The notes below the pieces were generated by a model. That model made no database searches and was not told where the DNA came from. It worked only from the letters and a program-made list of their open reading frames with translations. This document shows, one piece after another, positions 1 through 53,893 of a DNA stretch of 53,893 nucleotides. The first letter of the stretch is position 1; each line of letters starts with the position of its first letter. Source of the stretch: Candidatus Falkowbacteria bacterium (GTDB taxonomy: Bacteria > Patescibacteriota > Patescibacteriia > JACRDY01). The stretch lies in assembly GCA_016218485.1 (NCBI GenBank), contig JACRDY010000062.1, positions 1 to 53,893 on the forward strand. Direction: 5' to 3'. Both the position numbers and the translations under genes were made by a program.

Positions 1-2
1 TG

Positions 3-44
3 ACAAAGCTGTGTGACAACTGCTTTAAGCTTTTTGAAGATTAA
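3..44 (+). CDS. 3' end of a gene running in from the left edge (…TKLCDNCFKLFED*)
   Basis: Short open frame with a CxxC motif, ending in TAA just before a hairpin; too short to identify. Confidence 0.35.
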   Translation, partial: TKLCDNCFKLFED

Positions 45-68
45 GAGCTTCATAGACTTAGACAGTTC

Positions 69-98
69 TAAAAAGACACCTTAGGGTGTCATTTTTAG
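69..98. terminator. Hairpin between convergent genes, probable bidirectional terminator
   Basis: AAAAA-GACACC-TTAG-GGTGTC-ATTTTT. Confidence 0.6.
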
Positions 99-109
99 TA
101 TATCAAATC

Positions 110-1023
110 TTAGTTGATTAAGGGAGTTTCGTAATCCACAGTTTCGTAATCCACAGTATAGAGAGAAATAATAACAACACCTACGATAATGAAACTAATC
201 GCCAGACTCTTCATCACGAGCGAGCCGCGGCGCAGTTCTTCTTTCAAAATCTGTGGCAGCCAGAGACTTAGGAGAATTGACCAAATAAAAATCCAAACAT
301 AGTGACTGGCGTTCACCGCGCTAACCAGCGCCGCCGGCCCAGTCACCAGAGCCGCGATATAGAGGACGCCAGCGATCACTGTTAATGTTTCGGACAATGC
401 GGAGAAAGTGTAGACCCGCCAGCTCTCCTGTCGCATGGTCCGGAAACGCCAGATGAAATACACGAACAAAATAACGCCGGAGAAGAGCCGGCCATAGGCA
501 AACACCGGCCAGTAATCATAAAAACCGACTAAATACTTAGAAATAATACCGCCCGAGCTGTACAAAATAGTCCCGGCGATCATGAGCGGCAGCACTTGGC
601 CCTTCAGGCGCCAAAAATCCTTGCTGTAGGAGATGAAAAAGCAACCCAAAAAAATAAACGCCACCCCAATATAAATCACCCAGCTGAAAATTTCACCCAA
701 AAAGACCGTGGCCAGGAGCACTGCCCAGATTTGGTTCAGGCTCAAAGCCGGGGCCACGCGGGAGGCCTCGCCGATTTTCATCGCTTTAAAATAAAACCAG
801 GTCCCGCCGAGATAGCTGATGCTGGTAATCAGGCTCCAGAGCAGTAAATGCAGCGACGGAAATGAAACGCTAGCACCAGTACCGAGCCAATTAAACCCAA
901 GACTCCCCACATGGTGAGGGGAAAGTAAACATCCTTGACCAGCTTGGAAACAACGTTCTTGTCCACCACATTCACCCACGACCACAGAAAGGCGGCTGAT
1001 AATGACAACACAATCCACGTCAT
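110..1023 (-). pseudogene. EamA/DMT family transporter, frameshifted near 860-875
   Basis: The N-terminus MTWIVLSLSAAFLWSWVNVVDK (ORF 829..1023) and the rest (…YFKAMKIGEASRVAP…, ORF 110..1018) are in different frames; two EamA-like halves. Could be a sequencing error. Confidence 0.75.
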
Positions 1024-1033
1024 AAAGTATTTT

Positions 1034-1063
1034 AATTTCTAGTTTCCAATTTCTAATTTCTAA
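1034..1063. repeat. Single-arm heptamer array (AATTTCT x~4)
   Basis: aatttct agtttcc aatttct aatttct aa; same unit as the right arm at 23528-23552. Confidence 0.6.
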
Positions 1064-1066
1064 CCT

Positions 1067-2308
1067 CTATTCATACCGCAGCGCCTCAATCGGATTCAGG
1101 CCCGCCGCCCGGCGCGCCGGGTAGTAGCCAAACGTTACCCCGATCCCGATACAGACCACACAGGCGATTAAGATAGAGTCTAGGGACACGACAAAATCCC
1201 AGCTGTACCCAAGGTACTGGGCCACGCTGGCGATCAGAAACGCGATCAGCGCGCCAATGACAATCCCGATCACCCCGGCGGAAAATGTCAGCATAACTGC
1301 TTCGACCAAAAATTGGCTAAGGATATTTTCCCGCGTGGCGCCGACGGCTTTGCGTAGGCCGATCTCGCGCGTCCGCTCCGTCACCGCCGCGAGCATAATA
1401 TTCATGATCCCCACGCCGCCGACAAAGAGCGCGATGGCCGCGATCGCCGTCAGGAAATATTTGAGCGCGTCGGTAATGCTGGTCAGCGTCTTAATCGCGT
1501 CAGCAATTGAGCGAACCGAGAAATCATCATCAGCCGGCTCGTCAATGTCGTGCTGCTCACGTAGTATCGACCGGACGTCTTCCATGCTGCTCTCCACATT
1601 CTCGGGCGAGTCAACCTTGGCCCGGGCAAACCCCAGGTGGTCGATGCCCAGGAGTAGCTTCTGCGCCGAGGAAACAGGAATCACAATGACGTCGCTCGGG
1701 TCATCCAGACCGCTGACGTCTTTCTGTTTCATTGTCCCAATGACCGTAAAATTCTCTTTGTTAATTTTAATTTTCTCGCCAATCGGATCCGCCTCCACAA
1801 ACAGGTCCTCCACCACCCCCGGCCCCAGTATGGCCACGCGCGCCAAGCTCCGCTCTTCTTCTTCGGTCAAAAACCGGCCAGCCGCAAGATCGATCCCCTC
1901 AACGTCCAAATACTGGTAGCCCGAGCCGACAAACGTCCCGTCAATACTCCGATTCTGCCAGACGACGCTGCCGACCCCGCGTGAATACGGCGCGGCCGCC
2001 ACGATGTGCGGCGCTCGGGCTTTGTTCAAGAGCTCACGGTAATCATCATACTTCAGCGTGGTGACTAAAATTCCCATGGCTGAAGCGGGCGGGCCGGCAT
2101 CGTCAGCGGCGCCCGGCAGCACGCCAATGAGGTTGGCACCCTGGCCTTCGAGCTGATTAATGATCAGACTCTGCGCCCCCGCGCCCACCGACATAATCAC
2201 AATCACCGCGGTAATCCCAATAATCACGCCGAGCATTGTTAGTAAGGCGCGTTTCTTGTTTGATCGGAGCGACCGGTCCGCCGTACGGTAAATATCCAAT
2301 AGGTACAT
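1067..2308 (-). CDS. ABC transporter permease, MacB/FtsX family
   Basis: RALLTMLGVIIG N-terminus, GGVGIMNIML…ERTREIGLRKAVGA, C-terminal YPARRAAGLNPIEALRYE. Confidence 0.93.
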   Translation of the reverse strand: MYLLDIYRTADRSLRSNKKRALLTMLGVIIGITAVIVIMSVGAGAQSLIINQLEGQGANLIGVLPGAADDAGPPASAMGILVTTLKYDDYRELLNKARAPHIVAAAPYSRGVGSVVWQNRSIDGTFVGSGYQYLDVEGIDLAAGRFLTEEEERSLARVAILGPGVVEDLFVEADPIGEKIKINKENFTVIGTMKQKDVSGLDDPSDVIVIPVSSAQKLLLGIDHLGFARAKVDSPENVESSMEDVRSILREQHDIDEPADDDFSVRSIADAIKTLTSITDALKYFLTAIAAIALFVGGVGIMNIMLAAVTERTREIGLRKAVGATRENILSQFLVEAVMLTFSAGVIGIVIGALIAFLIASVAQYLGYSWDFVVSLDSILIACVVCIGIGVTFGYYPARRAAGLNPIEALRYE

Positions 2309-2309
2309 A

Positions 2310-2384
2310 AATTACGAATTACGAATTACGAATTACGAATGATACTTGACCAATTCGTAATTCGTAATTATTAATTCGTAATTA
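2310..2384. repeat. Mirror-microsatellite element, unit AATTACG/CGTAATT
   Basis: (AATTACG)x4, 11-nt spacer, inverted array; fills the gap between the ATPase stop and the permease start. Confidence 0.9.
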
Positions 2385-3110
2385 TTTCTTAAGCTCTCCC
2401 CCGTCTTTAGCGACAATCCGATTACTGACCCGTTCATCAGAGACTAACAAACCATCCTTCGTGCGGAGAATGCGCTGCGCGTGTTCAGCGGTATACTTCT
2501 CATGGGTCACGAGAATAATCGTCTTGCCCTGCTCATTCAAATCTTCGAGAATCTCCATCACCTGCGCGCCGGACTTAGAGTCTAGGTTGCCGGTCGGCTC
2601 GTCCGCGAAAATCACGTCAGGGTTATTGACGAGTGAGCGGGCAATCGCCACGCGCTGTTTCTCACCGCCGGACAATTTGTTCGAGAGGTAATCCAGCCGG
2701 TGACCCAGGCCGACCGCTGCCAGCGCTTTACTGGCAATGACGCGACGATCATTTTCCTTGACCGCGCGGTTATACACCAGCGGCAGCATCACATTGTCAA
2801 GCACGCTGGTTCGCGCCAGCAAGTTGAATGACTGGAAAATAAAGCCAATCTCCCGCAGCCGCGTCTGCGCCATTTCCGCCTCGGTCAATTGACTAACATC
2901 CCTGCCTTTAAATAAATACTGCCCGCTGGTTAACGTATCCAAAAAACCCAAGATATGCATCAAGGTTGATTTACCCGAACCGGACGGCCCCATAATCGCC
3001 ACGAATTCACCGGGCATGACATCAAAACTAACGCCGTGCAGGACCTTGGTCACGACCTCATCGTTGGCGAATTCTTTAGTCAGGTTTGTTATTTTGATGA
3101 TTGGATCCAT
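2382..3110 (-). CDS. ABC transporter ATP-binding protein, MacB/LolD-like
   Basis: Walker A GPSGSGKS, LSGGEKQRVAIARSL, FADEPTGNLD. Confidence 0.95.
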   Translation of the reverse strand: MDPIIKITNLTKEFANDEVVTKVLHGVSFDVMPGEFVAIMGPSGSGKSTLMHILGFLDTLTSGQYLFKGRDVSQLTEAEMAQTRLREIGFIFQSFNLLARTSVLDNVMLPLVYNRAVKENDRRVIASKALAAVGLGHRLDYLSNKLSGGEKQRVAIARSLVNNPDVIFADEPTGNLDSKSGAQVMEILEDLNEQGKTIILVTHEKYTAEHAQRILRTKDGLLVSDERVSNRIVAKDGGELKK

Positions 3111-3116
3111 ACAATT

Positions 3117-3307
3117 AGTTGAAAGTTATAAAGTTAAAAGCAGGAGTTACGCACTTTTAATAAAAATTGGCTAAAATTAGCTGTTAATAATTTTTATTGT
3201 TACTCTAAAATTAGCTGAAAATTTTAGAAGTGCGTAACTCCTGTTAAAAGTTAGAAAGTTCTACAACTTTTAACTTTATAACTTTATAACTTTCAACTTT
3301 CTAACTT
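3117..3307. repeat. Mirror-microsatellite element, unit AAAGTT(AT/G/A), interrupted by a MITE
   Basis: agttgaaagttataaagttaaaag … aactttataactttcaactttctaact. Confidence 0.88.
3141..3243. mobile_element. 103-bp MITE, copy 1
   Basis: 16-bp perfect TIR CAGGAGTTACGCACTT; flanking TTAAAAG direct repeat (3134-3140, 3244-3250); exact reverse-complement copy at 35698-35800. Confidence 0.9.
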
Positions 3308-4960
3308 CTATTTACTGCCGTTCTTCACAAATGTCACCACGTTCTCGCCCTCACTCAAACCAGAAACGACTTCCACGAGACCGTCATCGCCCTTCAAGCC
3401 AGTCTGCACCGCACGATCTGCCACCTGGTTAGCCTCGGCATCGGTCAACACCTGTACCTTCCCCTCCACCACCGCGCGCTGAGGAATAACCAACACGCCG
3501 GTACGGCTATCGGTCAGCACATCAACGTTGGCGGTCATGCCCGGCTTGATGTCGTATTCTGTTTCATCAATATTCACTTTGACTTTATAGTACACTACAC
3601 CGGAAATTTCCGTCTCGGCCGGTTCAATCAAAATAATATGACCGGTAAATAGCGCCTCGTCGCCAAAGGCATCCAACGTCACCTTGGCTTCATCGCCAAC
3701 GGAAATCTTGGCAATATCAGACTCAGGCACGTCCACCTCAATTTCAAACTGCTGGTCGCCCAGCATCACCACCACCGGCGTTGTTAAACTAGCGTACTCA
3801 CCAATGGAGTTGTTAACTTTGGTAACCACCCCGGCCACCGGCGCCGTGATGACCCGATCCGACATTTTCTGCTGAATAGCAGCGACCTGCGCTGCCGCCT
3901 GATCCACCAGCGCGCTGTAATAGGCCACATCGCTCTTCTTCGGATCAGCCGCCGTCACCGCGTACTGCGCTTTGGCTAAATCCCAGGCTTGCTGCTTGAT
4001 CTCAAGCGTATCTTCAGCGCTCGCCACCGCATTATCATAGTAGAGTCGCTTGGTCTGCAGATTGGACGCGTCAGTCTGTAAAGTATTAATGCCAGTACTG
4101 ATAGTCGTCTGTTCGGTCCGAATGGTCGTCTTGAGCGTATCCAGACTGGCTTCGGGGAATGAGGCGGAGGTGATGGACGCCAACAGCGCGTTGTACATTG
4201 AATCAAGCGCCAGCGCCACCTGATTGAGTGACAACTTGACATTATTGAGCGCTGCCAAGATTTGTTGCTGATCGCCGCTCGCCTTGGCATTGACGAGCAC
4301 CTGATCACTGGCCGAGAGTATCGTCAGCGCATCCTCACGCTGTACTTTGGTGTTAATTAAATATTGAGGGTTCTTAATGCTGATGTAATCTTTGCCGGCC
4401 GGATCGTTATATACCGTCTGGATAACATCCAGCGATGCCCTGGCTTTAAAAAGATAATTACGGATATCATTAAGCGCGGTATCACGGTAAATCGTCATAT
4501 TCTCATCACGATCTTTCTGTGTATTATGCAGACTGGTCAGCGCGGCGTTATAGGCCGCTGCCGCATTCTCGACTTGAGATTCGGCCACCTGCAGTTCCGG
4601 CTCCGTAGCGCCATCCAGTACTTTCTGAAGGTTAGCCTGCGCTGATGCCAGAGTAGCCTGGTACTGCCGCAACTGCACCGCCAGATCACCGGCATCCAAA
4701 CGAGCCAGCACCTGCCGGGCCGTCACTGGCTGGCCGACGACTGCTGTCATACCAGTAATCCGCCCGCTGGCCGCGAAATTAAGTTCAATTTCTTCAGCGC
4801 TCTTGATCTGCCCGGTGGCGGAAACCGTCTGGGTCAGATCCTGACGGACGACTGGCGTGGTAGTATATTCCACACTCTGCTTATCACCTCCGCGAAAATA
4901 GAGCGCGGCGCCGATCACCACGACCACTGCTCCAATAATAATGATTCTTTTTTTCGTCAT
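3308..4960 (-). CDS. Efflux periplasmic adaptor / membrane-fusion protein (HlyD/MacA-like)
   Basis: N-terminal TM, VSATGQI…ASGRI, long coiled coil, ITAPVAGVV, KPGMTANV; in an operon with the ABC ATPase and permease. Confidence 0.9.
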   Translation of the reverse strand: MTKKRIIIIGAVVVVIGAALYFRGGDKQSVEYTTTPVVRQDLTQTVSATGQIKSAEEIELNFAASGRITGMTAVVGQPVTARQVLARLDAGDLAVQLRQYQATLASAQANLQKVLDGATEPELQVAESQVENAAAAYNAALTSLHNTQKDRDENMTIYRDTALNDIRNYLFKARASLDVIQTVYNDPAGKDYISIKNPQYLINTKVQREDALTILSASDQVLVNAKASGDQQQILAALNNVKLSLNQVALALDSMYNALLASITSASFPEASLDTLKTTIRTEQTTISTGINTLQTDASNLQTKRLYYDNAVASAEDTLEIKQQAWDLAKAQYAVTAADPKKSDVAYYSALVDQAAAQVAAIQQKMSDRVITAPVAGVVTKVNNSIGEYASLTTPVVVMLGDQQFEIEVDVPESDIAKISVGDEAKVTLDAFGDEALFTGHIILIEPAETEISGVVYYKVKVNIDETEYDIKPGMTANVDVLTDSRTGVLVIPQRAVVEGKVQVLTDAEANQVADRAVQTGLKGDDGLVEVVSGLSEGENVVTFVKNGSK

Positions 4961-5083
4961 ATGATGGATTACCCTATGATATAAAATTACCCATAGATTT
5001 TCTAAATTCCGTATATACTATACTCGGTAATTGATAAATAATCAAGTTAAAATACAGGCAAGCATAGAAATTATTAAACATTA

Positions 5084-5312
5084 AAAATCCCAAATCCCAA
5101 TACCCCAGGCAATGACAAATTCCTAATGACAAATGACCAGTCAATGCTTAATGTCTAATGTCAAATATCCAAACTTTTGGCATTAGAGCTTTGATATTTG
5201 GCATTGATTTGTCATTTGGATTTTAAACTTTGGCATTATGAGATATTGGGATTTGGGATTTTAGTCATTCGTAATTAGCCCTAAAGGGGCTCTTTCGGGG
5301 TAATTCGTAATT
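5084..5312. repeat. Nested mirror-microsatellite elements (outer AAATCCC, inner AATGAC/TGGCATT, adjacent TTCGTAA remnants)
   Basis: Perfect 19-bp IR AAAATCCCAAATCCCAATA (5084-5102 / 5244-5262) enclosing a second heptamer hairpin. Confidence 0.82.
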
Positions 5313-5313
5313 C

Positions 5314-5342
5314 TTGCATTATTTCAAACTCTATGCTATAGT
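5314..5342 (+). promoter_or_regulatory. Sigma70-like promoter of rpmE
   Basis: TTGCAT-17 nt-TATAGT with an extended TG. Confidence 0.55.
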
Positions 5343-5369
5343 ACGGGCATTCTGTATTAAATATTGTTT

Positions 5370-5678
5370 ATGAAAAAGGATATTCACCCGGAATACTACA
5401 AAGAGGCCAAGGTCACCTGCGCCTGCGGCAATAGCTTCACGGTCGGCTCCACCGTCAAGGAAATTGAGACGGAGCTGTGTTTTATGTGTCATCCGTTCTA
5501 CACCGGCACCCAAAAACTGGTTGACACCGCGCGTCGCGTCGATAAATTCAAACAAAAATTGGAAAAAGCCAGCGCCGCCGCGTTCGCCAGTCGGGGCAAA
5601 AAAGTCAAGCGCGCTAAACGAGCCGCGACTAAACAGGCTAAAGCTAAAGCCAAGAAAACCGTCTCTGCTGAAGAGTAA
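5370..5678 (+). CDS. rpmE: 50S ribosomal protein L31 (Zn-type) with Lys/Ala-rich tail
   Basis: MKKDIHPEY…CACGN…CHPFYTG…RVDKF; ATG at 5370 preferred over TTG at 5364. Confidence 0.95.
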
Positions 5679-5926
5679 CTTTTGAAGCCCGCTTCGTCTA
5701 TTGCCAAATCTTTTGGTATAATGGCAAAGCGGGTTTTTGAATTTTACGGGCTGCTCAAGTCCGCCGCGGCGGGCGCAGAGCAGACCAAGGTAAAATTCAT
5801 CCGCCATGTCCCGTCTGGCGGGACGAAGACGGATCAATCACTCTGACTACCAACACTATCCAGCGATAAGAAACATCCTGGCAAGGGCGGGGTAATGGTT
5901 GAGATGGTTACCAAACATCTAACACT

Positions 5927-6964
5927 ATGAATATCCAAGAAGTACAGCAAGAGTACGCCGATCTGGAACAGCAACTCCAGGATGTTTCAGTTACCGCCAA
6001 TCCCCAAAAGTTAAAAACTCTGTCACAGCGCTACAATGAACTGAAAGAAACCATGACCGCGGTCAGCGAGCTGGAAATGGTTGAGCGGCAAATCAGCGAT
6101 AACCAGTTAACCCTGCAGGATAACGACCCTGAACTGCGCGAACTGGCCGAAGTGGAAGCGCTGGAACTGCAGACGCGCCGTGAGCAGCTACAGCGCACGG
6201 TCAACGATCTGCTCAATCCGGCCGATCCGCTGGACAAAAAAAATGTCATCATGGAAATCCGCGCCGGCACCGGCGGAGACGAGTCCGCGCTGTTTGCCGC
6301 TGAACTGTTTCGCCTGTACTCCCGCTACGCCGAAAACCAAGGCTGGAAAACTAAAATCATTGATGCCAATCGCACCGGCATTGGCGGCTTTAAAGAAGTT
6401 ATTTTCTCCGTTACCGGTGGCAAAGTCTATGGTGATTTGAAATACGAGAGCGGGACGCATCGCGTCCAGCGCGTACCGGAAACTGAAAAGAGCGGCCGTA
6501 TTCATACTTCGGCCGTCACGGTGGCAGTATTGCCGGAAGCAGAGGAAGTGGATATAGAAATCAAACCAGAAGATCTACGTATTGATGTCTTTCGCGCCGG
6601 TGGCAAAGGCGGCCAGGGTGTCAACACCACCGACTCGGCGGTCCGCATCACCCACCTGCCGACCGGTCTGGTCGTCGCCTGCCAGGATGAGCGCAGCCAG
6701 CTGCAAAACAAGACCAAAGCCCTGCAGGTGCTGCGCTCGCGGCTGCTAGCGGCCGTGGAAGAAAAAAACCGCGCCCAGCGAGCCGCCAACCGCAAAAGTC
6801 AAATTGGCAGCGGCGACCGCAGTGAAAAAATCCGCACCTACAATTTCCCCCAAGATCGGGTGACGGATCACCGCGTCAAAGAAAACTGGTTCGGTATTGA
6901 CAGTATCATCAACGGCAATATTGAGCCGATCATCGCCGCGCTTAAACAAGCAGACAAAGGATAA
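5927..6964 (+). CDS. prfA: Peptide chain release factor 1
   Basis: GGQ motif, HRVQRVPET, followed by prmC. Confidence 0.97.
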
Positions 6965-7036
6965 TTACGAATTACGAATTAAAAATTACGAATTGTTTGA
7001 TATTTATTCGTAATTCGTAATTTGTAATTCGTAATT
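6963..7036. repeat. Mirror-microsatellite element, unit AATTACG
   Basis: Array overlaps the prfA stop; inverted array ends 3 nt before the prmC ATG. Confidence 0.9.
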
Positions 7037-7039
7037 TTT

Positions 7040-7915
7040 ATGCTCTCTCTCCGTCAAACGCTCACATTAGCTGTCCAACAATTACAGCCATCAAAGACGA
7101 AAATCGCCACACTTGACGCGGAGATTTTATTATCTCATATACTTAAAAAACCAAAAGAATACCTCTACACTCATCCGGAAAAAATACTGACCAGACGACA
7201 ACACGCTGCTTTTCAAAAACTGATTGCGCGACGAACCAAAGGTGAACCAATCGCCTACCTTGTCGGGCATAAAGAATTTTTTGGTCTGGACTTTACCATC
7301 AACAAAAACGCCCTCATCCCCCGCCCCGAAACTGAACTCTTGGTTGAAGAAACTTTAAACCAACTACCAACTACCAGCTCTCAGCTCTCAGCCATCGCGG
7401 ACATCGGCACCGGTTCCGGCTGTATTGCCGTTGCGATCGCCAAACACGCACCAAAAACTAAAATCTACGGCACGGACGTATCAGCTAAAACGCTGGCACT
7501 AGCCAAAACCAATGCCCATAGACACCAGGTGAGTCATCGTATTACCTTTCTGCCAGGCTCGCTCTTGGCACCACTCAAAAATATCAAACTGGATGCGCTC
7601 GTCGCCAACCTGCCCTATGGCTGGTCAAATTGGAAAAATAACACCTCGGCCGAAACCATTGGCCTACGTTTTGAGCCGCCAAGGGCACTGTTTACCGGCG
7701 AACGAGGACTGAAACTCTACCGCCAATTCTTAAAGCAAATGGCCAAACGCCAACAGCAGCCGCGGCTGATGCTCTTAGAATTTGACCCGCGACAAACCAA
7801 GGCCTTCACTAAATTGATTAAACAAATCCTCCCCCACTATTCTCTGGAAATAAAAAAAGACCTCTTGGGCCATAATCGGCTGATAATCCTAAATTTACAA
7901 CAAAAATGTGGATAA
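7040..7915 (+). CDS. prmC: Release factor glutamine methyltransferase
   Basis: GEPIAYLVGHKEFFG, LIPRPETE, DIGTGSGCI, NLPY. Confidence 0.95.
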   Translation: MLSLRQTLTLAVQQLQPSKTKIATLDAEILLSHILKKPKEYLYTHPEKILTRRQHAAFQKLIARRTKGEPIAYLVGHKEFFGLDFTINKNALIPRPETELLVEETLNQLPTTSSQLSAIADIGTGSGCIAVAIAKHAPKTKIYGTDVSAKTLALAKTNAHRHQVSHRITFLPGSLLAPLKNIKLDALVANLPYGWSNWKNNTSAETIGLRFEPPRALFTGERGLKLYRQFLKQMAKRQQQPRLMLLEFDPRQTKAFTKLIKQILPHYSLEIKKDLLGHNRLIILNLQQKCG

Positions 7916-7926
7916 TTGTTTAAACA

Positions 7927-7955
7927 TTGCAATTCTTTAATACTTATACTATAAT
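7927..7955 (+). promoter_or_regulatory. Near-consensus sigma70 promoter with no downstream ORF
   Basis: TTGCAA-17 nt-TATAAT. Confidence 0.65.
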
Positions 7956-7961
7956 GACATT

Positions 7962-8024
7962 GGCACTTGTGAGGGCTTTGGCCCTCTCGCGGTCAATACA
8001 TAAACCGCAGACAGGTGCTTTTTT
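7962..8024 (+). ncRNA. Candidate small structured RNA (three-way junction ending in a U-run)
   Basis: Closing stem GCACTTGT/ACAGGTGC, hairpins GAGGGC/GCCCTC and GCGGT/ACCGC, then TTTTTT; starts about 7 nt after the -10. Confidence 0.5.
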
Positions 8025-8514
8025 ATTTAAATAGACTCCAAATCTCCGGAATAAAAAACTCTACGTTTTTTACCGGAACTATCAGACTCAATCTTCCAAG
8101 AAGGATAAACACTCCAAAAGAACGGTTGACTACCATAACTTCTTTTACGACTACCTTGAGTCGTACGCCTTGATTTGGCATAACGGCAATAAAAACATAA
8201 TACCGTACTAATTTCATTCTCTTCTCCCAGCGAGAATTAATTTTCTGCCTGACCAACATATTTCGTTCGCAATATTCTTGGAGAGTAGCAGATTTCTTAA
8301 TAATTCTTACAGCCAAAGGTAACAGACGTAACCTTATATACTGTTCATCCTGAGAACGAGTTGTATTCCATGATTTAAAAATTAAATGTTGTAATCCCTC
8401 TGTATTAAAATGGACATCCTTACTTAAATAAGGACAAAAAACTTTACCTACCTCGCTATAGAATCGAGTGGCATCATTCTTAGCGGAATTAAATTTTTCT
8501 TCGTCAGTACTCAT
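8023..8514 (-). CDS. AT-rich hypothetical protein, possibly a BECR/RelE-fold nuclease; probable frameshift near 8135
   Basis: VFCPYL…VHFNTEGLQHL…RLRLL; the alternative frame continues GSQPFFWSVYPSWK…YSGDLESI*. Fold assignment from memory only. Confidence 0.5.
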   Translation of the reverse strand: MSTDEEKFNSAKNDATRFYSEVGKVFCPYLSKDVHFNTEGLQHLIFKSWNTTRSQDEQYIRLRLLPLAVRIIKKSATLQEYCERNMLVRQKINSRWEKRMKLVRYYVFIAVMPNQGVRLKVVVKEVMVVNRSFGVFILLGRLSLIVPVKNVEFFIPEIWSLFK

Positions 8515-8546
8515 GGGTTTAGTATAGAACACTACGGCATTTATTT

Positions 8547-9638
8547 TCAATACTCTACCTCATACCCAATCGGCATAGCCGTAATCCAGGTGGTACCGCG
8601 GTTAAACCGTACGGCACTGCCGTCAGCATTGAGAAACAAAGTACGTTCACCCTTCACCGTTTTCTCCCACGTACCCTCCGTCACTCCCCCGTTCTGGAAC
8701 AGGAGTATTCTGCCGCTGCCAAAGGTATCTATATCCTGGCGGCCAATACGGTCTATCACATAGGTCGGAATGTATTGAAAAATAATATTCTTGGCGCTGA
8801 CCTGCTCGCCATTACTATCCAGATGCGCCTGCCCGCCCTGAAACCGATAGTACCGATTTTCCTGTTTATTATATTGCCACTCGGTAAAGTAATTATTATA
8901 CGGTGAGTAATTAAAGCTGAAATGAGTAGCGATGTCTTGGCGCGCTGAGAGCTCTGGATCATCCACAAACGTCCACGGCTGATACACGCCGGTGGTCTTG
9001 GCCTCAATCTTGGTTTGATATTTTTGAATACGCTCACTCGAGGTAAACAGATTGTGTGGCCGGTTCAGACTGCTGTCACGCCAGAAGAAGGCGCCGCGAG
9101 AAAACTCATTGACGTCATAGACACGATTGGTGGCAGCTAAATACGTCAGCGCCTGCGGACTGCCGCCGCTGTGCCAGTACATAGCGCGCAGTTCTTCGGC
9201 CCACTCTACGAAATAGGGTCTAGCGGAACGGATCGGACCAATCTCATCAATCGGCTCGTCAGTCGCGTAGACCGCCAACAGCCGCGGAATGCCGCCTTCA
9301 GTCACCGCCTCATAGACCAGCTGCGCCCGCGTCAAATTGTGGGGCGGGCGGGCCTCAAAATAATTCTCAATCATCACGCCAACAGGCAAGAGATTAGCGG
9401 CGGCCGCATCAGTCAAGCAGACGCCGTCCAGGGAACGGTAAGCCTGACACACTGCTGCTGCGGCCGGAAATACCGGCAGATCGGACTGTGGCACTGGTGT
9501 GACTTTAACCAACAAAAAGATGGCTGCCAGAGCGACAACCATCGAGAAAAAATAAATAATATACTGACCCGTACGTCGCGGAGCGACCCCGGCCGATTGT
9601 TTGGCGACCGATGATTTTTTGTTTTTACTTTTTGCCAT
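8547..9638 (-). CDS. DUF3048 (YerB-like) membrane-anchored protein
   Basis: VMIEN…ARP…VYEAVTEGGIPRLLA…IGPIRSARPYF…HSGGS…PHNLF. Confidence 0.85.
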   Translation of the reverse strand: MAKSKNKKSSVAKQSAGVAPRRTGQYIIYFFSMVVALAAIFLLVKVTPVPQSDLPVFPAAAAVCQAYRSLDGVCLTDAAAANLLPVGVMIENYFEARPPHNLTRAQLVYEAVTEGGIPRLLAVYATDEPIDEIGPIRSARPYFVEWAEELRAMYWHSGGSPQALTYLAATNRVYDVNEFSRGAFFWRDSSLNRPHNLFTSSERIQKYQTKIEAKTTGVYQPWTFVDDPELSARQDIATHFSFNYSPYNNYFTEWQYNKQENRYYRFQGGQAHLDSNGEQVSAKNIIFQYIPTYVIDRIGRQDIDTFGSGRILLFQNGGVTEGTWEKTVKGERTLFLNADGSAVRFNRGTTWITAMPIGYEVEY

Positions 9639-9649
9639 AATGAAAAAAC

Positions 9650-9712
9650 AAGATTTAAGATTAAAGATTAAAGAAAGCCGTCTTAAATCTTTAATCTTAA
9701 ATCTTAAATCTT
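9650..9712. repeat. Mirror-microsatellite element, unit AAGATT(T/A)
   Basis: aagatttaagattaaagattaaaga … tcttaaatctttaatcttaaatcttaaatctt. Confidence 0.88.
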
Positions 9713-9736
9713 ATTTCTTCATACTTATTACTAACC

Positions 9737-10414
9737 CTACTCTTTCTTAGCTTCCTTAACTTCGGGCACAGCCTCTTCAGCCCCGTCCTTACCTTCCTGA
9801 CCCACCACTTCGGGCAAAACACCTTCCACTGGCGCTTCAACGGTCACCACTTCCTCTTCTCGCGGCGCGGTCACCATGGCAACCATAGTATCGGCGCTCG
9901 CCAGCACTTCCACTTTGTCACCCACCGGCAGATCTCTGACCACGATCTTGTCGGAAAAATTCTTAAGACCGGACAGGTCCACGGTCAGCTCATGGGGCAG
10001 GTCAGCCGGGAAACATTTAATGTCAATCTCTGCCAAACCGGTAATCAACACACCGCCCTGCTCTTTGACCGCCGGCGCACTACCGACAAAACGCACGTGC
10101 ACCGTGGCGGTAATCTTCTCGTCCATCCGTACCTGATAAAAATCAATATGGATAATGTTGTGCTGCAGCGTGCCATACTGCACGTCATAAATCAAAGCTT
10201 TGACCGGGGCGGCTGCCCCGACCTGCAGATCAATCAACGTGCTCTCGCCGGCCGCGGCCAGAATTTTACCAAATTCAACATCCTGAACCATTAAATTGGC
10301 ATTGTCGGTCTTCTTACCATAGAGCACCGCCGGGATGAAACCGCTCTGCCGCAAGGTCGCGACCTGCTTACCAAGTTCTTCTCGTTTAACCGCTTTCAAG
10401 AGGAGTGAATCCAT
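9737..10414 (-). CDS. rplY: 50S ribosomal protein L25/CTC
   Basis: LRQSGFIPAVLYG…HIDFYQV…AVKEQGG. Confidence 0.93.
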   Translation of the reverse strand: MDSLLLKAVKREELGKQVATLRQSGFIPAVLYGKKTDNANLMVQDVEFGKILAAAGESTLIDLQVGAAAPVKALIYDVQYGTLQHNIIHIDFYQVRMDEKITATVHVRFVGSAPAVKEQGGVLITGLAEIDIKCFPADLPHELTVDLSGLKNFSDKIVVRDLPVGDKVEVLASADTMVAMVTAPREEEVVTVEAPVEGVLPEVVGQEGKDGAEEAVPEVKEAKKE

Positions 10415-10477
10415 AAGTTTTGGCTAAAATAAAAAAGATTTTTTAATAAATCTTGATACTCACAGTACTAAAATAAC

Positions 10478-10834
10478 TTAGCCTAACAATTCTACCACAG
10501 TATCGATTTTTTGCAAGTACTGGTAGCTCCAGAGCACATCGTCCTCGGCCACCTCACCGGCCGAACGGTAACGCAGCACTTCTTCGGGATTCAGGTCAGT
10601 CACCAGGCCGACCGAGCTGACGCCCATGTGATTATTGAAAATAAGGGCCAAAATGGAACTCTGACACTTACGGCAGCGGATGTAAATCAAACTCGCGCCC
10701 TCCTGTTCTTCCAGAATGCGTGCCTCAAGCAAGTTGTAATGACTGTCACAGAGCGGACAGTACGATACCAGCTTAAGGTTCTCATCAAAAAAAGGATGGT
10801 ATCGTCGGGAAGAATTGTTCGGCAGTATTGGCAT
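10478..10834 (-). CDS. Hypothetical protein with a Zn-ribbon (CPLC…CRKC)
   Basis: Two CxxC pairs; extended -10 immediately upstream. Confidence 0.7.
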   Translation of the reverse strand: MPILPNNSSRRYHPFFDENLKLVSYCPLCDSHYNLLEARILEEQEGASLIYIRCRKCQSSILALIFNNHMGVSSVGLVTDLNPEEVLRYRSAGEVAEDDVLWSYQYLQKIDTVVELLG

Positions 10835-10873
10835 AGATTCACTATATCATCTCTGCAACCATTAGTCAAAAAA

Positions 10874-11965
10874 TTATCCTCTAGTTCTGACGCTATGCGC
10901 CAAGCCGAGCGCAAACAACATAAACAGGAGTGAGCTGCCGCCGTAGCTGACCAGCGGCAAGGTGATACCGGTGACGGGCGCCATACCCAAATTCATCCCG
11001 ATGTTCATGAGGAGCTGCGAGAGTAAGAGTACCATCACCCCGAGAATAAGAAAAAGGGGGAAATCATCACGGCAACGGCGAGCGATTTTGTACAAACGGT
11101 ACATCATGACCGTGAACAACCCCAGTAGCAAAAGCACGCCCAAGAGGCCAAACTCTTCGGCGATCACCGCAAAAACAAAGTCAGTCTGCGCTTCAGGTAA
11201 AAATTTGAGCTGTGACTGCGAGCCAAAGGACAAACCGCGCCCCACCAGACCACCCGAACCGATAGCAATAACGGACTGGGTCACATTGTAGCCTGACCCG
11301 AGCGGATCGGCCTGCGGATTGATAAATGTCCGGAGGCGGTCTTGCTGATATGGCGCGAACACAAAATTCCACAGCACGACAAACGCCACCACCCCCACCG
11401 CCGCGAAGCTCAAGAGCTGACGCGGACGCGGACCGATGATCAGGAGCAGCCCCAGCCAAATAAAAAATAGCATCAGGCCAGAACCGAAATCGGGCTGGAG
11501 AATGACGAGGGCAAACAAGACAAAAACAAGAAGTCCGCTGACGAGAAAATACCGCATCTGGTTGAAGGGGCGAGTTCGCCGGGAAAAATAGTACGCCAGC
11601 ATGATAATCACCGCTATTTTCACGAATTCCACCGGTTGGAAATTGAAACCCGCCAGACTGAACCAACCGCGCGTACCGCGAATAGTCACCCCGAAAATAA
11701 GCACCGCGCTCAACAGCGCCACGGACAAGCCATAGAACCAGTAGACCAAACGGTACAGGAGGGTGTAATCCAGGAGGGAAAACAGGAAAAACAGGACAAA
11801 CCCCAGCACGGCAGCGATGCCCTGCTTCTGCAAATTACTCCAATCCGGAACCTCGCGCGACAACGTCACTCCGTAGACCACGGCTAGACCGAAAGACACT
11901 AATAAAAAGGCGCTCCCCATCAGCACCCAATCAAAATTCTTTAATCGCGCCAACAGTCCATGCAT
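10874..11965 (-). CDS. rodA: SEDS family peptidoglycan glycosyltransferase RodA
   Basis: QPVEFVK, LQPDFG, DPLGSGYNVTQSVIAIGSGG, LPEAQTDFVF, PLVSYGGSS; the second SEDS gene in the mur cluster is ftsW. Confidence 0.88.
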   Translation of the reverse strand: MHGLLARLKNFDWVLMGSAFLLVSFGLAVVYGVTLSREVPDWSNLQKQGIAAVLGFVLFFLFSLLDYTLLYRLVYWFYGLSVALLSAVLIFGVTIRGTRGWFSLAGFNFQPVEFVKIAVIIMLAYYFSRRTRPFNQMRYFLVSGLLVFVLFALVILQPDFGSGLMLFFIWLGLLLIIGPRPRQLLSFAAVGVVAFVVLWNFVFAPYQQDRLRTFINPQADPLGSGYNVTQSVIAIGSGGLVGRGLSFGSQSQLKFLPEAQTDFVFAVIAEEFGLLGVLLLLGLFTVMMYRLYKIARRCRDDFPLFLILGVMVLLLSQLLMNIGMNLGMAPVTGITLPLVSYGGSSLLFMLFALGLAHSVRTRG

Positions 11966-12000
11966 AGAAAGACAATTTGCTCAAAAAAGCATCGGGTCAA

Positions 12001-12123
12001 TAATGAAGAAGTAAGATTAGGATTAAAGATTTAGGATTTAAGAATTAAGATTTAAGTGAAAACAGAGAAAAGGAAGCATTCTTAAATCTTACTTCTTAAA
12101 TCTTTAATCTTACTTCTTCATTA
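12001..12123. repeat. Mirror-microsatellite element, unit AAGATT(T/A)/AGGATTT
   Basis: Perfect 19-bp outer IR TAATGAAGAAGTAAGATTA (12001-12019 / 12105-12123). Confidence 0.88.
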
Positions 12124-12149
12124 TGGCAAAAGAGTAAAACAAAAAAGTC

Positions 12150-13043
12150 TCACTTCAGCTCGCCGGAGCCGGCCTCAATCGGACGAAAAATACCAGGATT
12201 AAACAGGTTAATATCCGGAACCACTTCCACCCGATCGGGTGTTGACACATGCTGGTACCAGCTGACATCCATATTGACTGCCGCGCCAGAATCAAGGTAC
12301 TGCTGGACCAGATAGTTGATGCCGACTAAACCCGGCCCGCGGTACAAGAGAATGTAAAAGCCGCCTTCCCAGTAATTATAGGGGCTGTTGTTCTTGACCG
12401 TAAAACGAGTTTTGCTCACCGGCAGATTCTGCGATTTCAATTCACCGGCAGACACAAACTTGACGTCACTGATGGCGAAATCAAGAGCGGAAGCTTGGTA
12501 AGCGGCAAAGTCAGCAGCCACGCGACGCCAGGTCAGATCCTCAATCACCAGCCGCACGTCACCCACCCGGGAGAGCGATTCCACACCCAGGTCAATCAGG
12601 TATTTATGCTGACCGGGCAAAACAAAGGTTTCCTTGACCTGACGCTCTGCCTGTCCGCTAAAAGTAAAAACGTACCGCAGTGAACTAATCGCCCACTCCG
12701 TATTGGGATTGCTCATCTCGGCGGCAAAATCATAGCGGTTGTTGCCCAGCGGCAACACCTGCACGCCGGAGATCTCGACTGCGCGCGGCGCGTGCTTCTG
12801 CCGGAAGTAGCCGTAATTAATCAGTGGCGTGGCCAACTCTTGCTGCTGCTGCTGATACGGCGCCCAATCAATTAACCAATACCGAACGAGCCCCCAGAGT
12901 GTTAGGCCCCAGAGCGCCAAACAAATAACCACCAGCGCCACCACGACCACACGGTGTAAGAGCGCGCGGTGGGTCACCCACCAGTAGGCTTCGTGCAGCT
13001 CAATGCCGGTAAACCCGCTGATTTCTTGATTGGGATTATCCAT
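12150..13043 (-). CDS. Hypothetical membrane-anchored protein
   Basis: Single N-terminal TM followed by beta-rich domains. Confidence 0.75.
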   Translation of the reverse strand: MDNPNQEISGFTGIELHEAYWWVTHRALLHRVVVVALVVICLALWGLTLWGLVRYWLIDWAPYQQQQQELATPLINYGYFRQKHAPRAVEISGVQVLPLGNNRYDFAAEMSNPNTEWAISSLRYVFTFSGQAERQVKETFVLPGQHKYLIDLGVESLSRVGDVRLVIEDLTWRRVAADFAAYQASALDFAISDVKFVSAGELKSQNLPVSKTRFTVKNNSPYNYWEGGFYILLYRGPGLVGINYLVQQYLDSGAAVNMDVSWYQHVSTPDRVEVVPDINLFNPGIFRPIEAGSGELK

Positions 13044-13049
13044 AAAACG

Positions 13050-13124
13050 TGTAACATGTAGCGTGTAGCTTGTAGCTTGTAACTCACAACTATTTAAGCT
13101 ACATGTTACACGCTACATGTTACA
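13050..13124. repeat. Mirror-microsatellite element, unit TGTA(G/A)CN
   Basis: Perfect 18-bp IR TGTAACATGTAGCGTGTA / TACACGCTACATGTTACA. Confidence 0.88.
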
Positions 13125-13293
13125 AAATTATACCACAAAATGATTAAAACTTTAAATTTAAACAATTTCTGCTTGGGAGAAAAAAGGCCTTGTCCACAAG
13201 ATAAATAATGGCTAAAATTGAATAATAAAATTGACCATAAAAAGTGGAAAAAAATTAACAAATATGCTAAAATAGAAACAGTTTTTTAGCCAG

Positions 13294-13323
13294 GTTAACC
13301 GGGGTTTTAAAACCCCGGTTAAC
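13294..13323. repeat. 30-bp perfect palindrome with core GGGTTTTAAAACCC (REP-like)
   Basis: GTTAACCGGGGTTTTAAAACCCCGGTTAAC; relatives at 19175 and 23493. Confidence 0.85.
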
Positions 13324-13368
13324 AAAAAAGGTCTCAAAACCTGGATTTTAAAATCACGGTTATAATAA

Positions 13369-15495
<2,127 letters not shown>

Positions 15496-15542
15496 TCTAC
15501 CGTTCCCCTCCTTAGGGAGAGAGACTATTCAGCCTCTTTTGG

Positions 15543-15570
15543 GTAGAGACGCAGCATGCTGCGTCTCTAC
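15543..15570. repeat. GTAG-family REP-like 28-bp perfect palindrome
   Basis: GTAGAGACGCAGCATGCTGCGTCTCTAC. Confidence 0.8.
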
Positions 15571-15719
15571 AGATTCACCCCCACCCAACACCTCGGCAAC
15601 CCCACCTTGAAGTACACCCCCAGCGGAGTGAGCAGCCGTACCGTAGCTATGGCCTCCTCAATCGTAGCGAAGTCCAGGGCCACGAACAGACGTTGTGCCG
15701 GTGTCAATGACTGTCGCAT
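15567..15719 (-). pseudogene. pyrF: Truncated OMP decarboxylase (N-terminal ~41 aa)
   Basis: MRQSLTPAQRLFVALDF…GVYFKVGL directly after pyrE, then stops at the REP palindrome. Confidence 0.75.
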
Positions 15720-15724
15720 CTTTG

Positions 15725-16363
15725 TCAGCCCTCCTGTGGGTAGTCGGCGGTCAGGGCCGCCCAGTTGGCCTTGGGTCGCACCGCTTCCGAGCCCTGCGCG
15801 CAGAGCGGACAGGTACCCCACTGTTGCACCTTCCACTCGTTGAGCGGATGATGGACGAGCGAGATGATCGGCCGGCCATCCAGCGCGGTCATCCTTGACC
15901 GATTGAACACGACCAGCACCAGACGCAGTACCGCGCCACCGGCAGCCTGCACCGCCTCAATGATGGAGCGAGTAGTCGCGCCGCTCGTCATCACATCTTC
16001 CACCACGAGCACGCACTGACCTCTCACGTCAAAACGTTTGAGTAGCATACTGCCGTCGGACTGCGGCTCGGTCCAGCCGATCTTGCAGCCCATCATCCGG
16101 CCGAGCTCAACGGCCAGCGGCGTAGCGCCATGAGCCGACCCAATGACCCGATCGGGCAGGACCGTGCCCTCCTCCCGGCAGTACGCGGCGAAGAAAGCGG
16201 TCACGACATGACACAACATTGTGGGATCCTCAACGATCCGGGATCCGTTGAAAAACCCGTCGCTGTGCCCGCCGGCGGTCAAGAGCGCGTGCGGCCGCTT
16301 AGGTTCGCCGTCATGCACCCACAAGGCTCCGAGCTGCTTGAACCGATTCATCCAATCGTCCAT
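15725..16363 (-). CDS. pyrE: Orotate phosphoribosyltransferase
   Basis: HALLTAGGHSDGFFN, PRPP motif VLVVEDVMTSGAT; adjacent to the pyrF fragment. Confidence 0.82.
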   Translation of the reverse strand: MDDWMNRFKQLGALWVHDGEPKRPHALLTAGGHSDGFFNGSRIVEDPTMLCHVVTAFFAAYCREEGTVLPDRVIGSAHGATPLAVELGRMMGCKIGWTEPQSDGSMLLKRFDVRGQCVLVVEDVMTSGATTRSIIEAVQAAGGAVLRLVLVVFNRSRMTALDGRPIISLVHHPLNEWKVQQWGTCPLCAQGSEAVRPKANWAALTADYPQEG

Positions 16364-16496
16364 TTCTAACCTCTCTTTCCCTATATTTCCGTTGAAATAA
16401 AAAGAGCAATCCCCCCATAGGACAGCCCCTCTTCTGACCTGTCGTCACTATAGTGCCAACCGGCAAAAAAAGCAAACAAACTCATTCCTCCAAATC

Positions 16497-16647
16497 AAGA
16501 CTACGAATATACTGGGACTACGAATTTACGAATAGTTACGAATATACGAATCAGGAAATTAAGGGTTAGGGCCTAACCACAGCTTACCAGTGAGGATATT
16601 CGTATATTAGTAACTATTCGTACATTCGTAGTTGTATTCGTAGTCTT
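16497..16647. repeat. Mirror-microsatellite element, unit TACGAAT(A/T)
   Basis: aagactacgaata … tattcgtagtctt; central hairpin GGTTAGGGCCTAACC. Confidence 0.85.
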
Positions 16648-16651
16648 AATC

Positions 16652-18016
16652 TTACACCTCATACCCCCTCCCCTCCCTCGGCACAATGGCGTTGAGCTTT
16701 AATTTCTGCGCTAAACCGTCGGCGATGCGCTGACTGGCCTGTTCTTCACCATGCACCACAAAGACGTGCCCTGGCCGCGGCCGCTTCATGGGCAGGACCC
16801 AACGCAGGAGCTTAGGTTGGTCGGCGTGCGCCGAGTAGGCGCCGATGGCGGAGACTTTGGCACGCACCCGCACCCGCTCACCGGCAACGAACACGCTCTT
16901 GGCGCCTTCCAGGAGCTGCCGGCCCAGGCCGCCTTTGGGCTGCCAGGAAATGATTAAAAGATGACTTTTAGGATCGGGCAGATTAAATTTGAGGTGGTAG
17001 CCGATGCGCCCGCCGGCGAGCATACCGCTGCCCGCCAGGATGACTTTGGGTGCCGGCGTAGTATTAATCTTCTTGGACTGGGCTGGAGTGGCGGTATACC
17101 GCAACCCCGGAAAATTAAACAGGTCATCGCCGGCATTCATCAGCGCGCGCGACTCGGCGTCATACATGCTGGTGTATTTTTTGTACACTTCAGTCGCCTT
17201 GATCGCCAAGGGACTATCCACAAAAATCGGTATCGGCGGAATTTTCTTGTTTTCCACCAAACTATTGAGTTCATACAAAATCTCTTGGGTGCGTTCCAAA
17301 GCAAAGGCCGGGATCATCAGGGTACCGCCCTGACCAACCGATTCAATAATTGCCTGGGTTAAAAGTTTCAATCGCAGAGCCGCTGACTCGTGCTGGCGTC
17401 CGCCATAGGTGGACTCCATCACCAGGACATCAGCCCCATCAACGAACTCGGTGTCTTCAATGATTGGCGCCGGCGGGTTTCCCAGGTCGCCGGAAAAAAC
17501 TAGCTTCCGCTCTCGCCCCGCTGCCTTAACCCAGATCTCAAAAAAGGCTGAACCAAGAATATGCCCGGCATCGCGCAGCTTAATCTTGACGTCCGGCGCC
17601 ACCCGTTTTTCTCGCCGATACGGCAGCGCAATACACTGGCTGATCGCCTGATTAACGTCTTTGTCTAAGTACAAGGGTAACCGATCTTCTGCCAGGGCTT
17701 CATTAAAAATAACCCGCGCCGAGTCCAAAAGCATCACCCGGGCAAAGTCGCGGGTCGGGGCCGTACAGTAAACAGGGCCGCGGAAACCCTCTTTACACAG
17801 CTTGGGTAGCCGGCCACAGTGGTCCGTATGCGCGTGCGTCAGCAGTACAAAATCAAGACTCTTGGGGTCAAAGCCAAACTGCCCAATATTACGCTCTTCC
17901 GAAAACTTGGTGCCCTGGAACATCCCGCAGTCAACCAAAAACCGGCTCTGCTCGGTCTGGACCAGAAAACAAGAGCCGGTGACGGTCCGACAGGCGCCAT
18001 GGAAGGATATCTTCAT
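16652..18016 (-). CDS. MBL-fold beta-CASP ribonuclease (YSH1-like)
   Basis: GACRTVTGSC, THAHTDHCGRLP, AGHILGS, FSGDLG, MESTYG, SAHAD, VVHGE. Confidence 0.92.
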   Translation of the reverse strand: MKISFHGACRTVTGSCFLVQTEQSRFLVDCGMFQGTKFSEERNIGQFGFDPKSLDFVLLTHAHTDHCGRLPKLCKEGFRGPVYCTAPTRDFARVMLLDSARVIFNEALAEDRLPLYLDKDVNQAISQCIALPYRREKRVAPDVKIKLRDAGHILGSAFFEIWVKAAGRERKLVFSGDLGNPPAPIIEDTEFVDGADVLVMESTYGGRQHESAALRLKLLTQAIIESVGQGGTLMIPAFALERTQEILYELNSLVENKKIPPIPIFVDSPLAIKATEVYKKYTSMYDAESRALMNAGDDLFNFPGLRYTATPAQSKKINTTPAPKVILAGSGMLAGGRIGYHLKFNLPDPKSHLLIISWQPKGGLGRQLLEGAKSVFVAGERVRVRAKVSAIGAYSAHADQPKLLRWVLPMKRPRPGHVFVVHGEEQASQRIADGLAQKLKLNAIVPREGRGYEV

Positions 18017-18018
18017 AG

Positions 18019-18285
18019 TTACTTATGGAATAAATGCTTGAATCGCTCCCACAGGCTTGGCTGACCGGCCAGCTGCAACAGTTTAAACACGGCCGCGCCG
18101 GTAAAAAAACTCTGGAGCGCCATAAAAATAACATCGCCGAGGTAAATACTGTAAGTCAGGAGCAGTGCCCCGCCAACAATAAACAGCAGATGCTGACGTT
18201 GTTCCTGTTTGGCCAGCACCCCAAAAATGATGCTGATGAGACCAAGTACGCCGATGGCTCTGAATATGATGTCCATAGAAATCAC
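18019..18285 (-). CDS. Small membrane protein (3 TM)
   Basis: Hydrophobic ORF ending 2 nt before the start of the MBL gene. Confidence 0.7.
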   Translation of the reverse strand: MISMDIIFRAIGVLGLISIIFGVLAKQEQRQHLLFIVGGALLLTYSIYLGDVIFMALQSFFTGAAVFKLLQLAGQPSLWERFKHLFHK

Positions 18286-18385
18286 TTAATAATCTTAAAG
18301 CTATTATATCAAACTCTTAGTCAAGACACTATTCCCCACGGTAGTGGGCGGGCGGAAGCAACAACAGAAGCAGGTAGTAACAATT

Positions 18386-18505
18386 AAATCATAAATCCAA
18401 AATTTTAAATCCTAAATCATAAATTCCAAATCCAAAACCGTGAGTTTATTTAAGATTTAAGACATTAGAATTTATTTAGGACTTAGGATTTTGGATTTGG
18501 AATTT
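18386..18505. repeat. Mirror-microsatellite element, unit AAAT(C/T)(C/A)T; homologous to 52266-52389
   Basis: 33-nt exact match 18449-18481 to the reverse complement of 52290-52322. Confidence 0.88.
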
Positions 18506-18641
18506 TATGTTTGTAGAGACAGTTCACGACCCATCCCTGCTTGCCCTAATCAATACCTCATGGTAGAGTCTACTATTGGTATAGAGACAAACCACACACG
18601 GGCGGCCTGCCATAGCCGCTCTCACACCAAGGGGGATAATC

Positions 18642-19043
18642 ATGGCCACCGCGCGCACCTGCACCACTCCGGAACAAGGCTGGGCGCTCTACAGTCATTT
18701 CCTCGGTAACTGCCTGGCGGTCTTCCAAATGCAGCAACCGAGTGGAGACGAGGAAAATGAAGAGAGAAGGGACAGGCGAGAGCACACTATCTCCAGCACC
18801 TGGGCATACCTGACTGGCAATCTCTACATGGTCATGCGGCGGATGCAACTCCACGGTCACGAAGACACCGCGGCCAAGATGCAGCAGATCATTGATATGG
18901 TGGTCGAGCAGGATCTCACCGACCCGGCAGTGTGTGGGGCGATTGAGGCCAAACACCGGGAACTTGACCCTGGTGAACAAGCTTTCAGCGATATCCTCGC
19001 CAGACTCGAAGCCGAACGCGCCGCCAAACCCGATGTGCCGTGA
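18642..19043 (+). CDS. Hypothetical protein
   Basis: 133-aa ORF with AAGGGGG upstream and terminator-like hairpins downstream. Confidence 0.6.
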   Translation: MATARTCTTPEQGWALYSHFLGNCLAVFQMQQPSGDEENEERRDRREHTISSTWAYLTGNLYMVMRRMQLHGHEDTAAKMQQIIDMVVEQDLTDPAVCGAIEAKHRELDPGEQAFSDILARLEAERAAKPDVP

Positions 19044-19123
19044 CATCACGCGAACCGCCCGAACGAAACCGCAAAGTCGCCCTTGGACTGGTTTCGTCGG
19101 GCGGCTTTCATTTTCTGGATTCA

Positions 19124-19159
19124 AAAAACCCCGTCCCCGCAACGCGGGACGAGGTTTTT
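19124..19159. terminator. Intrinsic terminator-like hairpin between convergent genes
   Basis: AAAAAACCCCGTCCCCGC-AAC-GCGGGACGAGGTTTTT. Confidence 0.6.
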
Positions 19160-19174
19160 CGTAATTACTAGGTT

Positions 19175-19198
19175 AGTTTGGGTTTTAAAACCCAAACT
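19175..19198. repeat. 24-bp perfect palindrome with core GGGTTTTAAAACCC
   Basis: AGTTTGGGTTTTAAAACCCAAACT. Confidence 0.75.
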
Positions 19199-19215
19199 CG
19201 TGAACCACCTATGGG

Positions 19216-19704
19216 TTACCGTTTATGATTAAAGAGATACTTGATGAACGCGGCAATGCCCAGTCCCAAGAACACTACCACGAGGAGCGACACGAGCCAG
19301 CCCCACACCATCATGGTGCCGCCCCAGCCGCCATGCATGGCATAGCCAAGGCGAGATAGGCCAGACCCACCACCCCAGTTCATCATACCACCACCCATCA
19401 TCCCCCAGCCGGTATTCTGCCCGCAGTACAACTGCTTGGCCATGACGAGATGGGTGAGCGCCACATTGTCAGAATCATCACCGCCCATCATCTGCTCCAT
19501 CCACTGGTGCTGACTACCGGGATGAATCTGCTCCATGTAATAGTCCCCAATGGTTTCCAGTTGTTCATTAGACAGCTGGCTGCAGGGCGTCTTGGCATCC
19601 ACCAAGGCTTTGGCTGACGCGAAGTCTTCTCCACTGTCAGCCAGAGCGACCACTGGAGACAACACTAAAATGAACGCTAGTAAACCTAGAATTAGTTTAA
19701 GCAT
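19216..19704 (-). CDS. Secreted/membrane protein with a Met/Gly/His-rich segment
   Basis: Signal peptide, DYYMEQIHPGSQHQWMEQMMGG, GMMGGGMM, C-terminal TM. Confidence 0.75.
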   Translation of the reverse strand: MLKLILGLLAFILVLSPVVALADSGEDFASAKALVDAKTPCSQLSNEQLETIGDYYMEQIHPGSQHQWMEQMMGGDDSDNVALTHLVMAKQLYCGQNTGWGMMGGGMMNWGGGSGLSRLGYAMHGGWGGTMMVWGWLVSLLVVVFLGLGIAAFIKYLFNHKR

Positions 19705-19829
19705 AGCGTGATTAGTTAAGAGTTAATAAATCCAGCATCTTCCTGTCGGGGTATTGCACCCCACGGGAAGATGTATAGTAAGCTATCCATCCCCGCAGCA
19801 AGTTATAGGGTATTCTGCAAGGTGCTGGA

Positions 19830-20801
19830 TTAAATACCACAACCGCCACCGCCGCTGCCCCCAGATACCGGCGTAGTCACCTTAGACATAATAGCACGGA
19901 AACCCGGACCGCTGGAATACGCGGCGCTCAACAAATCTTTGGGATTGGCTTGCGACCAGCTGCTGCCCTGCGTATCCAAAAACTTAGCAATGGTCAGATA
20001 GGTATCAGGGAACCAGTAGGTGTTGACCGCTAACGCCACCTTATACATATCCGCTTCACTCACCCCCTGGGAAGCCATGAGCTCCAAGAGTCCCAGCATG
20101 GCCATCCCGTGATTGCAATCCGGAAAATAAGTGGAATTGCCGCAGCAAGGACGATAGATATTCTTGGACACGTCGGCAACGAGCTTTTGTTGCTCCGGGG
20201 TGAGACTAAAGAGCCTGTGCTTGCTGTAGTGCTCCATCACCGGACCGCTGGCCAGTGTCCAGCCGCCGGTAGAGGCAAACCCCCCGGCGCCACCATACTT
20301 CTTATCCTGCATCGGCCCAGCATCAAGTATATCATTCTGCTGACCCAAGCCTAAAGCCCACAGTAGATTCAGGATAAAAGCAGAGTTAGCCCGAGTCATC
20401 ACCAGATGGCCATTATCCGTTCCTGCCAGGAGCGCTGTTTCAGCCGGACTAAGTCCCCCACGATCCTGGTACAGGGCCAAAAACTTCGCCTGATCAATCA
20501 CGCCTGCGTCCACCAGCTGTTTCCCTAAGTCGCCCCAGGTCACCGGCAGGGTCGTACTGTCTGCCGGAAAGACGACACGCGAATAATCGGTCTCGGGCGC
20601 CGAAGCCTTGACCGCTGCGGCAGGCTGGGATCCAACGTTAGCGCCTGGATTACTGACCCGGGTAACAGAAATCCGAAAGCTGGAAAATATCCAGAAAAAC
20701 ACACCAATCGCCATCACCAGTACGAGGGCGATAGCCACACCACGCCACAGCTCCATTGAATTCAGATAGTCTTGCGGCGACTTCTTCTGTTCTTGATCCA
20801 T
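19830..20801 (-). CDS. Membrane-anchored protein with a PCCGNS…DCNHG motif and C-terminal GGCGI
   Basis: Clustered Cys/His residues suggest metal binding. Confidence 0.78.
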   Translation of the reverse strand: MDQEQKKSPQDYLNSMELWRGVAIALVLVMAIGVFFWIFSSFRISVTRVSNPGANVGSQPAAAVKASAPETDYSRVVFPADSTTLPVTWGDLGKQLVDAGVIDQAKFLALYQDRGGLSPAETALLAGTDNGHLVMTRANSAFILNLLWALGLGQQNDILDAGPMQDKKYGGAGGFASTGGWTLASGPVMEHYSKHRLFSLTPEQQKLVADVSKNIYRPCCGNSTYFPDCNHGMAMLGLLELMASQGVSEADMYKVALAVNTYWFPDTYLTIAKFLDTQGSSWSQANPKDLLSAAYSSGPGFRAIMSKVTTPVSGGSGGGGCGI

Positions 20802-20825
20802 AGTATTGAATGAGATGAATTAATT

Positions 20826-21269
20826 TTACCAATCACGACAACAGGCGACGATTCGCTCAAATGTCTGGCGCAGACGCGTACTGTCACGGTAATAGTAGAG
20901 CCCCGTCGTCAGGAGCCAGACCGCGGCCAGTACCGCCAACGGCCAGAACCACAACCGCACCAGACCCAATGCGGCATAGGCCAGCACGGTCAGACTAAGC
21001 AGAAACGGCAAGCGCCAAATCTGCCAGTCTGCGGGCAGACGTTTCTCAGCCAGATAGTACAGGCCAACCACGCTCTGCCCCATCAGTACCGCGATCAGTT
21101 CACGGTAAGGAAACAAACCGAGCCAATACGCTCCGAGTAAGCCGAGCCACGTCGCGCTGACGCTGACACAGAGCACACAAAATTTCCAGCGGCTGAACTG
21201 TTTAACGAACAGTAACAGCACGAACAGCGCCACGATAGCCACGATGATTATCAGCACTGGGTTTGTCAT
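20826..21269 (-). CDS. Membrane protein (CVLC motif, C-terminal CC)
   Basis: Multi-TM; start overlaps the stop of the upstream gene. Confidence 0.75.
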   Translation of the reverse strand: MTNPVLIIIVAIVALFVLLLFVKQFSRWKFCVLCVSVSATWLGLLGAYWLGLFPYRELIAVLMGQSVVGLYYLAEKRLPADWQIWRLPFLLSLTVLAYAALGLVRLWFWPLAVLAAVWLLTTGLYYYRDSTRLRQTFERIVACCRDW

Positions 21270-21805
21270 ATGATCACGAGTTCAATGAACGCCGCTAAGA
21301 CTAAGAGTACGATAAAGGTCAGGATTATACCCTGCCACGACCAACGTTTCCCCTGGCGCCAGCGGCTGACCGCACTACTGAGGTATGGACTCAGTACCAT
21401 CACCAACGCGCCCAAGAGACTGCCCACTACGAAGTGATCTACCAGATACGTCCGGTTAAAGAACGAACCATAGTCGCCGAACCAGAAAAGCGAAATGGAA
21501 CCATACTGCGAGAGAATAATCCGCAATGGCCAGACGGTCAGGATGAATGACGCGCCGGCCAGCCACCATTTTTGGTAAGGAATGATCTGCCGTTTGATCA
21601 AACGATCAAACCACAGTCCCATCGCCACTGCAAACGCGCCAATCATCAGGCCAACGGAGACGCTGCTAATCCCGAAATAGAGAGCGAGCAGCGCCGCCGC
21701 TCCGGCTCCGGCCGTACAGAGCGGACAGTGCGCGCTGGACACCTGGGGTACCAGCAGTCCACCGACGATCAGCAGCGCACTGAATGTGAATATTCTGTTC
21801 TTCAT
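21266..21805 (-). CDS. Membrane protein with an AHCPLC motif
   Basis: Signal-like N-terminus, then HCPLC; multi-TM. Confidence 0.75.
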   Translation of the reverse strand: MKNRIFTFSALLIVGGLLVPQVSSAHCPLCTAGAGAAALLALYFGISSVSVGLMIGAFAVAMGLWFDRLIKRQIIPYQKWWLAGASFILTVWPLRIILSQYGSISLFWFGDYGSFFNRTYLVDHFVVGSLLGALVMVLSPYLSSAVSRWRQGKRWSWQGIILTFIVLLVLAAFIELVII

Positions 21806-21807
21806 AA

Positions 21808-22299
21808 TTACAATTCCATGAAGACCTGGCTGGAACCATCTTTGGCGATACTGTAGATGGTGAAAACATCGGTCTTTTGCCCCGGCATTCCAGGCGAACC
21901 GGCGGGCATACCGGCGAGCGCGATACCCAGAATATCCGGTTTTTCAGTCAGCAGTTTATCAATCGCTTCAATCGGTACGTGTCCTTCCACGACATAATCA
22001 CCAATGACGCTGGTGTGACAGCTGGATAAACCGGCCGGGATACTATACTCCGCCTTCACCGTGTTGATATCATCCACGTTCTTGATCTCTATATCATACT
22101 TTTTAGACTTCAAGTAGCCAACATAATTACCGCAGCAGCCACAGGTTGGCGACTTGTAGAGCACTACTTTCATGGCAGCGTTTGCCTGATTGCCGTCTGC
22201 CGGCGGGCCGCCCAAGCCGTTGGCCAGCGCCCAGCCGGCGAAGACGACAAACAGCAGGAGGAGAACTCCCCACCACCATTTTTTAGAGGTAACTGACAT
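21808..22299 (-). CDS. DUF411 (CopG-like) metal-binding protein
   Basis: YKSPTCGCC…SCHT…YVVEGHVP…GMPAGSPGM. Confidence 0.9.
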   Translation of the reverse strand: MSVTSKKWWWGVLLLLFVVFAGWALANGLGGPPADGNQANAAMKVVLYKSPTCGCCGNYVGYLKSKKYDIEIKNVDDINTVKAEYSIPAGLSSCHTSVIGDYVVEGHVPIEAIDKLLTEKPDILGIALAGMPAGSPGMPGQKTDVFTIYSIAKDGSSQVFMEL

Positions 22300-22312
22300 A
22301 TGAATATACCTA

Positions 22313-22891
22313 TTATTTAACTTGACAGTCTCTGGAGCGGCTGAGGTGACCGGCTGACCAATACAAGCTCAAGCAGAGCAGCGCCACACTCACGGCGCTG
22401 AATTCCAGACCGGCCAACGGCAGCCACCCGATGAGGACGGTCGCCGCCCCAATGCCAAACAGAGCTGACAGAATGACCGAACCGCAGGAGGCACAGCCAA
22501 TACCGACGAGACTGAATAAAACGCCGATCACGCTGCCGCCCGCGCCTGCCACCAGAAACAGCCTTTGCCTGATTTGATAGACTAGAGACGCTCCATTCAA
22601 ACCGACTAAGACTGCAATCACGACAGCCAACACGAGAGAGGGACGTGTCAATTGATCAATACCAGCCAGCGCTATCGCGCCGGTCAGTTGTAATTTCTGC
22701 ACACCAGAGAAAAAACCAGAAGTCCAGATAAAACCGAGAAAACTTCTCTGCGACAGGAGCATAACTCCTGAAGCAAACAGCAGCGCCCCCACTGTCGTCA
22801 CCACCATCAACGATGGCGTCACGAGGAGCTGTCGGATAAAGCGCAGCCGCAGAGCGATGTGATGTTTGATGATGAACCAGTAGCTAAGCAT
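22313..22891 (-). CDS. Membrane protein with a GCASCG motif
   Basis: Multi-TM, intramembrane CxxC, C-terminal Cys. Confidence 0.75.
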   Translation of the reverse strand: MLSYWFIIKHHIALRLRFIRQLLVTPSLMVVTTVGALLFASGVMLLSQRSFLGFIWTSGFFSGVQKLQLTGAIALAGIDQLTRPSLVLAVVIAVLVGLNGASLVYQIRQRLFLVAGAGGSVIGVLFSLVGIGCASCGSVILSALFGIGAATVLIGWLPLAGLEFSAVSVALLCLSLYWSAGHLSRSRDCQVK

Positions 22892-22960
22892 CCTGATACT
22901 TTTTTATGTATAAGATACTTAAAAAGACCTGCCGCATACGGCCAAGGCCTGACCGTGCTC

Positions 22961-23341
22961 CTAAAAAATTTTTGGGTGCAATATACCCTGAGAAAATAAA
23001 CTGGCGAGATTATTAAAAACCGTCAATTGTCCAAAATGATCACGAATGCTCCGAATATAATACAACGCCCGGTCCACCCACCACCCTCGTGACAAAACCA
23101 CCAAGAGCATCAGCACGAGCAAGCAGAGCATGAACAGCACAAACGAACTCGTCATCGCCGGCATCATGACCGCAGTACTCAAACAAATCGTACCCCTATG
23201 AGCGCTGGCAGCGCCGCAGTGAGCGCTACTCATAGCCGGCGTTGGGCTAAAAAAAATGCTCTGCCAGGCAGCGGCACAGCAAAAAGCAAAAGAAACAATC
23301 AAGATAACGGCTAATAGATTACGGCTTTTGAGAGCTAGCAT
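22961..23341 (-). CDS. Small membrane protein heading the Cys-rich cluster, ending …LFSQGILHPKIF
   Basis: Two hydrophobic segments with His/Cys/Met between them; ATG at 23341 chosen. Confidence 0.6.
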   Translation of the reverse strand: MLALKSRNLLAVILIVSFAFCCAAAWQSIFFSPTPAMSSAHCGAASAHRGTICLSTAVMMPAMTSSFVLFMLCLLVLMLLVVLSRGWWVDRALYYIRSIRDHFGQLTVFNNLASLFSQGILHPKIF

Positions 23342-23449
23342 AGGGATACTGACAGTATGCCGCAAAAAATTAAAAAAGTCAAAGATTTCCCAACACTCAA
23401 TACTTTAATCCCCACAAATTACTCATTTCAATCAATGGAGTAGCTGATT

Positions 23450-23552
23450 AAAGAGAAATTGGAAATTGGAAATTAAAAACACGGCTTTTGGTCGTTAACC
23501 AGGGTTTTAAAACCCTGGTTAACGGACAATTTCTAATTTCCAATTTCTCTTT
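23450..23552. repeat. Mirror-microsatellite element, unit AAATTGG, with a nested palindrome
   Basis: Perfect 18-bp IR AAAGAGAAATTGGAAATT (23450-23467 / 23535-23552). Confidence 0.88.
23493..23524. repeat. 32-bp perfect palindrome with core GGGTTTTAAAACCC
   Basis: CGTTAACCAGGGTTTTAAAACCCTGGTTAACG. Confidence 0.85.
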
Positions 23553-23699
23553 ATCTATCCCCTTAATCAGGGTACATTATAGATGCCCAGAAATCAATTT
23601 CCCCCTTATTCATTGCTGCTTCCCGCGCACTATTGGAAAGGCAAAACTCACCATCAGACGGGAATTTTGCTGTCACCACTATAATTATTCCGTACAAAA

Positions 23700-23771
23700 T
23701 TGGGCCGGCAGGATTCGAACCCGCGAATGCCGGGACCAAAACCCGGTGCCTTACCACTTGGCTACGGCCCA
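23700..23771 (-). tRNA. tRNA-Gln(TTG)
   Basis: TGGGCCGTAGCCAAGTGGTAAGGCA-CCGGG TT TTG GT CCCGG…GGTTCGAATCC. Confidence 0.95.
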
Positions 23772-23852
23772 ATACTATGCGGGATAAAAAAGTTGCGCAG
23801 CGCCATTCTACGAAGTTTTAGATGAAAAGTCAATTAAAACGTCTTGAGAAGA

Positions 23853-24043
23853 AAGATAGTTAAATTGTCACATTGCTAAATTGCCACATTGCTATATTGT
23901 TAAATTGTCAAATGGCTACATTACCAAATAGTTATATTGCCATACTGTTACCGGCGCTACTCAATGATGCAACAATATAACCATATAACAATATGACGAT
24001 GTAGCAATGTGGCAATTTAGCAATGTAGCCATACAACCATCTT
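23853..24043. repeat. Long mirror-microsatellite element, 8-mer ACATTGCT/AGCAATGT
   Basis: About 12 units left and about 9 right; perfect 25-bp IR 23870-23894 / 24002-24026. Confidence 0.9.
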
Positions 24044-24046
24044 CAC

Positions 24047-24958
24047 CTAAACTTTCAAATACTTCCGCGTCGCCACCATGCTGGAAACTATGTTGACGAG
24101 CATAATCACCACCAATTCTGTCAGGAAAATCATGAAAAAACGAGCAGTAAAATAATCGGTCAGATTAAAACTATCAGCGCCAAAAAATCCCGCCACATAC
24201 GGCTGGACGAACGCCAGTAACGGATAAACTATGACAATAGTGATGAGACAGGCCGCCAGCGCATAAAAGACGCTCTCCAGGATAAACGGCAGACTGACAA
24301 ACCAATTAGTGGCGCCGACCAGCTTCTCAATACCAATCTCCTCACGGTGGGTGTAGATAGCCACCCGGATGGTATTAAAGACAATCAACGCCGAAATGAG
24401 TATAAAAAAGATAATGAAAACAAAGGCGATTTTTTCGCCGGTGTCGGTCCAGCCCGACACTTTACTGATCATCGTCTGCCGGTTGTAGTAATCACGGCTG
24501 GCGACCAGCGGCGTAATTTCCGGCTTATCCAGCGCTGACAGAATAGTGGCATAGCTGTCCAAATTCCGTGCCTTCACGCGTAAGCTCGCCCCCAGCGGAT
24601 TGTCACTCAACTCACTGACGACATCCAGAATAGTCTGATTGGCGCTATGACGTTCTTTAAACCGAGCCAGCGCCTCATCGCGAGAGATATACTCAATATC
24701 CGCCACCTCCGGTAAACCGAGCAAATAGGTCTTGACGGTATTGATCTCTGCTGCCGTCACCGTCGGCTTAAAGTCCACGCTAATGTCCACTTTATTTTGA
24801 ATGGCGGTAATAGCCGTAGCGGTCACGGCGTGAAAAGCCACCAACACATTGATAGACACGAGCGTCAGAACCAAAATACTGATGGTCACGATGGATAACC
24901 AAATGTTACGGTAAAAATCCTGCAGGGAAAATTTGATGGTGCGAATGAGATAGGACAT
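24047..24958 (-). CDS. ftsX: Cell division permease FtsX
   Basis: YISRDEAL…NPL…NTIRVAIYTHREEI…KLVGATNWF…PFILE; downstream of ftsE. Confidence 0.92.
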   Translation of the reverse strand: MSYLIRTIKFSLQDFYRNIWLSIVTISILVLTLVSINVLVAFHAVTATAITAIQNKVDISVDFKPTVTAAEINTVKTYLLGLPEVADIEYISRDEALARFKERHSANQTILDVVSELSDNPLGASLRVKARNLDSYATILSALDKPEITPLVASRDYYNRQTMISKVSGWTDTGEKIAFVFIIFFILISALIVFNTIRVAIYTHREEIGIEKLVGATNWFVSLPFILESVFYALAACLITIVIVYPLLAFVQPYVAGFFGADSFNLTDYFTARFFMIFLTELVVIMLVNIVSSMVATRKYLKV

Positions 24959-24963
24959 AGGAG

Positions 24964-25041
24964 AGTTAGAAAGTTAAAAGTTATAAAGTTGAAAGTACGA
25001 GACTTAGAACTTTCAACTTTATAACTTTCAACTTTCAACTT
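24964..25041. repeat. Mirror-microsatellite element, unit AAAGTT(AT/G/A), between ftsE and ftsX
   Basis: Shares AAAGTTATAAAGTTGAAAGTACG with the element at 42976. Confidence 0.9.
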
Positions 25042-25720
25042 ATAGTACATACTTACCGCTCTTCTGATCGCCGACAACCTTACCCCCATCCATAGTCACC
25101 ACGCGCTTTTTGACATAATTAACCAAATCCTTGTCGTGGGTTACCAAGAGTACCGTCGTGCCGAACTCATTGATTTTCAACAATAAATCGGCAATTTCAC
25201 GAGAAGTAATGGTGTCTAGGTTACCCGTCGGCTCATCCGCCACCAGAATCTTCGGCCGGTGTACCAGCGAGCGCGCAATCGCCACCCGCTGCTGCTCGCC
25301 GCCGGACAGCTGCTTGGGGTAGCGGTGTTCCTTACCCTGCAAACCCACAATTTTAAGCACTTGAGATACTACGGCTTCAATCCGTTTACTGGTCGCGCCA
25401 CAGACTTCTAAGGCAAAGGCCACATTCTCATAGGCCGTTTTCTGGGGTAAGAGTTTAAAATCCTGGAAGACGACACCGATCTGCCGGCGCAAAAACGGCA
25501 CCTCGCTCGGTTTGATGTCAGTGATATCCCAGCCTCCCACCACGATCTCGCCGGCGTCTAAACGTTCTTCAGCAATCAGCAGCCGCACGAGCGTCGTCTT
25601 GCCGGTGCCGCTCTGCCCGACAATGGAACAAAACTCTTTCGGTTTGATGTGTAAGAGCACCCCATCAACCGCCTTGGTGTCTGGAGGGTAAACTTTGTGA
25701 ACATTTTTAAAATGAATCAT
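25040..25720 (-). CDS. ftsE: Cell division ATP-binding protein FtsE
   Basis: GQSGTGKT, LRRQIGVVFQDFKLL, LSGGEQQR; start MIHFKNV preferred because the upstream ATG lies inside a repeat. Confidence 0.93.
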   Translation of the reverse strand: MIHFKNVHKVYPPDTKAVDGVLLHIKPKEFCSIVGQSGTGKTTLVRLLIAEERLDAGEIVVGGWDITDIKPSEVPFLRRQIGVVFQDFKLLPQKTAYENVAFALEVCGATSKRIEAVVSQVLKIVGLQGKEHRYPKQLSGGEQQRVAIARSLVHRPKILVADEPTGNLDTITSREIADLLLKINEFGTTVLLVTHDKDLVNYVKKRVVTMDGGKVVGDQKSGKYVL

Positions 25721-25721
25721 A

Positions 25722-26013
25722 GATGGCGATGCTGACATTGCTACATTGAGATGGTTACAAAACTGTTTTTAAGCGAGACGCAGGACTTTTTGGCCAAGGC
25801 GAGGAAAACCAGTGAAATGATTTGAGGCGTAATATCATTACGGTGAAAATCATTTCGCGCTAGTTTGACGAAGCCTTGGACGAAAAGGACCAGTCGCAGC
25901 AAAAAGAGTTTTGTAACCATCTCATTGTTATTCAGAGCAACGAACAGTGCGGCAATTTGGCAATGTAGCAATTTAGCAATTTAACAATGTAGCAATGTAG
26001 CAATGTAACCATC
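25722..26013. repeat. Mirror-microsatellite element, 8-mer ACATTGCT, interrupted by a MITE
   Basis: 37-nt exact match 25936-25972 to 40628-40664. Confidence 0.85.
25748..25923. mobile_element. 176-bp MITE with a 17-bp TIR and ATT target duplication
   Basis: ATT[GAGATGGTTACAAAACT…AGTTTTGTAACCATCTC]ATT; imperfectly palindromic interior; the uninterrupted paralogous site is at about 40612-40640. Confidence 0.85.
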
Positions 26014-26018
26014 CCTTG

Positions 26019-26777
26019 TTATTTCACTGGTTCCACAATGACCGGCGCCACCCCCTCGCTCTTAACGGCAATTTTTTTGAAAGCCGTCACGTCAAGATCG
26101 ATCACTCGCTCGGGGTGTACGGCTCTGTCCGGCCCATAGTCATTGACCCGCACCACCACCGACCGCTGATCCAAGCTGTTCGTCACCCGCAGCAGCGTCC
26201 CCTTGGGATAATCAGGTGAGGCGGCGCAATCACAACCCTGATAGCGATACCATGACGCCGTACCTTCAGACATCACGGTGGCGGAACCGAGCACTAGGAA
26301 ACGGGCGTACGGTAAATGGAAATAAACGCGAATAATACGGTTCACCGGGTCAATCACCATACTTGGCAAGGTCTGCCAAGCAGTACCGTTCCAAAAAACG
26401 ACTGTTTTGAGGTTCACATTCGGCTGGTACTGCAGCTGGACAACGATCGGCTGCTGACCATCATAGGCAGCCTTGTTGACCACATCAAATTCCCAATAAT
26501 CACTCAAGGGCATCTGGTCGGCCGGCAACGGATGATCAACAATAGTCCGTTTCTTTAAAACAAATTCACTAGGCGCGGACAGCACCTTGGGGAAAATCCC
26601 CAAACGAAAGTCATTACTGGGCGAAGCGACGGTGTACCCCTTGGCAATCAATGATTGATTAAAGGGTATGGTATACGTATCCACTCCATCAACGGCCACG
26701 GCAGTATCCGCCCCGGCCCACTGCGGCCACAACAGGCCAAACAACACGCTGCCGCATAATATTGATTTTTTCATCAT
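26019..26777 (-). CDS. Secreted protein with a C-terminal RlpA-like (DPBB) domain
   Basis: GTASWY…GTLLRVTN…VVVRVNDYGP…RVIDL…AF. Confidence 0.85.
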   Translation of the reverse strand: MMKKSILCGSVLFGLLWPQWAGADTAVAVDGVDTYTIPFNQSLIAKGYTVASPSNDFRLGIFPKVLSAPSEFVLKKRTIVDHPLPADQMPLSDYWEFDVVNKAAYDGQQPIVVQLQYQPNVNLKTVVFWNGTAWQTLPSMVIDPVNRIIRVYFHLPYARFLVLGSATVMSEGTASWYRYQGCDCAASPDYPKGTLLRVTNSLDQRSVVVRVNDYGPDRAVHPERVIDLDVTAFKKIAVKSEGVAPVIVEPVK

Positions 26778-26790
26778 TCTTCTCTATAAT
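26762..26790 (+). promoter_or_regulatory. Promoter of the tRNA-Gly/Thr unit
   Basis: TTGATT-17 nt-TATAAT. Confidence 0.6.
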
Positions 26791-26804
26791 CGTAGTACTT
26801 TTGT

Positions 26805-26875
26805 GCGGGATTAGCACAGTGGCAGTGCGCTAGCTTCCCAAGCTAGACACGCGGGTTCGATTCCCGTATCCCGCT
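26805..26875 (+). tRNA. tRNA-Gly(CCC)
   Basis: GCGGGAT acceptor stem, CTAGC TT CCC AA GCTAG, GGTTCGATTCC. Confidence 0.93.
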
Positions 26876-26891
26876 ATTGAACGCCGTAACA

Positions 26892-26982
26892 GCGGGCTTG
26901 TCCCGCAGAGCCGAAGCGGAGCGAAGGCTTGTGCGGATTTCCCGAAGGGATCCCTTTGGGACGAATCCCGTCACCCGCTATT
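26892..26982 (+). pseudogene. tRNA-Gly-like remnant with the interior replaced by hairpins
   Basis: Begins GCGGG and ends CGAATCCCGTCACCCGCTATT (18/21 match to 26858-26878). Confidence 0.5.
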
Positions 26983-27003
26983 AACCCACCCGCCACGACC
27001 TAA

Positions 27004-27076
27004 GCCGATATAGCTCAACTGGTAGAGCAATCCCTTCGTAAGGGAGAGGTTGTCGGTTCAATTCCGACTATCGGCT
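27004..27076 (+). tRNA. tRNA-Thr(CGT)
   Basis: GCCGATA…TCCC TT CGT AA GGGA…GGTTCAATTCC…TATCGGCT. Confidence 0.92.
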
Positions 27077-27126
27077 AAGGTCATGGCAGGCATGCCCTGC
27101 TCCACCAAACAAGGTCACGCCGCTGG

Positions 27127-28167
27127 CTATTCAGTACCGGCGAATTTTACATACTTCTTCACCTGGTTACCATCTTTAGCCTTAGCCAAGTAGCTATTCA
27201 AATCAAATCCTTTAATGAGAATATGTTCAGCGCGCACCTCTTCCGGCTGCGCTCCGTCAGCTGACGGCTCTTTTTTCTCCAGCACTTTGATGATGTGGTA
27301 ACCGAAAATAGTTTTGACCAGCTGACTCGTTTCTCCCGGTGACAGCGCAAAAGCCGCTTGCTCAAACTCCGCCACCATGACTCCGCGGCCAAACCAGCCC
27401 AAATCCCCACCCTGGGCAGCAGTGGTGGTATCTTCGCTGTACTGCTTGGCCAAATCCTCAAAACTCTTGTCCCCCGCACTGACCGCCGCCAGTACCTCAT
27501 CGGCTTTCTTTTTAACATCAGCCTGGAGCGCATCATCAAACCCAATTGATTCAGACAATTTATTCACCAGCAGGTTATCACGCACCACCTTAGCTTTGAA
27601 CTGCTCAACACTCATACCGTACGCCGTGCTGATAGCGGTGGCGGCCTCGTCAGCGCTGGCAAAACTCGGCAGGACTTCTTTCTGCCAAGCGGTCTCCACC
27701 TCAATATCACTGACGACCAAGCCATAGGTACCGGCCAGATGATCAATCAAGGCTTTGTTAACCAGCTGACTGACGATATTAGCCCGCAATTCAGCATCCG
27801 ATGGCACATCAGCGGCGGATAGCGCCCCTTGAGCCACTCCGTTCGTATAGTAATGGACAATGATGGTGTAATCTTCGTGGAAAGCGCGGTAGCCGATCAG
27901 CTGGCCGTTGACTGAACCGATCGGCATATTGACCCACTGCGCCAGCCGATCCACCATGGGCGCGAGTACTGGCTGGGTATAAAACAAAATGGAAAAAATA
28001 ATTGCCAGCACAATAACCGCTCCTCCGACACCGAAAAGTATGCCCCACAAAAATTTCTTGCGGTTAAACCCCCCAGTTGGGGTAACTTCCGGACTGGTCA
28101 TTTCCTCATCCATATCTTGAGAAGGTACGAGCGCGGCAGACGATTGACGCTGATGCATAGTAAGCAT
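27127..28167 (-). CDS. Parvulin-type peptidyl-prolyl isomerase (PrsA/SurA-like)
   Basis: [11 protein letters not shown]…GGDLGWF…[10 protein letters not shown]…FGYHII. Confidence 0.9.
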
Positions 28168-28200
28168 AACAATAGATTATTACTTAGTGGTTAATTTTTG

Positions 28201-28285
28201 TTCCAATATTTCATATTTCATGTTTCAAGTTTTTAAGTATTGCTCTTTAAATGGATAAGGGGAAACTTGAAACGTGAAACTTGGA
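28201..28285. repeat. Mirror-microsatellite element, unit TTTCA(TA/TG/AG)
   Basis: tttcatgtttcaagttt … aaacttgaaacgtgaaa (16/17 IR). Confidence 0.75.
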
Positions 28286-28306
28286 GCCCAGAAAGCTGCC
28301 GAGGGG

Positions 28307-28678
28307 CTAATGAAGGAAATAATACCACCATTTAGCCGGATTGGAAAGTTGCTCTGCCATTTCTCCATTGGCTGACGCGCCGCCTGATCCGTTCTGCGTG
28401 ATCACGACCACTGCCTCCCCCGGCTTCTTCAGGCCCAGCTTGAGCCGAGCCTCTGCTTCGGTAAAATTCTCGGTATCAAAATAGCCAATCATTTGCTGGA
28501 ATTCCTGATTCTTGCTCTCCAGACCATTGATATCCGTCTGGAGACTCTTGACCTGCTGTTCCAGGGCATAGCGCTGGGAGAACCCGCGGCCAAAGGCCGC
28601 TATGAGAAAAATCAAAACCGTGCCGCCGATCACCAGAAATAATTTTGAATGTAAGAGGCGAGACAAACGTAACGACAT
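28307..28678 (-). CDS. Septum formation initiator (FtsB/DivIC family)
   Basis: TM, coiled coil, EAEARLKLGLKKPGE. Confidence 0.88.
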   Translation of the reverse strand: MSLRLSRLLHSKLFLVIGGTVLIFLIAAFGRGFSQRYALEQQVKSLQTDINGLESKNQEFQQMIGYFDTENFTEAEARLKLGLKKPGEAVVVITQNGSGGASANGEMAEQLSNPAKWWYYFLH

Positions 28679-28718
28679 ATAGCCTAGTATAGCACAAAAT
28701 CAAGCGCCGCTGTACGGG

Positions 28719-28787
28719 CAGTGATTATCCGTGTTCTTCGTGCTCCCCCGATGGCCATCGGGCACGGATCAACACGGATAATTACTG
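28719..28787. repeat. Hairpin element of the ACACGGAT class with a central 16-bp palindrome
   Basis: CAGTGATTATCCGTGTT…CCCGATGGCCATCGGG…AACACGGATAATTACTG. Confidence 0.75.
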
Positions 28788-28803
28788 TTTCAACTCCTTA
28801 ATC

Positions 28804-29484
28804 TTACATATCCAAAAAATTCTCTATCTGCCGGCTGCGGTCCTGCGGCAGTGGTCGTTTGATGGCCACCTCGCGCACGACCCGATCAAACTGTTCAACG
28901 CCAAGCTGATCCCGCATGTCCGACAGCAGCTGCTTCAGATCATCAACGGTAGTAATCTGCTGTTCTGCTGCTCCTCGCCGTGTCGGCGTGACGCCATCAA
29001 GGAGCCGCGCCAGCTGCTGGCAAACTGCCGCCGGATGCTTGACACCCCGGATGATAATTTTGGTTTTGCCGGGCGCAATATAGTACTGAATACTGCCATA
29101 GCGGAAGAGTGACTGCAGCAGTCCCTGACGGCGGTAATTCAAGTCTTCAATTTTTTCCAATGCCGCTTCCGAAACCACCCGATCAAAGAATCCCCGCTGA
29201 TCAATATCAATGAAGCGCCGGTTGGTGGCCACCAGACAATTATACCGCCAGCTGATATACAGCTTGAGCGCGCAGAGGAGACCGACCAGGAGCAATAGGC
29301 TAAAAATCAACGGCCCCCAAGTTGGCCACTGGAATAACGGGTACAGTAGAAAGAACGGCAACAGGAAGAGCAACAGCACGAGGAGCAGCCGCCAAAAATA
29401 TACTAAAAGTGAACGACGAACCACGAGCGCTGCCCGCTCCCCCGCGACCAGATCGAGCTTACGAATGAGCCGACGATCAATCAT
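28804..29484 (-). CDS. Membrane protein with a bacterial PH-like domain
   Basis: 2 TM, TNRRFIDIDQRGFFDR…KIED…FRYGSI. Confidence 0.75.
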   Translation of the reverse strand: MIDRRLIRKLDLVAGERAALVVRRSLLVYFWRLLLVLLLFLLPFFLLYPLFQWPTWGPLIFSLLLLVGLLCALKLYISWRYNCLVATNRRFIDIDQRGFFDRVVSEAALEKIEDLNYRRQGLLQSLFRYGSIQYYIAPGKTKIIIRGVKHPAAVCQQLARLLDGVTPTRRGAAEQQITTVDDLKQLLSDMRDQLGVEQFDRVVREVAIKRPLPQDRSRQIENFLDM

Positions 29485-32162
29485 ATAAAAAGATTATTGT
29501 GATGATGAATGTTATTTTTGAGTATAAAAATTTTCTTAGTCAGCTCAATGACCAGGAGATTAAACAGCCCGATACTCAAAAGTATCAGCCAATCCTGCCA
29601 GGGCAAAGCGGTAGTATGGAGCAAGCGCTGCAAGAGCGGCCAATAGACGGCGAGCGCCAGCAAGAACAGGCCGAAGAGCAGCGAAACATTGAGGTAATGA
29701 TTGCCAAACGGATTGTAGCTCCCGATGGCGCTCCGGAGCGAACGACAGGCGTAAATATACAACAGTGACGTCATAGCCAGTGAAGCAAAGATAAATGTCC
29801 GCAGCGCCATAATATCTGCCCCCGACTGGTAAAAATAGTAAAAGATCCCAAAAAGAATGGCGCTCGTCAGGATGCCGGAGAAAAAAATCAACGCTTTCAT
29901 TTGCCCGTCAAAGATCGTCTGTCGCCGCCCGCTGGGCGCCTCTGCCATAATACCACGCTCCTCCGGATCAGCGGAGAGCGCGAACACCGGCCAGCTGTCC
30001 TGCACAATATTAATCCACAGAATCTGCGTGGCCAGGAGCGGCAGCGGCAGATCCAGCACAATGGCGCCGCCGATTAAAATAATTTCGGAGAACCCGGAAA
30101 AGAGTAAATAGAGAATAACCTTTTTGATGTTATCAAAGATCACCCGCCCGCCGCGCACCGCTGCGACAATAGTCGCAAAGTTATCATCCAGGAGCACGAT
30201 GTCGGCGGTCTCTTTGGCCACGTCGGTGCCCGAGCCGAGCGCGATGCCGATATCCGCCGCTTTAATGGCCGGCGCGTCATTGACGCCATCCCCCGCCATG
30301 GCCACCACTTCACCCTGACGCTGCAGCTCCTCAACGATACGAATCTTGTGCCGCGGCTCCACCCGAGCATAGACATTGATGGTTTTAACTTTTTGGGCAA
30401 AAGCCGCGTCACCCAGCGCGTCCAGATCTTTACCCTCCAGCACACTCTCTTGACCAGTGGCAATACTCGCTTCAGCGGCGACACTCCGCGCGGTCAAGCG
30501 ATGATCGCCGGTAATCAAGATCGGCCGAATACCGGCCTGCCGGCATAGCGCGATCGTCTGTCGCGCGTCAGAACGGAGCGGATCTTTCAGCACCATCACG
30601 CCGGCGAAGATGAGGTCATTGACCAGATCGGTTAAATGGTGAACTGGTTTGGCGGTCAGCGGTTTATAGGCTACCGCCAAGAGACGCAAACCCTTACTGG
30701 TCAGAGCATCAAACCGACTCAATAACTGCTGTCGTTGAGCCGCCGTCAGCGCCTGTTTGGAACCATTCTGCTGCCACCAAGCCGAACGTGCCAGCAGCAC
30801 CTCCGGCGCGCCCTTAACCAAGAGCCCATAGGCGCCAACGAAATTTTCATTGACGGTCGCCATATACATTTCTTCCGAGGAAAACGGCGCTTCGGCCACG
30901 CGCCGATGAGCGGCCGTCAATTGTTCAGGCTGCAGTTCAGCCGACAGGCCCGCCATCAAGAGCGCCTGCTCCATCGGATCGCCGACAAACCGAGCGGGCG
31001 TGTTTGGCTCATCGGGATTGAGCATGAAACTGTCATTACAGAGCATACCGATACGGAGCGCCAGATCAACCGCATCGGAAATTTTGTCCACCCGGCGCCG
31101 CACTCCCAGCGCGAAGTCTTCCTGATCAGCTAAAACGGACACCACCCGCATGGCGCCCTCCGTCAGCGTGCCGGTCTTGTCGCTGCAGATCACCGTGGTG
31201 CTGCCCAGCGTCTCGGCCGCCACCAGCCGCCGCACCAAGGCTTTTTTCTTGAGAATTTTCTGCATGCCAATGACCAGAATAACGGTCAGGGCCACCACCA
31301 GCCCTTCCGGGATGGCCGCGACCGCCACCGCCACGCTGACGAGGAACATCTCTGTCGGATCGCGACCGCGGAGTAATCCAATGATAAACAGCGTCAAGGT
31401 GAGTAAAAGAATAGACAGGGCGATAAATCTGGCCAGTCGGCCGATTTTTTCCTGCAGCGGCGTGATTTCCTCGGCCGTATTTTTGACAAGGGTGGCGATG
31501 GCGCCGATTTCCGTAGCGCGACCGGTCGCCACCGCCACAGCTAGGGCTTTACCCCGCACCACCGCGGTACCCATATACGCCATATTTTCCCGATCAGCCA
31601 CCACCGTATCGGCAGACACCACCGACGAGGACTTCACGGAGGCGTCTGATTCTCCGGTCAGCGCCGCCTCCACCACCTGCAGATCATTGACCTCCAGGAG
31701 ACGACAATCCGCCGGCACCTTCATACCGGCTTCCAGCATGACAATGTCCCCCGGCACCACAGCGACGGTATCAACGAGCGTCGGCGCGCCAGCGCGGATG
31801 ACTTTGGCCTGGTACTGAATAACCGCCTGCAGACGGGTGATGGCCTGATTGGCCTTATTCTCCTGAATGAAACCGATGACCGTATTGATAACCACAATCA
31901 CCACGATCACCGCGGCATCCACCAGCTGATTGAGGAGCAGTGAGAGGACGGCCGCCAAAATCAAAATGTACACCAGCGGGCTTTTGACCTGGCGCAATAT
32001 GATTTGCAGGCCGGTTAATTTTTTTTCTGCCGGTAAACGGTTGTGGCCGAACTTTTTCAGCCGCTTATTCGCCTCACCAGACGTCAAACCGCCCCGATCG
32101 ACATTGAGCTGCTTGAGCGTCTCTTGAACCGTCAGGGCATGCCACAGTATTTCTCTAGTCAT
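29481..32162 (-). CDS. P-type cation-transporting ATPase (type IIA, Ca2+-like)
   Basis: TGES, PEGL, DKTGT, KGAPE, GDGVND; start MTREILW preferred. Confidence 0.95.
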   Translation of the reverse strand: MTREILWHALTVQETLKQLNVDRGGLTSGEANKRLKKFGHNRLPAEKKLTGLQIILRQVKSPLVYILILAAVLSLLLNQLVDAAVIVVIVVINTVIGFIQENKANQAITRLQAVIQYQAKVIRAGAPTLVDTVAVVPGDIVMLEAGMKVPADCRLLEVNDLQVVEAALTGESDASVKSSSVVSADTVVADRENMAYMGTAVVRGKALAVAVATGRATEIGAIATLVKNTAEEITPLQEKIGRLARFIALSILLLTLTLFIIGLLRGRDPTEMFLVSVAVAVAAIPEGLVVALTVILVIGMQKILKKKALVRRLVAAETLGSTTVICSDKTGTLTEGAMRVVSVLADQEDFALGVRRRVDKISDAVDLALRIGMLCNDSFMLNPDEPNTPARFVGDPMEQALLMAGLSAELQPEQLTAAHRRVAEAPFSSEEMYMATVNENFVGAYGLLVKGAPEVLLARSAWWQQNGSKQALTAAQRQQLLSRFDALTSKGLRLLAVAYKPLTAKPVHHLTDLVNDLIFAGVMVLKDPLRSDARQTIALCRQAGIRPILITGDHRLTARSVAAEASIATGQESVLEGKDLDALGDAAFAQKVKTINVYARVEPRHKIRIVEELQRQGEVVAMAGDGVNDAPAIKAADIGIALGSGTDVAKETADIVLLDDNFATIVAAVRGGRVIFDNIKKVILYLLFSGFSEIILIGGAIVLDLPLPLLATQILWINIVQDSWPVFALSADPEERGIMAEAPSGRRQTIFDGQMKALIFFSGILTSAILFGIFYYFYQSGADIMALRTFIFASLAMTSLLYIYACRSLRSAIGSYNPFGNHYLNVSLLFGLFLLALAVYWPLLQRLLHTTALPWQDWLILLSIGLFNLLVIELTKKIFILKNNIHHHNNLFI

Positions 32163-32180
32163 AGCTATGGAGCAGTATAC

Positions 32181-32210
32181 CAAAAAACTCCCCCGTTGGG
32201 GAGTTTTTTG
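32181..32210 (-). terminator. Intrinsic terminator
   Basis: CAAAAAACTCCCC-CGTT-GGGGAGTTTTTTG. Confidence 0.75.
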
Positions 32211-32228
32211 TTGTTTCACTGAAACCAT

Positions 32229-33881
32229 TTAATACCCATAGCCAAAACCACCACCATAGGACAGTGCCCCACCGAAAATTGGCAGAGAACGAGTCAACGT
32301 AGAATCAACCTGGTTACCGGAATTATTCTGCCATATCACGCCGCTGATTGTTTTACCCCCGCCCTTGACGTTCATTTGCAGCGTCCCGCTGCTGCATCCC
32401 GTTGTATCACCAAAGATATGAAGAGTTTTACTCATTAACCTTGGGATTACCAGCTGATTATTCCAAGTCCCAAAATTAGTCACATCAAAGCGAGAACCAG
32501 GACGTAGCCACGCCTGCCCTGCCGGGAGTGTCGCGTACGTAGTGGAATCATCACCCTTGATGGTCACCGGACCGGTGCCCGTAATCCGGCAGCTCCCCAC
32601 TACGGTGAATTCTAAATTATCAACCGTGATATCATCATTATCCGCTATGAGGGTTAAGGTCAACACCTCTTTATTAACCCCGGGAGTCGCAGAACCCCGC
32701 GGTGAAGCGCTATTGAGCGACACCCGCAGCACTCCATCCATCAAATAGTAGACCGACGATCCCGCTATACTACCATTACCATCACCGAAGCTGTCAATCG
32801 TAGTAGCCACGACCAAAACCCCGGAATTCACCCCTGTCGCCTCCATCAGGTAACTCCCCGCACCGGGGTTGCCATTCGCGCCCCATTCACTCCCGTCACC
32901 ATCGCTATCTCCCAAACCGATTTCCAGCATACTGCCGTCAATCAGCTGGGTTTTATCAACTAATTCAACTTTGATGTTCAACTTTGGATATGGATAAGTT
33001 GTTGACGCCACAAAAGCATCCGGCGGTAATTGAACTAATACCTTCCCGTTCTGATCCAAGACATACCCAGTGGCTAAACCAATCGGACTAGAATCACGGA
33101 ATAGATAAATCTTCTTTACATTAACGGCAGCGTTCGCTCCCTTGACGGCGATCCATAGTTTGGTTACCGCTACCGGTTCATTCAGTGCGATAAACATATA
33201 ACTCGTAACTGAATGCGTTCTGCCAGCGACCAATTGACCACCAACATCCCCAGCCTTCCGCACTTCCAGCCCCGGAGGTATGGCTGGAGGAGGCAGCGGC
33301 GGAGTGAAGGTCATAGTCGGTCCGATATAATTCTGGTTTTGCAGCGCCCGCATACCAAGTGGCCTAAGAATGACGATCTGGCCCCGAGGATTGATGGATA
33401 GATTCAAGCTTTCCGTCTGCGTCAGCGCGGCCACATCAATCTGAACCTTAAAATTTCTCTGCGTAGTCAAAAAAATATCGTTATCAAAAACGAGCTGGCG
33501 GTTATAGCTGTCAACTACTCCGGCGAAAGACCGCCCATCACTCACCTTGAGGACGGGGTTAGAGATTTTACTGATAGGCAGACTGCCATTGAGCGAGAAA
33601 GCTACCCGGTCAATCACCACACTGGGTGTACCGAGCGGACGAACGGTAAGACCAATCACCGGCGCTTGCGTCACGGCAGTGGTGAATGTCTGGCTGCTCG
33701 GGTCGCTATTTAAAAATACGGACAAACCTTTAACGGGTGAGAGGCCGCCCGCCACCGACATGGCAAAGGCCGAAATAGCGGCCAGCGACGCCGTCACCAC
33801 CGTCACCGCCAATAATACTTTCATGGCCGTGGCGGTCTTGGTGGTGGTCAGCACCGCCGTTGCTGGAGATTGATTAAACAT
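32229..33881 (-). CDS. Surface/secreted beta-rich protein with a Pro linker
   Basis: N-terminal hydrophobic anchor, repeated Ig-like modules, PPLPPPAIPP. Confidence 0.75.
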   Translation of the reverse strand: MFNQSPATAVLTTTKTATAMKVLLAVTVVTASLAAISAFAMSVAGGLSPVKGLSVFLNSDPSSQTFTTAVTQAPVIGLTVRPLGTPSVVIDRVAFSLNGSLPISKISNPVLKVSDGRSFAGVVDSYNRQLVFDNDIFLTTQRNFKVQIDVAALTQTESLNLSINPRGQIVILRPLGMRALQNQNYIGPTMTFTPPLPPPAIPPGLEVRKAGDVGGQLVAGRTHSVTSYMFIALNEPVAVTKLWIAVKGANAAVNVKKIYLFRDSSPIGLATGYVLDQNGKVLVQLPPDAFVASTTYPYPKLNIKVELVDKTQLIDGSMLEIGLGDSDGDGSEWGANGNPGAGSYLMEATGVNSGVLVVATTIDSFGDGNGSIAGSSVYYLMDGVLRVSLNSASPRGSATPGVNKEVLTLTLIADNDDITVDNLEFTVVGSCRITGTGPVTIKGDDSTTYATLPAGQAWLRPGSRFDVTNFGTWNNQLVIPRLMSKTLHIFGDTTGCSSGTLQMNVKGGGKTISGVIWQNNSGNQVDSTLTRSLPIFGGALSYGGGFGYGY

Positions 33882-33923
33882 AGATTTCGCTTGAGTGAAT
33901 TAATTATGAAAAATTAAATACTA

Positions 33924-34859
33924 CTATAACCCGGCCTGCAAACTCTCATCCCACTCTTTAGCCACCAGGAGTACATCATCTTTACCCACCACCGGCGTGG
34001 TTGAGACATTACCCACTTTATCCAGACTGACCTTGGCGGCCGCCTCATCAACCAGATCAATGGCTTTATCGGGAAATGACTTGAGCGTATTTTTCTTGGC
34101 TGATTCCACAGCCTGCGCCAGCGCCTCCTCGCTAATACTGACCCCGTGATGTTCTTCGTACTCTGATTTGATGCCGCGTAAAATTTGCAACGTTTCTTCC
34201 GGGCTCGGTTCATCCACCAAAATCGGCTCAAAGCGACGATCTAGCGTGGTATCGGGTTTGATAAATTTTTGGTACTCTATGATGGTGGTAGCGCCAACCA
34301 TTTGCAGATCGCCCCGCGCCAGCGCCGGCTTGAGGATATCGGAAGCGTCAATCGCCCCGCTGGCTTCTCCAGCCTCGGCAATGATATGCACCTCATCAAC
34401 GAACAAAATGATTTTCCGTTTAGCCGCCACGATTTCATCGGAAATCTTCTTGAGTCGCTGTTCAAACTCACCACGATACTTGGTGCCGGCCAGAATACTA
34501 CTCAAATCGAGTGACAGAACTTTTTTGTTTTTTAAACTCCGCGGCACTCTCCCCTGGACAATGGCTTCCGCCAACCCTTCCACAATGGCGGTTTTACCCA
34601 CGCCGGCTTTGCCGACCAGGACGGGATTATTCTTGGTCCGGCGAGATAGCACCTGGATCACCCGCTCAATCTCCTCACGACGACCAATAATCTTATCCAG
34701 CTGGTTTTGACGGGCTGATTGGGTCAAATCTTTAGCAAACATCATTAATGTCGGCACCGCCAATTCACCGTCTCGGCTTCCCCCCAAACCCCTTTTCCGA
34801 TAATAAAAAAAGGCTATAATAGCCAGGGGAAGGAGAATGACCCAATAATAATTAGACAT
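33924..34859 (-). CDS. Membrane-anchored single-module ClpA/B-type AAA+ ATPase
   Basis: TM, then RRTKNNPVLVGKAGVGKT, AGTKYRGEFE, LFVDEVH, RRFEPI, PDKAIDLVDEA; no second NBD. Confidence 0.88.
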   Translation of the reverse strand: MSNYYWVILLPLAIIAFFYYRKRGLGGSRDGELAVPTLMMFAKDLTQSARQNQLDKIIGRREEIERVIQVLSRRTKNNPVLVGKAGVGKTAIVEGLAEAIVQGRVPRSLKNKKVLSLDLSSILAGTKYRGEFEQRLKKISDEIVAAKRKIILFVDEVHIIAEAGEASGAIDASDILKPALARGDLQMVGATTIIEYQKFIKPDTTLDRRFEPILVDEPSPEETLQILRGIKSEYEEHHGVSISEEALAQAVESAKKNTLKSFPDKAIDLVDEAAAKVSLDKVGNVSTTPVVGKDDVLLVAKEWDESLQAGL

Positions 34860-34977
34860 AGGAGGCAGAGGAACAATACGGCGTATTTGACCGATTCAAA
34901 GAGATACAACTAGTATAGCAAATTTAGCAATAAAATGCAAGAAAAAATTTAATCTGGCAGGCGCTATGATTTGGCTT

Positions 34978-35091
34978 AACCCCACCCTGCCCCTCCCCTT
35001 ACTCCGCAAGGGGAGGAGACGATGTCTACCCGTTTAACGGGAAGCGCTGGTCTCTCCCCCTTATTCATAAGGGGGAGGACAGGAGGGGGTT
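34978..35091. repeat. GC-rich inverted REP doublet (BIME-like)
   Basis: AACCCCACCCTGCCCCTCCCCTT…AAGGGGAGG and CTCCCCCTTA…TAAGGGGGAGGACAGGAGGGGGTT. Confidence 0.75.
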
Positions 35092-35158
35092 TGCAGCCAA
35101 ATAAACACTATGGATAATTTTAATAAAAAAACACCTGCTCAAGAGAGAAAGTGTTTTT

Positions 35159-35231
35159 TGGTGGGTCCGGAGAGAATCGGACTCGTCAACGCGGCCGATA
35201 ATCGGCCCGCTCTCCATTATGAGCTACGGAC
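35159..35231 (-). pseudogene. tRNA-Lys duplicate with the anticodon arm replaced by GGCCGATWATCGGCC
   Basis: 59-nt exact duplication (35126-35184 = 35236-35294, period 110) covering the tRNA 3' end and terminator. Confidence 0.85.
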
Positions 35232-35268
35232 AAACAAAAAACACCTGCTCAAGAGAGAAAGTGTTTTT

Positions 35269-35343
35269 TGGTGGGTCCGGAGAGAATCGGACTCTCGACG
35301 CCGAGCTTAAAAGGCTCGCGCTCTACCACTGAGCTACGGACCC
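35269..35343 (-). tRNA. tRNA-Lys(TTT), CCA encoded
   Basis: GGGTCCG…CGAGC CT TTT AA GCTCG…CGGACCC-A-CCA; atypical T-loop TCCGATT. Confidence 0.9.
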
Positions 35344-35376
35344 ATGATACATCACTCATTAACCTTCTTACTCTTC

Positions 35377-35613
35377 TCAATATAAATCCTGAATAAACTT
35401 TTTACTTTTCTGTCGCTTAACAGAGTACTCAAATTTTATAGCGTCACTTTTATTACTAAAATTTTTAGTATACACCAACTTCCATGGACGCCTATTTTTC
35501 GTGGCGGCTGAACGGCCTTGGTTATGCCGCTTCAACCGATCATTCACATGAGCAGTACTACCAGTATAGTAATTACCATCTTTTAAACTTTCTAGTATGT
35601 AAACCCAGTACAT
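35377..35613 (-). CDS. Stand-alone GIY-YIG nuclease
   Basis: YWVYILES…YYTGST…RLKRHN…TKNRRPWKLVY…E. Confidence 0.92.
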   Translation of the reverse strand: MYWVYILESLKDGNYYTGSTAHVNDRLKRHNQGRSAATKNRRPWKLVYTKNFSNKSDAIKFEYSVKRQKSKKFIQDLY

Positions 35614-35625
35614 ATTTTAAGAGCT

Positions 35626-35674
35626 TCTCGACGCGGCCGATTATCGGCCCGCTCTACCACTGAGCTACGGACCC
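35626..35674 (-). pseudogene. 5' two-thirds of tRNA-Lys with the anticodon arm replaced
   Basis: GGGTCCGTAGCTCAGTGGTAGAGCG-GGCCGATAATCGGCC-GCGTCGAGA, 12 nt before the GIY-YIG ATG. Confidence 0.85.
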
Positions 35675-35678
35675 AAAT

Positions 35679-35819
35679 AATAATTACGAATTACTAACAG
35701 GAGTTACGCACTTCTAAAATTTTCAGCTAATTTTAGAGTAACAATAAAAATTATTAACAGCTAATTTTAGCCAATTTTTATTAAAAGTGCGTAACTCCTG
35801 TTAGTAATTCGTAATTATT
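35679..35819. repeat. Mirror element (AATTACG class) with a MITE at its exact centre
   Basis: Perfect 19-bp IR AATAATTACGAATTACTAA directly flanking the MITE. Confidence 0.88.
35698..35800. mobile_element. 103-bp MITE, copy 2 (inverted)
   Basis: Exact reverse complement of 3141-3243. Confidence 0.9.
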
Positions 35820-35838
35820 CAAACCCTATACTACCCCG

Positions 35839-36906
35839 CTACCCCTTGTTTGTCAATTCTCTAATGATTGCAAGCAATGCCTGTGTCGCGCCCGGTTTGA
35901 GTAATGATTTAATATTTCGGGATAGCTGATCGCGATCTGACGGATTATCCAAGAGCGCCTTAAGCTGCGCCACGAATCCGGCGCTGTCTAATCCTGATTG
36001 TGGTAAATACACCGCCGCGTGACTGTGAGCAAAGTACACAGCATTAGCTTCCTGATGGCTCTGCGGCAGTGGAATCACCACCGTCGGCTTACCCAATGCC
36101 GCCAGTTCACTCAAAAAACCAAATCCCGCGCGCGACACCACCACATCAGCCACCGCCAGAGCATCTGGCATTTCTGCCTGCAAAAATTCATAGGGATGGT
36201 ACCGCTCTACGGGCGCACTGACCACGCTCTTTCCCGCTCCGGTCACGTGGATGATTTGGCAGAATGCCGTCAAGTCAGACAAGCTGTCAGCCACTAACTG
36301 ATTGAGTACTGTTGCCCCGGTGCCTCCACCGATAACCAGAACTGTTGGCAGAGACGAGTCTAAACCGAAACGGTGGAGCGCGGAAGCTCTGCTCCCGGTC
36401 AGAATGCTCTGCCGCACGGGGTTGCCGATCCAGACAGTTTTAATGCGATTGAAATACGGCAGCGATTCGGCCAGCGCCACGGTAATACGCTGGGCAAACG
36501 GCGCCGAGAGTTTATTCGCCAATCCCGGAAGACAATCTTGCTGATGGACGACGACCGGAATCCGCAAGAGCCACGCCGAGAAGACCACCGGTACAGCGAT
36601 GAAACTGCCGGCGCTGACCACCACCTCCGGCTGCAGCCGATGGAGCAGCGCCAGACTCTGGATACAACCGTAGATAATTCTGAACGGATCCAAAAAATTT
36701 TGCAGCGAAAAATACCGGCGCACTTTGCCACCGCTGATCGGCTGAAAAGTAATACCGGCGTCAGTCACGACTTGGCGCTCGGGACCATTGGCGGTGCCTA
36801 TCCAAAAAAGCTCATCAACCGAACTGGCTGATTGCAGCGCTTCACTGACCGCCAGGAGCGGTGTGACTGAACCCATTGTTCCTCCACCGGCAAAGAGTAT
36901 TTTCAT
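35839..36906 (-). CDS. murG: MurG glycosyltransferase
   Basis: GGGTMGSVTP, GNPVR, GGGTGA, SRAG, HQEANA. Confidence 0.94.
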   Translation of the reverse strand: MKILFAGGGTMGSVTPLLAVSEALQSASSVDELFWIGTANGPERQVVTDAGITFQPISGGKVRRYFSLQNFLDPFRIIYGCIQSLALLHRLQPEVVVSAGSFIAVPVVFSAWLLRIPVVVHQQDCLPGLANKLSAPFAQRITVALAESLPYFNRIKTVWIGNPVRQSILTGSRASALHRFGLDSSLPTVLVIGGGTGATVLNQLVADSLSDLTAFCQIIHVTGAGKSVVSAPVERYHPYEFLQAEMPDALAVADVVVSRAGFGFLSELAALGKPTVVIPLPQSHQEANAVYFAHSHAAVYLPQSGLDSAGFVAQLKALLDNPSDRDQLSRNIKSLLKPGATQALLAIIRELTNKG

Positions 36907-36911
36907 ATTTT

Positions 36912-37000
36912 AGATTGTAGATTTCAGATTGCAGATTTCAGATTTGTTATAGTAGTAACGTTACATGCCGACTCAATCTGCAATCTGAAATCTGCAATCT
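36912..37000. repeat. Mirror-microsatellite element, unit AGATT(G/T)C, between ftsW and murG
   Basis: Perfect 19-bp IR 36926-36944 / 36982-37000. Confidence 0.9.
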
Positions 37001-37001
37001 T

Positions 37002-38108
37002 TTATATTTTACTGAACCGGCTGATATTCAGCAAAATACCCACGGCCGCTAAACTAGTCATCAGCGCCGTGCCGCCCGCGCTGATAAAGGGCAACGGGAT
37101 ACCGGTCATCGGCAGGAGCGAGAGCATCCCCATGATATTGATAAATGACTGAAAAATCAACCAGGTGATAATCCCGATCACCAACAGCCGGGAAAACCGA
37201 TCTGGCGTATTTTTGGCGAGCACAAATCCCCGATGAGCGAAAAACAGCAGGAGCCCAATGAACGCCGTGGTAAACAGGAACCCTAACTCCTCACCGATAA
37301 TAGCAAAGATACTGTCGCCCGTCACCTCCGGCAAATAGGAAAATTTCTGACGGCTATGCCCCAAACCGACACCGAAAAATCCGCCGGAGCCGACGGCAAT
37401 CAAGGACTGCCAGATATGGTAAGCAATCCCCTGCGGATCACGTTCAGGGTGCAGGAAGGCGGTAAAGCGATCCATCCGGTAGGGCGCGATTTTTACCAGC
37501 GCCAAAAACCCCGCCAGGCCGACCGCGCCAATAATCCCCAAATGTTTAAGGCTGCCGCCGCCAACAAAATACATAATCACCGCGGTAATCACGATAATAG
37601 ACAGTGTCCCTAAGTCAGGCTGTAAGAGCATCAAGACTGAAATAATCCCGAGTACTATCGCAAAAGGCAAAAAACTGTTATGCAAATCCTGCACCCGCTT
37701 CTCGCCGCGACCATCCAGCCAGGCCGCCAGGTAAATCAGAAACGTCAGTTTAACGATTTCCGCCGGCTGCACGGAAAAACCAAGAATCGTTATCCAGCTC
37801 TTGGCGCTGCCATACTCGGCGCCCAGTCCGGGAATAAAAACAAGCGTCAACAGCGCTATGGAAAAAATTAACAATGGCCAAGCCAGCTGCTTCAGCTTAG
37901 TATAGTGAAAACGGGAAAAAAAGAAAAACAGCGCTACACCAGGCAGTAAGCCGGTAACAATCTGGTGAATGACAAAGTAGTATGGTTGATTAAATTTCTG
38001 ATAGGCAATCGGCGTGCTGGCTGAAGATAAAACAATAAAACCGAAGAGGAGGAGCACCACCACTATGCCCAGAAGCAGGTAATCCGGCTGATGTCCGCGG
38101 TGCTGCAT
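37002..38108 (-). CDS. ftsW: Cell division SEDS protein FtsW
   Basis: QPAEIVK, QPDLGT, GLGHSRQKFSYLPE; located between murD and murG. Confidence 0.92.
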   Translation of the reverse strand: MQHRGHQPDYLLLGIVVVLLLFGFIVLSSASTPIAYQKFNQPYYFVIHQIVTGLLPGVALFFFFSRFHYTKLKQLAWPLLIFSIALLTLVFIPGLGAEYGSAKSWITILGFSVQPAEIVKLTFLIYLAAWLDGRGEKRVQDLHNSFLPFAIVLGIISVLMLLQPDLGTLSIIVITAVIMYFVGGGSLKHLGIIGAVGLAGFLALVKIAPYRMDRFTAFLHPERDPQGIAYHIWQSLIAVGSGGFFGVGLGHSRQKFSYLPEVTGDSIFAIIGEELGFLFTTAFIGLLLFFAHRGFVLAKNTPDRFSRLLVIGIITWLIFQSFINIMGMLSLLPMTGIPLPFISAGGTALMTSLAAVGILLNISRFSKI

Positions 38109-38110
38109 AG

Positions 38111-39496
38111 CTATTTCAGTTTACTAACCTGAATTTGAAACTGCCGAGCGCGGTCTTCTGCGTGAGCGAACAAGCCAAAACTAGCGCAGGCCGGAGACAA
38201 GAGAACGATATCACCCGGTACGGCGAGGGTGGCCGCAACCCGGACCGCACCGGTCATACTGTGTGCCGGGATGATCGCGCCATAGCCAAGCGCCGTTAAC
38301 GCTCGTTTGATTTTCGGACTGGCAGCACCGTCAAACAGCACCACCTGCCTGACAGTTCGCTTGATGAGTTTGGCCAGCTCGCCGAAATCACTTTTCTTGT
38401 CCGCCCCACCAACTAAGAGAATAATATTTTTACCGGACGCTAATGTCTTCAGCGCGCTGATCGTGGCCACGGGCGCGGTGGCCTTAGAATCATTATAGTA
38501 TTTCACGCCTCTGAAAACTCTAATCAGCTCTGTCCGGCTCGGGACGCCCGTGAAACGCCGCAGCACGGTGCGCACCGCGGACAGCGGCAGACGGCTGACT
38601 CGGGCTACCACAATCGCCGCCAAGACATTTTCCAAATTATGCTGACCAATCACCCGTAATGCGTCCGCGCGGATGATCTTCTCTTCTATGTCGTTGTATC
38701 TAAACATTAGCCACCCCGCCCGACAAAACGCGCCGTTCTCTTCGGCGAAATATTTTTTCGAAAACCAAAATCGCTGTGAGGGCACGGCGGCAGCCAGCCG
38801 GCGGCTGTCAGCATTATCCCGATTCAACACCGCCACATCGCCAATGGTTTGAAATTGAAAAATCAGTTCTTTGTCTTTGATGTAATGAGCGTACGAACGG
38901 TACCGATTCAGATGCTCCGGATACAGGTTCGTCAGCACTGACAGGTGTGGACTCAGCCGATGCCGCTCGAGGCCCGCCAGCTGCCACGATGACAGCTCTA
39001 GGATCACCGGCGTCTGGGCAGTAATTTTTTTGAGAAAAGTAAACGGCGAGGCGCTGATGTTACCGGCCACCACCGGCCGTTTTTTGGCCGCCCGGAACAT
39101 TTCCCCCAGTAAGACCACGGTCGTGCTCTTGCCCTTAGAGCCGGTAATACCAATAATCGGCGCAACGCAAGACAGCCAGAAGAGCGCGATATCGGTCTCT
39201 ACCGGCACGTGATGCGCGCGGGCGATTTTTAAATAGGGTGAGGCGTCCGGCACGTCCGGATTTTTGATAATCAAATCCGCGGAACGAAAATCAGACTGAC
39301 GGTGCCGCCCGAGAACATAGGTAATCGGCAAACCGCGCAGCTCCAAAACCGCCGGACGGAGATCTGATTTTTGTTTCAAATCAGTAACCGTAACCTGAGC
39401 CCCCTGCTGCGCCAGCCACCGCGCCACGCCAGAGCCGCCGCCATGGACGCCCAGCCCCATGACCAAAATTTTTTTTCCTTGAAGTGGCTGCAGCAT
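38111..39496 (-). CDS. murD: UDP-MurNAc-L-Ala-D-Glu ligase
   Basis: ITGSKGKSTT, LELSSWQL, YYNDSKAT, LLSPACAS. Confidence 0.94.
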   Translation of the reverse strand: MLQPLQGKKILVMGLGVHGGGSGVARWLAQQGAQVTVTDLKQKSDLRPAVLELRGLPITYVLGRHRQSDFRSADLIIKNPDVPDASPYLKIARAHHVPVETDIALFWLSCVAPIIGITGSKGKSTTVVLLGEMFRAAKKRPVVAGNISASPFTFLKKITAQTPVILELSSWQLAGLERHRLSPHLSVLTNLYPEHLNRYRSYAHYIKDKELIFQFQTIGDVAVLNRDNADSRRLAAAVPSQRFWFSKKYFAEENGAFCRAGWLMFRYNDIEEKIIRADALRVIGQHNLENVLAAIVVARVSRLPLSAVRTVLRRFTGVPSRTELIRVFRGVKYYNDSKATAPVATISALKTLASGKNIILLVGGADKKSDFGELAKLIKRTVRQVVLFDGAASPKIKRALTALGYGAIIPAHSMTGAVRVAATLAVPGDIVLLSPACASFGLFAHAEDRARQFQIQVSKLK

Positions 39497-39503
39497 ACGG
39501 CGA

Positions 39504-40571
39504 TTAGAATGTTCTATCTAAAAGAAAAACGATCAAACCGACCAACGCGGTCACGCTGGAGATCAGCCAAAAACGCATCGTCACCTTGTACGCCGGCCAG
39601 CCCTTGGCCTCATAATGGTGATGAATCGGCGCGATCAGAAAAACCTTGCGGCCGAACAGCCGCTTAGAGACCAGCTGAATAACGTTGGAGGCGATTTCCA
39701 CCAACAAGATAAAGGCAATCAAAGGGAAAATAAAAACGGTATCGGTCAAAAACACCAAAACCGCCAAGGTGGCAGTCAAGCCCAGAATGCCAGTTTCGCT
39801 CATATAGTACCGCGCCGGCGGAATATTGTACCAGAGAAATGCCAAGGTCGCGCCGGCCACCACTGCGCAAAATGTCGCCAAATCATACTGACCGCGGGCA
39901 AAAGCAATGGCTCCGTAGGCGGCAAAAATCGTGGCAAAAACACCGCCGGATAACCCGTCTATTCCATCAATGACGCTGCCGGAAAAAGTAACCAGCATCA
40001 CCACGATAAAGAGCGGGATATACCAGAGACCAATCACCCAATCCCCGACAAACGGCACGTGCACCGCGTCCCAACCTAACTTGTAGTAAAACCATGAAGC
40101 GCCCAGGAGACCGATCAAGGCTACCAAGAGCGCCCGGTGGCGAAAACGAATACCGGCGCCTTTGTGCTGCTCACCCACGCCCCGGATAACGAGAATATCA
40201 TCCACCAAACCCAAGAGTGCCGCCGCTGCCAAGGTAAACAAGGGAATCCACGTCTGTGAACGATTGACAAAATTAAATCCCGCCAAAAAACTGTCCGGGA
40301 ATATTGCGGCGAGCACCCAGAGTATGAACGCGATCAGGAGTACCGTGCCCCAGATGAGCAAACCGCCGAGCCGCGGCGTCTTGACTTCACGATCTTTGTG
40401 GAGCGCATGAAACAGTGGCGTGGCGCTGCCGTCAGGAGCGACCGTACGAGCGGTCTTTTTCCAACACCGGTAGGTATACAGAAAATGCGTCAGGAGCGGT
40501 GAGATTAAAAAGGCGACAAAAAATGCCACTGCCGCCAATACTCCCAACCGAATAACATAAAAATCAATCAT
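39504..40571 (-). CDS. mraY: Phospho-MurNAc-pentapeptide transferase
   Basis: KTPRLGG, GLVDD, DGIDGL, APIHHHYE. Confidence 0.92.
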   Translation of the reverse strand: MIDFYVIRLGVLAAVAFFVAFLISPLLTHFLYTYRCWKKTARTVAPDGSATPLFHALHKDREVKTPRLGGLLIWGTVLLIAFILWVLAAIFPDSFLAGFNFVNRSQTWIPLFTLAAAALLGLVDDILVIRGVGEQHKGAGIRFRHRALLVALIGLLGASWFYYKLGWDAVHVPFVGDWVIGLWYIPLFIVVMLVTFSGSVIDGIDGLSGGVFATIFAAYGAIAFARGQYDLATFCAVVAGATLAFLWYNIPPARYYMSETGILGLTATLAVLVFLTDTVFIFPLIAFILLVEIASNVIQLVSKRLFGRKVFLIAPIHHHYEAKGWPAYKVTMRFWLISSVTALVGLIVFLLDRTF

Positions 40572-40583
40572 ACGGTAGTTAAA

Positions 40584-40676
40584 ATAGTTACACTGTTACA
40601 TTGCTACATTGCTACATTGTTATTTATAGCAACGAACAGTGCGGCAATTTGGCAATGTAGCAATGTAACCATCTCA
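40584..40676. repeat. Mirror-microsatellite element, 8-mer ACATTGCT (empty-site paralogue of 25722-26013)
   Basis: ctacattgttatttatagcaacgaacagtgcggcaatttggcaatgtagcaatgtaaccatctc. Confidence 0.88.
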
Positions 40677-41069
40677 TTATAAATTAATCCAAACCAGCAA
40701 GCTGCCGCCTAAGAGCAAGAGCGCGGTCATCAGTGCGGTCACCCCGCCCAAGAGGTACGCGGCCAGACGCTGCTCTTGATAAAAAACCAAGGCCAGAACG
40801 ACATTGACCAGCCAGAGAAACGTCCCGACCGCCGGCGTCAGGTACAGCGAATACCAAGAACCGATCAGGTCAATGCCGAAATACACCGAGTAGTGCAAAA
40901 CCAGCGGATCAGCTGACGGTTTGACCAGCAAGTAGAGTACCAGATAGAGCACACAATTCAATACCAGCGCGAACAAAAATAACAGCAACAAAAGACGATC
41001 TTGCAAAAAAATTAAATTCAGCCGAGCCTTAATACCGTGGCTCCACAGGCTTAACCGGGTCAGTGGCAT
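40677..41069 (-). CDS. Membrane protein (3 TM) upstream of mraY
   Basis: LVLHYSVYFGIDLIGSW motif between TM segments. Confidence 0.75.
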   Translation of the reverse strand: MPLTRLSLWSHGIKARLNLIFLQDRLLLLLFLFALVLNCVLYLVLYLLVKPSADPLVLHYSVYFGIDLIGSWYSLYLTPAVGTFLWLVNVVLALVFYQEQRLAAYLLGGVTALMTALLLLGGSLLVWINL

Positions 41070-41161
41070 AGATGTAGCTGACTATACCACACTTTTGCTT
41101 TTTTTAAAAGATGGTTTTGTGATATACTATTTAAGTATATTCACCAATAAAAGCCACGGGT

Positions 41162-42913
41162 ATGCTCAACCAAACATTGGTACAAGAAGTTGTCCTCGAT
41201 AATAAGATTGTTGAGCGCGCCGCGCTGCCGGAGATGATCCGGAAGGCCGAAGCGGCACAGACGCCGCTGGAGCAGTATTTGATTGACCAGCATCTCACTA
41301 CGGAAGCGGACCTGCACCAGGCAATAGCCAAAAAACTCAACCTGCCATTCATTGACCTTGAGCAGAATGTTATTGATCCGGCGGCGGTCCAGCTCATCCC
41401 GGAAAACGTGGCGCAGAAACACCATTTGGTTGGCTTTGCCAAAGACGACGCCGTGCTCAAAATCGCCACCACCAACCCCGAAGATCTGCAAACTTTGGAA
41501 TTCATTCGCCGGACTACCGGCTTAGAAATCGCGCTCCACTATACCACTCCGTCATCGCTCCACAACGCACTGACCGTTTACCACCAGGACATCCGAGCTG
41601 AATTTCAAGATCTGGCCAAGACGGTCAGCCACATAGACCTGTCCGCCAGCGGCCAACCAGAAAGCAGTGAACAGAACCAACTCAAAAAATTGGCCAGCGA
41701 ATTGCCGATTATAAAAATCGTTGACACGCTCCTGCAGTACGCGATTATTGAAGGAGCGTCAGACATCCATATTGAACCCACGGAACAGGAAGTCATTGTC
41801 CGCTACCGCATTGATGGCATACTGCAAGATGCGATGAATCTGCCGCTGGATACTCGCGACGGGATCATCGCCAGAATCAAGGTGCTGTCAAACCTAAAAA
41901 TTGATGAGAAACGGTTGCCGCAAGATGGTCGTTTTAAAATCCTGGAGAAAGGAGAAAAAATTTCTTTCCGCGTCTCAGCGCTCCCCGTCTATGATGGGGA
42001 AAAAGTGGTCCTGCGCCTGCTCCATGAGGGCAGCCAAGCCATCGGTCTGGAAAAACTCGGCTGGCAGCCCGAAGCGCTGGAAGTGGTCCAACGCAATATC
42101 AAAAAACCCCACGGCCTGATCCTCGTCACCGGCCCGACCGGCAGCGGCAAAACCACGACGCTCTACACCATCGTGCAGCAGCTTAATACGGCCAAAGTCA
42201 ATATCTGCACGATTGAAGATCCGATTGAGTACCGCATGCCGCGCATTAACCAGAGCCAGGTTAATCCAAAAATTGGTTTCAGTTTCGCCGCCGGTCTGCG
42301 GGCGCTGCTGCGCCAGGATCCCGACATTATCATGGTCGGCGAAATCCGTGATGAAGAAACCGCAGAAATCGCTATCAATGCCGCCATGACCGGTCACCTG
42401 GTACTCTCGACGCTGCACACCAATGACGCGGCCACCACCCTGCCGCGCCTGGCCGACATGCAGGTGCCCGCCTTCCTCATCGCCTCCACCACCAATATCG
42501 TCATCGCCCAGCGGCTGGTCAGAAAAATCTGCAGTAAGTGCATCACCACCTACACCTTGGACGCTCAGGCAATCGCCGAGCTCAAAAAACAATTTGCCAT
42601 TGAAGAAATGTTCGCCGATCTCCAACGCTCCGGACGGATCACAGCGGATCAGACAATAGAAAAAATGAACTTTTCCAAAGGCCAAGGCTGCGCGCACTGC
42701 CACAATTCCGGCTACAAAGGCCGGATCGGTATCTACGAAGTACTGGAAATCACCCCTGCCATCTCCGCGCTTATTTTGCAAAATGCCGGCAAAGACGCCA
42801 TCAACGCGGTAGCGCGAGAGCACGGCATGGTCACCATCCTGGAAGACGGCTTCATGAAAGTGCAGCAGGGCATCACCACCATTGAAGAGGTGCTGCGGGT
42901 GACTAAAGAATAA
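41162..42913 (+). CDS. pilB: Type IV pilus assembly ATPase PilB/GspE
   Basis: ASDIHIEP, RLPQDG, GPTGSGKT, LRQDPD, TGHLVLSTLHTN, two CxxC. Confidence 0.93.
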   Translation: MLNQTLVQEVVLDNKIVERAALPEMIRKAEAAQTPLEQYLIDQHLTTEADLHQAIAKKLNLPFIDLEQNVIDPAAVQLIPENVAQKHHLVGFAKDDAVLKIATTNPEDLQTLEFIRRTTGLEIALHYTTPSSLHNALTVYHQDIRAEFQDLAKTVSHIDLSASGQPESSEQNQLKKLASELPIIKIVDTLLQYAIIEGASDIHIEPTEQEVIVRYRIDGILQDAMNLPLDTRDGIIARIKVLSNLKIDEKRLPQDGRFKILEKGEKISFRVSALPVYDGEKVVLRLLHEGSQAIGLEKLGWQPEALEVVQRNIKKPHGLILVTGPTGSGKTTTLYTIVQQLNTAKVNICTIEDPIEYRMPRINQSQVNPKIGFSFAAGLRALLRQDPDIIMVGEIRDEETAEIAINAAMTGHLVLSTLHTNDAATTLPRLADMQVPAFLIASTTNIVIAQRLVRKICSKCITTYTLDAQAIAELKKQFAIEEMFADLQRSGRITADQTIEKMNFSKGQGCAHCHNSGYKGRIGIYEVLEITPAISALILQNAGKDAINAVAREHGMVTILEDGFMKVQQGITTIEEVLRVTKE

Positions 42914-42975
42914 GCTACCACCAATGATATATGCCTGCCCTGGCTTGGTAAAATCAAACGATGGAGGAGGAAACA

Positions 42976-43043
42976 GTTGAAAGTTATAAAGTTGAAAGTA
43001 CGGAATTTTTAACTTTATAACTTTCAACTTTATAACTTTCAAC
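42976..43043. repeat. Mirror-microsatellite element, unit AAAGTT(AT/G), between pilB and pilC
   Basis: Perfect 24-bp IR 42976-42999 / 43020-43043; ends 2 nt before the ATG. Confidence 0.92.
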
Positions 43044-43045
43044 AT

Positions 43046-44128
43046 ATGGCCAACCCTCTCAAACGGCTCAACCAATGGTTCAGCATGATCCAAGGCGTCC
43101 CGCTGTCACAAAAAATATTTTTCGTTCAAAATCTCCAGGTGATGATTAAAGCCGGCCTGCCGCTGGCCCAAGCGCTCAACGCGCTGACGGCGCAGAGCAC
43201 GAATGCCAAACTGAAACGGATCACGCTCGACGCCTACCAGCAGATAGAAGCCGGCCAGACACTGTCAACGGTCTTGGCCAAGTACCCGCGGGTCTTCCCG
43301 AAAGTCTTCATTGCTATGATTAGAGCGGCGGAAGTCTCGGGTAATCTAGAAAATATCCTCGGGCAGCTCGTCATCCAGATGAAGAAAGACTACGAGCTGA
43401 TCAGTAAAGTTAAAGGCGCCATGACCTACCCGGTGGTCGTGCTCATCGCCATGATCGGTATCGGCATCGGGATGATGATCTTTGTTATCCCTAAAATCAC
43501 CAGCATTTTCACGGAAATGGCAGCGCAGCTGCCGCTGCCGACGCGTCTGCTGATTGGCCTTAGTAATTTCGTCAACTATCACGGTATCATCACCGGCGCA
43601 ATCGTCATCATACTGACTGCGGCCGTGGTCATCTTCATCCGTCACCCGCGCGGCCAATACCTCTTCCACCGCCTGCTGCTGCACAGCCCGGTCATTGGAC
43701 CGATTATCAAAAAAATTAACCTGGCGCGATTCGCCCGCACGTTGAACTCGCTAATCAAAACCGATATCCCGATCGTCCAGTCATTCCAGATCACCGCCCA
43801 TGTGGTCGGCAATCTCATCTACCGCGAAATCATCACCGCCACCGGCCGCGAGCTCAAAACCGGCTCCACTATCAATGCTCCGCTCAGTCAACACGCCGAC
43901 CTCTTCCCGCCGGTGGTGACACAGATGATCCAGGTTGGAGAACAATCGGGTAACCTGGAAGAGCTGTTTGATGAGCTGGCGACGTTTTATGAAAATGACG
44001 TACACGAAACCATGAATAACCTCTCCTCAATCATTGAGCCGGTGCTAATCGTCATCCTCGGTATCGCGGTCGCGGCTATGGCTATCGCCATCATCATGCC
44101 TATGTATTCACTCACTTCGCAAATTTAA
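43046..44128 (+). CDS. pilC: Type IV pilus platform protein PilC/GspF
   Basis: AGLPL…AAEVSGNL…AMTYP…VGEQSGNL…IEP. Confidence 0.92.
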   Translation: MANPLKRLNQWFSMIQGVPLSQKIFFVQNLQVMIKAGLPLAQALNALTAQSTNAKLKRITLDAYQQIEAGQTLSTVLAKYPRVFPKVFIAMIRAAEVSGNLENILGQLVIQMKKDYELISKVKGAMTYPVVVLIAMIGIGIGMMIFVIPKITSIFTEMAAQLPLPTRLLIGLSNFVNYHGIITGAIVIILTAAVVIFIRHPRGQYLFHRLLLHSPVIGPIIKKINLARFARTLNSLIKTDIPIVQSFQITAHVVGNLIYREIITATGRELKTGSTINAPLSQHADLFPPVVTQMIQVGEQSGNLEELFDELATFYENDVHETMNNLSSIIEPVLIVILGIAVAAMAIAIIMPMYSLTSQI

Positions 44129-44129
44129 T

Positions 44130-46286
44130 ATGCGCAGTCGCGGCACCACACTCGTTGAAGTGGTGGTAGCAATCTCCATACTGGCTATTCTTAGTCTTGG
44201 CATCTACGGGGCCTTTGATCTTTTTTTTCAAGTGCTGGCGAATAAGAAAAACCGCACGGAAGCCCTGGCGATCGCCAATGAAAAAATGGAAATACTCCGC
44301 ACCATGCCCTATGCCGACATCGGCACCATCGGCGGCATCCCTCCGGGTAGCCTGCTGCAGACCGAAACCGTCACCCGCAACCATACCGACTTTACTGTAC
44401 TCCTCCAGGTGGCCTATGTTGACGATCCGTTTGATGGCACCCTGGGCGGTATTCCCGATGATCTCCTGAATACTGACTATAAACGAGCGCGAGTGACCGT
44501 CTCGTGGCAGAGCCCCTTTGGCGTCACTACCCTGTATCTCTTGAGTGACATCGCCCCGCGCGGCATAGAGAGCGCGCTAGCGGGAGGTACGCTCGCCATC
44601 AAGGTCTTTGATGCCAATGGCCTGCCGGTCGAGGGGGCGACCGTGAATATTGTGAACGCGAGCCTGACGCCAGCCATCGCCATCACGACGCCAACCGACA
44701 GCCAGGGAAAAACGACCTTCCCCGGCGCCCCCGAAAGTATTGAGGGCTACCACATCACAGTCAGCAAAACCGGCTATTCTACTGACCAAACCTACGCCCG
44801 CACCGCCGACATGCCGCAGCCGCTCCAGCCGGATATTACTGTCCTGGATCAGGAGCTGACCGAGGCGAGTTTCTTCATTGACCGGGTCAGCACGCTCGCT
44901 ATCACCACCTATTCCACCACGTGGACTGACAACTGGCGCGTGAACACCGACAGCGGTTCAGCCGAACAGACACGTCCGGCCGTCACAACGGGTAACAGTA
45001 ATAACCTGTATGTCTCCTGGCAAGATGACCGCCAGGGCAGTAGTACCAAAATTTACGCCCAAAAATATAATAGTAATTTAGTAGCTCAATGGAGCGGTGA
45101 TGTTGTCATCAGTACGGCCAATAATCAATCGCATCCGAGCATGACGAGTGACTCCGGTGGCTACACCTACATTGCCTGGCAAGACGACCGTAACGGCAAT
45201 CAAGACGTCTATCTCCTCAAAATCAACGGCGGCGGCATTGACGTCTGGAACGGACCAAAAAAGCTCAACACCGACGCGACATCGGCTGATCAAACAGCGC
45301 CGGCTATCGTCTGGCAAGACGACGCCGTCTACGCCGCTTGGACTGATGAACGTTCCGGGAACAGCGATATTTACTTAACCAAAATTGATAGCGACAAAAC
45401 CGCGCTCTGGCCCAGTGAGGTGCTGATGCATAGCAATAGCAGCGCCGATCAAACCAGCCCGCGGCTGATCGGGCTGGATGATGCCATCTATGTCACCTGG
45501 GTAGACAATCGTAATGGTAACGCCGACATTTACCTGCAGCACATTGACGAGGCCGGCCAACGGCAGTGGCCCGATGACCTCAAGGTCAACCGCGACAGCA
45601 ACAGCGCCGATCAGCTCAACCCGAGCGTGACGACAGATGGAGAGAATCTCTATATCGCCTGGGTTGACTACCGCAGCGGCAGCGCTGACATTTACCTGCA
45701 GAAAATTTCACCTGACGGCAGCCTGCTCTGGAGCGCCGATCAATTGGCCAGCGATGAGGGAACACTCGCCACTGCCACCATGCCCCAGGTAGTCATGAAC
45801 AACGGCGACCTCTATCTCGTGTGGACTGACAGCCGCAACGGCAATAACGACATCTATACACAAAAATTCAATACCGACGGTACGGCAGTCTGGGCCAGCA
45901 GCCTCAAAGTCAACGATGATCTCGCTGGCGCTGACCAGACGCAACCGGCCATCGTGGTCAAACCAAACGGCACCATCACCTATGCCTGGGCTGATGACCG
46001 CAATGGCGACTATGATATTTTTGCCAGTGGCCACGCCGGCTCGGCGCCAACACCATTGGGGAACGTACCCCTGACCATCACCGGATCCAAACGCATCTCC
46101 GACAATCCAGAAATCCATAAATACCAAACGAGCCTCACCACCAACGTTCAAGGTACGGCTACCCTCAATAACCTAGAGTGGGATAGCTACGACCTCGGCG
46201 ACCTGTCAGTCGCCAACGCCGACCCCGCCCTGCCCTTTGTGCTCCTGCCCGGCACTGCCCAAACACTAAAACTCTATTTCCCCTAA
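44130..46286 (+). CDS. Large prepilin-like protein with repeated W-x-D-x-R-x-G-x-x-D-I-Y modules
   Basis: Class III signal G|TTLVE; about six repeats that probably form a beta-propeller. Confidence 0.85.
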   Translation: MRSRGTTLVEVVVAISILAILSLGIYGAFDLFFQVLANKKNRTEALAIANEKMEILRTMPYADIGTIGGIPPGSLLQTETVTRNHTDFTVLLQVAYVDDPFDGTLGGIPDDLLNTDYKRARVTVSWQSPFGVTTLYLLSDIAPRGIESALAGGTLAIKVFDANGLPVEGATVNIVNASLTPAIAITTPTDSQGKTTFPGAPESIEGYHITVSKTGYSTDQTYARTADMPQPLQPDITVLDQELTEASFFIDRVSTLAITTYSTTWTDNWRVNTDSGSAEQTRPAVTTGNSNNLYVSWQDDRQGSSTKIYAQKYNSNLVAQWSGDVVISTANNQSHPSMTSDSGGYTYIAWQDDRNGNQDVYLLKINGGGIDVWNGPKKLNTDATSADQTAPAIVWQDDAVYAAWTDERSGNSDIYLTKIDSDKTALWPSEVLMHSNSSADQTSPRLIGLDDAIYVTWVDNRNGNADIYLQHIDEAGQRQWPDDLKVNRDSNSADQLNPSVTTDGENLYIAWVDYRSGSADIYLQKISPDGSLLWSADQLASDEGTLATATMPQVVMNNGDLYLVWTDSRNGNNDIYTQKFNTDGTAVWASSLKVNDDLAGADQTQPAIVVKPNGTITYAWADDRNGDYDIFASGHAGSAPTPLGNVPLTITGSKRISDNPEIHKYQTSLTTNVQGTATLNNLEWDSYDLGDLSVANADPALPFVLLPGTAQTLKLYFP

Positions 46287-46288
46287 GC

Positions 46289-46894
46289 ATGCGGCGCCCA
46301 ACCCCACAACACGGTTTCACCCTCCTGGAAACGCTCATGGCCCTCGCTATTTTCGCCACGGTGGTCATCTTGGCGAGCACCTTCGTGATCAAAAGTTACC
46401 AAGCGTCAAATTTCGGACAAGAACAGAATGAGGCGATTGAGAACGCGCGGCGCGGCATTGAAACGATGATTAAGGAAATCCGCGCCAGCGGTCAGAGCGA
46501 CGAGGGCGGCTATATCATCCTGACGAACGAACCGCAATCACTGACGTTCTACAGCGATATTGATAAAGACACAGTACTGGAGCAAATCCACTACTGGCTG
46601 GATGGCACTGATTTTAAAAAGGGCGTCATTGAACCCAATGCGGAGAACCAATACTTGGCCGAAAATGCCACTGTCACGATTCTCTCCCGCTATGTCCGCA
46701 ATGCCGACACGCCGATCTTTACCTATTATGGCGGTGACTACCCCGCGGTGGCCCTGCCATACGAACCGGTCATGATTGATAATATCCGCCTGATCAACAT
46801 TTACCTGGAAGTCAACGTTGATCCGAGTAAAGCGCCACGCAGCTATATCCTTGAGTCTAAAGCAAACATCCGCACCCTGAAAGATAACCTGTAG
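46289..46894 (+). CDS. Prepilin (minor pilin, PilW-like)
   Basis: HG|FTLLE N-terminus. Confidence 0.88.
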   Translation: MRRPTPQHGFTLLETLMALAIFATVVILASTFVIKSYQASNFGQEQNEAIENARRGIETMIKEIRASGQSDEGGYIILTNEPQSLTFYSDIDKDTVLEQIHYWLDGTDFKKGVIEPNAENQYLAENATVTILSRYVRNADTPIFTYYGGDYPAVALPYEPVMIDNIRLINIYLEVNVDPSKAPRSYILESKANIRTLKDNL

Positions 46895-46900
46895 TCAGCT

Positions 46901-48409
46901 ATGAACACTGGGCAACACAACCAACAAGGCAGTATTCTCATGTTTACCCTTGTCTTCACCACCGTCTTCATCACTATCCTTAGCGGTATGATTGGGCTCG
47001 TCTTGATGCAGCAACGGGTGATGGACCGTACCGTCGCCTCGGAAAAATCTCTCAATATCGCCGAGGCCGGCATTGACTACTACCGCTGGCACTTGGCGCA
47101 CAGCCTCAATGACTATGCCGATGGCACCGGACAAGAGGGTTGTAACCCCTGCGGCCCATACCACCACAGCTATAGTGACCCCTGGGGCACCGTCATCGGC
47201 TCCTACGACATCACTATCACGCCGCCGGCCGAGGGTTCTGATGTCGTCACCATTACCGCGCTGGGGCAGCTGGATGATTTCCCCAATCAAACACGAACGG
47301 TGACGGCGCAATTCCGCCGCCCCTCGCTCGTCAAGTATATGGTCGTCGCCAATGACAATATGCGTTTTGGCAGCGACACGGACGTCTACGGAGAAATACA
47401 CAGTAATGGCGGGGTACGTTTTGACGGCACCGCACACAATGTCGTTTCCTCCGCCCGAACCACCTACACTGATCCGGACGGCGCCGGTCTCTGCACCAGT
47501 AACCCGGAGAATCCGAACGAGTGCCCCGGCGTCTGGACGGCCCAAGCAGACCCTAATGCGGTTTTCTTGGCCGGCACCGACTACCCCACCGCGCCGGTGG
47601 ACTTCAATGGCATCACCGCCGACCTGTCTAATCTGAAAACGTTAGCGCTCGGTAACGCTACCAAAATCAACAGCTACCTGTGGGTCGGCGACGGCATTTA
47701 CCTAGAGGCTTCAGGAAAACCCGGATATTTGCTACAATTCAAAGTGGTCGGGCCAACGACACTCTTGGATATCTACCGCGTCAAACAAACCTACGCTGAC
47801 TGCAGCTGGTCCTCGGGCGGCCTAGCCTACAGCGCGGCCAAAAACAGCATCTCCAGCGTCTACTCAAGTGCGGTGGCCACCAATGTAACCATGCCCAGTA
47901 ACGGCATCATCTTTGTGGAAGATAACTTTTGGGTTCAAGGCAGCATCGCGAATGCCCGCGTTACCGTAGTGGCCGCCAGCTTCCCTGAAACCCCTTCAAC
48001 CAACAAAAATATTTATATCAACAACGACATCACCTATGCCGGTGATTATGAGACGACCAAGGCGACCACAACGTTGGGGCTGATCGCGCAAAACGACATT
48101 ACCATCGGTCTCTACAGTGAAGATGATCTGGCGATTGACGCCGCGCTCTTGGCCCAGCAAGGCCGGATCGGTCGGCTCTACTACCCCAGCGTCTGCAGCA
48201 GCACCTCCTATAAACGGAACAGCATCACCATCCGTGGCGCCATGGCCACCTACAATCGGTACGGCTTTAGCTGGGTCTGCGGCGGCAGCTGGTGCTCCGG
48301 CTACCACTACCGCAATCTCCTTTTCAATGATACCCTGCGCAGCGCTCCGCCACCCTACTACCCGGTCGCCGGCGAGTACACCTTTCTCAATTGGAAAGAA
48401 GTACAATGA
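46901..48409 (+). CDS. PilX-like minor pilin
   Basis: QQG|SILMF lacking Glu5, SLNIAEAGI motif. Confidence 0.82.
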   Translation: MNTGQHNQQGSILMFTLVFTTVFITILSGMIGLVLMQQRVMDRTVASEKSLNIAEAGIDYYRWHLAHSLNDYADGTGQEGCNPCGPYHHSYSDPWGTVIGSYDITITPPAEGSDVVTITALGQLDDFPNQTRTVTAQFRRPSLVKYMVVANDNMRFGSDTDVYGEIHSNGGVRFDGTAHNVVSSARTTYTDPDGAGLCTSNPENPNECPGVWTAQADPNAVFLAGTDYPTAPVDFNGITADLSNLKTLALGNATKINSYLWVGDGIYLEASGKPGYLLQFKVVGPTTLLDIYRVKQTYADCSWSSGGLAYSAAKNSISSVYSSAVATNVTMPSNGIIFVEDNFWVQGSIANARVTVVAASFPETPSTNKNIYINNDITYAGDYETTKATTTLGLIAQNDITIGLYSEDDLAIDAALLAQQGRIGRLYYPSVCSSTSYKRNSITIRGAMATYNRYGFSWVCGGSWCSGYHYRNLLFNDTLRSAPPPYYPVAGEYTFLNWKEVQ

Positions 48410-48433
48410 GCTGGTTAATCATCTCAATAACCT

Positions 48434-49696
48434 ATGGATCTGTCATGGTCAAAACTCAATACCACCCCCGCCACCATGCCCTTTGGTTTGGATATTTCTG
48501 ATGGCATGATCCGGGCGGTTCAGCTGAAACGACAGGGCGCTAAGTCATTCAGTCTGCGCTGTAAGCATGAGCTGCCGCTGCCCTCCGGCGTCATCCAGTC
48601 GGGTGAAATTTTGGATCAAGTAAAATTAAGCGGTTACATAAACAAATTAATCACCCGGCGCAGCGCTGATCAATTTGGTCAGCGGATCACTGCCCGAGAA
48701 GTCATCTCGGTACTGCCGGAACCGAAAACCTTCATCAAACTCGTAACCTTTGCCTGGCCGGCGAATGCCAGAGAGAGCGACAGCGCCAGCCAAGCGTCAA
48801 CCGATCCGTCGGCCACCATCCAGACTGTTTTGGCTCAAGAGTTGTCAGAAGACATCCCCCTGTCGCTTGAGGACGCCACCTATGATTACCATATCCTGCG
48901 GGGTAATCCTCATACCGCCAAACCAGGCGACACCATCCAACTGCTGACAGCTATAGCGCCAAAAAAAATAGTTGCCGACTACACGGCCGTCTTGGAAGCC
49001 AGCGGCCTGGTACCAGTGGCACTGGAAGTAGAGGGGTTAGCCATCGCCCGAGCGGTCATCCCCTGGACGCCGCAGCCATCTGCTCCGTCGGCCGCTGACA
49101 CGATTAATATTATTGTTGACCTGGGAGCCAACCGCACTGGCATGATCATCTACCACAATGGCATCATCCGCTATTCCTTGAGCGTACCGGTCTCGGGGCG
49201 AGCCATCAGCCAAAAAATTGCTGACAAGGAAAAAATTTCATTCCCGGAAGCTGAAAAAATGAAACTTAGCCACTCGCTCACCGGCGGCAATTCAGACATT
49301 GACGCCATCATCCGCTCATCCCTGGACATTCTGATCAGTCGCCTGCGCGAAGCTCTTGTCTTCTGCCAGGTAAAACTCTCAGACAGCGTCAAACCGCAGA
49401 TACTGCTCTGTGGGGGCGGCGCGCTCTGGGCAGGGCTGACGGCCATGCTCAGTCAACAGCTCAACGTGCCGGTCGGCATCGCTGACCCGTTCGTCAATTT
49501 TAGTAATAAATCCAGCATATTCCTGTCGGAGTATTACACGTCGCGGGAATACTCTCTCAACCATTCATCCCCGCAGCAAGCTGACGGGGTATTCGGGAAG
49601 GTGCTGGATAAACCATCGGGCATCAGCGCCAGCTCGGCACTGTCCCTCACGACCGCTATCGGTCTGGCGCTGGGAGGTCTCTATGATTACGCTTAA
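48434..49696 (+). CDS. pilM: Type IV pilus assembly protein PilM
   Basis: FGLDISD, VDLGA, LCGGGA actin-like motifs, IGLAL. Confidence 0.88.
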   Translation: MDLSWSKLNTTPATMPFGLDISDGMIRAVQLKRQGAKSFSLRCKHELPLPSGVIQSGEILDQVKLSGYINKLITRRSADQFGQRITAREVISVLPEPKTFIKLVTFAWPANARESDSASQASTDPSATIQTVLAQELSEDIPLSLEDATYDYHILRGNPHTAKPGDTIQLLTAIAPKKIVADYTAVLEASGLVPVALEVEGLAIARAVIPWTPQPSAPSAADTINIIVDLGANRTGMIIYHNGIIRYSLSVPVSGRAISQKIADKEKISFPEAEKMKLSHSLTGGNSDIDAIIRSSLDILISRLREALVFCQVKLSDSVKPQILLCGGGALWAGLTAMLSQQLNVPVGIADPFVNFSNKSSIFLSEYYTSREYSLNHSSPQQADGVFGKVLDKPSGISASSALSLTTAIGLALGGLYDYA

Positions 49697-50225
49697 CCTG
49701 CTCGACCAAAAAAGGAAAAACAGCTACCACTGGCGGCGGCTGCTCTTGACGATACAGTCCGGTATTGAGCTCTGGTTCTTTACCATCCTCTGCTTAGGCA
49801 TCATCTTTTCTGCCGCCGAGTATTTTTTACAAACTAATTTTGAAGACACCACGGCGCAAAACGCGCTGATCAATCAAACAATCGGCGGCGACCAGCAAGA
49901 AATTCTGGCGATCAATTACCAACTCAAAGAGATCGACGGTATGCAGCGAGAATACATCGCCTGGGATCCCTTCCTGATGGCGCTCGTCAATGTTATCCCA
50001 CCCGACCTGAAACTGCGCAACCTGACCATTGACGCCACCGCCATGACCGTGGATATTACCGGTATAGCCAAAGACCGCGCCACCCTCTTGAAACTGAAGA
50101 GCGGCCTCGCCAATCTCTACGTGACCGACAAAGTCAATTCCCCGATTGATAACCTGCTCCGGAAAGACAATATTGATTTTGCTTTTCATCTGCTCTTGAA
50201 CCCTCAGCGACTCCGCTATGATTAA
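49683..50225 (+). CDS. pilN: PilN-like protein
   Basis: MITLNLL N-terminus, TM; follows pilM. Confidence 0.78.
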   Translation: MITLNLLDQKRKNSYHWRRLLLTIQSGIELWFFTILCLGIIFSAAEYFLQTNFEDTTAQNALINQTIGGDQQEILAINYQLKEIDGMQREYIAWDPFLMALVNVIPPDLKLRNLTIDATAMTVDITGIAKDRATLLKLKSGLANLYVTDKVNSPIDNLLRKDNIDFAFHLLLNPQRLRYD

Positions 50226-50799
50226 CGCCAGCAATAAAACAATCGTCCTCGCCACGATCCTGATCCTGATTGTCTGCACCGCCGGCATCAGCCTATTCAT
50301 CATTTACCCGAAAATAGTAACCATTAAAATGATCAGTGACGACGTGCAAAACCAAAAACAGGAGCTAGAAGAAAAATACCAGCGGGGCCAGAGCTTGCGA
50401 GCAATCTACGCTAATATAGCAACGGTGAAACAAAACCGTGATCGGCTGAACGCTACGGTGATTGAACAGGATAATGAGCTGGAATTCATCACCGCGCTGG
50501 AAAAAACGACTGAGGGTTTAGCGGTCAATCAGAATATCGTCCTCTCCCCGCCGAACCTCAAAGCCCCCACCAACAAACTGCAACTACTGGCTATCACCGT
50601 GACCCTGGATGGCGGCTTCATTGATATCCTGAAAACGGTTGAACGGATTGAACAGCTGCCCTACTACCTCATCGTGGAAAAGTTAGATTTCTCAAGCGAC
50701 CAAACAATCAACAGCCCCAGCGCTCCCGATCAGACGCCGCTGCCGAATCAACGCGTCCGCGCGGTACTGAAAGGAAAAATTTATTGGATGCCGCACTAA
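50218..50799 (+). CDS. pilO: PilO-like protein
   Basis: TM, coiled coil, ERIEQLP; follows pilN. Confidence 0.72.
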   Translation: MINASNKTIVLATILILIVCTAGISLFIIYPKIVTIKMISDDVQNQKQELEEKYQRGQSLRAIYANIATVKQNRDRLNATVIEQDNELEFITALEKTTEGLAVNQNIVLSPPNLKAPTNKLQLLAITVTLDGGFIDILKTVERIEQLPYYLIVEKLDFSSDQTINSPSAPDQTPLPNQRVRAVLKGKIYWMPH

Positions 50800-50800
50800 T

Positions 50801-51067
50801 ATGATCAAACTATCTCCCCCAAAAATAAATACTCTGGTATTCCTGATCATTATCCTCCTCATCGTCGCCATGCTCGGCTGGTCAGTCTATTTTATCTACC
50901 AGTACGTCTACCGCACGATTATTCTCGTGCCCGATCTGGAGAGCCTGAAACTGAAAACCTCCGTCAGCGCCGTGCGGATTGATCTCTTTGACGCCATTCA
51001 AACCAAACTGCAACAAAAAACCGCTGACCGATCAACTAACTGGTCAACGATCCATAACCCGTTTTAA
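50801..51067 (+). CDS. Small membrane protein ending NPF, in the PilP position
   Basis: TM, C-terminal HNPF; last gene of the pilus operon. Confidence 0.65.
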   Translation: MIKLSPPKINTLVFLIIILLIVAMLGWSVYFIYQYVYRTIILVPDLESLKLKTSVSAVRIDLFDAIQTKLQQKTADRSTNWSTIHNPF

Positions 51068-52251
51068 TGCTCTCGCGCTCGCCAAGCTACGTCCTGGGCA
51101 CGGCGAATAATTGCCGGCGCGGAACGCAAAAAATAATTCACCTCGGCAGCCGTGGTACCACGTCCGAGGGTCAGACGAATACTGCCCGCCACTGCCCAAG
51201 CCGGCAGTCCCATAGCCAAGAGTACGTGTGAAGGCTCTATTGAACCTGAAGCGCAGGCCGAGCCGGTGGAGACGGCCATACCGGCGCTGTCGAGCATCAG
51301 CATCAGCCGCTCCCCTTCCACGCCAGTGCAGCTGAAATTAAGATTATTGGGTAATCGTTTCTCAAAACTGCCGTTGATCTGCAGCTTGGGAATTTTTTTT
51401 AGTAACTGCTGGTATAATTGATCACGGAGCAACCGAACAACGGCAGCATCTCGCTGCGGCCGCAATAATTTCACTGCCTCGGCCAGTCCAACAATCAGCG
51501 GCGTATTCAGCGTCCCGGGACGCAATCCCCCCTCCTGGCTGCCCCCGTGCAGAACTGATTTTATTTTTACGCCGGAGCGGACAAACAGCGCGCCGACGCC
51601 TTTCGGTCCATAAATCTTGTGTCCCGACAGAGACAGTAGATCAGCCCGCAAATACCCGACATCGCAGTTAAGATAATTAATTGCCTGGACCGCGTCAGTG
51701 TGCAAGTAAATTCGCTGCGCGCGGCCGCGGTTAAGCCGCTCCAGGAGCTTGCCAATATCGCGCACCGGCTGAATCGTGCCAACTTCATTATTGGCATACA
51801 TCAACGAAATCAACACCGTGGTCGGTCTGATTAATTTTTTGACCGCCTCAAATTTAACCACTCCATCCACGCCAACCGGAACATAATCAACCCGCGCTAA
51901 CCCTTCTGATTCAAGGGCGCGTACAGTCTCCAGCACGGCCGGGTGTTCAATGACTGAAGTAATGATATGTGGACGCCGCAGCGTACTCGCCGCGACCACA
52001 CCGCGAATCGCCAAATTGTCCGCCTCTGTTGCGCCGCTAGTGAAAACTATTTCAGTGGCTGAACAGCCTAAAAATTGAGCGATGCTCGCCCGAGCTGAAT
52101 CAATCGCCGCGGCGGCCGCGCGTCCGGGAGTATGCAGGGACGAGGGATTGCCAAACTGAACGGAAAAAAACGGCCGCATGGCTGCCACCACCCGCGGATC
52201 CACCGGCGTACTCGCGGCACAGTCAAAATAGATTTGTTTTCTTGGGGGCAT
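51064..52251 (-). CDS. iscS: Cysteine desulfurase (IscS/NifS family)
   Basis: FGNPSS, FTSGATEA, HTDAVQ, SGHKIYGPKG, STGSAC. Confidence 0.92.
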   Translation of the reverse strand: MPPRKQIYFDCAASTPVDPRVVAAMRPFFSVQFGNPSSLHTPGRAAAAAIDSARASIAQFLGCSATEIVFTSGATEADNLAIRGVVAASTLRRPHIITSVIEHPAVLETVRALESEGLARVDYVPVGVDGVVKFEAVKKLIRPTTVLISLMYANNEVGTIQPVRDIGKLLERLNRGRAQRIYLHTDAVQAINYLNCDVGYLRADLLSLSGHKIYGPKGVGALFVRSGVKIKSVLHGGSQEGGLRPGTLNTPLIVGLAEAVKLLRPQRDAAVVRLLRDQLYQQLLKKIPKLQINGSFEKRLPNNLNFSCTGVEGERLMLMLDSAGMAVSTGSACASGSIEPSHVLLAMGLPAWAVAGSIRLTLGRGTTAAEVNYFLRSAPAIIRRAQDVAWRAREH

Positions 52252-52265
52252 ACTGCATTAGAATG

Positions 52266-52389
52266 AAATTATAAATTCAAAATTATAAATCCTAAATAAA
52301 TTCTAATGTCTTAAATCTTAAACAAACCGGTGGTTTTGAATTTAGAATTTATGATTTATTTAGGGCTTAGAATTTTGGATTTAGAATTT
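52266..52389. repeat. Mirror-microsatellite element, inverted homologue of 18386-18505
   Basis: AAAT(T/C)NN heptamers with an inverted arm; 33-nt identity to 18449-18481. Confidence 0.88.
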
Positions 52390-52486
52390 AAACAATACGA
52401 GAATTAAAAAGCCCTCCATACAGTAACAATAAACGCCCCACCGAGCGGGACGTCTAGAGCATACCAAGTCGTCTGCGGCTGGTCAA

Positions 52487-52711
52487 TTACTTCATCAGCC
52501 GGTCAACTTTTCGCTTAATCATCCAGACCTTACACCCGAAGTAGACGCTCAATACCGCTAAACAGATCAAGAGAAATGCCACAATGATGACCAAGAAATA
52601 CGGATAAAACAAGGCCAGCACGGCGAAAAACAAGAGAAACAATCCCTGGAGCAGCAAGAACCAAATTAGCTCAATCATCGCGTAGTTAAAATGTTTGTAG
52701 AGATTTTTCAT
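52487..52711 (-). CDS. Small membrane protein (2 TM)
   Basis: 74-aa hydrophobic ORF. Confidence 0.65.
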   Translation of the reverse strand: MKNLYKHFNYAMIELIWFLLLQGLFLLFFAVLALFYPYFLVIIVAFLLICLAVLSVYFGCKVWMIKRKVDRLMK

Positions 52712-52753
52712 AGGAAGCGCGGGTTAAGAGTTAGGGGGCTGAAAATATTATAC

Positions 52754-52821
52754 CACAGATTACACAGATAATCACAGATCACACGGATCTGTGCCATCTG
52801 TGATTATCTGTGTAATCTGTG
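52754..52821. repeat. Mirror-microsatellite element, ~9-mer CACAGAT(TA/AAT)
   Basis: Perfect 26-bp IR 52754-52779 / 52796-52821, abutting a stop codon. Confidence 0.9.
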
Positions 52822-52822
52822 T

Positions 52823-53756
52823 CTAATAAATTTCCTTCTGGTAACATTCCTCGCAGTAAACGGTCTCCGGCCGGTCAGGCGCATAGGTGGTTTTTAAATC
52901 ACGGCCACACTGATCGCACTGACGCTCAAACAACTTACGCGGATTTCGTAATGCCATCCGAGACAAATGACGGCAGTCCGGACATTGCTGGGGAATACAA
53001 ATATCATACTGACGGTAGTATTCTAATTCCTGAGGAATAATTTTATAATTTTTACCACAATGAATACAGGCCAACACTGAATTCAAAATATCATCTTTAA
53101 CCTCCCCAATTTTGTCTGGCACGACATAAATTTGCGGCTGATAATTTTTCCGTTCTTCATCCCGCCAACGCCAGCCCTTAGCCAGCACCGCCTCTTTCGT
53201 TAAAGGGAAATATTCATAGGCCACGCTTTCATTATAGGCAAACGGCGTTAAAATACTAGGAAAAAATTCACCCCACTCACCCGTTTGCTGCATATGTCTG
53301 ATAATTTTTACTACCACCCTCTCATACTCTTCTTTATCATACTGTTTATTCAAGATACAATATTTATAATTAATCAAACCAACGCAACCGAAACAGTCCC
53401 CTCCGCCAACACAAAGATCGCAATAAACGTTATTAGAATTTTTCCAATTCTGTGAGCAAAAAATGGAATAATTATTATATGCCGACCCCTGCAGCTGGTA
53501 GCAACTTTTCGTTTCCAAAATTTCCGTCAAATCATGACATAATTCAGCCCGCCAAGCATCTTGCGAATAGAGAGATTCATAAATATCCCGACAGTTAAAA
53601 CACAATTGAGCATCTTTAGTATTCTGCAGATAATCACCAGAAAAATCCTGATTATTAAAACCCCAATAATACTTTCGGGGTAATGTCTTTAATTGTTGAT
53701 TAAACTGTTCTTTAAATGATTCCGCGGCGACACGAGTCGAGTTTAATTCTTTTATT
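52823..53756 (-). pseudogene. 3' part of a Cys-rich zinc-ribbon protein, interrupted by an IS
   Basis: The frame stays open upstream of the ORF call (IKELNSTRV…GDYLQNTKDAQLCFNC…WGEFFP…VYCEECYQKEIY) up to the IS end. Confidence 0.75.
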
Positions 53757-53893
53757 AGACCTACTGATTAAAGATTTACGCCACTTCGCAAATTCCCCAA
53801 TCCCCAAAGAATTAGGCTCTGGCGAAGTTGCACAAACCGCAGACTATTAAAAAGTATTGATTGTAATTTTCAAGGTGTCCACGGAAACGATCA
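53757..53893 (-). mobile_element. Right end of a probable IS5-family (DDE_Tnp_4/ISL2-like) element
   Basis: Minus-strand frame 53892-53812 reads DRFRGHLENYNQYFLIVCGLCNFARA*, like a transposase C-terminus; the end …CAGTAGGTCT is followed by AAT. Confidence 0.6.

What the first reader, a model, noticed from the sequence alone, without database searches (positions are those of the whole stretch)
1034..52821. Dispersed family of ~22 'mirror-microsatellite' hairpin elements with conserved architecture but many different repeat units
Seen: roughly every 2.5 kb an intergenic spacer holds [tandem 7-9 nt unit]n, a short spacer, then [reverse-complement unit]n, 60-290 bp in total. Units: AATTACG (2310, 6963, 35679), AAAGTTAT/AAAGTTG (3117, 24964, 42976), AAATCCC+AATGAC (5084), AAGATTW (9650, 12001), TGTAGCN (13050), TACGAATW (16497), AAATYCT (18386, 52266), AAATTGG (23450; single arm at 1034), ACATTGCT (23853, 25722, 40584), TTTCANN (28201), ACACGGAT/CACAGAT (28719, 52754), AGATTKC (36912). 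Unit variants are mirrored between arms, giving perfect IRs of 18-26 bp, so the arms evolve together. None has a U-tract or a CRISPR-type spacer. Known: heptameric STRR repeats such as AATTACG and AATGAC occur in heterocystous cyanobacteria. From memory, not verified, four-helix-bundle (23S rRNA IVS protein/bAvd-like) genes are often bracketed by such inverted arrays. Inference: these are non-autonomous, structure-defined mobile or RNA-processing elements whose cognate protein is encoded elsewhere in the genome.
Basis: partly seen in the sequence, partly recalled or inferred. Interest (0 to 1): 0.92.

Follow-up and report, generated by a model that had tools for sequence, protein, structure and literature searches.

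The report
Miniature IVS-type hairpin elements in CPR
The window comes from a tiny-genome groundwater bacterium (Patescibacteria) whose gene spacers and ribosomal RNA genes carry about 190 hairpins with short-repeat arms; these look like gene-less copies of the old, unexplained 'intervening sequence' elements that carry a small four-helix-bundle protein gene.

Summary
All 22 listed sites exist, and 12 of 12 tested fold as one long hairpin (z -5.5 to -12). Genome-wide there are 186 such elements in 981 kb. 387 of 1025 tandem arrays have a mirrored partner, against 29 of 1025 in a control.

The organism is a ~1 Mb Patescibacteria/CPR bacterium, not a cyanobacterium.

All 8 PF05635/TIGR02436 four-helix-bundle genes in this genome sit between inverted tandem arrays, as do 9 of 9 inspected in relatives. 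111 of 185 short hairpins share their arms with 13 such long elements. Same-family hairpins also interrupt this genome's 23S and 16S rRNA genes.

This is the architecture of classical 23S rRNA intervening sequences, for example Coxiella: S23p ORF, heptamer repeats, RNase III excision.

Occupancy of 145 syntenic gene junctions is independent between two genera. One 20-nt core occurs in 31 of 401 genomes of the class.

Best reading: mobile, miniature IVS-type elements. Movement mechanism, RNase III cutting and the protein's role remain untested.

The parts
1029..1063 (.). Single-arm array (ATTTCTA / AATTTCY type), no mirrored partner nearby
   Evidence: (TRF 1029-1063, period 7)
2310..2383 (.). 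AATTACG hairpin filling the spacer between two minus-strand genes (ABC ATPase stop, MacB/FtsX permease start)
   Evidence: I8; z -8.8. Arms match the AATTACG-bracketed 4HB element of G001
3117..3307 (.). AAAGTTR hairpin carrying a 103-bp MITE (3141-3243) in its left arm
   Evidence: Arms match long element E3
5084..5262 (.). Composite nested hairpin (AAATCCC outside, then AATGACA, then AATGTCT)
   Evidence: (I25). Same nesting order as 4HB-bearing element E7
6963..7036 (.). AATTACG hairpin exactly between the prfA stop and the prmC start
   Evidence: I11; z -8.0. The junction has no spacer in G005/G006 and a different hairpin in G001
9640..9722 (.). AAGATTW hairpin
   Evidence: I6; z -8.5. Arms match E2
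12012..12112 (.). AAGATTW hairpin
   Evidence: I12/I13; z -5.5. Arms match E2
13048..13124 (.). TGTAGCN hairpin
   Evidence: I16; z -10.3. Bridged whole by a Logan contig. No long-element match
16497..16645 (.). TACGAATW (8-nt) hairpin with a small inner GC hairpin in the loop
   Evidence: I5; z -8.8. Bridged by a Logan contig
18383..18508 (.). AAATCMW hairpin
   Evidence: (I14)
23449..23553 (.). GGAAATT hairpin with the 30-nt GTTAACC..GGTTAAC palindrome nested in its loop
   Evidence: I19; z -12.0
23853..24043 (.). ACATTGCY (8-nt) long hairpin
   Evidence: (I1, 70-nt arms, 80% complementary)
24964..25041 (.). AAAGTTR hairpin filling a spacer between two minus-strand genes
   Evidence: I15; z -8.7. 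Arms match E3
25722..26009 (.). ACATTGCT arms around a 212-nt loop that itself holds an inverted repeat
   Evidence: (I18)
28201..28285 (.). TTTCANN ... GAAACNT hairpin (T-rich arm first)
28715..28790 (.). ACACGGAT-type imperfect hairpin
   Evidence: read directly
35679..35819 (.). AATTACG hairpin holding the 103-bp MITE (35698-35800), next to a partial tRNA-Lys copy
   Evidence: (I4)
36901..37007 (.). AGATTKC hairpin with the family's conserved loop
   Evidence: I10; z -9.9. Arms match E6
40584..40680 (.). ACATTGCT hairpin
   Evidence: I9; z -6.9
42975..43043 (.). AAAGTTR hairpin ending 2 nt before a start codon
   Evidence: I21, 24 nt, 100%; z -9.8. Arms match E3
52266..52390 (.). AAATYCT hairpin
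   Evidence: (I2)
52754..52821 (.). CACAGAT hairpin with no loop spacer, of the same family as two insertions in this genome's 23S rRNA gene
   Evidence: I7; z -11.3

Best explanation
The hairpins are miniature, ORF-less members of the intervening-sequence (IVS) kind of selfish element.

Full form (about 450-520 bp): a TIGR02436/PF05635 four-helix-bundle gene ('23S rRNA IVS protein', S23p) enclosed by inverted arrays of 7-8 nt tandem units. Short form (median 84 nt): only the two arms and a small loop.

Shown here.
- Both forms coexist in this Patescibacteria genome with the same arm types.
- The short form occupies about 23% of all gene spacers and also the 16S and 23S rRNA genes.
- Occupancy turns over independently between genera.
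- One family's core is scattered over many families of the class.
- The two arms co-vary.

Inferred.
(a) Once transcribed, the 25-40 bp stems are cut by RNase III, as shown in print for 23S IVSs. This would make insertions in rRNA and between cistrons tolerable and would split polycistronic RNAs.
(b) The elements spread by copying, with the 4HB protein as the candidate specificity or mobility factor.
(c) Arm complementarity is kept by selection for the stem and/or by hairpin-templated (template-switch) repair, while unit number drifts by slippage.
For: (1) ORF-bearing versions exist. All 8 PF05635 hits in G000 (114-152 aa ORFs; TIGR02436 58-121 bits against a cut-off of 24; PDB 2GSC 8.5e-21) lie between inverted tandem arrays. 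7 of the 8 had shown up blind as 'orphan array plus mirrored partner 364-444 nt away'. 9 of 9 4HB genes inspected in G001, G003, G004, G016 and G019 are bracketed likewise.

(2) Shared arms. 107 of 185 short hairpins match arms of 7 G000 long elements. The count is 111 of 185 with 5 G001 long elements added. 66 of 144 G001 hairpins match the same 13.

(3) rRNA copies. The 23S gene is 4548 nt against a 2925-position model. It carries CACAGAT hairpins at E. coli positions 224-232 and 654-667, an AAAGTTAT hairpin near 1863-1870 and an AAAGTTA-type hairpin at 2128-2155. The 16S gene has a 145-nt insertion in a hairpin loop that holds an AATTACG hairpin.

(4) Published parallels (passages read). 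The Coxiella 23S IVS is 428 nt, with an S23p ORF, inverted repeats, 2-3 tandem heptamers varying between strains, and RNase III excision (PMC4990558). CPR rRNA genes hold many short ORF-less insertions and some 23S_rRNA_IVP ORFs (PMC11270868). An RNase III gene is present in G000.

(5) Turnover. Of 145 syntenic junctions between G000 and G001, 32 are occupied in G000, 48 in G001 and 12 in both (10.6 expected; Fisher p 0.67). Units differ in 11 of those 12.

(6) Spread. A 20-nt core occurs in 31 of 401 genomes of the class, with the reversed control near zero. It also occurs in at least 120 metagenome contigs.

(7) Co-varying arms; 17 of 21 elements compensate a four-state core position (A 5, C 5, G 4, T 3).

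(8) 4HB gene count tracks hairpin density across 13 genomes (Spearman 0.78; the genomes are not independent).
Against: - 74 of 185 short hairpins match none of the 13 long elements. 8 of the 17 pipeline elements in the window have no match.
- 0 of 185 short elements match the interior of a long element. Descent by internal deletion is therefore not shown. The 4HB cassettes may instead have landed in pre-existing hairpins, as a 103-bp MITE and a 30-nt palindrome do.
- G003 and G004 have 8-9 4HB genes but only 3 hairpins per 100 kb.
- No target-site duplication or empty/filled allele pair was found.
- There is no sense-strand RNA signal. Sense is more stable in 51 and antisense in 70 of 123; G-U pairs are 147 sense against 199 antisense. 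The long elements split 8 against 9.
- The 4HB fold has no known catalytic activity.
- No RNA data could be had, so RNase III cutting is untested.
- In metagenome and G001 copies of the CATTAAAA family many are one-armed or not compensated.
Confidence: 0.68

Rival explanations
1. REP/REPIN-like elements moved by the genome's RAYT (Y1, IS200-like) transposases. The 4HB association would then be secondary.
For: There are two RAYT-like genes: C20:7795-8514 (NF047646 84.7 bits, cut-off 80) and C27:45176-45892 (74.1 bits). By protein search, within the family only hairpin-rich G001 has close homologues, out of 6 family members searched. Hairpin-rich G001 lacks the other palindrome families.
Against: RAYT-model hits also occur in hairpin-poor G003 and G004. 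The RAYT-1 protein was found in 0 of 5 genomes rich in the CATTAAAA core. RAYT-2 is directly preceded by a different, GC-rich palindrome family (46 strand-hits), which is a better REP candidate. No heptamer hairpin flanks either RAYT gene. No conserved flanking tetranucleotide was seen.
Confidence: 0.1
2. Locally evolved functional RNA hairpins (terminators, 3'-end protectors or intercistronic processing sites) in a lineage without Rho. They would not be mobile, and their likeness to IVS arms would reflect shared RNase III requirements.
For: In co-directional spacers 86 elements lie nearer the upstream stop and 40 nearer the downstream start, of 126 (p 5e-5). 75 of 126 lie within 20 nt of the stop. 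The Rho RNA-binding domain was found in 0 of 13 genomes searched. Canonical terminator-like sites are not clearly enriched in window 1-20000 (36 against 26.1, sd 6.2).
Against: Frequency is equal in divergent (18 of 73), convergent (20 of 79) and co-directional (126 of 569) spacers. There is no positional conservation between genera. Copies sit inside rRNA genes. Complex shared cores and loops are dispersed over unrelated loci and genomes. There is no sense-strand G-U bias. Rho-less relatives manage with few or no hairpins. The stop-proximal bias is also what purifying selection on promoters and ribosome-binding sites would leave.
Confidence: 0.12
3. Pure mutational by-product: microsatellite slippage plus quasi-palindrome template switching in AT-rich spacers, with no copying between loci.
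For: Heptamers are the commonest long simple repeats in bacteria and have been ascribed to polymerase slippage (Mrazek 2007, as summarised in PMC4679880). Unit number varies between copies. There are 238 intergenic one-armed arrays.
Against: Families share 20-nt composite cores and 25-30 nt loops, in both orientations, at unrelated loci. The same core occurs in 31 of 401 genomes. Arms are shared with the 4HB cassettes.
Confidence: 0.05
4. Assembly artefact of repeats in a metagenome bin.
For: Logan contigs break at most hairpins.
Against: Two hairpins are bridged whole by Logan contigs. The same architecture occurs in many independent assemblies. Element ends fit stop and start codons exactly.
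Confidence: 0.01

Closest known systems
Bacterial rRNA intervening sequences (IVS) with an S23p/PF05635 ORF, e.g. Coxiella burnetii, Leptospira (PMC4990558, passages read)
   Same: A small element of about 430-520 nt: a four-helix-bundle ORF enclosed by inverted repeats, tandem heptamers next to the ORF whose number varies, lower G+C than the host, and a sporadic distribution. Copies in this genome's own 23S and 16S rRNA genes.
   Different: Most copies here are outside rRNA, in gene spacers, at about 190 per Mb. Most lack the ORF. There are at least 8 arm types with 8 paralogous ORFs in one 1-Mb genome. RNase III excision is untested here.
Short uncharacterised insertion sequences in CPR rRNA genes (PMC11270868, passages read)
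   Same: Same phylum. Short (<200 bp), ORF-less, non-intron insertions at helix tips. 23S_rRNA_IVP ORFs were seen in some. An IVS/RNase III nature was suggested.
   Different: In the passages I read, that study looks only at rRNA genes and describes neither tandem-unit arms nor intergenic copies. Its supplements were not visible to me.
Inverted pairs of GGGAATC heptamer repeats in Xanthomonas (PMC4692102, passages read)
   Same: Intergenic heptamer arrays paired in convergent orientation (70 and 75 pairs), able to form stem-loops. The solved structure closest to the 4HB protein here is also from Xanthomonas campestris (2GSC).
   Different: One G-rich unit, studied as a G-quadruplex. In the passages read, no link is drawn to a protein gene or to IVS. 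83% are conserved in place between two species, unlike here.
REP/BIME and REPIN-RAYT systems; MITEs such as Correia and ERIC elements
   Same: Small intergenic palindromic repeats near gene 3' ends, in mosaic or nested forms, and targets for other insertions. Correia elements are RNase III substrates (abstract of PMC2649163 in the listing).
   Different: No conserved GTAG/CGTC tag, no target-site duplication seen, no transposase sharing the ends. The arms are tandem 7-8 nt units.
Cyanobacterial STRR heptamer repeats and TAACTGA repeats of Beggiatoaceae (PMC4679880; STRR units recalled, not checked)
   Same: Tandem heptamers in spacers, often next to start codons.
   Different: Those are mostly described as direct arrays. 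This organism is not a cyanobacterium.

Membership tests
rRNA intervening sequence (IVS) elements | Inverted repeats that form an extended stem around the element | tested here: met
rRNA intervening sequence (IVS) elements | Optional ORF of the S23p / PF05635 / TIGR02436 family inside the stem | tested here: met
   8 of 8 G000 4HB genes are bracketed. None lies in the window itself.
rRNA intervening sequence (IVS) elements | Located in rRNA genes at helix tips | tested here: inconclusive
   Same-family copies are in the 23S gene (4 sites) and the 16S gene (1 site). The window's 22 copies are all intergenic.
rRNA intervening sequence (IVS) elements | Excised from the transcript by RNase III without religation | not testable with these tools
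   No RNA run is listed. An RNase III gene is present.
MITE (miniature inverted-repeat transposable element) | Terminal inverted repeats shared with a longer, ORF-bearing element | tested here: met
   107 of 185 share arms with 7 long elements
MITE (miniature inverted-repeat transposable element) | The parent element encodes a transposase | tested here: not met
   The ORF is a four-helix-bundle protein with no known transposase family
MITE (miniature inverted-repeat transposable element) | Target-site duplication | tested here: inconclusive
   None is visible in family alignments. Fuzzy, periodic ends would hide one.
REP / REPIN-RAYT | RAYT gene flanked by its own REPs; conserved unpaired tetranucleotide tag | tested here: not met
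Cyanobacterial STRR | Tandem heptamers in heterocystous cyanobacteria | tested here: not met
   The genome is Patescibacteria: 981 kb at 91.55% completeness, and the relatives' record titles say so
Diversity-generating retroelement (Avd + RT) | Avd-family protein next to a DGR reverse transcriptase with template and variable repeats | tested here: not met
   The Avd model scores 33 bits against a cut-off of 80 in 1 of 6 proteins scanned. The only RT is retron-like and lies 2.2 kb from the nearest 4HB gene.

The most novel reading that the evidence does not exclude
IVS elements are not an rRNA oddity. They would be a general class of mobile hairpin element that can settle in any transcribed, RNase III-tolerant site. 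Each four-helix-bundle (S23p) paralogue would be the sequence-specific partner of its own tandem-unit arms, giving an autonomous/miniature system comparable to transposon/MITE or RAYT/REPIN. This would be a new kind of mobility or maintenance protein, and this 1-Mb genome displays at least 8 matched sets.
Probability: 0.3. Interest if true: 0.85.

Novelty: new variant of a known kind. Interest (0 to 1): 0.72.

Why it matters
The origin, mobility and purpose of rRNA intervening sequences and of their S23p protein have been open since about 1990 (stated in PMC4990558).

This streamlined 1-Mb genome shows the same architecture in three settings at once:
- with the ORF (8 copies);
- without it (about 180 copies, in about 23% of gene spacers);
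- inside rRNA genes.

Arm types match between the forms. That turns a vague question into testable ones:
- Does each 4HB paralogue bind its own arms?
- Does RNase III cut the spacer hairpins and so shape operon RNAs?

It also explains many of the 'uncharacterised short insertions' in CPR rRNA genes, and 2% of a reduced genome that would otherwise be called spacer. My literature searches found no description of intergenic IVS-type hairpin families in CPR. Subscription papers (e.g. Elhai 2008, not held) and supplements were not visible.

Tried and rejected
- RNA-level selection. Sense and antisense folding energies and G-U counts showed no sense bias. The duplexfold run on 200-nt flanks over-extends and is noisy.
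- Local spread. Neighbouring elements share a unit in 5 of 128 pairs, against 4.3 expected. A first try with single-linkage families lumped 115 elements together and was useless.
- ORF in the loop, by my own gene caller. It missed the small 4HB genes. 10 'bracketed' larger ORFs were scanned: 5 matched housekeeping families (trigger factor, L1, LytR, T2SSE, HD), 4 matched no Pfam family and 1 was the retron-like RT; none was a transposase.
- Phage vector. The CATTAAAA-family core was found in 0 viral contigs, in two scans.
- The gapped hairpin pattern found nothing in metagenome contigs. The 20-mer alone found at least 120.
- RAYT link: not supported.
- DGR/Avd and RT link: not supported.
- Rho: not found in 13 of 13 genomes, so it does not discriminate between hairpin-rich and hairpin-poor genomes.
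- Sequencing runs. No RNA holder is listed. The 3 DNA runs come from one groundwater study and are held as contigs only. Laying them gave breaks and loose ends at the arrays but no clean polymorphism.
- The 7-nt direct repeats beside the 103-bp MITE cannot be told apart from array periodicity.
- The Python cap (40 scripts) was reached, so no 4HB-versus-arm co-phylogeny was made.

Full report
WHAT IS THERE

The window (contig C54 of a 981,248-base, 69-contig assembly, about 51% G+C) carries, in its gene spacers, hairpins whose 5' arm is a tandem array of 7-9 nt units and whose 3' arm is the array of reverse-complement units.

Twelve that I folded each give a single long stem, with z-scores from -5.5 to -12.0 and 0 of 200 shuffles as stable.

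Several fill a spacer exactly from the stop codon of one gene to the start codon of the next. Examples are 2310-2383, 6963-7036 (prfA to prmC), 24964-25041, 36901-37007 and 42975-43043.

GENOME-WIDE FIGURES

- Tandem-repeat periods peak sharply at 7, 8, 9 and 14 (458, 218, 147 and 126 of 1313 rows).
- 387 of 1025 merged arrays have a mirrored partner within 350 nt. A control using random other flanks gives 29 of 1025, and 50 of 1025 have a direct partner.
- These make 186 elements: median 84.5 nt, median loop 19 nt, 30% G+C, 1.9% of the genome.
- Only 4 of 186 lie inside predicted genes, although about 79% of the genome is coding by my rough gene caller.
- They occupy 126 of 569 co-directional, 20 of 79 convergent and 18 of 73 divergent spacers, that is 22-25% of each class.
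- In co-directional spacers they sit nearer the upstream stop codon in 86 cases and nearer the downstream start in 40 (p 5e-5). 40 of 126 fill the spacer.
- The 5' arm is A-rich in 152 of 186. A relative (G018) shows the opposite polarity, so polarity is a family trait.

THE ORGANISM

The assembly is 91.55% complete at under 1 Mb. All 30 relatives have genomes of 0.7-1.3 Mb. The nearest public records are MAGs titled Patescibacteria group, Falkowbacteria, Kuenenbacteria and the like. The best-holding sequencing run is a groundwater metagenome.

THE ELEMENTS ARE FAMILIES, NOT INDEPENDENT MICROSATELLITES

55 of 120 loops of 14 nt or more fall into 15 clusters, and each cluster goes with one unit type. 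For example, the AGATTGC arms go with a conserved loop of about 27 nt that is found in both orientations.

The largest family is not a pure repeat. It has a composite core, AACAC-N-AGAACATTAAAACA, then a loop, then the mirrored core.

Some families are nested palindromes. GGAAATT arms enclose a 30-nt perfect palindrome, which has 32 copies genome-wide. 11 of these lie in loops found by the pipeline, and by eye most of the rest also lie between such arrays.

THE ARMS CO-VARY

- In-register complementarity is 0.91. It is 0.70-0.78 after shifting one arm by whole units, and 0.75 between adjacent units of one arm.
- At the variable core position N, 17 of 21 G000 elements carry the compensating base (A 5, C 5, G 4, T 3; 4 mismatched).
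- This is less true elsewhere. In G001 and in metagenome contigs many copies of this family are one-armed or uncompensated: 1 of 5 two-armed metagenome copies is compensated, and 135 clusters are one-armed.
- I found no sign that pairing is selected on the sense RNA strand.

THE KEY RESULT

- Every one is an ORF of 114-152 aa lying between inverted tandem arrays.
- Seven coincide with pairs I had already listed blind as 'array plus mirrored array 364-444 nt apart with no gene called between'.
- The proteins are TIGR02436 members (58-121 bits, cut-off 24). The closest solved structure is XCC0516 of Xanthomonas campestris, 2GSC.
- The arm types of these long elements are those of the big short-hairpin families. 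107 of 185 short hairpins match arms of 7 long elements: E4 27, E3 24, E2 23, E8 17, E6 9, E1 4, E7 3. None matches a long element's interior.
- The window's AATTACG hairpins match the arms of an AATTACG-bracketed 4HB gene in the sister genus G001.
- The window's composite 5084 element has the same nesting order as long element E7.
- In relatives, 9 of 9 4HB genes that I inspected are bracketed by inverted arrays of yet other units. I judged this by eye; shared 8-mer counts were 0 to 29.
- PF05635 occurs in 24 of 31 genomes searched. Its copy number rises with hairpin density over 13 genomes (Spearman 0.78; related genomes, so not a proper test). G003 and G004 are clear exceptions, with 8-9 genes and 3 hairpins per 100 kb.

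THE rRNA GENES

The 23S gene (C24:13234-17781) is 4548 nt long. Aligned to E. coli rrlH it has these short insertions:
- a 91-nt CACAGAT hairpin at positions 224-232;
- a 105-nt CACAGAT hairpin at 654-667;
- a 97-nt AAAGTTAT hairpin near 1863-1870;
- a 109-nt AAAGTTA-type hairpin at 2128-2155;
- a GC-rich 105-nt hairpin at the classical helix-45 IVS site (1171-1185);
- a 147-nt insertion at 280-292;
- two intron-sized insertions.

The partial 16S gene has a 145-nt insertion in a hairpin loop that contains an AATTACG hairpin.

These are the same families as in the window: 52754 is CACAGAT; 24964 and 42976 are AAAGTTAT; 2310 and 6963 are AATTACG.

HOW THIS FITS WHAT IS IN PRINT (passages read)

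- The Coxiella 23S IVS is a 428-nt 'selfish' element with an S23p ORF, flanking inverted repeats and 2-3 tandem GACAGAT heptamers whose number differs between strains. It is excised by RNase III. Its origin and the protein's role are stated to be unknown, with old suggestions that it is a transposition remnant or a mobile element whose ORF serves mobility (PMC4990558).
- Xanthomonas has 70-75 inverted pairs of GGGAATC heptamer arrays (PMC4692102).
- What I did not find in print is the intergenic, high-copy, multi-family miniature form linked to 4HB cassettes (searches).

DYNAMICS

- Among 145 gene junctions syntenic between G000 and G001, hairpins occupy 32 and 48. 12 are occupied in both, against 10.6 expected (Fisher p 0.67). 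The units differ in 11 of those 12.
- The prfA-prmC junction has an AATTACG hairpin here, a TCAAAAG hairpin in G001, and no spacer at all in G005 and G006.
- Density ranges from 0 to 42 per 100 kb among 12 relatives sampled, and from 4 to 9 in four more.
- The 20-nt core of one family occurs in 31 of 401 genomes spread over many families of the class, with the reversed control near zero. It also occurs in at least 120 metagenome contigs, but in no viral contig.
- Together this speaks for gain, loss and horizontal spread, not for conserved site-specific function.

MECHANISM: WHAT IS SHOWN AND WHAT IS INFERRED

Shown: the architecture, the family structure, the shared arms, the rRNA copies, the turnover, the co-variation of the arms, and the presence of an RNase III gene.

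Inferred:
- RNase III cutting of transcribed stems. This would explain tolerance in rRNA and between cistrons.
- Copying between loci by an unknown route.
- The 4HB protein as the partner of its own arms.
- Arm homogenisation by template switching and/or selection for the stem.
- Unit-number drift by slippage.

An alternative order of events is not excluded: hairpins first, with 4HB cassettes landing in them. No loop matches a cassette interior, and other small elements do land in these arrays.

RIVALS

- RAYT/REP. Two RAYT-like genes exist, but their distribution does not track the hairpins. One is preceded by a different GC-rich palindrome family.
- Functional terminator or stabiliser. This is favoured by the bias toward stop codons and the absence of a detectable Rho (0 of 13 genomes). 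It is disfavoured by the equal use of divergent spacers, the lack of positional conservation, the rRNA copies and the absence of a sense-strand bias. Secondary use as RNA processing sites remains likely if RNase III cuts them.
- Artefact. Excluded.

VERDICT

I file the elements as a new variant of a known kind: IVS-type elements in miniature, intergenic, multi-family form. Confidence is 0.68 and interest 0.72.

Noticed in passing
window 19806 and 49585 (minus strand); genome-wide, e.g. G000 C27:45092-45160: A second, GC-richer palindromic repeat family (ATCCAGCACCTTYCAGAATACCCCG ... mirrored; also a longer form of about 120 nt). It gives 46 strand-hits in the genome. One copy lies directly upstream of RAYT-like gene 2, so it is a likelier REP partner for the two RAYT genes (C20:7795-8514, C27:45176-45892) than the heptamer hairpins are. 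It is absent from 499 kb of G001.
   Followed up: partly
window 3141-3243 and 35698-35800; also C3:112, C49:29751, C62:4955, C65:8711: A 103-bp MITE with terminal inverted repeat CAGGAGTTACGCACTT. All 6 full copies sit inside or at the edge of heptamer arrays and are flanked by 7-nt direct repeats. These could be target duplications or simply the array's period.
   Followed up: partly
window 13297-13320, 13338-13361, 23497-23520: A 30-nt perfect palindrome, GTTAACC(N)GGGTTTTAAAACCC(N)GGTTAAC, with 32 copies genome-wide. It is mostly nested between GGAAATT/AGAAATT arrays and is sometimes repeated 2-3 times in tandem at a 44-nt period. It contains several restriction-site-like hexamers.
   Followed up: partly
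window 35126-35343 and about 35625-35675: The tRNA-Lys gene (35269-35343, minus strand) is preceded by a 110-nt tandem duplicate holding a partial tRNA copy. A third partial copy abuts the hairpin at 35679. This looks like scars of integration at a tRNA gene.
   Followed up: no
G000 C24:14253-14557 and 14592-15329: The 23S rRNA gene also has insertions of 305 nt and 738 nt at E. coli positions 1951 and 1917-1919, sites known for group I introns in CPR. They were not characterised further.
   Followed up: no
G000 C7:10493-11746 (minus strand): A 417-aa reverse transcriptase, retron-like (retron St85 model 105 bits, below its cut-off of 235; RVT_1 35.8 bits). It is not a DGR RT. It lies 2.2 kb from a 4HB element, but I found no link between them.
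   Followed up: partly
G000 C52:~10400, C37:~4540, C49:~21050; L113:1355-1380; L114:1385-1410; G001/G003/G004 4HB loci: A shared AT-rich motif (AGTTTAGAA.. ATTTTAA .. TGGT.TGGTA or TATAAT-like) lies upstream of 4HB genes and of both RAYT genes. It sits sometimes inside and sometimes outside the left arm. It may be this lineage's promoter consensus.
   Followed up: no
whole genome G000: 238 intergenic one-armed arrays of period 7-9 or 14-16 have no mirrored partner nearby (e.g. window 1029-1063). They are roughly as numerous as the hairpins and are unexplained: half elements, or decayed ones.
   Followed up: no
whole genome G000, 123 elements in co-directional spacers: Predicted G-U pairs are more frequent on the antisense strand (199) than on the sense strand (147). 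This is the opposite of what RNA-level selection would give and may be a strand-biased mutation signal.
   Followed up: no
G000 and 12 relatives: The Rho RNA-binding domain (PF07497) was found in none of 13 genomes, although the control rang in 9 of 14 well-known genomes. Canonical terminator-like sites are not clearly enriched in window 1-20000.
   Followed up: partly

Follow-up and report, generated by a model that had tools for sequence, protein, structure and literature searches.

Heptamer-armed palindromes at operon junctions of a Falkowbacteria genome and their likeness to 23S rRNA intervening sequences

Hairpin elements of the intervening-sequence (IVS) type and of the cyanobacterial type are already known, and so is the idea that a hairpin between two genes might couple their translation. 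The closest described system is the IVS of Coxiella burnetii, for which the relevant sections of PMC4990558 report a 28-bp stem, tandem GACAGAT heptamers, an S23p open reading frame (ORF) in the loop, and cutting by RNase III at midstem in vitro. In cyanobacteria, the STRR hairpin between hupS and hupL has been proposed to act in transcript stability or in translational coupling, and the portion of PMC2670836 that treats it gives its function as unknown.

Here, we consider similar hairpins in a contig of Candidatus Falkowbacteria (JACRDY010000062.1); "the window" means the whole stretch of 53,893 nucleotides that was analyzed. The host is a groundwater bacterium of the CPR with a 1-Mb genome (G000; completeness, 91.6%), and the genome of a second genus (G001) served as comparison and replicate. 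Genes were called with a crude, home-made ORF caller, so that individual start codons may be off while stop codons are unambiguous; as a check on the starts, homologues of ftsX, murG, and prmC align from residues 1 to 5. The hairpin finder and its thresholds were also home-made, and it returned 404 hairpins across the genome, 327 of them in intergenic DNA, which makes up 19% of the genome. Tandem repeats called by TRF are dominated by period 7 (458 of 1313 rows) and period 8 (218 of 1313), and 388 of 518 merged arrays are intergenic; that is, the genome has an overrepresented, mostly intergenic class of heptamers and octamers. Most of these intergenic arrays (284 of 388) form parts of palindromes. 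In total, G000 holds about 200 such mirror palindromes in many unit families, at least 10 of which coexist in the genome.

Mirror elements in the window

The preliminary description held that mirror elements sit inside core operons, flush against stop and start codons. All seven junctions that it named do carry palindromes, of 70 to 190 nt, and all seven share one architecture, (unit)n-loop-(reverse-complement unit)n with tandem units of 7 to 8 nt. Shuffle z-scores of the seven folds range from -5.9 to -10.4, and the simple elements fold at -30 to -41 kcal/mol. The palindromes lie flush with stop and start codons, save at the pilB stop. Gene identities are from Pfam, and distances were measured on the sequence and on predicted sense-RNA folds.

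Two of the junctions carry AATTACG units. Between the ABC ATPase gene (2382-3110, minus strand) and the MacB-type permease gene (1067-2308, minus strand), the element at 2310-2383 consists of (AATTACG)4.4, a 12-nt loop, and (CGTAATT)n; it shares 2 nt with the TAA and stops 1 nt short of the ATG (MFE, -32.8 kcal/mol). Between prfA (5927-6964) and prmC (7040-7915), the element at 6963-7036 likewise shares 2 nt with the TAA, and 3 nt separate it from the ATG (MFE, -30.1).

The AAGTTGA/AAGTTAT family occupies three more. The junction between the HlyD-type adaptor gene (3308-4960, minus strand) and the ABC ATPase gene holds a composite element (3117-3307; MFE, -67.5) with outer arms at about 3117-3140 and 3262-3307, the outer stem running from 9 nt past the TAG to 6 nt short of the ATG. 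In its loop lies a nested insert of 103 nt (3141-3243, hand-counted coordinates) with 16-nt terminal inverted repeats (CAGGAGTTACGCACTT...). A second copy of this insert (35698-35800) is held by an AATTACG-armed hairpin upstream of murG (35679-35819), and the insert does look like a MITE. The hairpin at 35679-35819 adjoins tRNA-like repeats. The ftsE (25040-25738, minus strand)/ftsX (24047-24958, minus strand) spacer of 81 nt is filled by the element at 24964-25041 (arms, 24969-24996 and 25009-25036), whose stem includes 1 nt of the stop codon and leaves 5 nt before the ATG (MFE, -38.4). The exception to flushness is the 132-nt spacer between pilB (41162-42913) and pilC (43046-44128), in which the element (42975-43043) begins 62 nt past the stop and ends 2 nt short of the ATG, with GGAGGAGGAAACA immediately 5' of it.

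The remaining two junctions use other units. The 95-nt spacer between ftsW (37002-38108, minus strand) and murG (35839-36906, minus strand) holds CAGATTG/CAGATTT units (36907-37000; arms, 36912-36937 and 36975-37000), leaving 1 nt and 5 nt unpaired at its two sides (MFE, -37.3). The 105-nt spacer between an ORF of 130 aa and mraY (39504-40571, minus strand) holds 8-nt ACATTGCT-type units (40584-40680; arms, 40595-40619 and 40645-40669), leaving 0 nt and 8 nt (MFE, -41.5).

Further palindromes lie elsewhere in the window. Two belong to an AAGATTT family, one between a DUF3048 gene and the bL25 gene (9640-9722, 1 nt short of the ATG) and one between a rodA/ftsW-family gene and an ORF of 297 aa (12012-12112). 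A CACAGAT-type palindrome lies at 52750-52822.

Placement, turnover, and sequence families

Are these positions a matter of chance? They are not: placement is nonrandom, and the result for G000 was repeated in G001. For 114 codirectional junctions that hold one mirror element, the spacer minus the element has a median of 37 nt, compared with 31.5 nt for element-free spacers (n = 418; Mann-Whitney P = 0.16). If placement simply followed spacer length, the expected median would be 231 nt, which is rejected (P = 5e-35). Occupancy per junction is about 20% irrespective of native spacer length (7 to 27% in each native-spacer bin of G000 and 13 to 33% in G001). Density per kilobase falls from 25 to 0.6 in G000 and from 45 to 0.5 in G001, and it is some 40-fold lower in spacers of >250 nt than in those of ≤15 nt. 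By orientation, 128 of 637 codirectional, 20 of 90 divergent, and 13 of 99 convergent spacers are occupied. Random insertion followed by selection would account for such flat occupancy per junction only if long spacers were functional nearly throughout; gene boundaries could instead be actively targeted.

Comparison with relatives fits, indirectly, two earlier proposals, namely, that these gene pairs are normally closely spaced and that insertion at their junctions is nearly neutral. Element-free relatives have 2 to 9 nt or an overlap at these junctions, and for prfA and prmC, which are adjacent in 24 relatives, the gap is ≤14 nt or an overlap in 14 of the 24. The spacer left over once the element is subtracted matches the empty orthologous spacer (median of 49.5 nt in G000 and of 48.5 nt in G001; rho = 0.69, n = 16). 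Thus, the elements are discrete additions of about 50 to 190 nt, and they look flush because they were inserted in spacers otherwise only 0 to 10 nt long. The folding of stop toward start that had been envisaged also appears in the predicted folds, in which the distance across the stem base is 1 to 15 nt at six of the seven junctions; this distance equals the spacer of element-free relatives.

The elements behave as insertions specific to lineages, multiplied in some genera only. The number of elements per 10 kb, across seven genera belonging to a single family, is 2.97, 2.67, about 1, 0.17, about 0.4, 0, and 0. Across 171 conserved codirectional junctions, co-occupancy in G000 and G001 rises modestly (22 observed and 15.2 expected; odds ratio, 2.4; P = 0.017), and of the 39 junctions filled in both, only 3 have three or more 7-mers in common (shuffled pairing gives 1.7). 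Some elements are nested in the loops of others. Loops, unit order, and unit number vary among copies of one unit family, and neither a target-site duplication nor a flank motif was found at the elements; neither cut-and-paste nor copying is therefore established as the mechanism. Arm order, on the other hand, is fixed: the ratio within unit families is 106 to 1, and the purine-rich arm is the 5' one whichever strand is read. The median stem has 23 to 25 matched bp at 93% identity, within the range of roughly 20 to 30 bp of IVS-type stems, and the arms average 25% GC. The words themselves travel far: more than 120 stretches contain (AATTACG)3, among them many records of Nostoc, Anabaena, and Calothrix, and one 26-mer of the AAGTTGA family is found unchanged in 56 stretches across phyla. 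One word list is common to G000, G001, and a further genome (G004), though the loci differ.

A probable selfish origin and its rivals

Several observations tie the elements to 23S rRNA IVS. G000 has eight PF05635 (S23p) genes, and among the 6 open to testing, 5 have mirrored arms on both sides, compared with 6 of 301 other genes of 80 to 200 aa (Fisher P = 1e-7). The corresponding counts in G001 are 10 of 13 and 10 of 332 (8e-12). Around one of these G001 genes, the arms are (AATTACG)n, the unit seen at the ABC and prfA/prmC junctions of the window, and ORF-bearing copies with the window's unit families are present in both genomes; the window's own mirror elements contain no ORF. PF05635 copy number rises with element density (rho = 0.78 for seven genomes that are mutually kin), and G003, with eight PF05635 genes, shows few mirror elements over a 60-kb sample. 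PF05635 cassettes that land in preexisting hairpin loops could equally be the origin of the ORF-bearing forms.

The sole 23S rRNA gene found in G000 is itself interrupted, with a match of 4548 nt to a model of 2925 positions. In a helix loop (model positions of about 1896 to 1898), it holds a mirror element of 108 nt from the AAGTTGA/AAGTTAT family, and near position 225 it holds a second palindrome, of the CACAGAT type, whose unit is near that of the palindrome at 52750-52822. Since no other 23S rRNA gene was found, both must be transcribed through without terminating there, which lends indirect support to the proposal of the preliminary description that the hairpins do not terminate transcription. 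rRNA operons possess antitermination machinery, however, and readthrough in the 23S gene is thus no proof of readthrough in mRNA. A gene with an RNase III domain is present in G000.

On balance, and with modest confidence, we favor the view that the hairpins are selfish, IVS-like insertion elements that are tolerated by folding out or by RNase III cutting, with no selection for proximity of stop and start. In this model, the mirror elements would be ORF-less members of a dispersed insertion class with the architecture of 23S IVS. They would be transcribed within the operon mRNA without terminating it, and a stem of 25 to 35 bp would form in the RNA. By analogy with IVS, host RNase III may then cut the stem midway and split the message between cistrons, or the stem may merely fold out, the stop and start staying at their former distance. 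Cut or folded out, the insertion would be cheap, and operon junctions would thus be among the few survivable sites in a 1-Mb genome. The nearness of stop to start would be a by-product of the palindrome, with no selected function.

We entertain more tentatively, as a possibility that we rather doubt, a broader form of this model in which all heptamer-armed hairpins are one cross-phylum selfish family, removed or folded out by host RNase III, installed at gene boundaries by targeting, and served by PF05635 as a mobility or maintenance factor. If so, the family could colonize transcribed sites that tolerate a discontinuity in the RNA, both the loops of rRNA helices and the bases between cistrons. 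Flat occupancy, fixed arm polarity, and cross-phylum words would then reflect active installation at boundaries rather than the survivors of random insertion. The PF05635 protein, a four-helix bundle, shares its family with Avd, an accessory protein of diversity-generating retroelements, and so may act with a reverse transcriptase.

Could the hairpins instead be kept for translational coupling, as the preliminary description suggested? The stem would bring the stop codon or a Shine-Dalgarno (SD) sequence beside the downstream start, and a terminating ribosome would melt the stem base and reinitiate, offsetting a scarcity of SD sequences. The short distances across the stem base at six of the seven junctions fit such a device. 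At pilB/pilC, the order GGAGGAGGAAACA-hairpin-AT-ATG, once folded, gives a GGAGGAGG-to-ATG spacing of 7 nt, as for an SD, and at C1:8517, AAGGAG lies 6 nt from the start across the stem base. Few genes have an SD core (11.7% of 889, a control window giving 8.3%), and starts within 3 nt of a stem are fewer than expected (19 against 30), a depletion suggesting that initiation is affected by the elements. Coupling of this kind, as the treatment of hupS-hupL in PMC2670836 shows, has been proposed in print for that hairpin. Nonetheless, of 43 cases, 8 have an SD core 5' of the element, a share that does not clearly exceed the 11.7% of the genome, and sense-strand stem mismatches show no wobble bias (47 G·U and 68 A·C). 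Stems in tight junctions are no better than those in convergent, divergent, or loose spacers (identity of 0.934 in tight junctions and 0.932 elsewhere; P = 0.80). Divergent and convergent spacers, where coupling is meaningless, have similar occupancy; direct arrays of 24 to 45 nt that cannot fold are also present in tight junctions (9 of 50); sister genera without elements manage with spacers of 2 to 9 nt; and the occupants of a junction are not conserved between genera. Retention for coupling is not upheld by these results, and we regard an adaptive device as unlikely.

A protein-binding role is a less probable rival still. Here, the heptamer arrays would be recognized by a protein that binds RNA or DNA in a sequence-specific manner, forming a posttranscriptional network, and the palindromic layout would be secondary; putative binders are the PF05635 protein or the types already suggested for TAACTGA repeats (S1-, Csp-, or CsrA-like). 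Words that are identical across phyla, and a vocabulary common to G000, G001, and G004 at differing loci, are what such sites would show, as are direct arrays flush to start codons, seen here and, in the part of PMC4679880 concerned with them, in Beggiatoaceae. Against this stand the number of unit families within one 1-Mb genome (at least 10) and a set of element-bearing genes that differs between genera.

We give equally little credence to palindromes made in place, by slippage of short AT-rich motifs and hairpin-templated copying, with nothing mobile. Each copy does have its own loop and unit order, a target-site signature was not found, periods 7 and 8 dominate the tandem repeats, and polymerase slippage is discussed for heptamers in sections of PMC4679880 and PMC4692102. 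However, the same words, the exact 26-mer included, recur at many loci and in distant phyla, arm order is fixed, PF05635 genes are flanked by the same unit families, and a leftover spacer equal to the empty orthologous one indicates that local sequence was not consumed.

Finally, terminators or attenuators, with promoters for the downstream genes inside or behind the element, are highly improbable: the 3' arms are T-rich with T runs after some (6963-7036 ends ...AATTTTTATG), a few weak promoter-like matches lie inside elements (e.g., 36941-36914 on the minus strand, 9/12), and Rho was not found in the 91.6%-complete genome, so that hairpin-dependent termination would matter, but a consensus scan called none of the seven junction elements and arm GC is 0.25 against the short G+C-rich stem and U tract of the intrinsic class (which we reject), the 1 to 10 nt from element to ATG are too little for a promoter, convergent spacers are not enriched over codirectional ones, such elements lie inside the 23S rRNA gene, and the downstream prmC, ftsX, murG, and mraY are intact.

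Relation to known repeat systems

How do the mirror elements compare with repeats described elsewhere? In phage T4 genes 25 and 38, a stable hairpin between the SD and the AUG restores a working spacing. By its predicted fold, the pilB/pilC layout is like these split SD hairpins, but those of T4 are single evolved sites and not a dispersed repeat. Correia elements duplicate a TA target and carry defined inverted repeats. As the pertinent part of PMC2649163 describes them, the Correia repeat enclosed elements of Neisseria are small, cotranscribed palindromic insertions that RNase III binds or cuts, yet they are copies of one conserved sequence, whereas no conserved core was seen in the mirror elements. 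Given their variable loops and unit order, and with no target-site duplication found, we rejected the MITE class, of which Correia elements are an example, for the mirror elements. REP/REPIN sequences with RAYT, in the sections of PMC3116915 and PMC3733652 relevant here, are also short extragenic palindromes, often just past stops and multiplied in particular lineages; unlike the mirror elements, REPs are of 20 to 40 nt, G+C-rich, and conserved in sequence. The two RAYT-like (Y1_Tnp-like) genes of G000 have no heptamer arrays in their flanks, and this class was likewise rejected.

Closer are the heptamers. The TAACTGA repeats of marine Beggiatoaceae and the G-rich heptamers of Xanthomonas and Nostoc are, in the portions of PMC4679880 and PMC4692102 that characterize them, intergenic arrays like those here, often 1 nt from a start or overlapping the upstream stop, inside operons where the SD is missing, and common to distant phyla. 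They are direct and have no predicted fold, with only 1 inverted set reported among 170, in contrast to the 284 of 388 arrays that belong to palindromes here. The STRR hairpin of filamentous cyanobacteria, compared by its description at hupS-hupL in part of PMC2670836, has 7-bp tandem units, can fold, and lies between cotranscribed genes, as here; the host differs from those of STRR in being a 1-Mb CPR genome with about 200 palindromes of many unit families and about 20% of its junctions filled.

The likeness is greatest to the Coxiella burnetii IVS, in the inverted-repeat stem (about 28 bp there), the heptamer arms, and the PF05635 ORF in the loops of some copies. The CACAGAT-type unit at 52750-52822 is close to its GACAGAT repeats, and the IVS, in the part of PMC4990558 that discusses its nature, is selfish and sporadically distributed, as the mirror elements appear to be. 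The window's elements depart from it in being ORF-less and in lying between protein genes, outside rRNA. RNase III cutting belongs to the demonstrated biology of the IVS, and for the mirror elements we infer it from the shared architecture.

Mirror elements at the junctions of the window

The mirror elements that the preliminary description placed at seven gene junctions (ABC ATPase/permease, adaptor/ATPase, prfA/prmC, ftsE/ftsX, ftsW/murG, ORF/mraY, and pilB/pilC) are real: a reading of the spacers and the repeat tools agree with it. These junctions, along with at least 12 more spacers of the window, contain palindromes built as (unit)n-loop-(reverse-complement unit)n, and Pfam backs the genes concerned (ABC ATPase, MacB-type permease, HlyD-type adaptor, prfA, prmC, ftsE, ftsX, ftsW, murG, murD, mraY, pilB, and pilC). 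The units, 7 to 8 nt long, vary by locus: AATTACG, AAGTTGA/AAGTTATA, AAGATTT, CAGATTG, ACATTGCT, CACAGAT, and others. With sense RNA folded from stop to start codon, the stems come to -30 to -41 kcal/mol, except at adaptor/ATPase, where the composite element reaches -67.5, and the shuffle z-scores of the seven junction folds run from -5.9 to -10.4. It had been proposed that folding would return the upstream stop to the neighborhood of the downstream start, and it does so to within 1 to 15 nt at six of the seven junctions: the two codons lie 73 to 197 nt apart along the chain and, in the order listed, 1, 15, 3, 5, 6, 8, and 64 unpaired nt apart across the stem base. This proximity would follow from the element being a palindrome.

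Six genera of the same family show synteny with the window. In relatives that carry no element, the spacer measures 2 or 9 nt at ATPase/permease; 3 or 9 nt at adaptor/ATPase; 8 or 22 nt at DUF3048/bL25; 3, 3, -1, or -17 nt between the rodA-like gene and the next gene; 8, 3, or 3 nt at ftsE/ftsX; -4, -4, or 4 nt at ftsW/murG; and 8 nt before mraY (the family lacks a close pilC orthologue, and that junction was compared with more distant relatives). prmC directly follows prfA in 24 of 29 relatives, with a gap of at most 14 nt or an overlap in 14 of the 24; this junction is filled by mirror-type elements of five different units in the window's own genome (G000), a second genus (G001), G003, G004, and G019, which belongs to another family, and G018 has a mirror-type element just before prmC. 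Element density in seven genera is 2.97, 2.67, ~1, 0.17, ~0.4, 0, and 0 per 10 kb.

Could the hairpins of G000 and G001 have been inherited from a common ancestor? Of 10 occupied junctions in the window, 7 are also filled in G001, yet among the 171 conserved co-directional junctions common to the two genomes, the association is weak, mirror elements occurring in both at 22 versus 15.2 expected (OR 2.4, p=0.017), and the occupants are unrelated: of 39 junctions where both genomes carry some hairpin, just 3 have at least three 7-mers in common, versus 1.7 under shuffled pairing (P=0.23). At the 16 junctions filled in G000 but empty in G001, subtracting the element leaves 49.5 nt, matching the 48.5 nt of the empty spacer (rho 0.69). 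Each junction hairpin is a discrete addition made independently rather than a conserved structure, and the mirror elements are shown to be fast-turning-over insertions in spacers of 0 to 10 nt.

Other small repeats share the window. Two copies of a 103-nt element, whose terminal inverted repeats (CAGGAGTTACGCACTT...) are 16 nt long, lie at 3141-3243 and 35698-35800, both in the loops of heptamer hairpins, which are of different unit families. It appears that other small elements use hairpin loops as landing sites. A short palindrome, GTTAACC(G/A)GGGTTTTAAAACCC(C/T)GGTTAAC, occurs at 13294-13375, 23494-23523, and 19165-19195, and the loop of an AAATTGG-type mirror element (23449-23553) contains one copy. 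A further family has ends of the GAGATGGTTAC(A)AAAC type around a 130-nt interior that is richer in G+C; it lies between ftsE and its upstream gene (25743-25928) and also at 40677-40690, and a relative of it fills the G001 junction orthologous to 9639-9736. A 110-nt tandem duplication (two copies, 85% matches, tRNA-like content) spans 35126-35341, with related pieces at 35628-35675.

Placement and polarity across the genome

In G000 (981 kb, 51% G+C, 69 contigs, of which the window is C54), a simple codon-bias ORF caller gave 895 genes (81% coding), and a search for ungapped inverted repeats with 16 or more matched bp gave 404 hairpins, 327 of them intergenic, 44 across a gene end, and 33 genic; period-7 or -8 arms mark 197 of the nongenic ones. 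Mirror elements occupy 128/637 co-directional, 13/99 convergent, and 20/90 divergent spacers. In line with the position bias that had been suspected, placement is nonrandom, with leftovers far below the length-weighted expectation in both genomes. For the 114 co-directional spacers with one element, the median leftover is 37 nt, versus 231 nt predicted by length-proportional placement (p=5e-35) and 31.5 nt in 418 element-free spacers (p=0.16); leftovers of at most 15 nt make up 35%, versus 2% expected. Across bins of native spacer length in G000, occupancy is flat (14/85, 4/54, 22/87, 11/58, 11/79, 28/104, 16/82, and 22/88), and element density drops from 25 to 0.6 per kb. A 1.08-Mb sample of G001 repeats the pattern, with a leftover of 37 nt against 42 nt in free spacers and 288 nt by length weighting, and an occupancy of 13-33%. 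Because occupancy is flat in G000 and the picture is the same in G001, elements are placed by the junction and not by the nucleotide. The flatness could mean either that long spacers consist almost wholly of functional bases in this streamlined genome or that the elements are directed to gene boundaries when they are installed. Elements are also biased to the stop codon (39 within 3 nt versus 30.3 expected if uniform in their own spacer; P=0.0035), with a spike of 13 that overlap it by exactly 2 nt. Neither a target-site duplication nor a target motif was found at the flanks in G000, which are just A-rich.

In assembled contigs from three DNA runs of one study, pieces over 1-20000 of the window end at or near elements (2336, 3271, 5208, 7010, 9710, 12035, and 18412), and the joints are cross-matches among elements of one unit family; these contigs hold no empty-site allele of that interval.

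The elements have a polarity. In 171 of 192 elements of G000, the purine-rich arm precedes its partner, whichever the strand, and arm order within unit families is 106 versus 1; in G001, the purine-rich arm leads in 191 versus 41. (AATTACG)3 recurs in at least 120 stretches from Cyanobacteria, Bacteroidota, Ignavibacteria, Acidobacteria, Chloroflexota, Planctomycetota, and others, and one 26-mer of the AAGTTGA/AAGTTAT family matches exactly in 56 stretches, which come from Bacteroidota, several CPR groups, KSB1, Nitrospirota, and Gammaproteobacteria. Among the matches listed, most are direct arrays, and mirrored ones keep the arm order (15 versus 3 and 10 versus 0, respectively).

The idea of half-arrays that are anchored at gene ends and point inward was rejected, as solo arrays follow no such rule (Fisher p=1). 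What might move such elements? Reverse transcriptase does not track density: G002, another genus of the family, has six matches but lacks elements over the 10 kb sampled, and G004 has no matches. Nor is a RAYT-type transposase favored as the mobilizer: Y1_Tnp (HUH, RAYT-like) paralogues of ~244 aa are present (G000:C20:7786-8517 and G000:C27:45167-45901), without flanking heptamer arrays. The second adjoins a palindrome of another kind, akin to the repeat found at 19724-19769 and 49504-49549 of the window. Two small genes also lie between inverted repeats: one of 102 aa between CACAGA-type arms (G000:C9:5897-6205), whose product we take to resemble the GxxExxY PD-(D/E)XK family, and one of 79 aa within a G+C-rich palindrome (G000:C29:1923-2162), presumably resembling a GIY-YIG nuclease.

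Transcription and translation at the elements

A consensus scan found terminator-like features in none of the seven junction elements, and a promoter scan found nothing inside elements beyond weak 9-of-12 matches; Rho was not found in G000 (91.6% complete). Given the lack of terminator-like features and of promoter space, the intact and essential downstream genes, and the presence of elements in the 23S gene, we infer that the elements are transcribed through.

Are the hairpins then kept for translational coupling, as the preliminary description suggested? We see no sign of RNA-level selection on the hairpin in mismatch bias, stem quality, or unpaired arrays. Sense-orientation mismatches (132 elements) are G·U in 47 cases, A·C in 68, and other in 115; stem identity and length are equal in tight operon junctions (n=40) and in loose, convergent, and divergent spacers (p=0.80); and partnerless direct arrays, albeit short (median 33 nt), occupy tight junctions too (9/50). 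The absence of a G·U bias, stems no better in tight junctions, and occupants unrelated between G000 and G001 argue against the coupling proposal. An effect at the RNA level would nonetheless fit several observations: the last 3 nt before the start are depleted of elements (19 observed versus 30.3 expected); SD cores are scarce overall; and at two loci, the stem base joins the start signals. At pilB/pilC, the stem is flanked immediately by the SD GGAGGAGG on its 5' side and by the ATG on its 3' side, the two being 7 nt apart across the base, and at C1:8517, AAGGAG and ATG are likewise placed, 6 nt apart. An SD sits just 5' of the element in 8 of 43 cases, a count that is only suggestive of enrichment. 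The organism does have few SD sequences, as had been stated (SD core in 11.7% of gene starts versus 8.3% in a control window). Its starts have a strong T/C context (T before the start codon in 65% and C at position -2 in 34% of 889 gene starts in G000), which is kept beside elements, e.g., at 2309, 7039, and 43045.

Probable kinship with rRNA intervening sequences

G000 has eight PF05635 (S23p family) genes; by eye, six of them are enclosed by mirrored arms whose unit families are those of the ORF-less elements, and some of these elements span a junction from stop to start (e.g., C27:32888-33346). With flanks scored blind, a pairing score of at least 12 was reached by 5 of the 6 PF05635 genes predicted by the ORF caller versus 6 of 301 other genes of 80 to 200 aa (Fisher 1e-7), and in G001 by 10/13 versus 10/332 controls (8e-12), one G001 gene being flanked by (AATTACG)n arms. 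PF05635 copies (G000, 8; G001, 14; G004, 9; G003, 8; G005, 2; G006, 1; G002, 0) correlate with element density across these seven genomes, which are kin (rho 0.78). The sole 23S rRNA match of G000 (C24:13234-17781) measures 4548 nt against a 2925-position model. Its surplus of ~1.6 kb comprises several insertions, two of them heptamer-type palindromes: a 108-nt AAGTTGA/AAGTTAT mirror element in a helix loop at model positions ~1896-1898 and an insertion of ~90 nt near position 225 with a CACAGAT-type palindrome. At G000:C49:20692-22439, rplK and rplA are each set apart by AAGTTGA/AAGTTAT mirror elements, and a further such element right beside them holds a PF05635 gene.

In total, architecture, unit families, and polarity are shown to be common to mirror elements and ORF-bearing elements resembling 23S intervening sequences (IVS), and two of the mirror elements sit in the 23S gene. 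By analogy, we posit that the long A-U-rich duplex would be cut by RNase III, whose gene is present in G000, as IVS are, or would be folded out; in both cases, the neighboring cistrons would stay functional.

If this is true, about one-fifth of gene junctions in some candidate-phyla-radiation genomes hold a selfish hairpin, tolerated even by essential operons for cell division, cell wall, and translation release factors. This bears on translation start where SD sequences are few, on gene and operon prediction, and, since contigs break at heptamer-hairpin repeats, on assembly; the long-open question of the role of heptamer repeats becomes concretely testable.

Parts of this picture have published precedents. 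Heptamer hairpins within the hupS-hupL operon came with a coupling or stability idea (PMC2670836), and intra-operon arrays flush to starts and overlapping stop codons are described for TAACTGA repeats (PMC4679880) and G-rich heptamers (PMC4692102). A search of the open literature turned up no paper that connects heptamer repeats beyond rRNA genes with PF05635 genes. What the present analysis adds is the scale in a CPR genome, statistics per junction that were replicated in two genera, the finding that occupants are not conserved, and IVS-type elements in mRNA junctions. If the reading is right, three literatures are joined, on cyanobacterial STRR hairpins, TAACTGA-type repeats, and 23S IVS. 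IVS arms with heptamers are themselves published: in the Coxiella IVS, the arms form a 28-bp stem with a variable number of tandem GACAGAT heptamers in the 5' arm, the loop contains S23p, and the stem is cut at its middle by RNase III in vitro (PMC4990558). Like Coxiella, G000 has PF05635 genes between mirrored heptamer arms and palindromes in its 23S gene.

Follow-up and report, generated by a model that had tools for sequence, protein, structure and literature searches.

The eukaryotic Foldback (FB) elements have long inverted arms of short tandem subrepeats, variable in number, around a loop; those of Drosophila are much larger than the hairpins described here, duplicate their target on insertion and have known transposases associated with them. 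Cyanobacterial STRR are heptamer direct-repeat arrays, and the palindromic elements of Rickettsia are small hairpins of reduced genomes, sometimes located in frame inside genes. The REP/REPIN sequences of E. coli and Pseudomonas (PMC3116915, PMC2817692, PMC3733652, PMC3337134) are extragenic, non-coding, high-copy palindromes found in both orientations, often near stop codons and without target duplication, each a single imperfect palindrome of 20-40 nt in a genome that encodes RAYT proteins; bacterial MITEs such as Correia, ERIC and RUP (PMC3184786, PMC2229807) are small, non-autonomous, multi-copy elements with inverted-repeat ends that lie between genes or at gene ends and nest in one another; the TAACTGA repeats of Beggiatoaceae form 169 direct sets versus 1 indirect set in a Beggiatoa genome, most of them a short way before a start codon (PMC4679880); the RHE of sponge mitochondria (PMC2800124) are small hairpins that invade compact genomes; and Tm1 is a Mutator/Foldback element (PMC3169594). 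A published survey remarks in passing that inverted repeats are denser in some CPR phyla than anywhere else in life, and does not say what these repeats are (PMC13155455).

The mirror elements of the window (the whole 53,893-nt stretch of DNA analysed) share the listed traits of REP/REPIN, including RAYT-like genes in the genome, but their arms consist of tandem 7-8-nt units, and they are AT-rich, belong to dozens of sequence families and do not flank the RAYT-like genes. Like MITEs, the hairpins are small, non-coding and multi-copy and end in inverted repeats, although, unlike DDE-derived MITEs, they have no detected fixed-length target duplication. Their likeness to Foldback is one of architecture only, neither transposase nor target duplication being associated with them. 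As with STRR and TAACTGA repeats, they are intergenic tandem 7-nt arrays with a patchy phylogeny and no known spreading mechanism, but here every array faces its own reverse complement in a hairpin, unit sequences vary widely, and copying takes in the whole element together with its loop. They have no sequence relation to RHE or the Rickettsia palindromic elements, which are not known to have tandem-unit arms, and a literature search found no description of hairpin elements with tandem-unit arms. With a probability of roughly 70%, the hairpins are non-autonomous mobile DNA of a foldback/MITE/REP-like kind, copied whole and then altered by unit slippage.

Architecture and arm pairing

The host genome (G000) is that of a groundwater bacterium (981 kb, 51% GC, 91.6% complete). 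Our own scanner found 351 intergenic palindromes in the 981 kb, and relatives scanned with the same code as a control had 1-6 per 100 kb. Arms with a 7-8-nt period occur in 149 of the 351, with about 69 different unit consensus types; 251 belong to multi-copy families, with a full-length relative elsewhere (the largest clusters have 37, 30, 24, 19, 16, 16, 12, 12 and 9 members), and 100 are singletons. The mirror elements are AT-rich (mean GC 31% versus 51% for the genome), non-coding palindromic repeats of about 55-190 nt that form families, each with a family-specific core (inner stem and loop) between arms of tandem 7- or 8-nt units (Table 1). Genomes of Patescibacteria/CPR are deemed streamlined, yet small palindromic repeats of dozens of families occupy 35.7 kb, or 3.6%, of this one. 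Contigs end in the hairpins, which thus break assemblies. The only public run that contains the window was assembled independently, and this assembly spans 23853-24043, 24964-25041 and 36901-37007 with zero differences; because three elements are reproduced in this way, the elements are not artefacts of MAG assembly.

Table 1. Hairpins and inserted elements of the window (strand "." throughout); loci are counted at >=78% identity over >=60% of element length
Feature	Positions	Fold z	Loci	Remarks
AATTACG-family hairpin	2310..2383	-8.3	5	fills spacer between ABC ATPase and MacB/FtsX-type permease genes
AGTTNAA-family hairpin	3117..3307			nested 103-nt palindromic element, 3141-3243
Composite hairpin	5084..5262		8	AAATCCC outer and AATGACA inner units
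AATTACG-family hairpin	6963..7036	-7.1		between prfA and prmC
AAGATTW-unit hairpin	9640..9722	-8.9	11	
AAGATTW-unit hairpin	12000..12124	-8.8		
TGTAGCK-unit hairpin	13046..13124	-7.8		single copy in genome
TACGAAT-unit hairpin	16517..16632	-9.6	2	
AAATCC/AAGATTT-type hairpin, 7-nt units	18383..18508	-3.7	7	copy A of first pair
GAAATTG-unit hairpin	23449..23553	-11.5	12	small GC-richer palindrome in core
ATTGCYAM-type hairpin, 8-nt units	23853..24043			long; arms ~70 nt; spanned by independent contig
AGTTNAA-family hairpin	24964..25041	-8.6	26	between ftsE and ftsX (Pfam of neighbours)
GCAATGTA-family hairpin, 8-nt unit	25726..26012			MITE-split: 25726-25747 is what is left of the left arm, 25924-26012 comprises loop and right arm
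176-nt MITE	25748..25923			16-nt terminal inverted repeat starting GAGATGG; inside GCAATGTA-family hairpin
AATTACG-type hairpin	35679..35819			nested 103-nt palindromic element, 35698-35800, opposite orientation to 3141-3243
CAGATTK-unit hairpin	36901..37007	-7.5	10	between ftsW and murG; independent contig
Intact GCAATGTA-family hairpin	40584..40680	-5.2	3	MITE-free paralogue of 25726-26012
AGTTNAA-family hairpin	42975..43043	-10.4	25	between pilB-like and pilC-like genes
Reverse-complement copy of 18383-18508 element	52266..52390	-5.3	8	
CACAGAT-unit hairpin	52750..52822	-12.5	16	abuts stop codon of zf_Tbcl_2 zinc-finger gene

All 14 window elements that were folded form long hairpins as DNA, at z values between -3.7 and -12.5, and 0 of 200 shuffles were equally stable. 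Across the 24 copies of the AAAACATT family, paired cells make up 95.6%, and at one pair all four Watson-Crick combinations are seen (AT 3, GC 4, TA 4, CG 4); compensatory changes in both arms keep the arms paired. Mismatches in the sense-strand arms have no RNA-type wobble bias (G:T 49 versus A:C 55), and a search of the window with Rfam 15 at gathering score returned four tRNAs only, with no match to the hairpins. Complementarity is apparently kept at the DNA level and not via selection on RNA structure, possibly by hairpin-templated correction or because a DNA hairpin would be needed during copying.

Copying between loci and comparison with the sister genus

The sequence-only reading had singled out three pairs of elements with common segments. 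The 33-nt identity of 18449-18481 with the reverse complement of 52290-52322 and the 37-nt identity of 25936-25972 with 40628-40664, which includes the non-periodic AGCAACGAACAGTGCGG, are both exact, and no further base is identical at either end; the 23-mer of the elements at 24964 and 42976 is also confirmed, its sole occurrences being 24977-24999 and 42980-43002, and the loop portion common to this third pair is just 5 nt (GTACG). The copying claim had been staked on segments longer than those of shuffled arrays with the same units: when each pair element was divided into its 7- or 8-nt units and the order of these was shuffled, 0 of 1000 shuffles per pair reached the observed longest common run (33, 37 and 25 nt, versus null maxima of 23, 25 and 22 nt), and local alignments scored 79.5, 41.0 and 44.0 versus null means of 19.3, 18.4 and 16.7 and null maxima of 35.5, 29.5 and 31.0 (300 shuffles). 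An all-pairs check of 12 strictly periodic window elements (66 pairs; half of the six named elements were in this set, but no complete named pair) gave a longest shared run of 19 nt, a length that unit-shuffled versions of this set often exceeded (mean of maxima 16.5, highest 31). Same-unit arrays can reach long runs when shuffled, and therefore exact-run length alone is not discriminating; the named pairs beat chance through the idiosyncratic units and loops that they include.

The proposal that entire elements have spread from locus to locus as copies of either orientation is supported by the alignment of 18383-18508 with 52266-52390, which is reverse-complement, full-length and about 85% identical over 125 nt, and by genome-wide families, the copy counts that had been called for being 1 to 26 loci per window element. 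Elsewhere in the genome, two copies (C21:2341 and C24:10107) are 95.8% identical over 120 nt, with similarity that stops a few bases from the element ends, and aligned family copies have core and loop in common and lose similarity at the element edges. In 39 of 116 elements the loop alone has an exact 14-mer in common with another loop, versus 0.14 expected from shuffled loops. Whole elements were copied to unrelated intergenic sites, in either orientation, after the split from the sister genus, and after copying their outer units were gained, lost and reordered by slippage, often unequally on the two arms. The earlier statement that local slippage is insufficient by itself holds with regard to copying, with the amendment that slippage acts as well, copies differing in how many outer units they have and in how these are arranged. 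Independent slippage converging on similar arrays, without any copying between loci, would agree with the evident slippage of outer units and with chance runs of up to 31 nt in same-unit arrays, but it is hardly credible: the alignments are full-length, and its null is refuted by the 0 of 1000 shuffles that reach the observed matches and by the non-periodic loops and cores common to copies.

Gene junctions conserved between the host and the sister genus (G001) number 83, of which 11 are occupied by hairpins in both, 16 in the host only, 21 in G001 only and 35 in neither; occupancy in the two genomes is independent. The hairpin family differs at 10 of the 11 junctions occupied in both, only 3 of 128 G001 elements have a full-length counterpart in the host, and hairpin families are genome-specific. 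Examples indicate that between the genera arm sequences are more conserved than loops. Periodic hairpins occur at 15.2 per 100 kb in the host and 15.1 in G001, and at 0 in G002, G012, G014 and G024; several sampled relatives with the same operons lack the elements or nearly so. The search for empty sites in relatives that had been suggested found none for a tandem-arm hairpin, the nearest genomes having about 58% protein identity, and no close strain was found in two public collections (best FtsW identity 51%); no empty site being available, we infer insertion as an event and do not see it.

Copying is demonstrated, and the present data would look the same whether its route was transposition or ectopic gene conversion among hairpins already in place. 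Concerted evolution without transposition, in which hairpins are born locally and gene conversion seeded in AT-rich arms homogenises them, loops included, is unlikely. Units common to the arms of different loci would provide the homology, the lack of target duplication and of a linked transposase is as expected, and so are the 100 singletons, the roughly 69 unit types and the 11 junctions occupied in both genera, though 10 of these hold different families; however, conversion needs a prior similar hairpin at the recipient and leaves the occupation of sites unexplained, junction occupancy in the two genera is independent, and copies are sharp-edged against unrelated flanks. For the preferred reading of mobile hairpins copied whole, the numbers of unit types and singletons sit uneasily with a few sequence-specific transposases and leave room for local birth.

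Gene context

The elements are oriented at random with respect to the strand of the genes (P = 0.31), and the intergenic spaces they occupy are 96 tandem, 16 divergent and 14 convergent, in line with the background of 639/109/105 (gene calls throughout are crude longest-ORF calls). Neighbours of the same family are not clustered (6 observed versus 7.3 expected). Elements are closer to stop codons (median 7 nt) than to starts (median 32 nt); of 139 stop-ends, 46 fall within an element and another 30 at most 10 nt away, and 43 of 139 elements contain a neighbour's stop codon. Roughly one in three neighbouring genes thereby takes its stop codon from a hairpin, and the hairpins confound gene-start calling. 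They also lie between genes of conserved operons (prfA and prmC, ftsE and ftsX, ftsW and murG). Tolerated sites are mainly those directly at or across gene 3' ends and those inside operons, and the elements' closeness to stop codons could mean a function at mRNA 3' ends, not mere tolerance.

It is nonetheless very unlikely that these are host-selected regulatory hairpins (3'-end protection, RNase III sites, terminators, translation dampers) that spread through usefulness: the closeness to stop codons, operon-internal sites, great stability and better conservation of arms than loops between genera are set against the random orientation, the lack of preference for convergent or 3' spaces, the lack of a sense-strand G:U bias or an Rfam match, and sites that are not conserved between genera and that, in several sampled relatives with the same operons, have no or almost no elements. 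Intrinsic (Rho-independent) terminators in particular, which have a GC-rich stem with a T run after it and end transcription units, do not fit the background-like placement, occupied divergent spacers, operon-internal sites and mean GC of 31%.

One hairpin is read through in frame within the gene of a 546-aa membrane protein, where it sits in a length-variable loop and is a candidate insertion.

Candidate movers and nested elements

Flanks of the 149 periodic elements have k-mer identity at the level of shuffled pairings for k = 2-8, in a test that takes the outermost base pair as the element end and cannot register duplications that are themselves palindromic (TA, for example). With no target-site duplication, a single-strand/hairpin route or recombination is likelier than classical DDE cut-and-paste, and copying may have taken one of these courses. 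The ends of the elements start with family-specific units (AATTACG, AGTTGAA, AAAACATT and others), and a common GTAG/CGTC terminal tag was not visible by eye in the copies inspected. The host has three DDE_Tnp_1 genes; 10 nt are common to the ends of two DDE_Tnp_1 insertion sequences and AATTACG arrays, a match that random 25-mers of like AT attain in 29% of cases. A parent insertion sequence with matching ends was not found in the 91.6% complete assembly, in which repeats may be unassembled.

PF01797 matches at two host loci, and the NCBIfam RAYT model NF047646 scores one host gene at 84.7 bits (cut-off 80) and a second at 74.1 bits, with 7 RAYT matches in total. A RAYT (HUH/Y1) of the genome, recognising single-stranded DNA hairpins and moving them as REPIN-like elements without target duplication, would suit these genes and the missing duplications. 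RAYT matches are present in all five sampled genomes whose hairpin density is at least 3 per 100 kb, and the density is about 0-1 per 100 kb in four of the five sampled genomes that lack matches, in a comparison of kin that are not independent. However, tandem-arm hairpins are present within about 1.9 kb of neither of the two full-length RAYT-like genes of the host and flank none of five RAYT loci of relatives; the neighbours of the RAYT-like genes are palindromes of higher GC, some of them with a GTAG tag, and one family of these, 61 nt long, has at least 14 copies. Furthermore, G014 and G016 are rich in matches (9 each) but have about 0-1 periodic hairpins per 100 kb (100 kb sampled each), 3 hairpins occur in 200 kb of G005, a genome that lacks matches, and a handful of genes would have to serve about 69 unit types, making RAYT as the mover quite unlikely. 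The single periodic hairpin of G016 looks spurious.

Tentatively, and with considerable doubt, the hairpins may constitute a distinct prokaryotic foldback class of some Patescibacteria/CPR, with self-templating hairpin copying, no target duplication and a mover that is neither classical DDE nor typical REP-RAYT; arms would then change together, even via all four Watson-Crick pairs, because the DNA hairpin is its own template. Paralogues of a treble-clef zinc-finger protein of about 550 aa, an expanded family, have 22-23 matches in exactly those three genomes of this bacterial family in which the hairpins occur, and, as a bolder extension, the unit arrays are putative binding arrays for them. 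By another extension, arrays might grow via repeated visits of 7-bp-duplicating elements such as the nested 103-nt palindrome. Mobile hairpins of a new architecture, if truly such, would offer a way to learn how DNA moves, how palindromes are maintained and how operons are structured internally in organisms not yet grown alone.

Two ordinary MITE-like families of the host have clear 3-bp and 7-bp duplications, unlike the tandem-arm hairpins, which are preferred landing pads for both. For the pair at 25.9 and 40.6 kb, copying stands, with the refinement that the 25.9-kb element is a whole copy, not half of one, split by a MITE. This MITE is flanked by a 3-bp duplication (ATT, 25745-25747 and 25924-25926), and its removal in silico creates a junction (GCTACATT followed by GTTATT) that matches the intact copy at 40.6 kb, which serves as an "empty site" for it. 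The 103-nt palindrome has the 7-bp duplication TTAAAAG at its first location and the flanks TTACTAA/TTAGTAA at its second. The 176-nt MITE has six close copies, five of them with a perfect 3-bp direct repeat, and its terminal inverted repeat has 53 matches in the genome.

Shared hairpin elements and their families

The source genome (981 kb in 69 contigs, 50.8% GC, 91.6% complete), in which the window is contig C54, yielded 351 elements to an inverted-repeat scanner (arms of at least 18 nt, complementarity of at least 75%, span of at most 260 nt), of which 21 are in the window, one of them a tRNA; together the elements make up 3.6% of the genome (35.7 kb). Strongly periodic arms were identified in 149 elements (period 7 in 100, period 8 in 41; mean GC 31%), and 69 consensus unit types were distinguished. 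All 14 window elements tested fold as DNA into long hairpins (z = -3.7 to -12.5), with 0 of 200 dinucleotide shuffles as stable as the real sequences. An Rfam search of the window matched only four tRNAs and none of the hairpins.

The sequence-only reading proposed that whole hairpin elements had been copied between distant loci in both orientations, and the exact identities that it cited are confirmed: 18449-18481 is the reverse complement of 52290-52322 (33 nt), 25936-25972 equals 40628-40664 (37 nt), and the elements at 24964 and 42976 have in common a 23-mer (24977-24999 and 42980-43002) found nowhere else in the window. The first pair is approximately 85% identical in reverse-complement orientation across its whole 125 nt. 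In 1000 random reorderings of the 7- or 8-nt units of each paired element, the observed run was never attained for any pair; the longest common runs (33, 37 and 25 nt) exceed those of the shuffled arrays (maxima of 23, 25 and 22 nt), and the local alignment scores are far beyond the same null. Among the 12 window elements passing a strict periodicity filter, a set from which the named pairs are all absent, there is no excess (longest run 19 nt, versus up to 31 nt in shuffles). Exact-run length by itself does not discriminate between arrays of the same units; what is decisive in the named matches is that they take in idiosyncratic units and loops without periodicity.

One public DNA sequencing run (a groundwater metagenome) and no RNA run are listed as containing the window. 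An independent contig assembly of the DNA run covers three elements with zero differences, and thus the elements are not artefacts of MAG assembly. The contigs of this run yielded no presence/absence variants of the hairpins.

All-against-all BLAST placed 251 of the 351 elements in multi-copy clusters, the largest having 37, 30, 24, 19, 16, 16, 12, 12 and 9 members, with the caveat that single linkage fuses some composite elements. Genome-wide copy counts of the window elements, a check called for by the sequence-only reading, range from 1 (13046-13124) to 26 (24964-25041). In alignments, each family has a conserved core of inner stem and loop, outer units that differ in number and order between copies (the two arms often being unequal), and similarity that stops at, or a few bases from, the element edges. 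Even in the loops alone, exact 14-mers are common to 39 of 116 elements, versus an expectation of 0.14 when the loops are shuffled (at most 4 in any of 200 shuffles). The named-pair matches, the clusters and the common loops therefore support whole-element copying in both orientations, with slippage acting on top. We consider it probable (about 0.7) that the hairpins are mobile, non-autonomous elements, foldback-, MITE- or REP-like, that are copied whole and then reshaped by slippage; the main rival for how sequence passes between loci, ectopic gene conversion, appears unlikely.

Two tandem copies of a small TTAACCNGGGTTTTAAAACCCNGGTTAA-type palindrome are present in the window, and the GAAATTG/AAATTAG hairpin family (19 members, among them 23449-23553) has the same palindrome as its conserved core. 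The ORF called across that hairpin overlaps a tRNA gene and is probably spurious, which would place the hairpin between a gene and the tRNA. Elsewhere in the window, a tandem duplication spans a tRNA gene and a hairpin, and Rfam scores only one copy of this tRNA.

Coordinates of hairpins and associated features (window positions unless a contig, C plus number, of the source genome is given)
Feature	Location	Details
First named pair	18383-18508; 52266-52390	
Second named pair	25726-26012; 40584-40680	
Third named pair	24964-25041; 42975-43043	
MITE insert	25748-25923	176 nt; 16-nt terminal inverted repeats (TIRs) starting GAGATGG; flanked by 3-bp duplication ATT
Lone GAGATGG-TIR end match	5901-5916	
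103-nt near-perfect palindrome	3141-3243; 35698-35800	nested element
TTAACCNGGGTTTTAAAACCCNGGTTAA-type palindrome	13296-13362	two tandem copies
ORF call	23488-23787	overlaps tRNA gene
tRNA gene	23700-23771	minus strand
Tandem duplication	35126-35341	110 nt, 2 copies, 85% matches
tRNA gene of the duplication	35272-35343	minus strand
61-nt family, full copy	C27:45089-45149	
61-nt family, partial copies	49569-49609; 19791-19830	apparently at or within ORF ends
Palindromic stretches in RAYT-like ORFs	C27:45511-45661; C20 about 8214-8244	in frame, GC-rich
GTAG-tagged palindromes	C3:1518-1581; C38:19089-19138	adjoin RAYT-like fragments
Cys-rich paralogues, examples	C11:7944-9644; C8:19.8-25.3 kb; C49:62.9-72 kb	
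Related zinc finger	52823-53605	
In-frame AAAACAT-type hairpin	C31:7911-7966	

Nested insertions and arm pairing

The 25.9-kb element copies the 40.6-kb hairpin in its entirety but is broken by a different element, a MITE, and removal of the insert together with one ATT regains the sequence of the intact paralogue. Perfect 3-bp duplications flank five of six close copies of this MITE, the ends of which have 53 matches in the source genome and 6 in the sample of a sister genus (G001); no full-length parent was seen. The MITE family is 160-250 nt long with AT-rich 3-bp target duplications, several copies are located at contig ends, and a lone end match is present in the window. A second nested element, the 103-nt palindrome, is represented by six full copies, nearly identical to one another, and by a solitary terminal repeat where a contig ends. 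Its duplications are 7 bp long, perfect in five full copies and with a single mismatch in the other, and five of the six copies are in or next to a tandem-arm hairpin. To judge from these nested insertions, other small elements insert preferentially at the hairpins. The length of the palindrome's duplication is also the commonest unit length of hairpin arms. Unlike the two nested MITE-like families, the 149 periodic hairpins have no detectable target duplication, in a test that depends on where the element ends are set and cannot register palindromic duplications.

The 24-copy AAAACATT family has standard pairs in 95.6% of pair cells and both-side changes at 3 of 21 pairs, and one pair exhibits all four Watson-Crick combinations (AT 3, GC 4, TA 4, CG 4). 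In co-directional contexts, mismatches of the sense-strand arms show no RNA wobble bias (G:T 49 versus A:C 55). Overall, hairpin orientation has no bias with respect to gene strand (P = 0.31), a lean being observed only in two clusters, both of the GAGATGG-TIR MITE type (8:1 and 5:1). The lack of wobble bias and the random orientation thus point to arm pairing being kept at the DNA level, where it could be maintained by using one arm of the hairpin as template to correct the other or, alternatively, by a requirement for the hairpin during copying. The A-rich arm tends to come first, a strand-symmetric bias in the source genome (108 versus 35 among 149 hairpins) and in G001 (37 versus 20) that is reversed in a further relative, G018 (2 versus 7), where the same AAAAGTT-type units have the T-rich arm first in 7 of 9 cases; the bias probably reflects founder families.

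Genomic placement and distribution among relatives

The spacers that contain periodic hairpins (96 co-directional, 16 divergent and 14 convergent) match the background in proportion (639, 109 and 105), as judged from crude ORF calls with longest-ORF starts. Within the window they are found in the interior of conserved operons (prfA|prmC, ftsE|ftsX, ftsW|murG, pilB|pilC, and an ABC ATPase gene with its adjoining permease gene). Hairpins are tight on the 3' ends of genes: 46 of 139 adjoining stop codons are within the element and 30 more are at most 10 nt away, the median distance being 7 nt from stop codons versus 32 nt from starts. Local hopping was not detected, same-family neighbours being no commoner than chance (6 versus 7.3 expected), and so long-range inverted arrays around genes are accounted for by element abundance. 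An AAAACAT-type hairpin is read through in frame in a gene for a conserved 546-aa membrane protein (contig C31); alignment with 13 homologues indicated a length-variable loop rather than a demonstrable insertion.

The closest genomes compared come from the same family but from different genera (mean reciprocal-best-hit identity 58%). No close strain emerged when metagenome and genome collections were scanned with protein seeds; the nearest FtsW relatives are 47-51% identical and labelled, for example, Parcubacteria group, Moraniibacteriota or Paceibacterota, which places the organism within the Patescibacteria/CPR. With the same scanner applied to sampled DNA, periodic hairpins per 100 kb number 15.2 in the source genome, 15.1 in G001, 9 in G018, 4.5 in G004, 3 in G019, 1.5 in G005, 0.5 in G003, 1.0 each in G016 and G020 (a single match each, both of which look spurious) and 0 in G002, G012, G014 and G024; four matches in G006 were rejected as runs of N. 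More distant loci (1.34 Mb) gave 12 periodic matches, several of which are GC-rich coding false positives, and one metagenome contig has 4 in 17 kb.

At 83 gene junctions conserved between the source genome and G001, hairpins are present in both at 11, in the former only at 16, in the latter only at 21 and in neither at 35, so occupancy is statistically independent, and where both genomes have an element, the families differ at 10 of the 11 junctions. Only 3 of 128 G001 elements have a full-length counterpart in the source genome by the criteria that unite 251 of 351 elements within it; even so, the two genomes have unit types and some arm sequences in common. The pattern is that expected of lineage-specific proliferation and turnover and not of a conserved site-specific function.

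Known systems and candidate movers

The hairpins work like REP/REPIN elements and MITEs, but they differ from the former in having neither a flanking RAYT (REP-associated tyrosine transposase, Y1/HUH) nor, as judged by eye, a common tag, and in the comparison with the latter neither a target duplication nor a parent IS was found in the 91.6%-complete genome. In appearance they resemble miniature eukaryotic Foldback transposons, but they lack some of the defining features tested. Cyanobacterial heptamer direct-repeat arrays have the same unit length and a patchy distribution, but are not mirrored. The heptamer direct-repeat arrays of Beggiatoaceae also share unit length and patchy distribution, but are unmirrored (PMC4679880). 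A survey of perfect inverted repeats places two CPR phyla as the densest of all phyla and leaves the repeats uncharacterised (PMC13155455). A literature search at the level of titles and abstract openings found no description of hairpin repeats with tandem-unit arms in Patescibacteria/CPR.

The source genome has seven RAYT-like Y1 matches, including genes scoring 84.7 and 74.1 bits (cut-off 80). No tandem-arm hairpins flank these two genes or the RAYT loci of five relatives; the RAYT-like genes adjoin GC-richer palindromes, some GTAG-tagged, among them a 61-nt REP-like family of at least 14 full copies (90-100% identical). This family is found on contig C27 and at no fewer than 13 other loci, one copy being 36 nt upstream of a RAYT-like gene, and the window contains partial copies. 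In both full-length RAYT-like ORFs, a palindromic stretch separates the HUH region from the C-terminal part, and two more RAYT-like fragments adjoin GTAG-tagged palindromes. Across 13 sampled genomes, RAYT is loosely associated with hairpins: matches are present in all five genomes that bear hairpins, yet G014 and G016 have nine each with about 0-1 hairpins per 100 kb.

Three DDE_Tnp_1 genes are present in the source genome, and the ends of two have 10 nt in common with AATTACG arrays; this match between IS ends and hairpin units via GAATTACGAA is not above chance (P = 0.29 for a match of at least 10 nt). No rve, IS110-type or TnpB-type domains were found in the 91.6%-complete genome, and no multi-copy transposase among its ORF calls. 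If the hairpins are mobile as proposed, copying by a single-strand or hairpin route is favoured over DDE cut-and-paste.

The source genome's largest paralogue family comprises 21 Cys-rich proteins of approximately 560 aa with treble-clef zinc fingers at both ends; a single-sequence structure model of one was unusable (pLDDT 31.6). PF13451 matches number 23 in the source genome, 22 in G001, 23 in G004, 2 in G003 and 1 in G024; the remaining 26 relatives have none. In this bacterial family, the zinc-finger expansion coincides with hairpin-bearing genomes; G018 and G019 have hairpins without the expansion. A related zinc finger is encoded in the window, and an ACATACC-unit hairpin family flanks several of the Cys-rich paralogue genes.

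Follow-up and report, generated by a model that had tools for sequence, protein, structure and literature searches.

Small GIY-YIG Nuclease Genes at tRNA Genes with Hairpin-Bearing tRNA Copies in a Candidatus Falkowbacteria Bacterium and Other Patescibacteria

Introduction

A short GIY-YIG nuclease gene located among copies of a tRNA-Lys gene, two of which have the anticodon arm replaced by a palindrome, raises the question of what kind of genetic element has produced this arrangement and what part the nuclease has in it. The locus was found in a Candidatus Falkowbacteria bacterium (assembly GCA_016218485.1) on contig JACRDY010000062.1, and the whole analysed stretch of 53,893 nucleotides is referred to below as the window. 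The genome carrying the locus (981,248 bases) is designated G000, further genomes of the same family are designated G001 to G006, and loci in relatives are given L-numbers.

A possible precedent comes from phages. SegB, a free-standing GIY-YIG enzyme of phages T4 and T6, recognises a conserved motif of the tRNA T arm and homes (PMC2330249), cuts inside tRNA genes, and spreads itself with neighbouring tRNA genes (PMC2330249; PMC13096335). Together with homologous recombination, the nuclease gives tandem segmental amplification of tRNA plus segB, and in phage genomes homologues of segB occur preferentially close to tRNAs; the survey covered phage and archaeal-virus proteins only (PMC13096335). 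A literature search found no report of small GIY-YIG genes beside bacterial tRNA genes, and Supplementary Data 2–3 of PMC13096335 may list relevant homologues.

Organization of the tRNA-Lys Locus

The locus reads on the minus strand in the order tRNA-Lys 5' fragment (psi5'), 78-aa GIY-YIG ORF, intact tRNA-Lys(UUU), and degenerate tRNA-Lys copy (psi3'). This layout had been proposed in the original prediction and was confirmed from the sequence and with ARAGORN, Rfam, and Pfam. The features are as follows:

35828–35856, minus strand, promoter-like TTGACA-17-TAGTAT at the murG 3' end (consensus scan, 10/12 matches)
35679–35819, strand not assigned, AT-rich inverted repeat I1 (39-nt arms, 63 nt apart, 97% complementary)
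35626–35674, minus strand, psi5', the tRNA-Lys 5' fragment (sequence and repeats D2 and D3)
35377–35613, minus strand, GIY-YIG nuclease ORF of 78 aa (Pfam PF01541, E 1.8e-19)
35269–35343, minus strand, intact tRNA-Lys(UUU) (ARAGORN; Rfam tRNA, 69.1 bits; cloverleaf fold, z −2.16)
35235–35268, minus strand, terminator-like hairpin and T run downstream of the intact tRNA, first copy (inverted repeat I5)
About 35159–35233, minus strand, psi3', the degenerate full-length tRNA-Lys copy (sequence and repeats D1 and D2)
35126–35159, minus strand, terminator-like hairpin, second copy (within the 59-nt repeat D1; inverted repeat I6)

The intact tRNA-Lys(UUU) gene is the sole one in the genome and begins 33 nt past the stop of the GIY-YIG ORF. 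In psi5', positions 35674–35650 represent tRNA-Lys nt 1–25, the same as in the intact gene, positions 35649–35635 are the palindrome GGCCGATAATCGGCC replacing the anticodon arm, and positions 35634–35626 (GCGTCGAGA) hold the variable loop and the first part of the T stem. In psi3', GGCCGATTATCGGCC occupies 35193–35207 in place of the anticodon arm, with the flanks GAGCG and GCGT as in psi5', and the T arm and acceptor 3' strand show no differences from the intact tRNA-Lys. The 17-nt arm is replaced by GGCCGATWATCGGCC in both pseudo-copies, which confirms the predicted swap for a 15-nt palindrome between these two flanks. Exact direct repeats of 59 nt (35126–35184 and 35236–35294) comprise the T arm, the acceptor 3' strand, and the hairpin with its T run, and an exact repeat of 26 nt is located at 35319–35344 and 35650–35675. 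The two swapped-arm sequences are best read as what is left of duplicated tRNA-Lys DNA on either side of the ORF and the working tRNA, psi5' upstream and psi3' downstream.

Neither pseudo-copy was called as a tRNA by ARAGORN or by Rfam at E ≤ 1, and only 35272–35343 scored. The downstream one, initially described as a near-full tRNA copy, is a full-length copy of tRNA-Lys, but a degenerate one that folds without a cloverleaf (z −1.41), its acceptor and T stems being weakened. The flipped central base of the palindrome does distinguish the two copies in the window; however, this base is polymorphic, since a contig of run X1 over 35319–35672 differs from the window solely at 35642, the palindrome centre. 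The name terminator, used at first for the hairpins with T runs, was changed to terminator-like: they are visible by eye and recovered as I5 and I6, but a consensus terminator scan called nothing. The 15-mer palindrome has two exact matches in the window, where about 0.16 would be expected by chance even with two mismatches allowed, and in the 981,248-base genome it has no exact match outside the two pseudo-copies. It is therefore not a genome-wide REP, both exact genomic copies being located at the GIY-YIG ORF. A single match with one mismatch, on contig C38, was set aside as coding DNA.

The promoter-like motif at the murG 3' end was retrieved by a regular expression in five of the six family genomes (G000, G001, G002, G003, and G004), with no match in G005. 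This site is likely the tRNA-Lys promoter, now serving the GIY-YIG ORF too. The AT-rich inverted repeat I1 is part of the leader that separates the promoter from psi5'. A shorter AT-rich palindrome was observed in L005 at the position matching this repeat.

Characteristics of the GIY-YIG Protein

The 78-aa protein matched PF01541 with 70.2 bits (cut-off 22.6) over residues 1–71. Its closest solved relatives are the UPF0213 proteins 1zg2 (BH0048; E 2e-13) and 1ywl (EF2693; E 5e-7), followed by SLX1 chains. Residues Y5, Y16, G18, R26, H30, and E62 are invariant among 17 aligned homologues, and we take them to be the catalytic Tyr of GIY, the Tyr-x-Gly, and the Arg, His, and Glu of the family motif. 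Judged by its sequence, the protein is a stand-alone GIY-YIG protein of the Slx1/UPF0213 type consisting of the catalytic domain only. It shares the sequence family, the minimal size, and the conserved Tyr, Tyr-x-Gly, Arg, His, and Glu with UPF0213 and SLX1 proteins, whereas SLX1 requires SLX4 and bears a RING domain. To our knowledge, stand-alone bacterial GIY-YIG proteins (UPF0213/Slx1-like) have no established function. SegB also has a DNA-binding part. In the 78-aa protein, no DNA-binding domain was found besides the nuclease domain, the GIY-YIG profile spanning its whole length, and because a separate DNA-binding domain is absent, it was classified not as a SegB-type enzyme but only as SegB-like in its proposed working.

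No family for the protein was present in NCBIfam or PHROGs, and PADLOC gave no match for it; a tRNA-Phe-linked homologue returned only a weak 'HEase' match in PADLOC (E 0.001). The protein tree was poorly resolved, with 42 of 75 branches left open on 87 columns. The GIY clades track tRNA identity in part (44 label changes vs. 54.9 when shuffled). From 1 to 11 diverged paralogues were counted per ~1-Mb genome, with no match to the window's protein as the query in 4/41.

Genomic Context of GIY-YIG Genes in Relatives

In G000, all five small GIY-YIG genes adjoin a tRNA or tmRNA gene. Among the 104 loci of relatives, a co-oriented tRNA is located within 150 nt in 60 (49 downstream and 11 upstream) and a tmRNA in one, and an opposite-strand tRNA within the same distance in none (0/104). 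RNase P RNA lies immediately downstream of the ORF in L025 and L049, and tmRNA was found 100–330 nt upstream in six loci (L033, L072, L074, L109, L111, and L114). No stable-RNA gene was detected nearby at 35/104 loci. The tRNA-Lys locus of G000 is one case of a layout that recurs at many tRNA genes across Patescibacteria, namely psi5' with a GC hairpin, the ORF, the intact tRNA, and often psi3' with a matching hairpin. A clear psi5', judged by eye from the tRNA-derived blocks, is present in about 27/43 loci, a 3' tRNA fragment downstream of the intact tRNA in 18/49, and an identical non-tRNA 14-mer on both sides in 8/50, compared with 13/2000 mismatched pairs.

The layout of the window's locus was found in G003, G005, L093, and six metagenome contigs. 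The anticodon arm is swapped exactly in the orthologous psi5' of G003 for a 16-nt version of the palindrome, in G005 for the unrelated hairpin TCCCGCGAAGCGGGA, and in L093, which belongs to another class, for the unrelated hairpin CCCGACTTTAGTCGGGG, making three unrelated hairpins for tRNA-Lys in all. At tRNA-Phe, five metagenome contigs have an exact arm swap with TCCCGAAGCATCGGGA and from one to three tandem psi3' copies. In many other loci, the tRNA fragment stops short of the anticodon arm or hairpins occur in the D and T loops, and several cassettes of relatives are positioned exactly at tRNA nt 34–37. The last tRNA-derived block ends 5–16 nt ahead of the ORF ATG. The hairpin loops are UUCG- or GAAG-like, and one hairpin has a compensatory change between families. 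Arm-swapped copies are miscalled in annotation, one of them being read as 'tRNA-Stop(tta)'. Terminal inverted repeats around the ORF and tRNA were considered as a general feature and dropped (repeats of at least 9 nt in 7/47 loci vs. 153/3000 controls); clear ones are present at the tRNA-Ala(tgc) loci L015 and L106.

Mobility, Selection, and Distribution of Pseudo-tRNAs

Within the family, G000, G003, and G005 carry the cassette at the tRNA-Lys site, G001 and G002 have the site empty, and a remnant is left in G004 and G006. In G026, the cassettes at tRNA-Ala and tRNA-Val share 92% identity across 353 nt and a common D-loop junction, an alignment which shows that the cassette moved recently between two tRNA genes. 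The ORFs of this pair have a dN of 0.065 vs. a dS of 0.226, and the ORF, with its catalytic motif intact, is evidently under purifying selection. The palindrome is clearly constrained as well, by the comparison of G000 with G003: although synonymous sites have reached saturation (pS 0.81), 14/14 palindrome arm bases are identical. In G004, which has lost the ORF, the palindrome carries two non-compensating changes. Moreover, a 155-nt contig of run X2 (0 mismatches) joins the ORF end, the leader, and tRNA nt 1–26 to the palindrome and the ORF start; it is a recombinant junction across the 26-nt repeats flanking the ORF.

In one uniform test, pseudo-tRNA fragments were detected at 25/60 GIY-adjacent tRNAs vs. 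20/107 tRNAs that have no GIY gene in their vicinity (odds ratio 3.1, p 0.002, the related genomes being not independent). The inspected fragments of the latter group are hairpin-plugged, and since fragments occur there at all, the hairpins are not strictly tied to the ORF. Recognition or creation of the hairpin by the nuclease, as suggested in the original prediction, is no more than a possibility. Genome G037 has a single GIY gene of a subgroup that is not tRNA-linked, yet it has fragments at 6/47 tRNAs, and one of its pseudo-copies retains the anticodon arm; this genome counts against a strict causal link between nuclease and hairpin. The G000 genome contains 154 GC hairpins, with 1.05/kb in tRNA flanks vs. 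0.146/kb elsewhere, values that are uncorrected for intergenic DNA and from which no enrichment is claimed.

Discussion

The explanation that we favour, with about even confidence, is that the locus is a selfish cassette built on a catalytic-domain-only nuclease of the Slx1/UPF0213 type that uses the tRNA promoter, and that the pseudo-tRNAs are recombination scars, as demonstrated for phage SegB. The cassette would occupy the space that separates the single tRNA-Lys(UUU) gene from its promoter, the ORF would be transcribed from the tRNA promoter, and RNase P cutting at the tRNA 5' end would free the ORF from the tRNA. The nuclease would break tRNA-gene DNA, most likely at stem-loops, because the junctions lie in the D, anticodon, and T loops or coincide exactly with the anticodon-stem base. 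SLX1 is described as a structure-specific endonuclease (PMC1564403), and cutting of this kind fits junctions at such stem-loop landmarks. Recombinational repair, by analogy with phage SegB, might then duplicate segments and copy the cassette into empty alleles. Once stable GC hairpins have replaced or plugged their loops, the pseudo-copies would be retained; these hairpins may break homology with the working tRNA, remove the nuclease target, or both. A tRNA-associated selfish GIY-YIG module with local duplication had been suggested in the original prediction, and this suggestion gains support from the adjacency to tRNA or tmRNA genes (5/5 and 60/104), the occupied, empty, and remnant site states, the two 92%-identical cassettes of G026, the junction contig across the 26-nt repeat, and the SegB precedent. 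Classical homing immunity is left unexplained by this scheme, because the occupied allele keeps an intact tRNA.

A more specific mechanism, which we regard as possible but unlikely, is that a structure-guided Slx1-like nuclease acts on extruded stem-loops of tRNA-gene DNA, cutting at their base or loop, and so lets modules of GC hairpins be swapped or inserted, the cassette spreading with a replacement tRNA copy. If true, this would be a new type of structure-targeted mobile element in ultra-small bacteria, and it would account for the exact arm swaps, for hairpins being present in every pseudo-tRNA loop, and for the same hairpin modules recurring in different classes at tRNAs that are unrelated.

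It is also conceivable, though we rate it as improbable, that hairpins and pseudo-tRNAs arise independently of the nuclease, through REP-like palindromes in duplicated tRNA loops or replication slippage, and that GIY genes accumulate at tRNA loci as safe and strongly transcribed sites. Such an origin would agree with the fragments at 20/107 tRNAs lacking a nearby GIY gene, with nested ORF-free examples on C21 and C59 and in G037, with a 12-nt palindrome, CCGCCGCGGCGG, present in 20 copies genome-wide, with similar stems (TCCGCC...GGCGGA and CCCGCC...GGCGGG) recurrent in many genomes, and with two homologues of Y1 (IS200/RAYT-like) transposases encoded in the genome. However, the window's own palindrome is confined to its two copies at the GIY-YIG ORF, fragments are enriched about three times beside GIY genes, a common hairpin occurs on both sides of the ORF and tRNA far above the control, the hairpins travel with the ORF in G026, and the palindrome of G004 has taken its two non-compensating changes where the ORF is gone. 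RAYT-driven REPs were rejected as a source, since neither of the two Y1 genes has a GC hairpin within 300 nt.

Less probable still is a role of the GIY-YIG proteins as host factors of tRNA metabolism acting on RNA, for example on precursors, with the hairpin pseudo-tRNA leaders serving as processing or stability elements of a joint transcript, like t-elements. The strict co-orientation and tight spacing to the tRNA, the 5–16 nt between the final tRNA-derived block and the ATG, the tetraloop-like UUCG- and GAAG-like loops, and the compensatory hairpin change would all fit a role in RNA. A GIY-YIG domain of the Slx1-like type fused to a TrmH-type tRNA methyltransferase, for which a link with RNA metabolism was suggested, is also reported (PMC1564403). 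Against a host function stand the single tRNA-Lys site that is occupied, empty, or remnant within one family, the paralogue number varying from 1 to 11 per ~1-Mb genome with no match in 4/41, and the recent copy at a different tRNA in G026. In addition, we know of no RNase activity for the GIY-YIG fold.

We consider it very improbable that the nuclease is a tRNA-specific anticodon nuclease toxin and the arm-swapped pseudo-tRNAs are uncleavable decoy RNAs, like the RNA antitoxin of type III toxin–antitoxin systems. In its favour, at tRNA-Lys (three hairpin types) and tRNA-Phe the anticodon arm is precisely removed with the adjoining tRNA parts left in place, psi3' occurs in tandem arrays of 1–3 units, and GIY clades follow tRNA identity in part (44 vs. 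54.9 label changes). The comparison with ToxIN-like systems would concern the tandem psi3' units at tRNA-Phe loci. The tRNA-mimic alternative offered in the original prediction is disfavoured, since psi5' is truncated, the third tRNA-Lys copy (psi3') lacks a tRNA fold, and elsewhere many fragments end before the anticodon arm or have D- and T-loop hairpins that would break the tRNA elbow; moreover, the cassette of G026 went from tRNA-Ala to tRNA-Val almost unchanged, and the window's protein had no match in PADLOC.

An assembly artefact or chance resemblance is scarcely credible: the region does contain 26-nt and 59-nt exact repeats and the full stretch is not covered by any one Logan contig, but contigs of run X1 cover the unique junctions (35126–35265 and 35319–35672; X1 may be the source sample and hence not independent support), the 15-mer is far above chance, and the layout stands in other genera and metagenome contigs (G003, G005, L093, and the six contigs), so misassembly is regarded as already refuted by the orthologous loci.

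Comparison with Known Systems

The favoured selfish cassette shares with SegB the embedding of a GIY-YIG nuclease gene among tRNA genes. It differs in that SegB is a phage protein, whereas the 78-aa catalytic domain is nearest to UPF0213/SLX1 and located in a cellular chromosome; in that the cassette lies between a promoter and a single-copy tRNA; and in its wrapper of hairpin-swapped pseudo-tRNAs, which is absent from the SegB descriptions in the available parts of PMC2330249 and PMC13096335. For bacterial Slx1-like proteins, no link to tRNA genes besides the one TrmH fusion is described in the available part of PMC1564403.

As in integrative elements that target tRNA genes, an insert is flanked by a direct repeat of a part of the tRNA and an intact tRNA is kept; in contrast to them, the 5' part is duplicated here, the insert is ~0.3 kb, and the repeat is interrupted by a hairpin. 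No integrase was found among the ORFs of window positions 33000–38000, and the ~0.45-kb module holds the GIY-YIG ORF only. Group I introns located in bacterial tRNA anticodon loops reportedly carry GIY-YIG homing endonuclease genes, and they resemble the present cassettes in tying a homing-type nuclease gene to this loop, as in the relatives' cassettes at nt 34–37. No intron ribozyme was detected at the locus by Rfam at E ≤ 1, and a second, intact tRNA copy is present instead of splicing. REPtrons (REP plus RAYT) are similar in having a nuclease gene between two GC-rich palindrome copies that differ only by a flipped centre, but here the genome has only two copies of the palindrome and the enzyme is GIY-YIG, not HUH.

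Conclusions

The pattern ties one branch of UPF0213/Slx1-like proteins to genes for tRNA, tmRNA, and RNase P RNA across Patescibacteria. Lying between a promoter and the essential, single-copy tRNA that it serves, the cassette would be transcribed each time the host produces this tRNA, which suggests a selfish strategy. If the cassettes are driven by the nuclease, they would be a main cause of the abundance of pseudo-tRNAs and nested tRNAs, as well as of contig breaks, at the tRNA loci of these genomes, and the SegB principle, in which a GIY-YIG nuclease reshapes tRNA loci by recombination, would extend to cellular genomes.

Structure of the tRNA-Lys locus

The module lies on the minus strand and comprises the following elements, identified from the sequence unless another source is given.

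Elements of the tRNA-Lys locus
35674-35650 (-): nucleotides 1-25 of tRNA-Lys, upstream pseudo-copy
35649-35635 (-): 15-nt palindrome GGCCGATAATCGGCC of the upstream pseudo-copy
35634-35626 (-): nine bases of variable loop and T stem, upstream pseudo-copy
35613-35377 (-): 78-aa GIY-YIG ORF, with its ATG at 35613, twelve bases past the upstream pseudo-copy (ORF listing)
35343-35269 (-): intact tRNA-Lys(ttt), 33 nt past the ORF stop (ARAGORN, Rfam)
directly past the intact tRNA-Lys (-): hairpin with T run, first copy
about 35233-35159 (-): downstream (second) pseudo-copy
35207-35193 (-): GGCCGATTATCGGCC in the downstream pseudo-copy, exactly in place of the 17-nt anticodon arm
past the downstream pseudo-copy (-): hairpin with T run, second copy, identical to the first

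The exact exchange of the 17-nt anticodon arm for a palindrome in both tRNA-Lys copies, as described in the original prediction, was confirmed. A repeat search of the window detected one 59-nt and one 26-nt exact direct repeat at the locus. About 0.16 palindrome matches are expected in the window by chance, even allowing two mismatches; the 981-kb source genome (G000) contains two exact copies, both at this locus, and the sole near-match is within coding DNA. The palindrome is therefore neither a chance feature nor a generic genome-wide repeat. The swapped-arm copies are present, but neither was recognised as a tRNA by ARAGORN or Rfam, and fold prediction gave no cloverleaf for the downstream one, which disfavours the alternative that they serve as decoys or tRNA mimics. 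The ORF protein consists of a GIY-YIG domain alone (Pfam profile match), and its closest solved structures are small UPF0213 proteins, followed by SLX1.

A promoter-like site (TTGACA-17-TAGTAT, 35856-35828) was found by a promoter consensus scan at the murG end and is kept in five of the six family genomes tested, at occupied and empty sites alike; the same scan called no such site on the minus strand between the ORF and tRNA-Lys. The tRNA-Lys(UUU) gene here is the only one in G000. From this arrangement we infer that the ORF and tRNA-Lys share one transcript, from which an RNase P cut at the tRNA 5' end would part the tRNA. Between the promoter-like site and the upstream pseudo-copy is an AT-rich inverted repeat (35679-35819; two 39-nt arms with 97% complementarity), which has only spurious microRNA-like Rfam matches. 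A G+C-rich, strongly self-complementary stretch (34970-35101), with weak hairpin-type Rfam matches only, separates the second terminator-like hairpin from the next gene, a Clp-type AAA+ ATPase judging by motifs.

GIY-YIG genes beside stable-RNA genes

Apart from uvrC, G000 encodes five small GIY-YIG ORFs, all abutting a stable-RNA gene: four immediately precede a same-strand tRNA or tRNA-like gene, and the fifth follows the tmRNA gene at a distance of about 120 nt. The three tRNA-linked loci other than the present one likewise repeat part of the downstream tRNA ahead of the ORF, accompanied by GC-rich hairpins. Among 41 genomes of the class (counting G000), 37 encode such ORFs, each with 1 to 11. 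A co-oriented tRNA was located within 150 nt at 19/29 best loci per genome, at 36/55 matches of seven genomes, and, for other classes of the phylum, at 12/27 loci, with tmRNA at one more. The three sets overlap, and their union of 104 loci has a tRNA downstream in 49, a tRNA upstream in 11, tmRNA in one, and nothing within 150 nt in 43; an opposite-strand tRNA within this distance was found at none (0/104). Positions no more than 150 nt from a tRNA or tmRNA gene make up about 1.2% of G000. A binomial test overstates the association because the counts span related, non-independent genomes. Among the 43 loci, the tRNA-Lys of L006 is interrupted by a stretch of N, L025 (in the relative G016) and L049 (in G003) have an RNase P RNA gene directly downstream of the ORF, and five have tmRNA about 120 to 330 nt upstream.

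Seven loci (G000 contig C50, L033, L072, L074, L109, L111, and L114) have the ORF about 100-330 nt downstream of a tmRNA gene. G000 has a tRNA-Ile with anticodon TAT, as do loci L013 and L024 of relatives. In the weakly supported GIY protein tree, labels clustered by tRNA type (44 changes versus 54.9 with shuffled labels; 0/200 shuffles as low). The tree of 78 proteins also contains a clade (L017, L032, L054, L061, L083, and L084; 95% support) with short branches, one member per genome and mostly no adjacent stable-RNA gene, which may be a resident, non-mobile orthologue; G000, whose genome is 91.55% complete, has no member.

Pseudo-tRNA wrappers and replaced anticodon arms

By manual reading of alignment blocks, the ORF is preceded by a clear 5' fragment of the downstream tRNA at about 27 of the 43 loci that have such a tRNA. 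Breaks or inserted hairpins in these fragments are concentrated at nt 12-23 (D loop) and nt 34-36 (anticodon loop), and the last tRNA-derived block ends 5-16 nt ahead of the ATG. A 3' fragment follows the intact tRNA at 18/49 loci. At 8/50 loci, the two sides share a non-tRNA 14-mer that belongs to a hairpin, compared with 13/2000 mismatched control pairs; the window locus would be a ninth case, excluded by its flipped central base. This recurrence indicates that the swapped-arm copies of the window are two overlapping halves of a pseudo-tRNA around the ORF and the working tRNA.

Exact replacements of the arm occur elsewhere as well. The orthologous fragment of G003 (another genus of the family) and metagenome contig L121 carry GGCCGATTTATCGGCC between the same flanks. 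In family genome G005, where the orthologous ORF is 56% identical, an unrelated hairpin (TCCCGCGAAGCGGGA) occupies this position both in the fragment and in two or more tandem downstream copies. Both halves of the tRNA-Lys wrapper of L093, from another class, have CCCGACTTTAGTCGGGG there. In five metagenome contigs, the anticodon arm of a tRNA-Phe wrapper is replaced by TCCCGAAGCATCGGGA; the ORF, starting in the T loop, is followed by intact tRNA-Phe and 1 to 3 tandem 103-nt pseudo-copies. At C29:1841-1919 (-) of G000, ARAGORN called a 'tRNA-Stop(tta)', a tRNA-Asn-like gene with the anticodon arm remodelled around CCGCCGCGGCGG and a 5-nt loop. It is likely an annotation trap and not a suppressor tRNA; the adjacent GIY protein groups with two tRNA-Asn-linked GIY proteins (95% support). 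At C63:12606-12733 (-) there is a partial copy whose T loop contains a large hairpin, and the normal tRNA-Asn(gtt) is on C13. The 12-nt palindrome CCGCCGCGGCGG has 20 copies in G000, nine of which have a called tRNA or tRNA-like gene no more than about 120 nt away, with one further copy in the C63 pseudo-copy.

None of the fragments reaching past the anticodon at the inspected GIY-linked loci has an uninterrupted anticodon arm; one pseudo-copy in the relative G037, at an ORF-less locus, retains its arm. The tRNA-like genes at nine metagenome loci (L120, L124, L125, L127, L131, L133, L134, L136, and L137) have an anticodon arm of 15-16 nt with a short loop (about 6 nt, CTGAAA type), and no GIY-YIG gene was found near them on these contigs. 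ARAGORN reported six as 'tRNA-???' with a two-base anticodon, L120 as tRNA-Ser, and L125 as tRNA-Phe, and did not call L136.

Site occupancy, recombination and constraint

Within the family, the tRNA-Lys site is occupied in G000, G003, and G005, empty (murG, tRNA, terminator) in G001 and G002, and reduced to an ORF-less remnant in G004 and G006; the G004 palindrome has two non-compensating changes. In G026, a further relative, cassettes beside tRNA-Ala and tRNA-Val are 92% identical over 353 nt (dN 0.065, dS 0.226) with an identical left junction in the D loop. A comparison of G000 with G003 shows saturated synonymous sites (pS 0.81) and spacers that are unalignable by eye, but 14/14 palindrome arm bases are identical, which shows the palindrome to be constrained. 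The first 25 bases of each fragment match the tRNA of its own genome, so fragment and tRNA evolve in concert.

Contigs assembled from public sequencing runs were also compared. Over 354 bases, a contig of X1 (possibly the source sample) matches the window everywhere except at 35642, the palindrome centre. A 155-nt X2 contig (depth 3.2, no mismatch) joins the ORF end, leader, and tRNA nucleotides 1-26 to the palindrome and ORF start, the junction expected of a circle or tandem 331-bp unit from exchange between the 26-nt repeats. In a contig of X3, a run from another study, two palindrome-bearing copies are in tandem. In relatives, GIY-YIG ORFs are often no more than a few hundred bases away from the end of a contig (e.g., L016, L029, L059, L098, and L104), and two G026 contigs overlap within the cassette by 110 identical bases; the cassettes seem to break assemblies.

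Fragments and hairpins without the nuclease gene

Fragments, scored as an exact same-strand 15-mer within 600 nt and outside called tRNAs, were detected at 25/60 GIY-adjacent tRNAs versus 20/107 others (odds ratio 3.1, p 0.002, relatedness ignored). The link between nuclease and hairpin is weakened by G037, whose single GIY gene belongs to a subgroup not linked to tRNAs, yet which has fragments at 6/47 tRNAs and GC hairpins in all four fragment-bearing loci read. In G000 itself (C21:2000-2450 and C59:4950-6200), intact tRNAs lie nested inside their own decayed copies, with the 5' part on one side, the 3' part on the other and no ORF. These ORF-less fragments could be remnants of lost cassettes, like those of G004 and G006, or may have arisen by an independent process. 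The nested tRNAs (Arg-ccg, Arg-cct, Gly-tcc, Pro-tgg, and Ile-gat) have complementary GC-rich leader and trailer arms, and the outer copy of tRNA-Gly is split right after the anticodon. Hairpin stems of the TCCGCC...GGCGGA type are widely recurrent, and in one hairpin the families differ by a compensatory change, which would fit selection on structure in RNA or single-stranded DNA. G000 also has two IS200/RAYT-like ORFs of about 244 aa (Pfam Y1_Tnp; C20:7786-8517 and C27:45167-45901), with no GC hairpin within 300 nt of either.

Comparison with known systems and proposed mechanism

A literature search on small GIY-YIG genes beside bacterial tRNA genes found no published account of this layout. 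The nearest tested system is phage SegB, described as a GIY-YIG homing endonuclease encoded within a tRNA cluster, with a site that includes a conserved T-arm motif (PMC2330249). Its nuclease activity and homologous recombination are reported to yield tandem amplifications of tRNA plus segB, and segB homologues to be enriched near tRNAs in phage genomes (PMC13096335). In contrast to SegB, the cassettes are in cellular chromosomes, their enzyme belongs to the minimal Slx1/UPF0213 branch without a DNA-binding domain, and the gene lies between promoter and tRNA, wrapped by pseudo-tRNAs with hairpin-swapped or hairpin-plugged arms. Homing immunity is not accounted for, because the occupied allele retains an intact tRNA.

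The original prediction of a selfish tRNA-targeting GIY-YIG module is partly supported by the recurring layout, the occupied, empty and remnant states of the site, the G026 cassette pair, and the X2 junction. The junctions are located in the D, anticodon or T loop or precisely at the anticodon-stem base, and SLX1 is described as a structure-specific nuclease (PMC1564403). Taken together, these positions and this specificity lead us to favour a mechanism in which the nuclease would cut tRNA-gene DNA at stem-loops and recombinational repair would follow.
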